A stretch of 27,491 nt of DNA from a virus (lineage: Duplodnaviria > Caudoviricetes): the IMG/VR virus record IMGVR_UViG_3300027756_001482, positions 1-27,491 of that record; one strand, 5' to 3'. The notes beneath the pieces are model-generated. The model saw nothing but the letters and a program-made list of their open reading frames with translations, made no database searches and was not told the origin of the DNA. The translations under genes and the position numbers were made by a program. Positions 1 to 27,491 of the stretch are shown here, piece by piece. Each line of letters begins with the position of its first letter. Positions within the stretch are counted from its first letter, which is position 1.

Positions 1-794
1 TCCAGTGTCAAGTCAAGATAGTGACAGCGTGATTGCAGTGCATCCAAGTGATCACGCAATTTTTGACTCTTCATAGTGTCAAACTTCAAGTTGGTGATAA
101 AGATCACCGAACCTTTGAACTCGAAACGATCAGGAATGCCTTCGCGGCGCAGAGCACTTGACTCTGACAACCATGAAATAGTACGTTTCTTGCCGGAGTC
201 TAATGCACCCTTCAACAAGTTCAGGGCCACGTCGTCCAGCAAAATACTGTCACAGTCATCAAACACCAACACACAATTGGCATCTGAATACTTGTACAGA
301 GTTTGATACAAGCCAATGGGCGTGGCACTACCTTTCACAACTTCGGCACGAAGGCGCTTGCCTGCCAATTTGTCAAACAGTGTGGCCTTTTCGATTTCAC
401 GCTCGACGCCAAAGCTCTTGCCCACTCCAGGAGGACCTGACACAATCATGGCACGGATGTCACCGTTCACACAGGCTTTGGTCATGTCGTTAAGAATGTC
501 AAAACGCTCGCGGATGCGAGTCATAATTTGATCTTCGGTTTCAGTTTCAGTTTGTGCGGCAACAAAGGCCACGGTGTTGTCATTACTCACTGCTTCTCCA
601 TTGACATACTCGATGTCTTTGATGTTGTTGACTCGGATACGGATGGTGTCGGGACAATCAGGAAAGGTCCCATTGTTTTCTACTGTCACAAAATTACCTT
701 TGGCGCCCGTCTGATAACCGGACACAAGATTGAAAGCGATATTGCGAACGGGTTTGTTGCGATACACACCTTTGATAACTCGAATTGCACTCAT
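1..794 (-). CDS. AAA+ family ATPase, 3'-truncated by the window edge
   Basis: Not in the ORF track; manual translation from ATG at 794: MSAIRVIKGVYRN...AMIVSGPPGVGKS (Walker A)...VLVFDDCD (Walker B)...VIFITN (sensor 1)...ALQSRC (Arg finger). SD AAAGGAG at 801-807. Confidence 0.85.
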   Translation of the reverse strand, partial: MSAIRVIKGVYRNKPVRNIAFNLVSGYQTGAKGNFVTVENNGTFPDCPDTIRIRVNNIKDIEYVNGEAVSNDNTVAFVAAQTETETEDQIMTRIRERFDILNDMTKACVNGDIRAMIVSGPPGVGKSFGVEREIEKATLFDKLAGKRLRAEVVKGSATPIGLYQTLYKYSDANCVLVFDDCDSILLDDVALNLLKGALDSGKKRTISWLSESSALRREGIPDRFEFKGSVIFITNLKFDTMKSQKLRDHLDALQSRCHYLDLTL

Positions 795-837
795 TGTTGG
801 CTCCTTTGAAATGCGGTTGTTTACTGTTTATGTCTCT

Positions 838-866
838 ATTATAGCAAACAATGGATTATTGGTCAA
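838..866 (-). promoter_or_regulatory. sigma70-like early promoter TTGACC-N17-TATAAT for the ATPase gene
   Basis: ggtcaa 861-866 and attata 838-843 on +, 17-nt spacer. Confidence 0.8.
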
Positions 867-1038
867 CCGGGGCAAACAGTTCTTGCCCTTGTTGCACAAA
901 AACAACAAATGCTTCCATTGTGCGCTCACTGTAGATCATGCGACCATGTTGTTTGATGTCTTGTAAAACTTCCAACAGGCCCATGCCCTGGAACTCTGCT
1001 TCTTTTTGTATTTGTTTGACTGCTGTTGCGATCTGCAT
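856..1038 (-). CDS. small hypothetical early protein (60 aa)
   Basis: ORF with SD AAAGGAG just upstream and its own sigma70-like promoter. Confidence 0.75.
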   Translation of the reverse strand: MQIATAVKQIQKEAEFQGMGLLEVLQDIKQHGRMIYSERTMEAFVVFVQQGQELFAPVDQ

Positions 1039-1065
1039 AGTGGCTCCTTTTTGCTTTGTATGTGG

Positions 1066-1118
1066 TTATTATAGCATTTTGGCAATTATTGGTCAAGTGC
1101 TACAAAAGTGTTACTTTT
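1066..1118. repeat. 53-bp promoter/stem-loop cassette, copy 1
   Basis: 51/53 identical to 1375-1427; contains the -10, the -35 and the inverted repeat CAAAAGT-gtt-ACTTTTG (1103-1119). Confidence 0.9.
1068..1096 (-). promoter_or_regulatory. sigma70-like early promoter TTGACC-N17-TATAAT
   Basis: ggtcaa 1091-1096, attata 1068-1073. Confidence 0.8.
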
Positions 1119-1346
1119 GGATTTCTCAGCGCCAACAATTTCCCAATGATTTCCGTCACATTTGACAAAAATCTTACGACCAAAAACTGTGACAAAACCA
1201 TACTCACCGTCTTGATAGACGTTGACCGGATCTGGGACGATGGTCACAGTGCGGGGCGTCTCACAGTAATCCCAACGTCTGGTAGGCAGTTTATTTTTGA
1301 AATACATGTAATTTTGACTACCTGTAACAAAAAGTTTTACCTTCAT
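1086..1346 (-). CDS. small hypothetical early protein (86 aa)
   Basis: ORF between two repeated promoter cassettes; purine-rich AGAGGG upstream of ATG. Confidence 0.7.
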   Translation of the reverse strand: MKVKLFVTGSQNYMYFKNKLPTRRWDYCETPRTVTIVPDPVNVYQDGEYGFVTVFGRKIFVKCDGNHWEIVGAEKSKSNTFVALDQ

Positions 1347-1374
1347 AATCTGCCCTCTTTTGCGTTGTATGCCA

Positions 1375-1427
1375 TTATTATAGCATTTTGGGAATTATCG
1401 GTCAAGTGCTACAAAAGTGTTACTTTT
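1375..1427. repeat. 53-bp promoter/stem-loop cassette, copy 2
   Basis: Direct repeat of 1066-1118 at a 309-bp offset; inverted repeat AAAAGT-gtt-ACTTTT at 1413-1427. Confidence 0.9.
1377..1405 (-). promoter_or_regulatory. sigma70-like early promoter TTGACC-N17-TATAAT
   Basis: ggtcaa 1400-1405, attata 1377-1382. Confidence 0.8.
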
Positions 1428-1629
1428 TGAAAGCTTCAAAGAAACGAGTATTTATTTCGTCCATTTCTGCCTGCTCCACATAGAAATCGGTGGTGGGATC
1501 GTAGTACTGGCCCGCCTTGTTGTCATAATACAACACACGACCTGAGAAGTTGAATGGCCCTTCCAGGCCCTTGCGAGCACTGTATCGGTCACGCATGACG
1601 TCTTGGGTGTCAACCACACGATATCCCAT
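1420..1629 (-). CDS. small hypothetical early protein (69 aa, MGYRVVDTQ...GLEGPF...LYYD...YYDPTTDFY)
   Basis: Start moved to ATG 1629 because SD AGGAG lies at 1636-1640, downstream of promoter 1659-1687. Confidence 0.8.
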   Translation of the reverse strand: MGYRVVDTQDVMRDRYSARKGLEGPFNFSGRVLYYDNKAGQYYDPTTDFYVEQAEMDEINTRFFEAFKK

Positions 1630-1658
1630 TGCTGGCTCCTGTTTGTTTGTAAGCCACA

Positions 1659-1687
1659 ATTATAACATTTTGAGAATTGTTGGTCAA
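1659..1687 (-). promoter_or_regulatory. sigma70-like early promoter TTGACC-N17-TATAAT
   Basis: ggtcaa 1682-1687, attata 1659-1664. Confidence 0.8.
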
Positions 1688-1692
1688 CCAGA

Positions 1693-1698
1693 TAAATA
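1693..1698 (+). promoter_or_regulatory. putative T4-late-like promoter (TAAATA)
   Basis: gaTAAATAag upstream of SD GGAG (1708-1711) and ATG 1721; same motif precedes several other genes. Confidence 0.5.
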
Positions 1699-1720
1699 AG
1701 TTTAATTGGAGACAAATATT

Positions 1721-2185
1721 ATGACTACTCGTGTTTACGAAAGATACACTTGCAAATTTAAAGATTCAGGCGGACTATTACGTCGTTACCAATACTTCAA
1801 AAACGATACACCACATGTAGATAGTTTGATAATTGTGACCGGCCAGCAATTTTTGTTTCTTGAGTCCTTGAAATCACAAGGCAAATGGAAAGGCGAAATT
1901 ATCTTGGGAGGGGAAGAAGGGTTCAGCATTGTGGATTCTTACAAGTTCTTACCATATGATCTTCCCGAAGGCCATGAAGCACTGGGCCAAACTGAGAGAA
2001 TTGGACAACGTTGGTATCTTACTGACATGACCATGGAAGAATATGATATTCAAGAACTGGCCTGGTTTACCAATCTGGATATGGTCGAGGATTGCAATCA
2101 TGTGCTTGCAGGACTGGATCAAATGCGCAATGATCCAAATGTTGAATGGCTCATGGATTGGACGTTGGTATCAACCACACCATAA
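1721..2185 (+). CDS. hypothetical protein (154 aa)
   Basis: Open frame; ATG 1721 with SD GGAG; no recognisable motif. Confidence 0.7.
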   Translation: MTTRVYERYTCKFKDSGGLLRRYQYFKNDTPHVDSLIIVTGQQFLFLESLKSQGKWKGEIILGGEEGFSIVDSYKFLPYDLPEGHEALGQTERIGQRWYLTDMTMEEYDIQELAWFTNLDMVEDCNHVLAGLDQMRNDPNVEWLMDWTLVSTTP

Positions 2186-2914
2186 CTGCTGTATTTCAGC
2201 AGCCTCAACCTGATGGGGTTTGGGCTGCCCGTGAAACACCACAACTGCTGTGTCGCCGGCTATTCTCACTCCAGCACCGGGATCGTTGAAAGATCTAGAT
2301 TCAAAATTGAATCCGCCATCAAGACACTGCCAACGGTAGCTCTGAAAATACCGGTCTTCAAAGTATCTTAGTTGATTCACATCCAGTGACGTGGTAATAT
2401 AATCTTGATCACCCGGATATTTTCGTGTTATTGCCGTGATGTCTTGGCGTTCAAAATCTTGCCACAGCCAAGAAAAACGTGAGACATTGAACCACATGAC
2501 ACTGCTGTTGAGCCCACTGAATCCTGATCTTTGTAGATATCTGAAATCTCGTATGCCCCAAAAATAATCTGTATGACACCGAGTGATCCAAGAGATGTCT
2601 CTCACAATCACTGTGTCAAGATCAAAGTACAACATATTTCCTTGATAGTGTTCGGGATTGAACAACTGCATTTTGTACCACCATGATCTTTTGAGTCCCG
2701 ATACACCAGGCCATTCAGTCAAACAGTGTTTGATCATGTGGGGGGGCACTGACCGATCATGTTCAGTATACACATGTAAACGGATACCCCCAGGCAAGGC
2801 ACGTGTCAACATATTGTACAAATGTTCTACATAAATCCAACTGTAACCTGATCCGTGTATCACACACGCACAATCGGTCACTGTGTCAGTTCGGTTCTGA
2901 TTCTTTTTAGCCAT
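2171..2914 (-). CDS. GT-A fold glycosyltransferase (GT8-like)
   Basis: WWYKMQLF, DxD motif LYFDLDTVI, NSSVMWF, GDQDYI, VVFHGQPKPH. Confidence 0.8.
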   Translation of the reverse strand: MAKKNQNRTDTVTDCACVIHGSGYSWIYVEHLYNMLTRALPGGIRLHVYTEHDRSVPPHMIKHCLTEWPGVSGLKRSWWYKMQLFNPEHYQGNMLYFDLDTVIVRDISWITRCHTDYFWGIRDFRYLQRSGFSGLNSSVMWFNVSRFSWLWQDFERQDITAITRKYPGDQDYITTSLDVNQLRYFEDRYFQSYRWQCLDGGFNFESRSFNDPGAGVRIAGDTAVVVFHGQPKPHQVEAAEIQQLWCG

Positions 2915-3729
2915 AGTCCTTCCCGTAGTTCTTGCACAGTATATTCAGTGTGGCATATCTTGATCAACCAGGCTTCCCTGTCTATTTCATAAGGTTGTTC
3001 AATGTCTGCATACCCCACTGCCACAGGATATGCCAAACTTGATTGATCCACGATGGGTCTGCAGCCCGAGATCGCTGCTTGTATGCCCGGTCCCGAATTG
3101 AGGTTTACAACTGCATGACAATTGAAGTGCATGTCAAATCCATCATAGGTGTTGGGCACGGGTCTAGCAACTTCTATTGTGGTATTTTCGGGCAGGTATG
3201 GCATGCGCAGTGGACTTCGTGGATGTGCTCGTATGCGTATGGGACGGTCTGTTGAGTTTCTCAACAGTTGTATTTGTGTTAATATCCATTCTTCCATGCT
3301 ACCTAGACCAGCAACTTGTAAACTGCGTTGATGTTGTGCGGCAATAACAATTTCTGGTCTAGTACTGAGCTGATTGGCCAAACTTATACGTAACTTTGCA
3401 GGGCGGCCTGAGTCTAAATTTTCTTGATGACCGTAATATCCTGCACTGGTAATATGGTTCACAGCCACTTTCCACGTTTCGCCACGATACAATGCACCTA
3501 CTTCGATAATTATCACTGGCCGGCCTTGACTGCGATAGTGCTCATACACTGCTTGATTTGGTCGCATTCTACCATGCCACAACACTGACCAGATTACCGC
3601 AGCATCAGCGTCCCAGACATTCTCTCTTGTTTGTATTCCGGCCGCTTGACAACAATCCAAAAAAGCTGCCATCACTGGTTTTGAATTCATTGCACACTGG
3701 GCAGGAAAATAGGCTATGGTTTTGATCAC
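2878..3729 (-). CDS. KpsC/KpsS-like (Capsule_synth) GT-B glycosyltransferase, paralog 1
   Basis: IEVGAL, TDRPIRIRAHPRS, CHAVVNLNSGPGIQAAISG; likely GTG start at 3729 avoids overlap with the divergent gene. Confidence 0.65.
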   Translation of the reverse strand: MIKTIAYFPAQCAMNSKPVMAAFLDCCQAAGIQTRENVWDADAAVIWSVLWHGRMRPNQAVYEHYRSQGRPVIIIEVGALYRGETWKVAVNHITSAGYYGHQENLDSGRPAKLRISLANQLSTRPEIVIAAQHQRSLQVAGLGSMEEWILTQIQLLRNSTDRPIRIRAHPRSPLRMPYLPENTTIEVARPVPNTYDGFDMHFNCHAVVNLNSGPGIQAAISGCRPIVDQSSLAYPVAVGYADIEQPYEIDREAWLIKICHTEYTVQELREGLWLKRIRTELTQ

Positions 3730-3731
3730 TG

Positions 3732-3737
3732 TAAATA
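3732..3737 (+). promoter_or_regulatory. putative late promoter TAAATA
   Basis: 5 nt upstream of ATG 3743, at the head of the plus-strand operon. Confidence 0.55.
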
Positions 3738-3742
3738 CACCG

Positions 3743-4546
3743 ATGAAATACACTGTAGTTACCACTTTCAATGCCCAAGGATACAACTCTTACGGCCGTC
3801 GTATGATACAAACTTTTCTGCAGAATTGGCCCCAGGACATACTGCTCCGAGTGTATGCCGAAGGATGCCACGTAACTGAAACAGCACCCAATTTACAAGT
3901 GTTGGATCTGGAAGGTGTCAGTCCCGAATTAGTAGTATTTAAAAACACCTGGCGTGATGTGCCCAAGGCCAATGGAGATGTCACAGCAGATCCCGTTAGA
4001 TCAAAAAGAAAAGATGCAGGCAAGGGATTCAAATGGCATGCTGTGAGATTTGCTCACAAGGTGTATGCTGTATTTCATGCTGCCAATAATTGCAACACAG
4101 AATGGTTGATTTGGATGGATGCTGACATGGTGTGTCACAGCCCAATGACTGTGGAGAAATTATCCAAATTCTTTCCAGACTCAACAGATCTTTGTTTTGC
4201 TGGGCGCAGTAGAAAATTTTCTGAATGTGGCCTATACGGCATGCACATCACTGAGCCAGCAGTGAGATCCTGGCTGGCAGAGTTTCAGCAAATGTATGAT
4301 GATGCCGAATTGGGTATATTCACCTTGGACGAATGGCATGACAGTTATGTATTTGATGCAGTGAGAAAACGTCATTCCCTGCGAGACCTCAATTGGACAG
4401 CACATTTGCAAATGGGCGAGGGCCATCCCTTGATCAACTGCGAATGGGGCGCATACATTGATCATCTCAAAGGCGAGCGCAAAAGTCTTGGCCGAAGTCG
4501 ATCATCAGACATACGAGTGAACAGAAACGAAAGTTATTGGAGATGA
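3743..4546 (+). CDS. GT-A fold nucleotide-diphospho-sugar transferase
   Basis: VVTTF start, RFAHKVYA, DxD motif WMDADMV, SECG, EWHDSYVFD, DHLKG. Confidence 0.75.
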   Translation: MKYTVVTTFNAQGYNSYGRRMIQTFLQNWPQDILLRVYAEGCHVTETAPNLQVLDLEGVSPELVVFKNTWRDVPKANGDVTADPVRSKRKDAGKGFKWHAVRFAHKVYAVFHAANNCNTEWLIWMDADMVCHSPMTVEKLSKFFPDSTDLCFAGRSRKFSECGLYGMHITEPAVRSWLAEFQQMYDDAELGIFTLDEWHDSYVFDAVRKRHSLRDLNWTAHLQMGEGHPLINCEWGAYIDHLKGERKSLGRSRSSDIRVNRNESYWR

Positions 4547-5346
4547 TATTTCTCAGCAAGAACGGTGATGACGAATATATTGACATGTATGCACACGGGC
4601 TTGGGCTTGAGTCTACACCCTTGGAGACCTGGCGTTACGAGGACAGCACAGAGCCACTAATGCTACGTGGCATCATGAAACACAAGATCATCAAACAGTG
4701 TTGGGCAAATCAACGCCCATTTAGATACATGGACTCAGGATATCTGGGCAATCGTCCCAGTTCAAAAAATCCTTATGGGTGGAAGCACTGGCACCGCATT
4801 GTGCCCAACAACTTGCAACACGATCAAGTGATACCACGTGCTGGTGATCGTTGGAGTCAGCTGGGCATAACCATTGCGCCGCGTCAACATGGCAGTTCAA
4901 TATTGATCGTGGCGCCCGATGAAAAACCTTGCCAATTCTACAACGTGACATTAGAAACATGGATCAATGAGACCATTGAAACTATCAGGCAACACACTGA
5001 CAGACCCATCGTCATGCGTGAACGCAATCGCAGCCGTACTCAACGCAAACACAATCGTGTGGAACATGCCCTGCAGGATGTGCATGCCGTGGTAACATTC
5101 AACAGCATTGCTGCCACTGAATCGGTCCTGGCAGGCACACCTGTATTTGTTTTGGCACCATGCAATGCAGCTCGTCCTGTAGCCAACCTGGACTTGAGTA
5201 AAATTGAGACGCCTTGGTTTCCTGATTCAGATCAAATACACGCCTGGGCCTATCATTTGGCCTATGGGCAGTTTCACATAGACGAATTTCGAAACGGCAC
5301 AGCCGAGCACATAATTAAACAAACTGAGGAGATACTGAATGATTGA
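4543..5346 (+). CDS. KpsC/KpsS-like glycosyltransferase, paralog 2
   Basis: LRGIMK, YMDSGY, HTDRPIVMR, HAVVTFNSIAATESVLAGTP, LAYGQF; ATGA overlap with the upstream stop. Confidence 0.65.
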   Translation: MIFLSKNGDDEYIDMYAHGLGLESTPLETWRYEDSTEPLMLRGIMKHKIIKQCWANQRPFRYMDSGYLGNRPSSKNPYGWKHWHRIVPNNLQHDQVIPRAGDRWSQLGITIAPRQHGSSILIVAPDEKPCQFYNVTLETWINETIETIRQHTDRPIVMRERNRSRTQRKHNRVEHALQDVHAVVTFNSIAATESVLAGTPVFVLAPCNAARPVANLDLSKIETPWFPDSDQIHAWAYHLAYGQFHIDEFRNGTAEHIIKQTEEILND

Positions 5347-5989
5347 GCATTATGGATGGAAATTCCCAGACTTTGAAACACACCTTCCGCGAATGTTGAA
5401 AAAAAGTGTGGACAAAGGTCTCCCAGCCGAATATCAAGTGGCTGTGCGTCGGCGAAGCATTGAGCTGTGCACCAATCGAGACCTGGCCCTGGACATTGGT
5501 GCCAATGTGGGCTTGTGGAGTCGTGACTTTGTTGGCAGTTTTGCTCGTGTGATAGCATTTGAACCAGTAGTTGTGTTTAGAGAATGTCTGGAACACAATG
5601 TGCAAGGCAAGAACTTTGAAATTCAGCCAATTGCCCTGGGTGATCAAGACACACAAGGTACCATGATCATCACTGAGGACAATTCTGGGCACAGTCATTT
5701 AGACCCTGCCACCATAGGCACTGGCAATGTGCGGGTTGTTCGACTGGATACATTGAATTTTCCTGCTGTCAGTTATATAAAAATTGACTGCGAAGGATAT
5801 GAATATCGTATCTTGCAAGGCGGGGAACAAACCATTCGTCGTTGTAGACCCGTGATAGTGATAGAACAAAAACCACACGATGCGTACAGCAAACAATACG
5901 GACAGTTTGCGGCAGTGGAGTTATTGCAATCCTGGGGCATGGTCAAACTAGATCAAGTGCGTGACGATTGGATCATGGGATGGCGGTGA
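5339..5989 (+). CDS. FkbM-family methyltransferase
   Basis: LDIGANVG, VIAFEP, IALGD, RLD, YIKIDCEGYE, PVIVIE. Confidence 0.9.
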   Translation: MIEHYGWKFPDFETHLPRMLKKSVDKGLPAEYQVAVRRRSIELCTNRDLALDIGANVGLWSRDFVGSFARVIAFEPVVVFRECLEHNVQGKNFEIQPIALGDQDTQGTMIITEDNSGHSHLDPATIGTGNVRVVRLDTLNFPAVSYIKIDCEGYEYRILQGGEQTIRRCRPVIVIEQKPHDAYSKQYGQFAAVELLQSWGMVKLDQVRDDWIMGWR

Positions 5990-6654
5990 GTGATTATTAT
6001 CTCGAAAGCGTAGCAGCTGGTCGTCGCTTTCAACAACAAAACAAAAGTTGGGCAGGATACGATGTTGTAAAATATCAAAACAAAATCCGTGATCTTGTCC
6101 GTCGTTACAATGCCCGGACCATACTGGATTACGGCTGTGGCAAAGGATTACAGTACTCTGACCCACTGCCTTATGGTGCCAAACCAGATTTGGAATTGCC
6201 CCAAGATCAATGGCAAACATTTGATCAATATCTAGGTGTTACTGTGTACTGCTATGATCCTTGTGTGGCAGAATTTGAAACACCACCACCGCCAGATGTG
6301 AAGTTTGATGGTGTGATCTGTACACAGGTATTGAACAGCATACCCGATGATGACATGACTTGGGTTCGACACACATTAGAACGTCATGCTGACAAGTTTT
6401 GTTTCATTGGCCTTAACTTTCAACGTGCGGCCAAGAGCAAGAAAATCATGTATGACTCAGCGTACTTTTGTGAATCCAGAACACGCGAGTTCTTTAAAAA
6501 ATACTATGCAGATTGGTCAGGCAGTGATTTGTTCTGGTGGTTCAAAGATCGCCCACACTATGAAGGGTGGATGGATGATCAGTTGTGCGGCACTTGGCAG
6601 GACGTGCCGGAAACATTTGTTGATAAGTACGAGTTTGTGAAAGTAAATTACTGA
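5986..6654 (+). CDS. class I SAM-dependent methyltransferase
   Basis: ILDYGCGKG, YDP, FDGVICTQVL; GTGA start/stop overlap at 5986-5989. Confidence 0.85.
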   Translation: MSDYYLESVAAGRRFQQQNKSWAGYDVVKYQNKIRDLVRRYNARTILDYGCGKGLQYSDPLPYGAKPDLELPQDQWQTFDQYLGVTVYCYDPCVAEFETPPPPDVKFDGVICTQVLNSIPDDDMTWVRHTLERHADKFCFIGLNFQRAAKSKKIMYDSAYFCESRTREFFKKYYADWSGSDLFWWFKDRPHYEGWMDDQLCGTWQDVPETFVDKYEFVKVNY

Positions 6655-7211
6655 TGATAATTGATCCCGAATATCAAGCACAATTAGCCAAAATGCACAG
6701 TCGAGGTCAATTTGTTAGAGGCAGCAAAATACTGGGAGCCGTGCGTCCATTTATAGATCAGTACCTGCCTGCCAGTATCATGGATTTTGGATGCGGGCAC
6801 GGTGCCTTAATGGCCAGTATCAATCAAGCATATCCTGATATTGTAGTAGAAGGATATGACCCAGGAAACCCCAATCACAATCACATGCCAACAAGGTCAT
6901 TTGATGCTGTGGTCAGTGCTGATGTGTTTGAGCACATTGAACCCGAACACCTGGCCAGCACGTTGCAGTTGATCGGTGATAAAATACAAATTGCAGGTTG
7001 GTTTAGAATTGCTTGTTATCCTGCTAAAAAACACTTGCCCGATGGGCGTAATGCTCACTTGATAGTGGAGTCACCCGACTGGTGGCGGCAACAACTGTTG
7101 GCCAACATGAATGTTGTTATAGTCAAAGAAAAGATCTCAGTGCTTGACAAGCGACACAAATGGCCAGACGTCGTGGGTCAAGTGTACGATGTCACTGTGG
7201 AAGTCAAATAG
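6654..7211 (+). CDS. class I SAM-dependent methyltransferase
   Basis: IMDFGCGHG, GYDPG, FDAVVSADVFEHI, DGRNAHLIV. Confidence 0.85.
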   Translation: MIIDPEYQAQLAKMHSRGQFVRGSKILGAVRPFIDQYLPASIMDFGCGHGALMASINQAYPDIVVEGYDPGNPNHNHMPTRSFDAVVSADVFEHIEPEHLASTLQLIGDKIQIAGWFRIACYPAKKHLPDGRNAHLIVESPDWWRQQLLANMNVVIVKEKISVLDKRHKWPDVVGQVYDVTVEVK

Positions 7212-8128
7212 GGCAAGAATTTTTGATAGATGCGACCTTGGCGTGCGTCCTCATCACTCCAATGTGCAGCAGCTAGATCCCATATCCATTGCTCTCGAGA
7301 AAACTTAGCAGGTGTTTCAATCTTGGCAATGTCATGATTGGCCACAGACCATGCCACACAACTAGAATCATCCACAAATACCGGTATACCAGCACACGCC
7401 GCTGCCACACTCGAACTGCTGTTAAAAAACACTGCAGAATGTGCAGTGGCTAGATTATCAACTAGACTGGTTGACAACTGATCTTGCACATGTACATTGA
7501 GCTGTTGTCGATAATGTTTGCTCCGGAATTGTTCAAAATCTTCTCGACGATAAGCGCCTGGATGAGGCCTGATCAATATGGTTCGATTGGTATGGGATCT
7601 CAACTGATCAATTTTGTTCTTTAACCAATCAATGGGATCCAGTGTTTTCATTGCAAAACCGCCATCTCTCTGCATGCAAATTAAAATATAACCATCTGGG
7701 TTTTTTTGCCGGGGTTGCAAGCTGATATTCAGCGCCTGACTTATTTCTTGCCATTTTGTCCCAGTGCTATTACGATTGGCATATTCTGCACGATCATAAA
7801 ACGGTCCGCCGACACTGTATCTCAAATAACTGCTGTGGTCATCTAAATACTTCCAACAACTGGCATCGATACACATGGTATGAAAACCCTGTCTGCGCTG
7901 ATCAGCAATGATTTGTTTGCGCAGATCAATGTTTCGACCACCTGTATTGGTAGTGGCCCAGCCCAGCATCACTGCCAGTCTGCTGGGTGTGTATCGGTGT
8001 TCCCATTCTACCACAACCGAATCTCCCGAGGCACGCACTCCCTCGGCAAAACTTTCTAAACACTCAATTTTTCTTGTGTGTTTTTTTGGGTTAGCTACCG
8101 AACTGATGTAAACCACACAATCAACCAC
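7178..8128 (-). CDS. KpsC/KpsS-like glycosyltransferase, paralog 3
   Basis: ILICMQRDGG, TNRTILIRPHPG, AHSAVFFNSSSSVAAACAGIPVF; probable GTG start at 8128 (track start 8158). Confidence 0.65.
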   Translation of the reverse strand: MVDCVVYISSVANPKKHTRKIECLESFAEGVRASGDSVVVEWEHRYTPSRLAVMLGWATTNTGGRNIDLRKQIIADQRRQGFHTMCIDASCWKYLDDHSSYLRYSVGGPFYDRAEYANRNSTGTKWQEISQALNISLQPRQKNPDGYILICMQRDGGFAMKTLDPIDWLKNKIDQLRSHTNRTILIRPHPGAYRREDFEQFRSKHYRQQLNVHVQDQLSTSLVDNLATAHSAVFFNSSSSVAAACAGIPVFVDDSSCVAWSVANHDIAKIETPAKFSREQWIWDLAAAHWSDEDARQGRIYQKFLPYLTSTVTSYT

Positions 8129-9122
8129 CTTGCAATATTCTCCAGGCTGTGCCATCACGCATTTCTGCTTCGGTGAATTGGCAATAGGCCATGTGTCTGG
8201 CCCAGGCTTCTACTTCATCCAAACTGGGGACACGTAGGTTTTCTATTTCACTTATGCTTTGACTACACAGCGGTGCGGCTGCATTTGGGCCTAAGGTAAT
8301 GGCTGGCTTACCGTGTAGCAGGGCTTCGCCTGCGGCAATACTGGAAAATGTGACCAAACAATGTACATCACGATCCAGGGCCATTTCTATGGTATCATTG
8401 TTGACTCTGGTGCTGCGACTTTGTTTGGTGCGTATTATTACAGGTCGGTCAGTGTGTGCGCGAATTTCAGCTTGTACGGTTTCTAACCAATCCTCAAGTA
8501 TGATATCATAGTTGTTGAGTAATTTTTGACTGGGAGGAGCCAACAGTATGCTGGTTCCTCGAGTCATCTTCTGCAGCTTTACTGAGGTTTTTTTTAATCT
8601 GTCCCCGGGACGGTCAACAATGTCTCCAAACCATTGCACATCATTTTTTGTTATTCTGTGATAGAGTTTTTTCTTGCTGTTGCCAAAATATCCAGTATCA
8701 ATATAAAAAAAATCTCGCCCGGCTTCACGACATGCTTCCATCTGTTTGCGTTTGGTAATACCACGCAACACCACTGGAGTCATGTTAAATTCTTCTCGAG
8801 ACCAGTTACTGATTTGACCACCAGCACCTTGCACAAAACTTTGCAGGATAGGATCGTACATGTGACCTTTTCTTTCATATCTGTATTCACTATCAGTGCT
8901 TACAATGTTGTTGACTGGTAGAGCCGAGAGTTGTTGACTCAAGGTCTCAAGTGTGATGCCATAAGTGAATCCTGCAGGATCCACTCGATATTTCAGTATG
9001 TTGTCGAATATTGTGCGTATTTCTGGTACCACCTGGTCTAACACATGTGGTTCAACCGCAGCTGGTGATTCAGGCGTAGGCAGAACATATGTGGTCTCGT
9101 CTTCTTGTTCCCAATCATTCAT
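8121..9122 (-). CDS. KpsC/KpsS-like glycosyltransferase, paralog 4
   Basis: LRGITK, YIDTGYFG, HTDRPVIIR, HCLVTFSSIAAGEALLHGKP, MAYCQF; clearly similar to 4543-5346, with an N-terminal extension. Confidence 0.65.
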   Translation of the reverse strand: MNDWEQEDETTYVLPTPESPAAVEPHVLDQVVPEIRTIFDNILKYRVDPAGFTYGITLETLSQQLSALPVNNIVSTDSEYRYERKGHMYDPILQSFVQGAGGQISNWSREEFNMTPVVLRGITKRKQMEACREAGRDFFYIDTGYFGNSKKKLYHRITKNDVQWFGDIVDRPGDRLKKTSVKLQKMTRGTSILLAPPSQKLLNNYDIILEDWLETVQAEIRAHTDRPVIIRTKQSRSTRVNNDTIEMALDRDVHCLVTFSSIAAGEALLHGKPAITLGPNAAAPLCSQSISEIENLRVPSLDEVEAWARHMAYCQFTEAEMRDGTAWRILQGG

Positions 9123-9804
9123 TGTGTGTTCTTTGTTGGCAGTGGTCAGTCAGTGTGCGTTCATGATGCCATTCTTCACCTTGTGGTGTGTCATGGAATT
9201 CATCAAAGCATGGAGTACCCAAGGTATAGTGCAAGAGCTTGGCGTCAGGGTTTGGTCCGTATTCATCAGGCAACCAATTCCATTCTGGGGGTAGCTCGCC
9301 TATACGGTCATTGTCGATCCAGCTAAATCTATGCAGTTCTGCGCCTGTGCTGTTTTGTACAAACTCAGGAGTCAACTTGCGATTGGGAAAACTGTTACAG
9401 TTCCACAAGATCACACTTGACCAGTTCTTTCTTGGATAGTCTTCGTTCTTGCTGCCGAGATACTTTTCAGTCATGCGTGTTTTGTAGTCATGTTTGACAA
9501 CCATGACATCATTGTAGGGATTTTGTAAATTCCATAACTCTATAATATCGCCACGCAGGATCATGTCGCCGTCAATGAATATGGCCCAACCCGAATAGTC
9601 CATCAGGTGTGGCACAAGGAATCGTGTGTAGATAAAATGATTGCTGCCGTCAGTGTGTGTCTCATCATAGTCTTGAAACAGGTTCAAGGCCACAGGCACA
9701 ATGGCCACTGACCGACTGGCATGTCTGATGATTGAGTTCACGCACACATGATAGGCCACTGCTTCTCTGGGATCGTAGCCCACAAAGATAGGAATTGGTT
9801 TCAT
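9115..9804 (-). CDS. glycosyltransferase (GT8-like)
   Basis: IFVGYDPRE, TRFLVP, FIDGDM (DxD), YPRKNWSSV, LPPEWN, LLHYTLGTP. Confidence 0.85.
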   Translation of the reverse strand: MKPIPIFVGYDPREAVAYHVCVNSIIRHASRSVAIVPVALNLFQDYDETHTDGSNHFIYTRFLVPHLMDYSGWAIFIDGDMILRGDIIELWNLQNPYNDVMVVKHDYKTRMTEKYLGSKNEDYPRKNWSSVILWNCNSFPNRKLTPEFVQNSTGAELHRFSWIDNDRIGELPPEWNWLPDEYGPNPDAKLLHYTLGTPCFDEFHDTPQGEEWHHERTLTDHCQQRTHNE

Positions 9805-10562
9805 TTCTTACGTTCTATATCTTCTTCAACACAGCGCTCGCCGTATTGAATTTCAATCAACTTCAAGGGCTGATCTGTTTCGTTGCACAGTTGATGCCAT
9901 TCGTTTACTGCAATAAATGTGTTTTGATGCATGGTCAAATAGCACTTGACTTCTTGATCAGTACTGGCGTCATCCAAGGTGTATACTGTGGCCGCACCCT
10001 CAGCCACAAACCAAAACTCTGCACGACTGTCATGACGTTGCATGCTCAAACATGTCTTGGGCATCACAGTGAGTTCTTTGAGTTTGGTGTTGGTGCCCAC
10101 TTCATGCAGCACACGATAGTATCCCCAGGCACGATCAGTCCGGGGTGTTTTCCACTCTTGCAATATCCAACTTGAACTGTTCTTTTTGTCATCTCCGCCT
10201 ACGCCGAATGCAAATTCAACATTGGTCATACGCATTTCAGGAATGTTGTCGGACGTTCTGTCTCCGCCATTGGCAAACACAAGTTCATCGTCAGGATAAT
10301 GCGCACGGACCTGCTCTATAAAATGACAGGCAGAACCGTCTGAATCATCAAAGGTATAAACTTCATTAACCATGCTCAAATTGTTGATGATACACAGGCG
10401 TTCGTTCCAGGGCATGAACGCCCGACCTTTTTTGCGTTCCAGCCATTCGTCGCTGTTTAGGCCAACGATGAGCATGTCGCCCAGTGTTCGTGCTGCTTTA
10501 AAATAGGCAATATGCCCAGAATGGACGGGGTCAAAGCCCCCAGTTACAAGTACAATTTTCAT
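9801..10562 (-). CDS. bifunctional cytidylyl/adenylyltransferase (TagD/RfaE-like) plus cupin (mannose-6-P-isomerase-type C-terminal domain)
   Basis: GGFDPVHSGH (HxGH), VGLNSD, FANGGDR, KNSSS; then RAWGYY, LSMQRH..RAEFW, WHQL, IEIQYG..EEDIER. ATG at 10562. Confidence 0.85.
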   Translation of the reverse strand: MKIVLVTGGFDPVHSGHIAYFKAARTLGDMLIVGLNSDEWLERKKGRAFMPWNERLCIINNLSMVNEVYTFDDSDGSACHFIEQVRAHYPDDELVFANGGDRTSDNIPEMRMTNVEFAFGVGGDDKKNSSSWILQEWKTPRTDRAWGYYRVLHEVGTNTKLKELTVMPKTCLSMQRHDSRAEFWFVAEGAATVYTLDDASTDQEVKCYLTMHQNTFIAVNEWHQLCNETDQPLKLIEIQYGERCVEEDIERKK

Positions 10563-10567
10563 GCAGA

Positions 10568-10573
10568 TATTTA
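10568..10573 (-). promoter_or_regulatory. putative late promoter TAAATA
   Basis: 5 nt upstream of ATG 10562, at the head of the minus-strand operon 10562-7178. Confidence 0.55.
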
Positions 10574-10645
10574 ACCAACATGACTCACACACCACCAAAA
10601 AGCTGTCCAGGCCTCAATGAAGAATATCAGCAAGAAAAATTCCAT
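10571..10645 (-). CDS. putative 24-aa membrane peptide (possibly a remnant of a longer gene)
   Basis: Manual translation MEFFLLIFFIEAWTAFWWCVSHVG; fills an otherwise unexplained gap. Confidence 0.4.
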   Translation of the reverse strand: MEFFLLIFFIEAWTAFWWCVSHVG

Positions 10646-10685
10646 TTCTGCCAGGTCTCGCTAACAGCGTTCTTGATCAGTTATT

Positions 10686-11339
10686 TCAAGTCAGTTTTAT
10701 TTCTACAGTGGCTCGTTTTTTGCCAACAGCTTCTACTACCACATCAACAACTTCAAACCCGTCCACACCTATAAAATTAGTTTTGGTGCCTTTGCATCGT
10801 ATATCTAAAATAATCCTTGTATTTTTGTGCGAATGTTTTTTCATCAAGTCAATGTAGGTCTTTACAGGATAGTGATGTCCACAACTGAGCCAAGATGTTA
10901 TCAAATCAAATTTTATATTTTCATCAATATTGATGTTGTTGGTATCGATCAAGTGATAATTTTTTGTGCCTAGTTCTTGCAGTTTGGCATCTAAAAAGTC
11001 AAAAGTATGATAAAAATACAAAGAGTCTGACGTTGTGTTCCAATTGCCATAAGAAGCAGACTCGGGTTTGTTGGTATTTTGTTGTTGATCGCCATCCAGT
11101 AACCACAACTCTGTACCGTATTTTTCTGCAAACCAACGAGATTCGTGGGCAAACCCGCAACCAATGTCCAATAACTTGCCAACAGGCCGCGACAAATAAG
11201 CATCAACTGCCTCAAAATTGGCTCGTTTTTTGGCAGTGTATCTTTCTGTGGTCCATTTGCTGGCCCATTGTGCAGAATCGTGTGCCCCTTTGTCTGGATT
11301 GTCTATGTAGTTGTTTAAGGGGTCTTTTATTTGTGTCAT
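10686..11339 (-). CDS. class I SAM-dependent methyltransferase
   Basis: LLDIGCGFA, LLDGD, FDLITSWLSCGHHYP. Confidence 0.85.
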   Translation of the reverse strand: MTQIKDPLNNYIDNPDKGAHDSAQWASKWTTERYTAKKRANFEAVDAYLSRPVGKLLDIGCGFAHESRWFAEKYGTELWLLDGDQQQNTNKPESASYGNWNTTSDSLYFYHTFDFLDAKLQELGTKNYHLIDTNNINIDENIKFDLITSWLSCGHHYPVKTYIDLMKKHSHKNTRIILDIRCKGTKTNFIGVDGFEVVDVVVEAVGKKRATVEIKLT

Positions 11340-11343
11340 AATG

Positions 11344-11349
11344 TATTTA
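11344..11349 (-). promoter_or_regulatory. putative late promoter TAAATA
   Basis: 4 nt upstream of ATG 11339. Confidence 0.5.
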
Positions 11350-11354
11350 GTTTA

Positions 11355-11807
11355 TTAAACCGTGATATCTTCCATGCCTGCTGTGCGCAAGCGAACCACA
11401 TGACCCATTTGCCATTGTTTGGTGTCCAGGCCTTTCATGATGCCCAGCCAACGATTACGCAACAGCGCCACTTCGTTGATGATGGTTTCAAAGTCCACAA
11501 CTTCTTCTTCACCATCCACATACTTTTCAGCGTCACGTGATGTCAATGCTCGAGCATATCCTTCCAGATACTTTTGGAAATGCCGGCGCCGTATCTTTCT
11601 CAGTTGGATGTTGAGATAGTTCAACACTGCTTCAATCTCTTGCAACTGATTGAACCTGTGTTCAGTTATGCCCGGCAGTGCAGTGATGTTCTTTTCAACC
11701 AGGCCACCAATTTTACAGTCACGTTTGGCGTCTTGCAGTTCGTTTTCAAAGTGTGCAATGAAATCAGGTATGTTGCCTAGATCAGCAACTACTTTGCTAT
11801 ACCACAT
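11355..11807 (-). CDS. uvsY: recombination mediator UvsY-like protein
   Basis: 150-aa helical protein with YLEGY..ALTSRDAEKYVDGE and C-terminal VVRLRTAG; near uvsX and SSB. Confidence 0.75.
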   Translation of the reverse strand: MWYSKVVADLGNIPDFIAHFENELQDAKRDCKIGGLVEKNITALPGITEHRFNQLQEIEAVLNYLNIQLRKIRRRHFQKYLEGYARALTSRDAEKYVDGEEEVVDFETIINEVALLRNRWLGIMKGLDTKQWQMGHVVRLRTAGMEDITV

Positions 11808-12972
11808 GATGTTCTTCTAGTGCCAGCCATTGAATCATCGAATTGGGAAATACGTTCAATGACAACTTTCTTCTGGCTGCAAATTCCTGCAGGTATTGTC
11901 GGAATTGACTTTTTTGTTGATCTGTGTAAGGTTGTTCCAGGGCCTGTATTATTTGATCCTTGATTGAAATATCACTGACATTTAAATTTTCAATTAGTTC
12001 ATTTTTTATCTGCTGATCCAACACATTTACTGCGAGAAAATCTGGCTCTGCACAAAATTGATATGTGATCTCATAGTCTTCAAAATACTTTTTAAATGCA
12101 AAAATATCAAAAATAGTGATATTGCTCACAACTGATCTGAAAACTACCTGACAGCCATGAGTCTTTAAAATTTCTAAATTTGTTAAAAACTTATCAAAAC
12201 TGTTGCCATGTCTCACAAACTCATACTGATTGTTCAGAGATTCGGCGCTGACAAAAATTGTGATGTTTGACCAATCATTTATTTTGCCCAGTTGATGTTT
12301 CAGTCTGTTGGGATTCACTCCCAATCCTGTGAATAATCTAATGTGCGTGGATTTTGATAATTTGTTTACTATGTCGGGCACATGATTGTATAAGAATGGT
12401 TCGCCGCCGGCGAAATCAACAGTTTGTACACTGTCAAATTTTGCAATTTCTTGCATGAGTAACTCGTAACCATACGATTCAATGTGTTCACCCTGGCTGA
12501 GTTTGTTGACAATCTTGTCCTTGACGGTGATCTGAAATCGATCTCCCGGCAAATAATCGCCGTTTTCCTGGATATCTCTATACCAAGCTGAACTGAATTC
12601 TTTGCAGCAATACACACAAGTTAAATTACAAGTTGAGCCTAGAGTAATCACCAACGTTGTTGGTTGTGCTTGAATTGATAATGGTTGTGGGGTCTGAGCT
12701 TGCATCATTGTGCGTCGACTCGGCAGTCCCTGACGTTCAGGAGACCAGCACATGTCTTCACAACTGGCAGCTGGTTGATTTTCCAACATCTGTTGCCGTT
12801 CAATCTGCAAGTTGGGTGTGTTAAACAATTGCCCAGGATTGCGTGATAACCAAGACAAATCTATAGGTTGTGCAACTGCAACATTGCATGATCTAAGATT
12901 GCGCCTTTCAAAATCCACGGACAAAATAGAAAATTTCTGACTGCAAAAATAATTTTTAATCTCAGTAGTCAT
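11797..12972 (-). CDS. radical SAM protein with N-terminal twitch-like Cys region
   Basis: CNLTCVYC, FAGGEPF, SAES, YEFVRHG; N-terminal FC...SC...SCEDMCW; start ATG 12972. Confidence 0.85.
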   Translation of the reverse strand: MTTEIKNYFCSQKFSILSVDFERRNLRSCNVAVAQPIDLSWLSRNPGQLFNTPNLQIERQQMLENQPAASCEDMCWSPERQGLPSRRTMMQAQTPQPLSIQAQPTTLVITLGSTCNLTCVYCCKEFSSAWYRDIQENGDYLPGDRFQITVKDKIVNKLSQGEHIESYGYELLMQEIAKFDSVQTVDFAGGEPFLYNHVPDIVNKLSKSTHIRLFTGLGVNPNRLKHQLGKINDWSNITIFVSAESLNNQYEFVRHGNSFDKFLTNLEILKTHGCQVVFRSVVSNITIFDIFAFKKYFEDYEITYQFCAEPDFLAVNVLDQQIKNELIENLNVSDISIKDQIIQALEQPYTDQQKSQFRQYLQEFAARRKLSLNVFPNSMIQWLALEEHHVV

Positions 12973-13225
12973 CTTCTTGATTGTAGTTGTCTTCGTCCTC
13001 AAATTCTTCTTCTTCCTCTTCTGCATAGTCCTTGTCGTTGTCCAAGTATGCAGTCAAGGCCTTTTTGATGTCCGAATCACCTTTAAAGGCATTTTTGATT
13101 TCGTCAACGCTATGATCATGATCAATCAGGATGGTCACAATGCTTTCAGCAGCCTCCATACGATCTACCACGTTGACATATCGTTTTAACTCGCCCCAAA
13201 TTTCGCTTGCTACTTCTGCTGACAT
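12962..13225 (-). CDS. hypothetical protein with acidic C-terminal tail (87 aa)
   Basis: Translationally coupled to uvsX (TAATG); tail AEEEEEEFEDEDNYNQEDDY. Confidence 0.8.
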   Translation of the reverse strand: MSAEVASEIWGELKRYVNVVDRMEAAESIVTILIDHDHSVDEIKNAFKGDSDIKKALTAYLDNDKDYAEEEEEEFEDEDNYNQEDDY

Positions 13226-14283
13226 TATTCTTCCTCCACAGTGTCGACTGTACTTACCTCAGTCTTGATGTTCTTGAAGTCCACCATGACTTTGTCTAGG
13301 CAACCATCATCGTTCTTTTCCCAGGCCTTACGGAACTTCTTGATAACTTCGCCATCACTGGTGGTGAACACCAGGCTGTTGCCTTCACGCTTGAGCAGCT
13401 CTTTTTTCTCAATCAAGTCAGTCAATCCTGAATAAGGGCTCATGCCTGTTGTGTAGGGAATCTTGACCTGCACACCTTCAAACGGTTTGGCATAGCGTGT
13501 TTTCATGACTTTACAGCCTGCACGGATACCATTCACATCTGACACTTTGTTGCCATCTTCGTCCTCTTTCAGCTTCATCTTTTTCATTGCAACCACAATG
13601 CTCGAAGCATAGATAAAGCCTTGACCTCCGGAGATCTTGTCATCTGGATCAAACATATCTTGGCTGGCGTATGTGTGATTGGTACAAACCAAGCCCACGT
13701 TGTAACTACCAAACATGTTCACACAGTTACGAACCAAGGCCGTAAGCGCTTTGGGTTTGCGACCCAAGTCGCCTTTCATTTCGCCTGCGTCAAACTGGTT
13801 GACGTCTGTGGGAGTCAACAACATGCCCAATGAGTCAATCACAAACATGACCTTGGGACGTTCGCCCTCGGGCAAGGCTTTGTAGTCGCTCATGAATGTT
13901 GATATGGTCTTGGCCACGTCATCGATCATGGCCATGCTCAACTTCAACAGTTTGCTTTCGCTGGTGTCCACCCCCAGTGCTTTGAGCCAGTCTTCGTCCA
14001 GTGCGTTTTCACTGTCAATCAACACCACAAAGATGCCTTGCTCTTGTGCGTTCTTGACAATGTTGCCTGAACAAATATAACTTTTGCCTGCACCCGAGTC
14101 GCCAGCAAACACTGTGACCTTGCCTAGAGGAATGCCGCGATTGAAGTCGCCTGAGATCAGGTAATTCAATGCATAGTTACCTGTTGAGATCCAGTCTGTG
14201 GGATCATTGAACCCAATGCTGAGTCCATCAATGCTTTTTGTTATTTCCTTGCGGAATTTACTTACGTCAAATGGTTTTCCCAC
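13225..14283 (-). CDS. uvsX: RecA/UvsX-like recombinase
   Basis: WISTGNYALN, Walker A AGDSGAGKS, IDSENA, Walker B FVIDSLG, TNHTY, ISGGQG, KTRY. Confidence 0.95.
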   Translation of the reverse strand: MGKPFDVSKFRKEITKSIDGLSIGFNDPTDWISTGNYALNYLISGDFNRGIPLGKVTVFAGDSGAGKSYICSGNIVKNAQEQGIFVVLIDSENALDEDWLKALGVDTSESKLLKLSMAMIDDVAKTISTFMSDYKALPEGERPKVMFVIDSLGMLLTPTDVNQFDAGEMKGDLGRKPKALTALVRNCVNMFGSYNVGLVCTNHTYASQDMFDPDDKISGGQGFIYASSIVVAMKKMKLKEDEDGNKVSDVNGIRAGCKVMKTRYAKPFEGVQVKIPYTTGMSPYSGLTDLIEKKELLKREGNSLVFTTSDGEVIKKFRKAWEKNDDGCLDKVMVDFKNIKTEVSTVDTVEEE

Positions 14284-14308
14284 GATTTGTTCCTTTAAAG
14301 TTTATGTT

Positions 14309-14337
14309 ATTATATTATAAAATATCTGCAATGTCAA
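14309..14337 (-). promoter_or_regulatory. perfect sigma70 consensus promoter TTGACA-N17-TATAAT for uvsX
   Basis: tgtcaa 14332-14337, attata 14309-14314; SD AAAGGA before GTG 14283. Confidence 0.85.
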
Positions 14338-15145
14338 CATGTAGATTTATATACGATTTCCAAAATGTTCCAACTAGATTAGCATTGAAATCATCAAGCC
14401 CCAAGTCTGAGTACAGTTGTTGTATCATGTGCAAGAATTTGTGTTGATCAAAAATATTGCTGTCTATATCAATCATGATAGGATCAGTACTGATCAAATT
14501 CCATCGATAAAATTGACCCATTTCGGCGAGTGTGTGTTCTGGGTAACCAGTCAGCCGGTTGATATTGAATCCTATGTTTTTGAATTCAGTCCATGTTGGC
14601 CAATCTGTGCCGGCCAACTGTTGATATTTGGATTGACAATAATTTCCTGCATGTGCGTCAACGTTGTCATTTTCGCTCTTTAACCGGGCTGATATCAAAC
14701 TAAATTTACGATGATTCACCAGCATCACAATGCTGGCTCTGGGCCAGACTTTGAGAACATTTGACGCTTGGTCTGGCCCAGAGTGGCAAGTGATAAAAAA
14801 TTTCATGTTTGAAATTGACAGTCTTTTTGTGATATCATTTGTATCATTGTCGTCCGAAATGCCCTGTGTCCATTTCCGTGCGACTGATGGCCCAAACAAC
14901 TGGCGATCTCCCAATTCGTAACAATTGATCCAGTTGATCATGTCACTAGCTGGAGGTAGAGTTTTCATGACTGAAGATAATCTATAGATGTAATCGCCAG
15001 GATTATCTATCAAATGTTCGGCAATCTCACGATCTTGAGGTACACAATGTCGACTCAATGCCAGGCAGTTCATAATAAACTTTCCGCCGGCAAATCTAGG
15101 AAACTGCATCACAATAGGATTTGTTGATTGGTAATCAGTTGGCAT
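14315..15145 (-). CDS. hypothetical protein, possibly sulfotransferase/P-loop-like
   Basis: N-terminal beta-strand + FPRFAGGKFI resembles a 5'-PSB loop; also YQQLAGTDWPTW. Function is inference. Confidence 0.6.
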   Translation of the reverse strand: MPTDYQSTNPIVMQFPRFAGGKFIMNCLALSRHCVPQDREIAEHLIDNPGDYIYRLSSVMKTLPPASDMINWINCYELGDRQLFGPSVARKWTQGISDDNDTNDITKRLSISNMKFFITCHSGPDQASNVLKVWPRASIVMLVNHRKFSLISARLKSENDNVDAHAGNYCQSKYQQLAGTDWPTWTEFKNIGFNINRLTGYPEHTLAEMGQFYRWNLISTDPIMIDIDSNIFDQHKFLHMIQQLYSDLGLDDFNANLVGTFWKSYINLHVDIADIL

Positions 15146-16103
15146 GAATTCTCAGGTGTTCTAGATACCTATTACTGAAGTAATGATCATAATTGTATTC
15201 GATTGTGTCTTGTTCCATAAGATACAAGTCATGCCAATCTTGCACGGATAATTTGCTGAATTTAGAAATCATACACATCAATTCAACCAGTCGTTCCACA
15301 GGGTTTTGTATGTTATCAAAGCGGTAGTCAAACAATTTAGTGTAGCGTTTAAATCCGTAATATTTTTCCACATGGTCATGCCATCCTGGTTGTGCATAGG
15401 CTAAAAATAGTCCACGGGTCACTATGCTGTACAAAAACTTTTCAGTAACAAATGGATAGTAACTAGTGGCCTTGGTTTCACTAACAATGTGTAAGAAACT
15501 CTTGGTTAACTTGTTTTCAAGATTGTAGATGTTTTGTTTGTGATCAAATTGTACGTGACCAAAGCTATTGATTGTGTTAAAAAATTTATCACTATCGCTG
15601 GATATAAAAAATTTGTTATAAACTTGATGTTGATCTGGCAGCAAGAAATCACCTAGATGCCCATCAATAATGGCCGAGTCAAATTGAAAATTTTTACTGC
15701 AATACTCTGAATTAAACCAATCAAATTTTTTTATTATTGACACCAATAGTTTTCTACTTACATGCGATGTCCCATTAAAACTACAAACAAAATTTTTATA
15801 ATCCAGTTCTGGATGCATGTTATAATTATAAAAATGACCAGTGTTGGTTCTTTCCTGAACTTCTATTGAAAATGTAATTTTAAGATTTGGATATTTTGCT
15901 ATTATGTTGTTGGTAAAAAATTGATGAACTGTGATGTCAAAAATCTTGTTCTCTTGGCTGGCAAAATCATTTAATCTTTTTAGGATTTTATTTTGCAAAT
16001 CAATACAAAATCCGCCCATGTGGTCGATCAATAGAAATTTATCAGGTACCCAACTGGGGTCTTCTAATATTCGGTCATAATCAGGACAGTAGAATTTTAT
16101 CAT
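15135..16103 (-). CDS. hypothetical protein, possible glycosyltransferase (GT10-like C-terminus)
   Basis: FVCSFNG...SR and FLHIVSET...FVTEKF resemble the GT10 donor-binding motif (EN..xxYVTEK); start 16103 or 16121. Confidence 0.6.
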   Translation of the reverse strand: MIKFYCPDYDRILEDPSWVPDKFLLIDHMGGFCIDLQNKILKRLNDFASQENKIFDITVHQFFTNNIIAKYPNLKITFSIEVQERTNTGHFYNYNMHPELDYKNFVCSFNGTSHVSRKLLVSIIKKFDWFNSEYCSKNFQFDSAIIDGHLGDFLLPDQHQVYNKFFISSDSDKFFNTINSFGHVQFDHKQNIYNLENKLTKSFLHIVSETKATSYYPFVTEKFLYSIVTRGLFLAYAQPGWHDHVEKYYGFKRYTKLFDYRFDNIQNPVERLVELMCMISKFSKLSVQDWHDLYLMEQDTIEYNYDHYFSNRYLEHLRIHAN

Positions 16104-16189
16104 ATATTTTAAAATCATCAAAGATATTCACATAATGTTACATTATTTTTGAAAATATATAGATGTCGCATACAGAGAATAGATCGCAA

Positions 16190-16918
16190 TCATACAATTT
16201 TAGGTATTAAATAATTTTCAACATACCATCGGTGACCATCAACATTTGGATGATGTGGATTAAAAAAATCAAACCCCATAGACTTGACTAATTCAATAAA
16301 TCCATGTTCATCAGCATCCCTAACAAATTTGTCAAGATCAATTTGTTGATACAATTTGTAGTTAAAATCAACAACACCGTCATCATGATATTGTATTAAA
16401 TGCAACAACGGATAAGAGTTGCACATCACATACTCAATCTGTTTAGCTTCAAGATACTTCTGTACTGCAACAATCGACGCCCAGGCGCGATTGACATGTG
16501 TTACTTGATTATAAAAATACTTGTAGTATTGATTCTTATATCCTCTTGGCACGGCCCCATTGATATACCAGCCATTGGAGGTGTTATACTGGCCATTGTA
16601 ATCCACAAAGGCCGGTGCTTTCCCATCCGGCCAACTAGCAAATTTTACATCAGTTTGAAGATGCGGAGTTGCTGAATTTACGTAAAGATCATATCGATCA
16701 GCAGAAGGCCACATAATCACTACCTTGTCACTATGAGATATGTCGGTAGTAAAAACTTTTTGAACAATGTAATCGTAACCGGCTCCGCGTTCTGCACCAT
16801 TAACCAATGTCATACGTAACAAGCGAGAAAGGATATCGGCCCAGGTATCAATATAATTGTCTTTGGTCAAACTGCAGCCAAATACAAAAAGTTTTTGACA
16901 CTTGTGATCGATATCCAT
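16190..16918 (-). CDS. SGNH/GDSL-like protein
   Basis: LFVFGCSLT (block I-like), TWA, NGAERGAG, VIMWP...RYD, C-terminal HHPNVDGH. Confidence 0.65.
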   Translation of the reverse strand: MDIDHKCQKLFVFGCSLTKDNYIDTWADILSRLLRMTLVNGAERGAGYDYIVQKVFTTDISHSDKVVIMWPSADRYDLYVNSATPHLQTDVKFASWPDGKAPAFVDYNGQYNTSNGWYINGAVPRGYKNQYYKYFYNQVTHVNRAWASIVAVQKYLEAKQIEYVMCNSYPLLHLIQYHDDGVVDFNYKLYQQIDLDKFVRDADEHGFIELVKSMGFDFFNPHHPNVDGHRWYVENYLIPKIV

Positions 16919-16929
16919 CTAACCCTTAA

Positions 16930-17922
16930 TTACTGCTTTTGACGGCTACGAATCATGGCCAGGATGTCCTGGGCATTTTTGCTGCCTTCTGCAGGCCGGG
17001 CCACTGGTGCTGCTGCTGCAGGAACATCGTCTTCATCAAAGTCACTAGTTGGTGCAGGTGCTGCCTTGGCAGCAGGCTTGGCTGCTGGTGCAGGTGCGTC
17101 CTCATCTGCATGTGCAGCTCCGGCACCACCGAGTGCTTGTACACCTGCAGGACGGAAGTACTGACCCCAACGTTCTGTGTCGTAAGGTTGTCCATCCACT
17201 GATGCTTCAAACATCTCTTTGATTACCTTCAACTCAACATCGCCGGGTCGCTTGGGCAGAAATGTGCTCAAATCAAACAGGCCGTGTGTGGCAATGGCCG
17301 CTTGTTCAGCTTCGGTCAGTGCTGATTCTTTACGTGCCCACTTGCTGGTGTTGTAGTCAGCAAAACCACCTTTGGCAGTTTTGGTAATGCGGAAGTCCAG
17401 GCCACGCAAGATGTCTGTGGGCAATTCTTCCAGCTCAGGGTCCATCAGGGCACCTTTGATGATGGTAAAAATCTGTGGTCCGATGATGAAACGTCTGATG
17501 GGATTTTCTGGAGTCTTGTCGTCGGTCAGTGGGTTTTCACGCACAAAGCCTTGAAAGATGTATGAACGTTTCTTCCAGTATTTGCGACCCATTTCTTCAA
17601 GGCTCTTGTCCTTGAACCAGGTGCGTACTTCTGCCAAGATAGGGCATGCATCGCCCCACATTTCCACACAAGGTACTTGCACGTACACTTGTTTGGAATC
17701 GCCTTCGCCTCGGATGCCAGCAAAAGGCAAACGAATCATTGCTCGTTCTTGCCAGAAAAATGTGTTTTTTGTATTTGCGTCGGGAAGGAATCGCAGTGTT
17801 GCACTTTGTCCTTCTTCCATGTTCCAATGGGCGTAAATGGAGTTGTCTCCACCAGTTTGTCCGCCGCCTTTGTTGCCCTCTGCTGCCTGTAGTCGTGCTC
17901 TGATTTCTGCTAATGATGCCAT
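16930..17922 (-). CDS. single-stranded DNA-binding protein, T4 gp32-like
   Basis: LRFLP, PCVEMWGDACP, KYWKKRSY, GLDFRITK..KGGFADYNTSKW, Ala/Pro/acidic tail; ATG 17922 with SD AAGGAG at 17930-17935. Confidence 0.9.
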   Translation of the reverse strand: MASLAEIRARLQAAEGNKGGGQTGGDNSIYAHWNMEEGQSATLRFLPDANTKNTFFWQERAMIRLPFAGIRGEGDSKQVYVQVPCVEMWGDACPILAEVRTWFKDKSLEEMGRKYWKKRSYIFQGFVRENPLTDDKTPENPIRRFIIGPQIFTIIKGALMDPELEELPTDILRGLDFRITKTAKGGFADYNTSKWARKESALTEAEQAAIATHGLFDLSTFLPKRPGDVELKVIKEMFEASVDGQPYDTERWGQYFRPAGVQALGGAGAAHADEDAPAPAAKPAAKAAPAPTSDFDEDDVPAAAAPVARPAEGSKNAQDILAMIRSRQKQ

Positions 17923-17940
17923 AGTTTTTCTCCTTGATAA

Positions 17941-17998
17941 GTTGCCTATGTTATGTTGCCTATCTAAATGTTTAGATCTTGGTTGCCTGTGACTCACA
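17941..17998 (-). repeat. structured SSB leader: 3x AGGCAAC plus two short palindromes
   Basis: gttgcct at 17941-47, 17955-61, 17982-88; ATCTAAA-tg-TTTAGAT 17962-77; TGTGA-c-TCACA 17988-98. Confidence 0.7.
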
Positions 17999-18023
17999 AA
18001 CAAAAAAGCGCAAACACTGTAGT

Positions 18024-18052
18024 AGTATATGCGCTTTGTGTCTACGTGTCAA
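18024..18052 (-). promoter_or_regulatory. sigma70-like promoter TTGACA-N17-TATACT for the SSB gene
   Basis: tgtcaa 18047-18052, agtata 18024-18029. Confidence 0.8.
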
Positions 18053-18055
18053 GAG

Positions 18056-18063
18056 TATTTATA
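18056..18063 (-). promoter_or_regulatory. T4 late promoter consensus TATAAATA
   Basis: tatttata on +; exact gp55 consensus immediately upstream of the sigma70-like promoter. Confidence 0.7.
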
Positions 18064-20145
18064 TCATCTGAGCAAAGCCAATGATTTTATTCTTGCCAGA
18101 AGTGCATCGCCTTCTTGGATGTCCGTTTCTTTGCCTTCATAGTAGCTGCCGGTCATGGCTGAGTTTGAGTTGATAGGGTCATCTTCTCCCAAGGCGCCCC
18201 GAACATTACCTTTGGCCAATTTCATCAATGGATCGCCAATGTCTTTCTTGATTTTTTGCCCAAATGTGCGCGGCTCGTCCGCACGTTGTGCCAATCTCTT
18301 TTCAGCATCATCAGCACGTTGTTGTATCTGCATTGATCGAACCAGAGCATCCATTTCTAATTCTTTTGTATGCGGTTTTTCGCCTTCGCCCATGCTGTAG
18401 GGCATGCCCACTGCACCACCATCTTCATACATGCCGCCACATTCGGCCAAGCCGTGTTCTGGGCAGTAGTCACCTTCCATAGTCATGTTGCATGAACCTT
18501 CGCTAACAGGCATGATCATTGGACTGATGAGATTTTCTTTTATACCAAGGTCCTCAGAAAAACGATCACTGATCCATTCATATGGATCACCGTCTCGAGC
18601 TTTCTTTGTACCATAAGGCATGTCATCAAAGTAGTAGTCATACAACGCATCATACAATGCGTCACTCATGTCACCGTTTTGGGTGAAATCTTTGACATCA
18701 CGCCGGAATGTGTTTTTGATGTGTTCTAGTGTGCTGCCTGTTGAATCGGTCAATACGCTTTCTTTCACTGGTACGCCCGCATATTTCAGCATCTCGGCTA
18801 ATTCACGATCTTGCTCAAATGTACTCATGTTGTCTCCTTCTGCCACAGGAGGTGCAGCAGGAGCAGCCGCTGGTTGTGCTGGTGCTGTGTCTTGTTCAAC
18901 GTCAGCAGGTTCCGCTTGTGTGCTTTGGGGAGTTTGAATGCCCAGTTCAGCCAGTCTACGTTGTACATCTGAGTCGTCCCAGATGTTGGCACGGCCTTGA
19001 CTCTTATCAGCTAGGTCGTTCAAGATATCAAACAGCTCATCATCGCCCACAATGCTGTACAACAATTCGGTAGCATTGGTGGCATCGGGACCAACTATGA
19101 GTTCTCCACTCATCAGTTGGTTGAGTTTTTCCATTTGTTCAGGAGTTTCTGGCAGTGCCCAGGTGCCTTCACTTAGGTTGTTGATCCAGTTTTCAAATAT
19201 TTCGGCTTCTTTCATGTTGTTTCCTTGTTGTTGTATCTTGGCCAGTGTGGGCAAGGCAGCTTCAATTCTAGCGTCCAGGGTCTGTTCCACAAACAGGTCG
19301 CGTAGATTTTCTACCAGGGCTTCGGCTTCACCTGTTTGGTCAGGAGCCCAGGTTTCAAAGTATGCTTGATAGCCACGTGGGCTGCCAAGATGCCTGACGG
19401 TTTCTTGTAGGCTGTGATAGTATTGTCGTGCGCTTTCCACCAGCTCTTGTGTGACACCTTCGTACACACGATGGTGTTGCGCACGATTGAAACGACTCAG
19501 CACTGCCATTTCGCTGACAATTTCTGTGATATGGTTGCCACGAACATCGTAGGGACGACCGCCCGAACGCACATGTTCCAGCATGGCTCTGCCGCCGGCC
19601 AGACTTTTGAATGGCAAACGGAAACGTTCTTGGTCAGCTGTTTCGATAAACAAACTTTCCACGTAGCGAAAACGTTTGTCATTTTCGCCCAGCTGACGAT
19701 TGTGATTGATCACCAGTCGGGCCTGAGTTTGTTCGCCCATGTAACTCACCCGACGATTGCCATAGTAGCCTTCAAACAGGCCTTCTTTGATGGCAGCAAT
19801 ACCAGCCAGTGTGTGTTTCAGTTGATTGATGTCCTTGGGACTCCACGTGGCCGAGTGGCTGGCTGCTTTGTTGCTGAGTTCTTCCAGGAAAGTGAACCAG
19901 TCTTGTTTGTCATCAGGATCCATGCCCCGGCCCAGATTGTCACCATAAAACAAACTGAGCTCGTTGTCAGCTACTACGCACACTGCGGTGCCGTAGTTTT
20001 TGCCAGTGCCGGCCACGTAATCAAACTTTATGGTTTTGGCATCACCTGCTTCAGCAGGTTGGCCTTGGTCATCAAAATATTCTGGGTCAAAATTGCGTGT
20101 GACCAGGAAATCTGCTAGATCTTGAGGTAATGCTTCCATTGTCAT
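18064..20145 (-). CDS. large acidic hypothetical protein, probable head/prohead-core associated (693 aa)
   Basis: Directly downstream of terminase, late motif upstream; low-complexity acidic C-half with repeated hydrophobic-x-E-G/S motifs and a CNMTMEGDYCPEHGLAEC cluster. Confidence 0.7.
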   Translation of the reverse strand: MTMEALPQDLADFLVTRNFDPEYFDDQGQPAEAGDAKTIKFDYVAGTGKNYGTAVCVVADNELSLFYGDNLGRGMDPDDKQDWFTFLEELSNKAASHSATWSPKDINQLKHTLAGIAAIKEGLFEGYYGNRRVSYMGEQTQARLVINHNRQLGENDKRFRYVESLFIETADQERFRLPFKSLAGGRAMLEHVRSGGRPYDVRGNHITEIVSEMAVLSRFNRAQHHRVYEGVTQELVESARQYYHSLQETVRHLGSPRGYQAYFETWAPDQTGEAEALVENLRDLFVEQTLDARIEAALPTLAKIQQQGNNMKEAEIFENWINNLSEGTWALPETPEQMEKLNQLMSGELIVGPDATNATELLYSIVGDDELFDILNDLADKSQGRANIWDDSDVQRRLAELGIQTPQSTQAEPADVEQDTAPAQPAAAPAAPPVAEGDNMSTFEQDRELAEMLKYAGVPVKESVLTDSTGSTLEHIKNTFRRDVKDFTQNGDMSDALYDALYDYYFDDMPYGTKKARDGDPYEWISDRFSEDLGIKENLISPMIMPVSEGSCNMTMEGDYCPEHGLAECGGMYEDGGAVGMPYSMGEGEKPHTKELEMDALVRSMQIQQRADDAEKRLAQRADEPRTFGQKIKKDIGDPLMKLAKGNVRGALGEDDPINSNSAMTGSYYEGKETDIQEGDALLARIKSLALLR

Positions 20146-20152
20146 AGTGGTG

Positions 20153-20158
20153 TATTTA
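20153..20158 (-). promoter_or_regulatory. putative late promoter TAAATA
   Basis: Overlaps the terminase stop codon, 7 nt before ATG 20145. Confidence 0.5.
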
Positions 20159-21736
20159 GCGCATCATTGATACAAACGGCATGGGCTCGATGATGTTGTC
20201 TCCGTGATCTTTCATTTGTGTGTCCAGTTCTGCATGATATGTTTGCAACAGCATGAGCATGCGTACCACCAACAGCGAGCTCATCACAAGATCGTCTGTT
20301 TCGCCAGGTTTGGCAGCATAACTGCCGCCCGACGCAACAAAAGTTTTGAGCTCAGAGATTAAAGGCCTGCTGTGCAGTCGCATGCGCCCGGATTCCACTA
20401 AGATTTTGAACTTGCTACAGGCAGTGAGTTTGGCACGGTTTGTGGTGTTGAATCCCTTGCGGAACCTGCGACCTGTTGTGCCTGTTACTGAATTGTCGCT
20501 GAGAAAATAGCCCCGGATGTTTTCTTCACCGTATTCGTTTATGGAAATCAAGGCCGCTTCACCAATGGTGTTGTTTTCCACTGAGTAGTAGATCTGTTTG
20601 TCGTCTTTTGTAACATCGTACAGTTCATTCACAATGTCGGCTAAGAGTTTGACTTGTGTGGGAATGTCAGTTCGGTTGTGTCGCCACTCGGCCACTTGTT
20701 CTGTGGTGTCTGCTTCAAACACCTGTATGGCAGCAGGATCGCCACCTGTGCCCAGACTGGGGTCTAAGGCCACAATGTATATCTTGTCTTTGACAGGAGT
20801 TTTGTACCAACGCACCTGTCCTGTGCGGCGATTGGGTTCCACGCCTTCCAGATCAATCAATTTTGTCGGAGCAATCAAGGTTTCATCATTAATCACAAAC
20901 TCACATTCCATTTCTCTACGAAATCGATCTTCGCCCAACTGCGCCAGTTGCTCTGCACCCCAGGTATCGCCACGGTCAGGATGCTCGCGCCAGTTGCTTC
21001 TAAATGCACGGAATCCATTGATGCCCAGTTTGGTGGTGTTGCCATGCTCGTCTTCAGTTTTGTTGGCGCCTTTCCACAACAAAGCAAACTGGTCTTCGTC
21101 TGAGTTGGGAGTACTGGTGATGATGGCCTTACCACCTGTGGCCAGTGTGGGTGAAATAGAAGTCCAAAACTCTCGGGCAATGGTGGGACGCACAAACGCA
21201 AATTCGTCGGCATATAGGAGTGAAATACTCATACCCCGGCCTGTTGTTTCTGTAGTGGTCTGGGCCACGATACGTGATCCGTTTTCAAATTCCAATGAAT
21301 TCTTGTTGTAACTGGTGGCACCGGCTCGGATATGATTGGGGCACAGTTCGTATGCATATCTAATGCGTTGCATGATCTCCTGTGCGCCTGTGTATTTGTG
21401 TGCAGCCACAAGTATAGTTGAGTCAGGAACAAACATGGCATACCACAACAGATAACCAGCGGCTGACGTTGACTTGCCAGTTTGTCGAGGCATTAGACTT
21501 ATTGAGTATCTATAGTTGTGATAGGTTTCAATCAGTCGAGATTGATACTCAAACGGATGGTACAGCATCTTGCCGCGTGTGGGATGCTGAATATAAAAAA
21601 AGTGATCCAAAAAATACAAGGGTCCGGTCACGGAGTCAGCACAGGCCGCAAACTCTATAAGTTCTTGTTCAGTGTACACTTCCTTGCGGTGCGGTGCTTT
21701 GACCAAGACCGTTTCTAAATTATTTTGGATAGCCAT
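20156..21736 (-). CDS. terL: terminase large subunit (T4 gp17-like)
   Basis: FEYQ (Q motif), Walker A MPRQTGKST, Walker B LLYADEFAF, coupling motif ITSTPN, nuclease VALDPSLG, VENN, DDLVMS. Confidence 0.95.
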   Translation of the reverse strand: MAIQNNLETVLVKAPHRKEVYTEQELIEFAACADSVTGPLYFLDHFFYIQHPTRGKMLYHPFEYQSRLIETYHNYRYSISLMPRQTGKSTSAAGYLLWYAMFVPDSTILVAAHKYTGAQEIMQRIRYAYELCPNHIRAGATSYNKNSLEFENGSRIVAQTTTETTGRGMSISLLYADEFAFVRPTIAREFWTSISPTLATGGKAIITSTPNSDEDQFALLWKGANKTEDEHGNTTKLGINGFRAFRSNWREHPDRGDTWGAEQLAQLGEDRFRREMECEFVINDETLIAPTKLIDLEGVEPNRRTGQVRWYKTPVKDKIYIVALDPSLGTGGDPAAIQVFEADTTEQVAEWRHNRTDIPTQVKLLADIVNELYDVTKDDKQIYYSVENNTIGEAALISINEYGEENIRGYFLSDNSVTGTTGRRFRKGFNTTNRAKLTACSKFKILVESGRMRLHSRPLISELKTFVASGGSYAAKPGETDDLVMSSLLVVRMLMLLQTYHAELDTQMKDHGDNIIEPMPFVSMMR

Positions 21737-22487
21737 CTACAAATTTCTTGGTTAGTATGGTGTGAATTTTTGGGCCACCGTGCATGTAGTCCCGGGCATA
21801 GCCAATTTCTTTACGACTCCACCACATGTGATCTTCTGCATTGAGTATAGTGCATGGTATATCTAAATCTGCACACAGTTGTCTTATTGCTAGAATATTT
21901 TTGCGCTGATTTATTTTTGCATTTTCTCCATTTATAAACCAATGCTTGAGGTAGTGATCATTGGCACTAAACAAAATGCTTTGACTTTGTGGCAAGAACA
22001 CTTCCACAGGTAGATGCCGATGTAACAAGTCCCCATCATCAAGCAATAGTTCGAGTCTGCTGCGTGGTGGTACCAACATGCACACATACTCTGGTTTGAA
22101 TTTTGGCACCCAATACTCAGCCAGTCGGTAGCAAGAGTCTGCGCTGTACCCTCCCCAGGCCAAGTTGGCACATTTCAATCCCAGAGCAGCAGCAGTTTGT
22201 TGTGCCCAGGTTGCTTCGTTGGGCAAACCAATGCCGAATGTGTAACTACAGCCCAGTGCTATCATGCATGGGCCGCCGTCAAATTCATCGCAGCGGAATC
22301 CATGGCTATTGAATTTGTAGGTGATTGCACCTGGTTGATCCCAACCCAGCTTGGCAAAATACTCACGATGTTCAGGATCTTGTATCAGTTTTTCATAATT
22401 TTCTTTGGTGTCAGTGGGCATCCAGTCTAGAGTTTGACCAGCTTGAAATTTTCCAAAATGATGCGGGGGGTTTTTAAATGTTGTCAT
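21720..22487 (-). CDS. SGNH/GDSL-like protein
   Basis: YKFNSHGFR, ALGCSYTFGIG, NLAWGGYS, C-terminal RDYMHGG (DxxH). Confidence 0.65.
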   Translation of the reverse strand: MTTFKNPPHHFGKFQAGQTLDWMPTDTKENYEKLIQDPEHREYFAKLGWDQPGAITYKFNSHGFRCDEFDGGPCMIALGCSYTFGIGLPNEATWAQQTAAALGLKCANLAWGGYSADSCYRLAEYWVPKFKPEYVCMLVPPRSRLELLLDDGDLLHRHLPVEVFLPQSQSILFSANDHYLKHWFINGENAKINQRKNILAIRQLCADLDIPCTILNAEDHMWWSRKEIGYARDYMHGGPKIHTILTKKFVDGYPK

Positions 22488-23619
22488 ATTGAGGCCATAA
22501 CTGTTTGAATGTTGTCGTTTTGTTCAGTTCTTTTTCTACACGATGATGAAATTCTTGTGCCACTGGTTGGTAATCAGCTGTCACTAGATAACTGTTGTCC
22601 AGTAGTGTCAACCGATAACGTCGTAGGGTGTCTGTGGCCAAGTTGGACCAGTTTTGATCGTTTCCATACTTGGTCATTACGCGGTCAATTTCTTCAATGG
22701 CCTGCTGACGCATGGATTTGGGATATCGCCTGATGTCCAAATCCCACGGATGTATGAGTTCGCACCAAAATATATCAAGGCCTTCAGCAACACAAAAATC
22801 ATAGTATTCAACCAGGTCAAATGCACAATAAATGCTGTATGCTGGATGTGCAATTACTTTTTGTGCATGTTGTTTCATGACATGGATATTATTGACAAAT
22901 ATTTCCCAACTGGCTCTGTCTCTAACATACTCAAACTTGTGTTGATTGGCATTGTCAAAACTGATTAGCCAATCTACCTTGGGCCAGGTGCGTAATTCAT
23001 TATAGATGGCATTGTTGGTAATATCAATGCTGAGATTTGTAGTCACAAGCACCTGCACTTGATCGGGATTTAGGCACGCTAAAAAGTCCAACAGTCCTTT
23101 TTGTAACAGAGGTTCGCCACCACCTAGACTTAGTCCCACAACTGAATGCCCGTGTTCACGTGCTAGTCGAATTAGATCAGGATGTTCATTTTTCACATGA
23201 TTGATAGGAATACCCTTGATACTTTGCCAGGCAGTGCTGGTTTCGGGATTGCAATAAACACAGGTCAAATTACACAAGTTACTCCAGTTTACCACAATGT
23301 GTTCTAGCTCAAAGTAGTTAACAGGATCCTGTTCAATTGCTGCCAAGGTTTCAGGTTTGGCATAACGCACTGTGCGACCACTGGCACCTGTGGTTTCTTC
23401 CAGTTGCTTGCACCATGAGCAGCCGGGTGCCCACTCACCACGTGCCATGGCCTGTTTCATGCCAGTCACCACAGGTCCTGCAATGACTTCTTGAATGGTA
23501 TTTTTCTTTATGTTGCCAATCATGTCCACACAATGAAAGCAAGGACTGACTTCACCAGCTTGATTAATGTTGAGGCTGGTCCAGGGTGCAGGACAAAATG
23601 TGGGGCTCGAAGATATCAT
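22474..23619 (-). CDS. radical SAM protein with N-terminal twitch/SPASM-like domain
   Basis: FCPAPW..GEVSPC..IGNI..GCSWC, then CNLTCVYC, GGGEPL, TTNL, FEYVR; ATGA overlap at 23616-23619. Confidence 0.9.
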   Translation of the reverse strand: MISSSPTFCPAPWTSLNINQAGEVSPCFHCVDMIGNIKKNTIQEVIAGPVVTGMKQAMARGEWAPGCSWCKQLEETTGASGRTVRYAKPETLAAIEQDPVNYFELEHIVVNWSNLCNLTCVYCNPETSTAWQSIKGIPINHVKNEHPDLIRLAREHGHSVVGLSLGGGEPLLQKGLLDFLACLNPDQVQVLVTTNLSIDITNNAIYNELRTWPKVDWLISFDNANQHKFEYVRDRASWEIFVNNIHVMKQHAQKVIAHPAYSIYCAFDLVEYYDFCVAEGLDIFWCELIHPWDLDIRRYPKSMRQQAIEEIDRVMTKYGNDQNWSNLATDTLRRYRLTLLDNSYLVTADYQPVAQEFHHRVEKELNKTTTFKQLWPQYDNI

Positions 23620-24185
23620 TTTGGGGTAATCCATGTGTAACTAGTGAGTCTGAATGTGTTGGCTGGCACAGGTGTGAGCATGCCATGCCATTGTAATCTT
23701 CTAAACTCTTGTGAGTTGGGTTGATTGATCATGACATATCCTGAGTTGGCTTGCATAAGAAATTGATGTCTCAGTGAGTTTGAATCTTTGTAGTTGTAAA
23801 ATGATGTACCAAGATTTAATTGACTGCCAATCCAAAACAACTGCATGGCTCCGGGCATTTCTCCGTCTGTGTGTATATTGCATGTGAATCCTGGTTCGTC
23901 AACCCACCAGGCTGTGCTTGAATCAGTGCCTGAATGGTTGTGCAGTGTCATGCCAATAGATTCAGCAATACCGGGCCATAACTGTTGACAACATTGATTC
24001 CAGTATGCCATCCAAGGTATCACCGCGCTGTTTATCTTTCTACGCCGCCAGAACTCTTGACCCGATTGCTTGGTCCAGGCAAGACTCATCCACGGTGTAC
24101 ATAAAATTTGATCAACCAGATCTGCAGGCATGATGTCTCTCACCCAGAACAAATTGTTTTCGTCATCAACCGCGGTTATTTGCAT
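23616..24185 (-). CDS. 2OG-Fe(II) oxygenase superfamily protein
   Basis: HTD...WHG facial triad, GTSFY, NSGY, C-terminal R (FRLTSY). Confidence 0.75.
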   Translation of the reverse strand: MQITAVDDENNLFWVRDIMPADLVDQILCTPWMSLAWTKQSGQEFWRRRKINSAVIPWMAYWNQCCQQLWPGIAESIGMTLHNHSGTDSSTAWWVDEPGFTCNIHTDGEMPGAMQLFWIGSQLNLGTSFYNYKDSNSLRHQFLMQANSGYVMINQPNSQEFRRLQWHGMLTPVPANTFRLTSYTWITPK

Positions 24186-25318
24186 AGCATCCTCAGCTCT
24201 GGCCATAGTTGTTCAAACTTGCCAGCAGTGTCCGGATGATACCGGGTTTCATTATCATGTATGTGTTGTCGGAACTGCTGTGCAATTCCTCTACGTTCTT
24301 GCGTGACCGCACGATAGTTACTCAGTGCCTGATCAAAGAACTGCCGTTCAGCTGGTGTGGCCATACCCATGGCATAAAAATGTTCAATCTCTGCCGCAGC
24401 AAGGTCAGCCACAGCAGGTCCATGCAAGAATGGGTCCAGGTATTCAGGTTGAAACAAATTCTGCCATAACACCGTGGCTCCTGCTGATTCAACAAACTGT
24501 CTGAACTCACAGACACGTGTGGCATTGTACATGTTGTACACTGCATGCACACCGCCCCATTGACCTTGCGACTTCATCAGGCCTTGTATGATGTTTAGAT
24601 TTTCTTGCAACACTGTCCATGATCCGCCATGCCGCACATACTCAAAACGATCACCTATGTTGTCAAAGCTCATGCTCCAGCCCACTTGTTTACGTTGTGC
24701 CAGCTTGCGAAATATCCGGTTGGTTTGTAAATCTACATTCAGGTTGGTAATCAGGGTCACAATGGCAGTGTCTGGGATTACATCTAATAATCGATTGTTC
24801 TCTGGCAGCAACAATGGTTCGCCACCTACCAAGGCAACTTCATGTATGTGTTCATAATGCTGTTCAATAAAATCACACACCTGTTCATAGTAGGGTCTTG
24901 TGCCTGATTTAAAAGGTATGTTTTTGATGCCTGCCCATTTTGAACTGCATGCTTCCCCGCAGTAGTTGCAACTCAAGTTACAAGTGGTGTTCCAACGCAC
25001 ATCCACAATCACAGGGTAGTGATATTGGTCGCCTGCTGCGGCATAATCAAAGTCGGGGTTGACATTGTTGTGCCATTGTCGTTCTGAATCTGCGCCAAAG
25101 CGTTCGGCTCGCACACAGTTGGAACAGTAGTCATGCGCTTGTCCTTGTGCTAGACTGGCACGTATTTCAGTCATCAACTTTGAGTTGAGTATTTTTTCTA
25201 TTGACTGTGTTTCAAGATTGCCCAGCATGTTGGGGTTGCCAGCACAACAGGTTTTGACGTCACCACGGGGATTGATATGTAAGCCACGCCAGGGCGCTGC
25301 ACAGTAAAAGTTGCTCAT
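24176..25318 (-). CDS. radical SAM protein with N-terminal twitch/SPASM-like domain
   Basis: FYCAAPW..GDVKTCC..LGNL..YCSNC, then CNLSCNYCGEACSSKW, VGGEPL, ITNL, FEYVRHG. Confidence 0.9.
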   Translation of the reverse strand: MSNFYCAAPWRGLHINPRGDVKTCCAGNPNMLGNLETQSIEKILNSKLMTEIRASLAQGQAHDYCSNCVRAERFGADSERQWHNNVNPDFDYAAAGDQYHYPVIVDVRWNTTCNLSCNYCGEACSSKWAGIKNIPFKSGTRPYYEQVCDFIEQHYEHIHEVALVGGEPLLLPENNRLLDVIPDTAIVTLITNLNVDLQTNRIFRKLAQRKQVGWSMSFDNIGDRFEYVRHGGSWTVLQENLNIIQGLMKSQGQWGGVHAVYNMYNATRVCEFRQFVESAGATVLWQNLFQPEYLDPFLHGPAVADLAAAEIEHFYAMGMATPAERQFFDQALSNYRAVTQERRGIAQQFRQHIHDNETRYHPDTAGKFEQLWPELRMLCK

Positions 25319-25322
25319 ATCG

Positions 25323-25328
25323 TATTTA
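25323..25328 (-). promoter_or_regulatory. putative late promoter TAAATA
   Basis: 4 nt upstream of ATG 25318. Confidence 0.5.
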
Positions 25329-25336
25329 CGGCAGGA

Positions 25337-25774
25337 TTATTGGCACCAGGATGTTTTGGCTTCGCCGTAGTATTCTCTGGCATGGCCATTGGCAATCAAC
25401 AGGCCACGCAGGCTCTGTCCGTTGAGTATGACATCACCCAGCACACGGCCGCCATACTTGTCCCAGTCCATGATCACAATCTGACGCTGTGTGGCCTGTG
25501 CAACGGCTTGTTTGGTAAATGCTGACGCAGCTTCTCCACGCTGTGCTTCACTAGCACAGGCAGCACGATGTCCTTTTTCAGGAGTGTCCACACCAAACAC
25601 TCTGATGCTGAGTTCTTTTTTTAGCGGATCTGGCAAGAACGGTGCATGGAATGCCACTGTGTCACCGTCTATCACCCTAGTGATCTGTGCGTCATAGGGC
25701 ACGCCTGGTTTTTGTTTGGGTTGTGCTAGGACCAAGCATGGTACAATGAGTAAGAGTAAGAAGAGTTTTTTCAT
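25337..25774 (-). CDS. thermonuclease (SNase family) with Sec signal peptide
   Basis: MKKLFLLLLIVPCLVLA signal; RVIDGDT, IRVFGVDTPE, DKYGGRVLG, LIANGHA. Confidence 0.9.
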   Translation of the reverse strand: MKKLFLLLLIVPCLVLAQPKQKPGVPYDAQITRVIDGDTVAFHAPFLPDPLKKELSIRVFGVDTPEKGHRAACASEAQRGEAASAFTKQAVAQATQRQIVIMDWDKYGGRVLGDVILNGQSLRGLLIANGHAREYYGEAKTSWCQ

Positions 25775-25780
25775 ATAATA

Positions 25781-26059
25781 TTAAGTGTAGTAAACGATTT
25801 CACCTGTGGTGGGATTGTAGGCCAATTGGAAAAATCCTGCAGGCAATCCTGCATTGCCGCCATTGCCGATACCGGCAGCAATCTGTGTCAATGCACCTGA
25901 GCTGTTGCCTATGTACAATTGATCAGTGGTTTGATCAACCACCAGTTCGCCCGGTCTAGCATTGCCATTGTAATTGGCTAATGTGACTTGTGCATTGTCT
26001 TTCATCACAGCACGACTTATGCCAGTGATGTCGTCGTATGGTGGGGGTGGATTGGCCAT
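25781..26059 (-). CDS. small probable virion protein (92 aa)
   Basis: GELVVDQTTDQLYIG resembles the N-terminal attachment motif of phage fibre proteins. Confidence 0.6.
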   Translation of the reverse strand: MANPPPPYDDITGISRAVMKDNAQVTLANYNGNARPGELVVDQTTDQLYIGNSSGALTQIAAGIGNGGNAGLPAGFFQLAYNPTTGEIVYYT

Positions 26060-26445
26060 TATCTAGGGTAACCAGCAAATGCCCGCACAGGACTTTGTTT
26101 CTGTACAGACGTAGGTTCTAGACTGTTCGGCGAACTGACTTGTACTTTTTTAGCAGGCAAGCCGGCCATTTTCAATGCATGATCAATTGCTGGACCAACT
26201 GAGGCATTGAATCCAGCAATCACTGCATCTTCTCCAAAGGCTGCTTCGGCTGACCAGGCAGGTAACTTGTCAGTGATGCCATCTGTTCCTGCGTCACTTC
26301 TAGCACGGGCTATGGCCACACCCAGTCGATATATTTGGTACGGATCGCTAGAGCTCACGCCAGGCAACACAAACACATAATTCATGGGATCAGCTTGCTC
26401 AGGAGGCAGCGTTGCTTGTTCATTGAGGAATTCGCGGGCTCTCAT
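26059..26445 (-). CDS. putative internal head protein, paralog B (128 aa)
   Basis: MRAREFLNE...SPVRAFAGYPR; paralog of 26442-26813. Confidence 0.7.
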   Translation of the reverse strand: MRAREFLNEQATLPPEQADPMNYVFVLPGVSSSDPYQIYRLGVAIARARSDAGTDGITDKLPAWSAEAAFGEDAVIAGFNASVGPAIDHALKMAGLPAKKVQVSSPNSLEPTSVQKQSPVRAFAGYPR

Positions 26446-26813
26446 CTGGGATACCCTGCAAATGCTTTGATCGGACTGGCAGTGTGTACAGCAGGATGTT
26501 CGTCACTGTTGGTGTCGCCGTGATTTAGATCATGAAATTCGCTGCCAATGGCCTGGTACGCTTTGGCTAGCATGTTATGTTCTTCTTCGGTGTAAGGTGC
26601 TGCCACATTGTGACGGCCAACCCAGGATTCTGCATCAACATCAGGAACAAAGGTACCGTCAGTTGACGCCACAGCCATCATCACGCGATTGAGTTCGTAC
26701 ACACGGTCATACCCTGCTACGTCTTTGAAGGTATGTAGTCCCACAGTGGCATATCTATTGCGCTTGGTGATTTTGCCAACCTTGTCTTCAGTCACAAACT
26801 CAGTGGCTCTCAT
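26442..26813 (-). CDS. putative internal head protein, paralog A (123 aa)
   Basis: MRATEFVTE...SPIKAFAGYPR; ATGA-coupled to paralog B. Confidence 0.7.
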   Translation of the reverse strand: MRATEFVTEDKVGKITKRNRYATVGLHTFKDVAGYDRVYELNRVMMAVASTDGTFVPDVDAESWVGRHNVAAPYTEEEHNMLAKAYQAIGSEFHDLNHGDTNSDEHPAVHTASPIKAFAGYPR

Positions 26814-26815
26814 GA

Positions 26816-27142
26816 TCAGGTTGAAGTTGATCCGTAAACGCCGGACGTTGCAGATGAATCTGTGCCCAGTGCCATGGCAGTAAATCCAGTGCCTGTCACA
26901 ATGTTTAGATAGTTTCCAGACCCAACATAATATTCTTGCACTGAATTACCAGGCACCACAATGGCGTTGGCGTACACATTGCCTGTGGGCATGCTGGTGT
27001 TGGCTGGATTGCCATTGGACAGTTGATAAGTTGTTTGAGTCAAACTAACTTGAAAAGTCACATTGGCATTGGTAGTAGCAATTTGTACTTTGTCTGTGGT
27101 CCAGGCCACATTGCTCACTGCATTGACCACTTGAACAGCCAT
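26816..27142 (-). CDS. small probable virion structural protein (108 aa)
   Basis: Thr/Ser/Asn/Gly/Val-rich, nearly uncharged, beta-prone; in the structural gene run. Confidence 0.65.
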   Translation of the reverse strand: MAVQVVNAVSNVAWTTDKVQIATTNANVTFQVSLTQTTYQLSNGNPANTSMPTGNVYANAIVVPGNSVQEYYVGSGNYLNIVTGTGFTAMALGTDSSATSGVYGSTST

Positions 27143-27330
27143 TATTTGCCACCTTCAGGTTTGGAGACTACGGGTTGAAACAGTTCTCGTGCTTGATACA
27201 TCACACCTGGAATTTCCACAGGTGTTTGTTTTACTGACGGCACAGCAGGTGGCACATAATTGTTGGCATTGCGCTGAGAAATTTCTGCTGCCACTTCACT
27301 GTAGGGTCTCATCATGTTGTTTGAACTCAT
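27142..27330 (-). CDS. hypothetical protein (62 aa, MSSNNMMRPYSE...)
   Basis: Start moved to ATG 27330, 4 nt after the upstream stop, with SD AAGGA. Confidence 0.7.
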   Translation of the reverse strand: MSSNNMMRPYSEVAAEISQRNANNYVPPAVPSVKQTPVEIPGVMYQARELFQPVVSKPEGGK

Positions 27331-27334
27331 GTCT

Positions 27335-27490
27335 TTATCCTTTGTATGCTTGCCATTGGTTGGTGAGAGCAAAAATGCTTTCATCAATGTCTTTTTTCTT
27401 GATTGCGTTGGTTCCAGGAATTTTTTCTCCAACTTTGATGTCATCGTCGGCTAGTCCCTTGGTAAACAAATTACCTTCTTCGGTCTTTTG
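27335..27490 (-). CDS. C-terminal end of a gene entering from the right edge (partial)
   Basis: Manual translation ...QKTEEGNLFTKGLADDDIKVGEKIPGTNAIKKKDIDESIFALTNQWQAYKG*. Confidence 0.7.
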   Translation of the reverse strand, partial: QKTEEGNLFTKGLADDDIKVGEKIPGTNAIKKKDIDESIFALTNQWQAYKG

Positions 27491-27491
27491 T

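Follow-up and report, generated by a model that had tools for sequence, protein, structure and literature searches.

A conserved glycan-building cassette of an uncultured jumbo myophage, predicted to be expressed mainly late and possibly acting on the virion

Across the literature covered, mycobacteriophages are the only tailed phages for which virion glycans are cited. The available text of PMC12619734 cites glycans of their capsid and tail tube, and a block of glycosyltransferases (GTs) with an O-methyltransferase in Corndog (gp35-38) was proposed, in the accessible part of PMC4351075, to modify the capsid. The locus described here lies in a stretch of 27,491 nucleotides (the window) and resembles that block, as far as the same part of PMC4351075 describes it, in its soluble GTs, its O-methyltransferase type and its late or morphogenesis context. 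However, it belongs to a jumbo myophage, has a glycan that is predicted from its genes and contains seven GTs, four of them with a CMP-Kdo-transferase fold, next to exchangeable radical SAM (rSAM), SGNH and 2OG genes; no sequence homology to the mycobacteriophage enzymes was seen in the homology searches run. Capsid glycosylation in the chlorovirus PBCV-1 (A064R, A061L) likewise combines a cytoplasmic viral GT-A enzyme with chain-capping class I methyltransferases, although in a eukaryotic virus and from early genes. In a Foldseek-based second look, the model of the GT-A enzyme at 3743-4546 (pLDDT 83) gave a tie of BoGT6a, the PBCV-1 capsid GT and LARGE1 (VIA Z 14.0-14.4); the match to A064R-D1 (Z 14.0, 13% identity) is one of fold only.

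Among bacterial enzymes, the retaining CMP-Kdo transferases KpsC (GT107), WbbB (GT99) and KrkA are the best fold matches of the Kps-like GTs (Z 11.5-13.0); two paralogues also carry the RxHP and NS motifs, and there is a weak WbbB profile match. Unlike them, the cassette GTs (11-15% identity) lack QxxxD and PF05159, two paralogues have no HP, and no capsule export genes accompany them. The same families occur at 23-44% identity in cultured phages, namely, in Colossus gp126-131 and CcrSC, Mosig 183-191, P1 pmgO/P/Q and the "cell-wall" clusters of the cyanophages P-SSM2 and S-SCSM2R, which share the adjacent Kps-like pair, the GT8 and the methyltransferase; however, those cassettes are smaller, gave no twitch rSAM match and, in Colossus and P1, include Maf-like genes not found here. 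As for transcription, the T4 gp55 late promoter (TATAAATA) has a counterpart in a gp55 homologue of the relative G001 and in a motif that is overrepresented upstream of structural genes and present upstream of SSB as well, whereas the motif here is a hexamer, TAA[AG]TA, with a short-spaced class lacking a Shine-Dalgarno sequence and predicted to be leaderless. Our literature search, with most subscription journals outside its coverage, returned no paper describing the cassette; in the literature covered, GT clusters of large aquatic phages are usually filed, untested, as host-surface or DNA-modifying genes.

A conserved core and an exchangeable accessory layer

The source is an uncultured jumbo myophage; its own genome is only 8% complete, while that of G001 (331 kb) is 95% complete. 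The first-pass annotation had reported about 20 glycan-type enzymes among terminase, SSB and uvsX/Y, and 20 enzyme-type open reading frames are indeed found in 2171-25318, interspersed with TerL, SSB, uvsX and uvsY (Table 1). Its enzyme labels fared unevenly. Family matches bear out the GT8, GT2-like and PmgQ-like GTs, FkbM and three other methyltransferases, the nucleotidyltransferase-cupin and three rSAMs (NF033640). Fold and a weak profile match underlie the Kps-like GTs, and the 2OG label is based on motifs only. The SGNH label stood for 21720-22487 only, the GT10-like call at 15135-16121 is a weak lead, and no family matched 14315-15145. The single elaborate pathway of 20 late genes, also proposed earlier, is not supported: the slots of the rSAM, SGNH, 2OG, sulfotransferase-like and GT10-like genes vary, some of these genes are led by sigma70 promoters, and the set is scattered genome-wide. 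The 20 genes instead form two layers, a core and an accessory set.

Table 1. Features of the locus, with positions in the window
Feature	Position	Strand	Evidence or remark
GT-A glycosyltransferase, P1 PmgQ / P7 HdmD homologue, core	2171-2914	-	phrog_1962 E 2e-21; DxD at FDLD97
KpsC/WbbB-like GT-B, Q + RxHP type, core	2878-3729	-	alignment A7; start reassigned to GTG 3729
TAAATA late-type promoter motif (predicted)	3732-3737	+	5 nt before ATG 3743; TAA[AG]TA in 9/9 distinct upstream regions
GT-A glycosyltransferase (WMDAD), GT6/GT8/A064R-D1-like fold, core	3743-4546	+	PF00535 E 2e-6
Kps-like GT-B paralogue without HP, core	4543-5346	+	alignment A2; paralogy
FkbM-family methyltransferase, core	5339-5989	+	TIGR01444, 93 bits over cut-off
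Class I methyltransferase, variable slot of core	5968-6654	+	phrog_24759
Class I methyltransferase, Colossus gp130 homologue, variable slot of core	6654-7211	+	PF13489
KpsC/WbbB/KrkA-fold GT-B with QRD, RPHP and NSS motifs, core	7178-8158	-	model pLDDT 85.6
Kps-like GT-B paralogue without HP, core	8121-9122	-	alignment; paralogy
GT8 glycosyltransferase, core	9115-9804	-	PF01501 E 2e-7
HIGH-type nucleotidyltransferase (TagD/RfaE-II-like) fused to PMI-type cupin, core	9801-10562	-	PF01467, PF01050
TAAATA	10568-10573	-	5 nt before ATG 10562; kept in 14/18 distinct upstream regions
Methyltransferase in variable uvsY slot	10686-11339	-	TAAATA 11344-11349, 4 nt upstream
N-twitch rSAM, accessory, in sigma70-led uvsX-uvsY run	11797-13026	-	NF033640 171 bits
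Sigma70 promoter of uvsX (TTGACA-17-TATAAT)	14309-14337	-	12/12 match
Accessory protein, N-terminal PRxxGG motif	14315-15145	-	
Accessory, weakly GT10-like	15135-16121	-	Atlas PF00852 score 0.80-0.81, lead only
Accessory SGNH-like protein	16190-16918	-	GCSLT Ser motif only; PF19547 weak; no DxxH at expected place
SSB tandem promoter, TATAAATA + sigma70	18024-18061	-	sigma70 match 11/12
Virion structural protein, internal control for late motif	18064-20145	-	phrog_13484; TAAATA 7 nt upstream
Accessory SGNH hydrolase/acyltransferase-fold protein	21720-22487	-	invariant S81, G113, N, D233xxH236
N-twitch rSAM, accessory	22474-23634	-	NF033640 192 bits
Predicted 2OG-Fe(II) oxygenase, accessory	23616-24206	-	motif H112xD, H174, R186
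N-twitch rSAM, most conserved accessory	24176-25318	-	NF033640 207 bits; TAAATA 25323-25328, 4 nt upstream

The core spans 11 genes at 2171-10562: four KpsC/WbbB-fold GT-B enzymes, three GT-A enzymes, three methyltransferases and the nucleotidyltransferase-cupin. Conserved co-occurrence, whose absence had been named as a refuting outcome, was observed for these genes: all 11 are found in G001 at 59-80% identity with their order kept, and also in G002. Across loci, the nucleotidyltransferase adjoins the GT8 in 28/28, the GT8 adjoins a Kps-like gene in 27/28, and the GT-A-Kps-GT arrangement recurs in 9/9. In the window the cassette adjoins recombination genes. For several TerL relatives (~68-75% identity), the flank retrieved shows no cassette downstream of uvsY. 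Hydropathy over 19 residues stays at or below 1.5 in every enzyme. The PmgQ-like enzyme (2171-2914) matches P1 and P7 by tblastn (E 1e-11 to 2e-10) and G001 at 60% identity; its real start is probably downstream of 2914. The sole match in a prokaryote genome, a Haliscomenobacter metagenome-assembled genome, was rejected as evidence of a cellular homologue or host, being a co-binned phage contig with TerL, SSB and uvsX.

For the enzyme at 7178-8158, which has 739 homologues, the best Foldseek and VIA matches of the model are CMP-Kdo transferases, by the small margin of Z 11.5-13.0 against 11.2 for the next fold, and the profile of 2878-3729 matched only WbbB in the PDB (E 0.008); PDB profile searches with alignments A2, A3, A5 and A9 gave nothing meaningful. 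The HP motif, a feature of CMP-Kdo transferases of GT107 and GT99, is invariant in these two enzymes and absent from 4543-5346 and 8121-9122. The catalytic motif of KpsC and WbbB is QxxxD, with Asp as the nucleophile, and Asp adducts are named in PDB titles; at the sequence level, the Kps-like GTs lack QxxxD and have QRDGG and QHQRS instead. Pfam PF05159 matched 0/5 records at E<=1 and, among Atlas clusters, turned up in one, with a share of only 10%. Given the missing QxxxD, the lack of HP in 2/4 paralogues and the lack of a PF05159 match, Kdo as the donor is uncertain.

The accessory genes (rSAM, SGNH, 2OG and others) are exchanged between close relatives, and the slot of the rSAM at 11797-13026 is empty in 24/39 loci. 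All three N-twitch rSAMs exceed the 170-bit NF033640 cut-off and carry CxxxCxxC; the N terminus matches the BtrN twitch, and both BtrN and the cytosylglucuronate decarboxylase BlsE are among the enzymes of solved structure that the rSAM profile matches. The rSAM at 24176-25318 is 71% identical to its G001 homologue, and its unit continues into TerL. These proteins belong to a large enzyme family of phages, with 13 twitch rSAMs over the cut-off dispersed across the G001 genome; tblastn with two rSAM queries found no match among cultured phages (50,697 records), and a literature text search for a phage N-twitch rSAM family gave no paper. The SGNH protein at 21720-22487 matches GDSL 4rsh by profile (E 9e-4) with Ser, Gly, Asn and DxxH all present, and the HxD/H/R motif of the putative 2OG oxygenase is invariant in 10 sequences, with no Pfam or PDB match. 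The PRxxGG motif of 14315-15145 we take to be sulfotransferase or P-loop like.

A late-type promoter motif before core and structural genes

Four operon heads had been placed 4-5 nt downstream of TAAATA, and this proved accurate: the ATGs at 3743, 10562, 11339 and 25318 follow the end of the motif by 5, 5, 4 and 4 nt. The raw TAAATA count is at chance level (11 versus 10.3 expected in the window) and was discarded as evidence. Placement is another matter: 5/11 sites have an ATG-led open reading frame of at least 100 aa starting 3-8 nt downstream, versus 6/283 sites of the other hexamers that its letters can form (p=1e-5 for the difference). The earlier expectation that the motif marks structural genes was likewise borne out, with TAAATA lying within 35 nt upstream of 12/25 structural versus 0/22 replication genes (p=1e-4) and within 50 nt upstream of 12/25 versus 2/22; the site before the structural gene at 18064-20145 is kept in 24/24 upstream regions. 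G001 encodes a gp55-type sigma factor (phrog_12791, E 7e-74); the window fragment itself has none. These data support TAAATA as a predicted late-type promoter motif in this clade, and since the short-spaced sites lack a Shine-Dalgarno sequence, leaderless mRNAs are predicted.

The full T4 octamer TATAAATA did not emerge as a clade consensus, the conserved part being TAA[AG]TA; its only occurrence in the window (1/11 sites) is the TAAATA 133 nt upstream of SSB. Sigma70 promoters for uvsX and SSB, reported earlier, were both recovered, but that of SSB does not stand alone: TAAATA lies within 220 nt upstream of SSB in 43/44 distinct relatives, and the proposed contrast with the enzyme operons thus fails for this gene. 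The predicted late control of the enzymes covers the 14/20 (9/11 core genes) in TAAATA-headed units and not the other six. Three of these follow the SSB tandem promoter, a fourth sits in the interval from uvsX to uvsY, and 2878-3729 and 2171-2914 have no conserved motif upstream. For this last pair, an internal TAAATA at 3936-3941 was dismissed as a promoter, being present in 1/9 relatives, as was bidirectional use of the 3732 site, whose spacing is not kept. The minus strand from uvsY to 10562 showed nothing resembling a terminator, and transcripts started at sigma70 promoters may therefore run on into part of the core. Separately, freshwater metatranscriptome contigs align with 0-1 differences to parts of the window, among them 4027-4398, 8275-8639 and 10076-10490; they carry no strand, timing or level information and may reflect DNA carry-over, and hence were not taken as expression evidence.

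Possible products of the cassette

The analysis shows which genes the core contains, how they are ordered, their folds, the absence of membrane segments and the promoter motif. Beyond this, we somewhat favor the view that this conserved soluble glycan-building cassette is expressed mainly late and, while the virion is being assembled, equips at least one of its proteins with a methylated chain of acidic (Kdo-like) sugars. The gp55-type sigma factor would yield leaderless mRNAs from TAAATA; the supply of nucleotide sugars would fall to the nucleotidyltransferase-cupin and to pathways of the host, which as a source of CMP-Kdo would most plausibly be Gram-negative. A GT-A enzyme might then prime a Ser/Thr-rich structural protein, or extend a primer, after which the four KpsC/WbbB-fold enzymes would attach CMP-activated sugars and methyltransferases would cap the chain. 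Exchangeable rSAM, SGNH and 2OG proteins may edit donor sugars or chain; that these accessories act on the same product as the core we put at slightly under an even chance, and we infer that acylation and radical tailoring may act on the same glycan. The predicted folds are of transferase types that place glycans on glycans or on proteins, including the tied PBCV-1 capsid GT, and the locus shares with virus-encoded virion glycosylation its soluble GTs and methyltransferases and its lack of membrane machinery. Early expression, earlier held to refute a virion coat, is no sound argument against a virion glycan, as chlorovirus capsid-glycan transferases are themselves expressed early (accessible part of PMC9614988).

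Homologues in the tail or lysis modules of unrelated phages link the cassette to morphogenesis, and its TAAATA-headed units link it to predicted late control. In the Caulobacter phages Colossus and CcrSC, a block of two Kps-like GTs, GT8, methyltransferase, GT9 and Maf-like gene sits between the last tail protein and endolysin; it is absent in phiCbK. Homologues directly precede TerL in podovirus MW202713 and precede tail genes in Xoo-sp13, and P1 pmgO/P/Q lie downstream of the late promoter LPpmgL, with predicted sigma70 promoters closer than the late one. Pelagibacter phage Mosig, with its cassette among nucleotide-metabolism genes, is the exception. Several points tell against the virion reading: searches of G000-G004 gave no Maf-like transferase that could prime a protein, the window has its cassette next to recombination genes, six of the 20 enzymes stand outside TAAATA-headed units, P1 pmgO/P/Q have the closer sigma70 promoters, Kdo as the donor is uncertain, and several TerL relatives show no cassette in the flank retrieved.

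The earlier preference for a virion glycan over DNA hypermodification is maintained, on these morphogenesis-linked homologues and on the lack of a DNA handle enzyme in G001. Hypermodification by the cassette, for example, just before packaging, would suit genes that are mixed in with TerL, SSB and uvsX/Y and that sigma70 promoters can reach in part, and it could draw on the nucleoside-sugar substrate of BlsE, on a separate FolE/QueD/QueE+GT cluster in G001 and on a 2OG protein without an assigned family; we nevertheless regard it as improbable. An alternative hydroxyl handle is made by TET with a C5-methyltransferase. Glycosylated pyrimidines otherwise need the handle from a thymidylate-synthase homologue (available text of PMC13326640). 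With positive controls, neither a thymidylate-synthase-like nor a C5-methyltransferase handle enzyme was found in G001 or four fragments, G001 (95% complete) gave no PF00303, PF00145 or TGT match, and it uses ThyX; a Tet_JBP search gave no match, nor did its positive control. Hypermodified DNA relaxes restriction-site avoidance. Strong avoidance of certain restriction palindromes is seen in cassette-bearing genomes, namely in G001 (AGCGCT 0 versus 18.6 expected), Colossus (CCGCGG 0 versus 14.5) and Mosig (ACGT 0 versus 47.8), but it is weak evidence against DNA modification since the glycosylated control RB69 is not clearly different, with similar overall palindrome depletion (0.91).

Remodeling of the infected host's lipopolysaccharide (LPS) or capsule through lipid-linked precursors at the cytoplasmic face, serving superinfection exclusion or grazer evasion, is unlikely in our judgment, even though KpsC/WbbB, GT8, GT9, FkbM and RfaE-like families act in LPS and capsule synthesis, the S-SCSM2R GT8 homologue lies near KdsB/KdsA and G001 has a heptose-pathway-like block. 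Such a role has been published for cyanophage clusters (accessible part of PMC12801897). Late timing, however, leaves little time for surface replacement, tail-lysis or pre-TerL placement in unrelated phages fits assembly better, and the scan of G001 proteins (PHROGs 280, Pfam 94, of 404 called) turned up no flippase, no polymerase and no priming phosphoglycosyltransferase. We also assign a low probability to a product that is a glycolipid, a free oligosaccharide or a small molecule resembling the aminoglycosides, or to glycosylation of a host protein, with rSAM, amidinotransferase and carbamoyltransferase as tailoring set. The BlsE and BtrN matches of the rSAM profile and the DegT, carbamoyltransferase, MetK and NifU genes that G001 carries besides its 13 twitch rSAMs are in its favor; against it, seven transferases imply a long scaffold-borne chain, and the cultured phages have the core without a twitch-rSAM match.

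Returning to the virion glycan, we offer more doubtfully a wider version: a mobile cassette common to tailed phages of Gram-negative hosts (aquatic jumbo phages, Caulobacter siphoviruses and coliphage P1) might build a Kdo- or nonulosonate-type virion glycocalyx, serotype switched in the jumbo clade like an O-antigen locus through exchanged methyltransferases and up to a dozen N-twitch rSAMs making unusual sugars. A glycan coat, if real, would matter for phage stability, particle adsorption, grazing and immune recognition. The Colossus and CcrSC homologues, for which phiCbK, a phage of the same host without the block, is a ready-made negative control, and the nonessential P1 pmgO/P/Q make the question testable.

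A fixed core and variable accessory slots

The window is a 27.5-kb piece (8% complete) of the genome of an uncultured jumbo myophage whose TerL shares 54% identity with that of PA5oct/Paride, about 50% with those of Phosso and Atu_ph07 and 44 to 45% with those of GAP32/CBB; its relatives were found in about 2,000 IMG/VR stretches. For comparison, we used the relative G001 (331,654 bp, 95% complete, TerL 82% identical; 404 genes called with a simple custom caller, 280 scanned with PHROGs and 94 with Pfam) and two further relatives, G002 and G003, both fragments. Phage contigs of this clade, carrying tandem twitch radical SAM (rSAM) arrays, were also seen in a Haliscomenobacter MAG (L129; contigs C1 and C3 of G006), where they were probably co-binned.

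The first-pass annotation had counted about 20 enzymes of glycan-building or tailoring type, and twenty enzyme-type genes were indeed counted within 2171-25318, on family, motif and fold evidence whose strength varies by gene. These genes form two layers, not one pathway: an ordered core and variable slots. Order and strand are kept among the 11 core genes (2171-10562), with adjacencies of nucleotidyltransferase to GT8 in 28/28 loci, GT8 to Kps-like in 27/28, Kps-like to Kps-like in 22/24 and GT-A to Kps-like to GT in 9/9, counts that are not independent, since the loci are relatives of one another, chosen through TerL or a single Kps-like gene. All 11 genes are present in G001 (59 to 80% identity) and in G002, and variation within the core is mainly limited to the slot between the second Kps-like gene and FkbM; in G003, donor-pathway-type genes are inserted into the cassette. 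No cassette was found within the fetched flanks of more distant TerL relatives. The contents of the accessory slots change freely between loci (9 sets in 42 loci at SSB, 10 in 32 at uvsY, and 24 of 39 uvsX slots empty), and a search of G001 at E 1e-4 gave no match to either SGNH protein, the 2OG oxygenase or 14315-15145. The co-occurrence in relatives that the first-pass annotation named as a check holds for the core (11/11 in G001) and breaks down for these accessories. G001 also encodes 13 twitch rSAMs above the cut-off, dispersed over the genome, MetK (in the uvsY slot), NifU, UDP-glucose dehydrogenase, epimerases, DegT and a carbamoyltransferase.

Family matches comprised GT8, a GT2-like protein, a PmgQ-like GT, FkbM, three more methyltransferases, a fusion of a HIGH-type nucleotidyltransferase with a PMI cupin and, above the cut-off, three NF033640 rSAMs; none of the window's enzymes contains a membrane-like segment. 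The four Kps-like paralogues had no Pfam match and were assigned by fold. Foldseek ranked KpsC, KrkA and WbbB highest for the 7178-8158 model (pLDDT 85.6), and VIA scored folds of this type at Z 13.0, 12.4, 12.0 and 11.5, the next fold reaching 11.2; the sole PDB match of the HP-type paralogue profile was WbbB (E 0.008). QxxxD is the motif of KpsC/WbbB. Because QxxxD is absent from the sequences of the paralogues, HP is missing in two and a PF05159 search gave no match, we do not file these proteins in GT107 or GT99, although they probably work like members of these families.

Features of the window and of related stretches
Location	Strand	Feature	Observation
838-1687	minus	Four tandem early promoters	TTGACC-17-TATAAT, upstream of short genes; two have upstream stretch AAAGTAACACTTTTGTAGCACTTGACC in common
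1721-2185	+	154-aa TAAATA-led orphan	Converges on cassette; no Pfam or PHROG match, no homologue among fetched loci
2878-3729, 4543-5346, 7178-8158, 8121-9122		Kps-like paralogues	First and third are HP-type
2878-4546		Divergent genes at 3729 and 3743	13-nt gap holding TAAATA; leftward pair without identified promoter
3743-4546		GT-A	Fold tie BoGT6a/PBCV-1 A064R-D1/LARGE1, Z 14.0-14.4
14315-15145			Without assignment
15135-16121		Weak GT10-like lead
21720-22487		SGNH	SGNH residues invariant
23616-24206		Predicted 2OG oxygenase	HxD...H...R motif; no family match
26816-27142		Candidate glycan acceptor	Small, Ser/Thr-rich (26% S+T)
L140:18276-19401 (G003)		Candidate acceptors	Small, Ser/Thr-rich, TAAATA-led pair directly after cassette
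L091:1659-11110 (G001)		Distinct cluster, apparently driven by sigma70	GT-B-like, epimerase, DegT, FolE, QueD, GT2-like, MT, QueE, nucleotidyltransferase, SGNH-like; genome lacks a TGT match
L127:3593-6151 (phage P1)		"Putative morphogenetic" genes	pmgO, pmgP, ppp, pmgQ

TAAATA as a predicted late-type promoter

TAAATA is no more frequent in the window than expected by chance; what sets it apart is its placement at gene starts, both there (5/11 sites versus 6/283 for control hexamers) and in G001 (39/170 versus 2 to 7% for 11 control hexamers), a genome that also encodes gp55. That the motif marks structural genes was borne out: with categories picked by hand from PHROG matches, it lies within 35 nt upstream of 12/25 structural versus 0/22 replication genes (P = 1e-4), and within 50 nt of 12/25 versus 2/22. 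Spacing to the ATG is bimodal across G001 to G003, at 3 to 8 nt and 14 to 33 nt. A Shine-Dalgarno-like word accompanies 28/35, 9/9 and 13/17 of the long-spaced sites in G001, G002 and G003, respectively, and none of the short-spaced ones (0/31, 0/8 and 0/11). From this lack, the late transcripts of the glycan genes are predicted to be leaderless.

Among relatives, the motif is kept upstream of the virion protein gene at 20145 in 24/24 cases, of the GT-A gene at 3743 in 9/9 (two of them TAAGTA) and of the nucleotidyltransferase-cupin gene at 10562 in 14/18, falling to 15/34 best-hit homologues of the rSAM gene at 25318 and 1/5 of the methyltransferase gene at 11339; it was absent upstream of uvsX (0/40) and uvsY (0/38). 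SSB, set apart in the first-pass annotation as having a sigma70 promoter, carries TAAATA and a sigma70 promoter in tandem in 43/44 relatives. Likewise, the view that TAAATA heads the glycan operons needs amending for four accessory genes behind sigma70 promoters and two core genes without a conserved motif; it stands for the rest. No terminator-like site was found between the uvsX run and the core. For PA5oct, the available text reports only TATAATA/TTGAC promoters (PMC7318152).

Likely product and target

We somewhat favor the reading that the core builds a methylated, acidic-sugar chain on a virion protein. Such a chain would be assembled in the cytoplasm late in infection and attached with the help of an acceptor, donor and priming enzyme that we infer; no Maf-like primer was found in the window's clade. 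Precedents are the virion glycans of mycobacteriophages (PMC4351075, in part; Freeman 2023 as cited in PMC12619734 and PMC10877033) and chlorovirus capsid glycans. Since PBCV-1 capsid GTs are expressed early, according to the portion available (PMC9614988), timing is not decisive in principle.

A free glycan, metabolite or host protein as product or target seems unlikely, and we give similarly little weight to the host surface, to which similar unexplained cyanophage clusters were assigned in the accessible part of one publication (PMC12801897). DNA is the least probable target. One known route to glycosylated cytosines begins with TET. A Tet_JBP search was negative, and no control rang in it. 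The other route starts from a thymidylate-synthase homologue, as the text at hand describes (PMC13326640); searches of G001 for PF00303, PF00145 and TGT gave no match, while their controls were detected, which argues against DNA. Restriction-site avoidance was strong at some sites but did not differ clearly from that of the RB69 control.

Homologues in unrelated phages

Among 50,697 records, the Kps-like query matched 17, the GT8 query 19 and the GT-A query 2; two rSAM queries had no match among cultured phages. In Colossus and CcrSC, the stretch separating the last tail protein from the endolysin holds Maf-like, two Kps-like, GT8, MT and GT9 genes, which are missing at the corresponding place in phiCbK and Kikimora; a word search of Gill 2012 (PMC3556154) found neither "sugar" nor "glycosyl." GT-A, MT, Kps-like and DegT genes lie immediately upstream of TerL in podovirus MW202713, and a Maf-Maf-MT/GT set lies upstream of tail genes in Xoo-sp13. 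Counting against a link to morphogenesis, Mosig has homologues of FkbM, both GT-A types, GT8 and two Kps-like proteins among nucleotide-metabolism genes. Finally, P1 PmgQ, a GT-A, is a homologue of 2171-2914, and PmgO/P are homologous to Colossus gp126 (Maf/MptE-like) and, weakly, to PF01973. These P1 genes, non-essential according to the part of the source available (PMC10695390), lie downstream of the late promoter LPpmgL and also of predicted sigma70 promoters; judging from these homologies, a small module for protein glycosylation may be present in P1.
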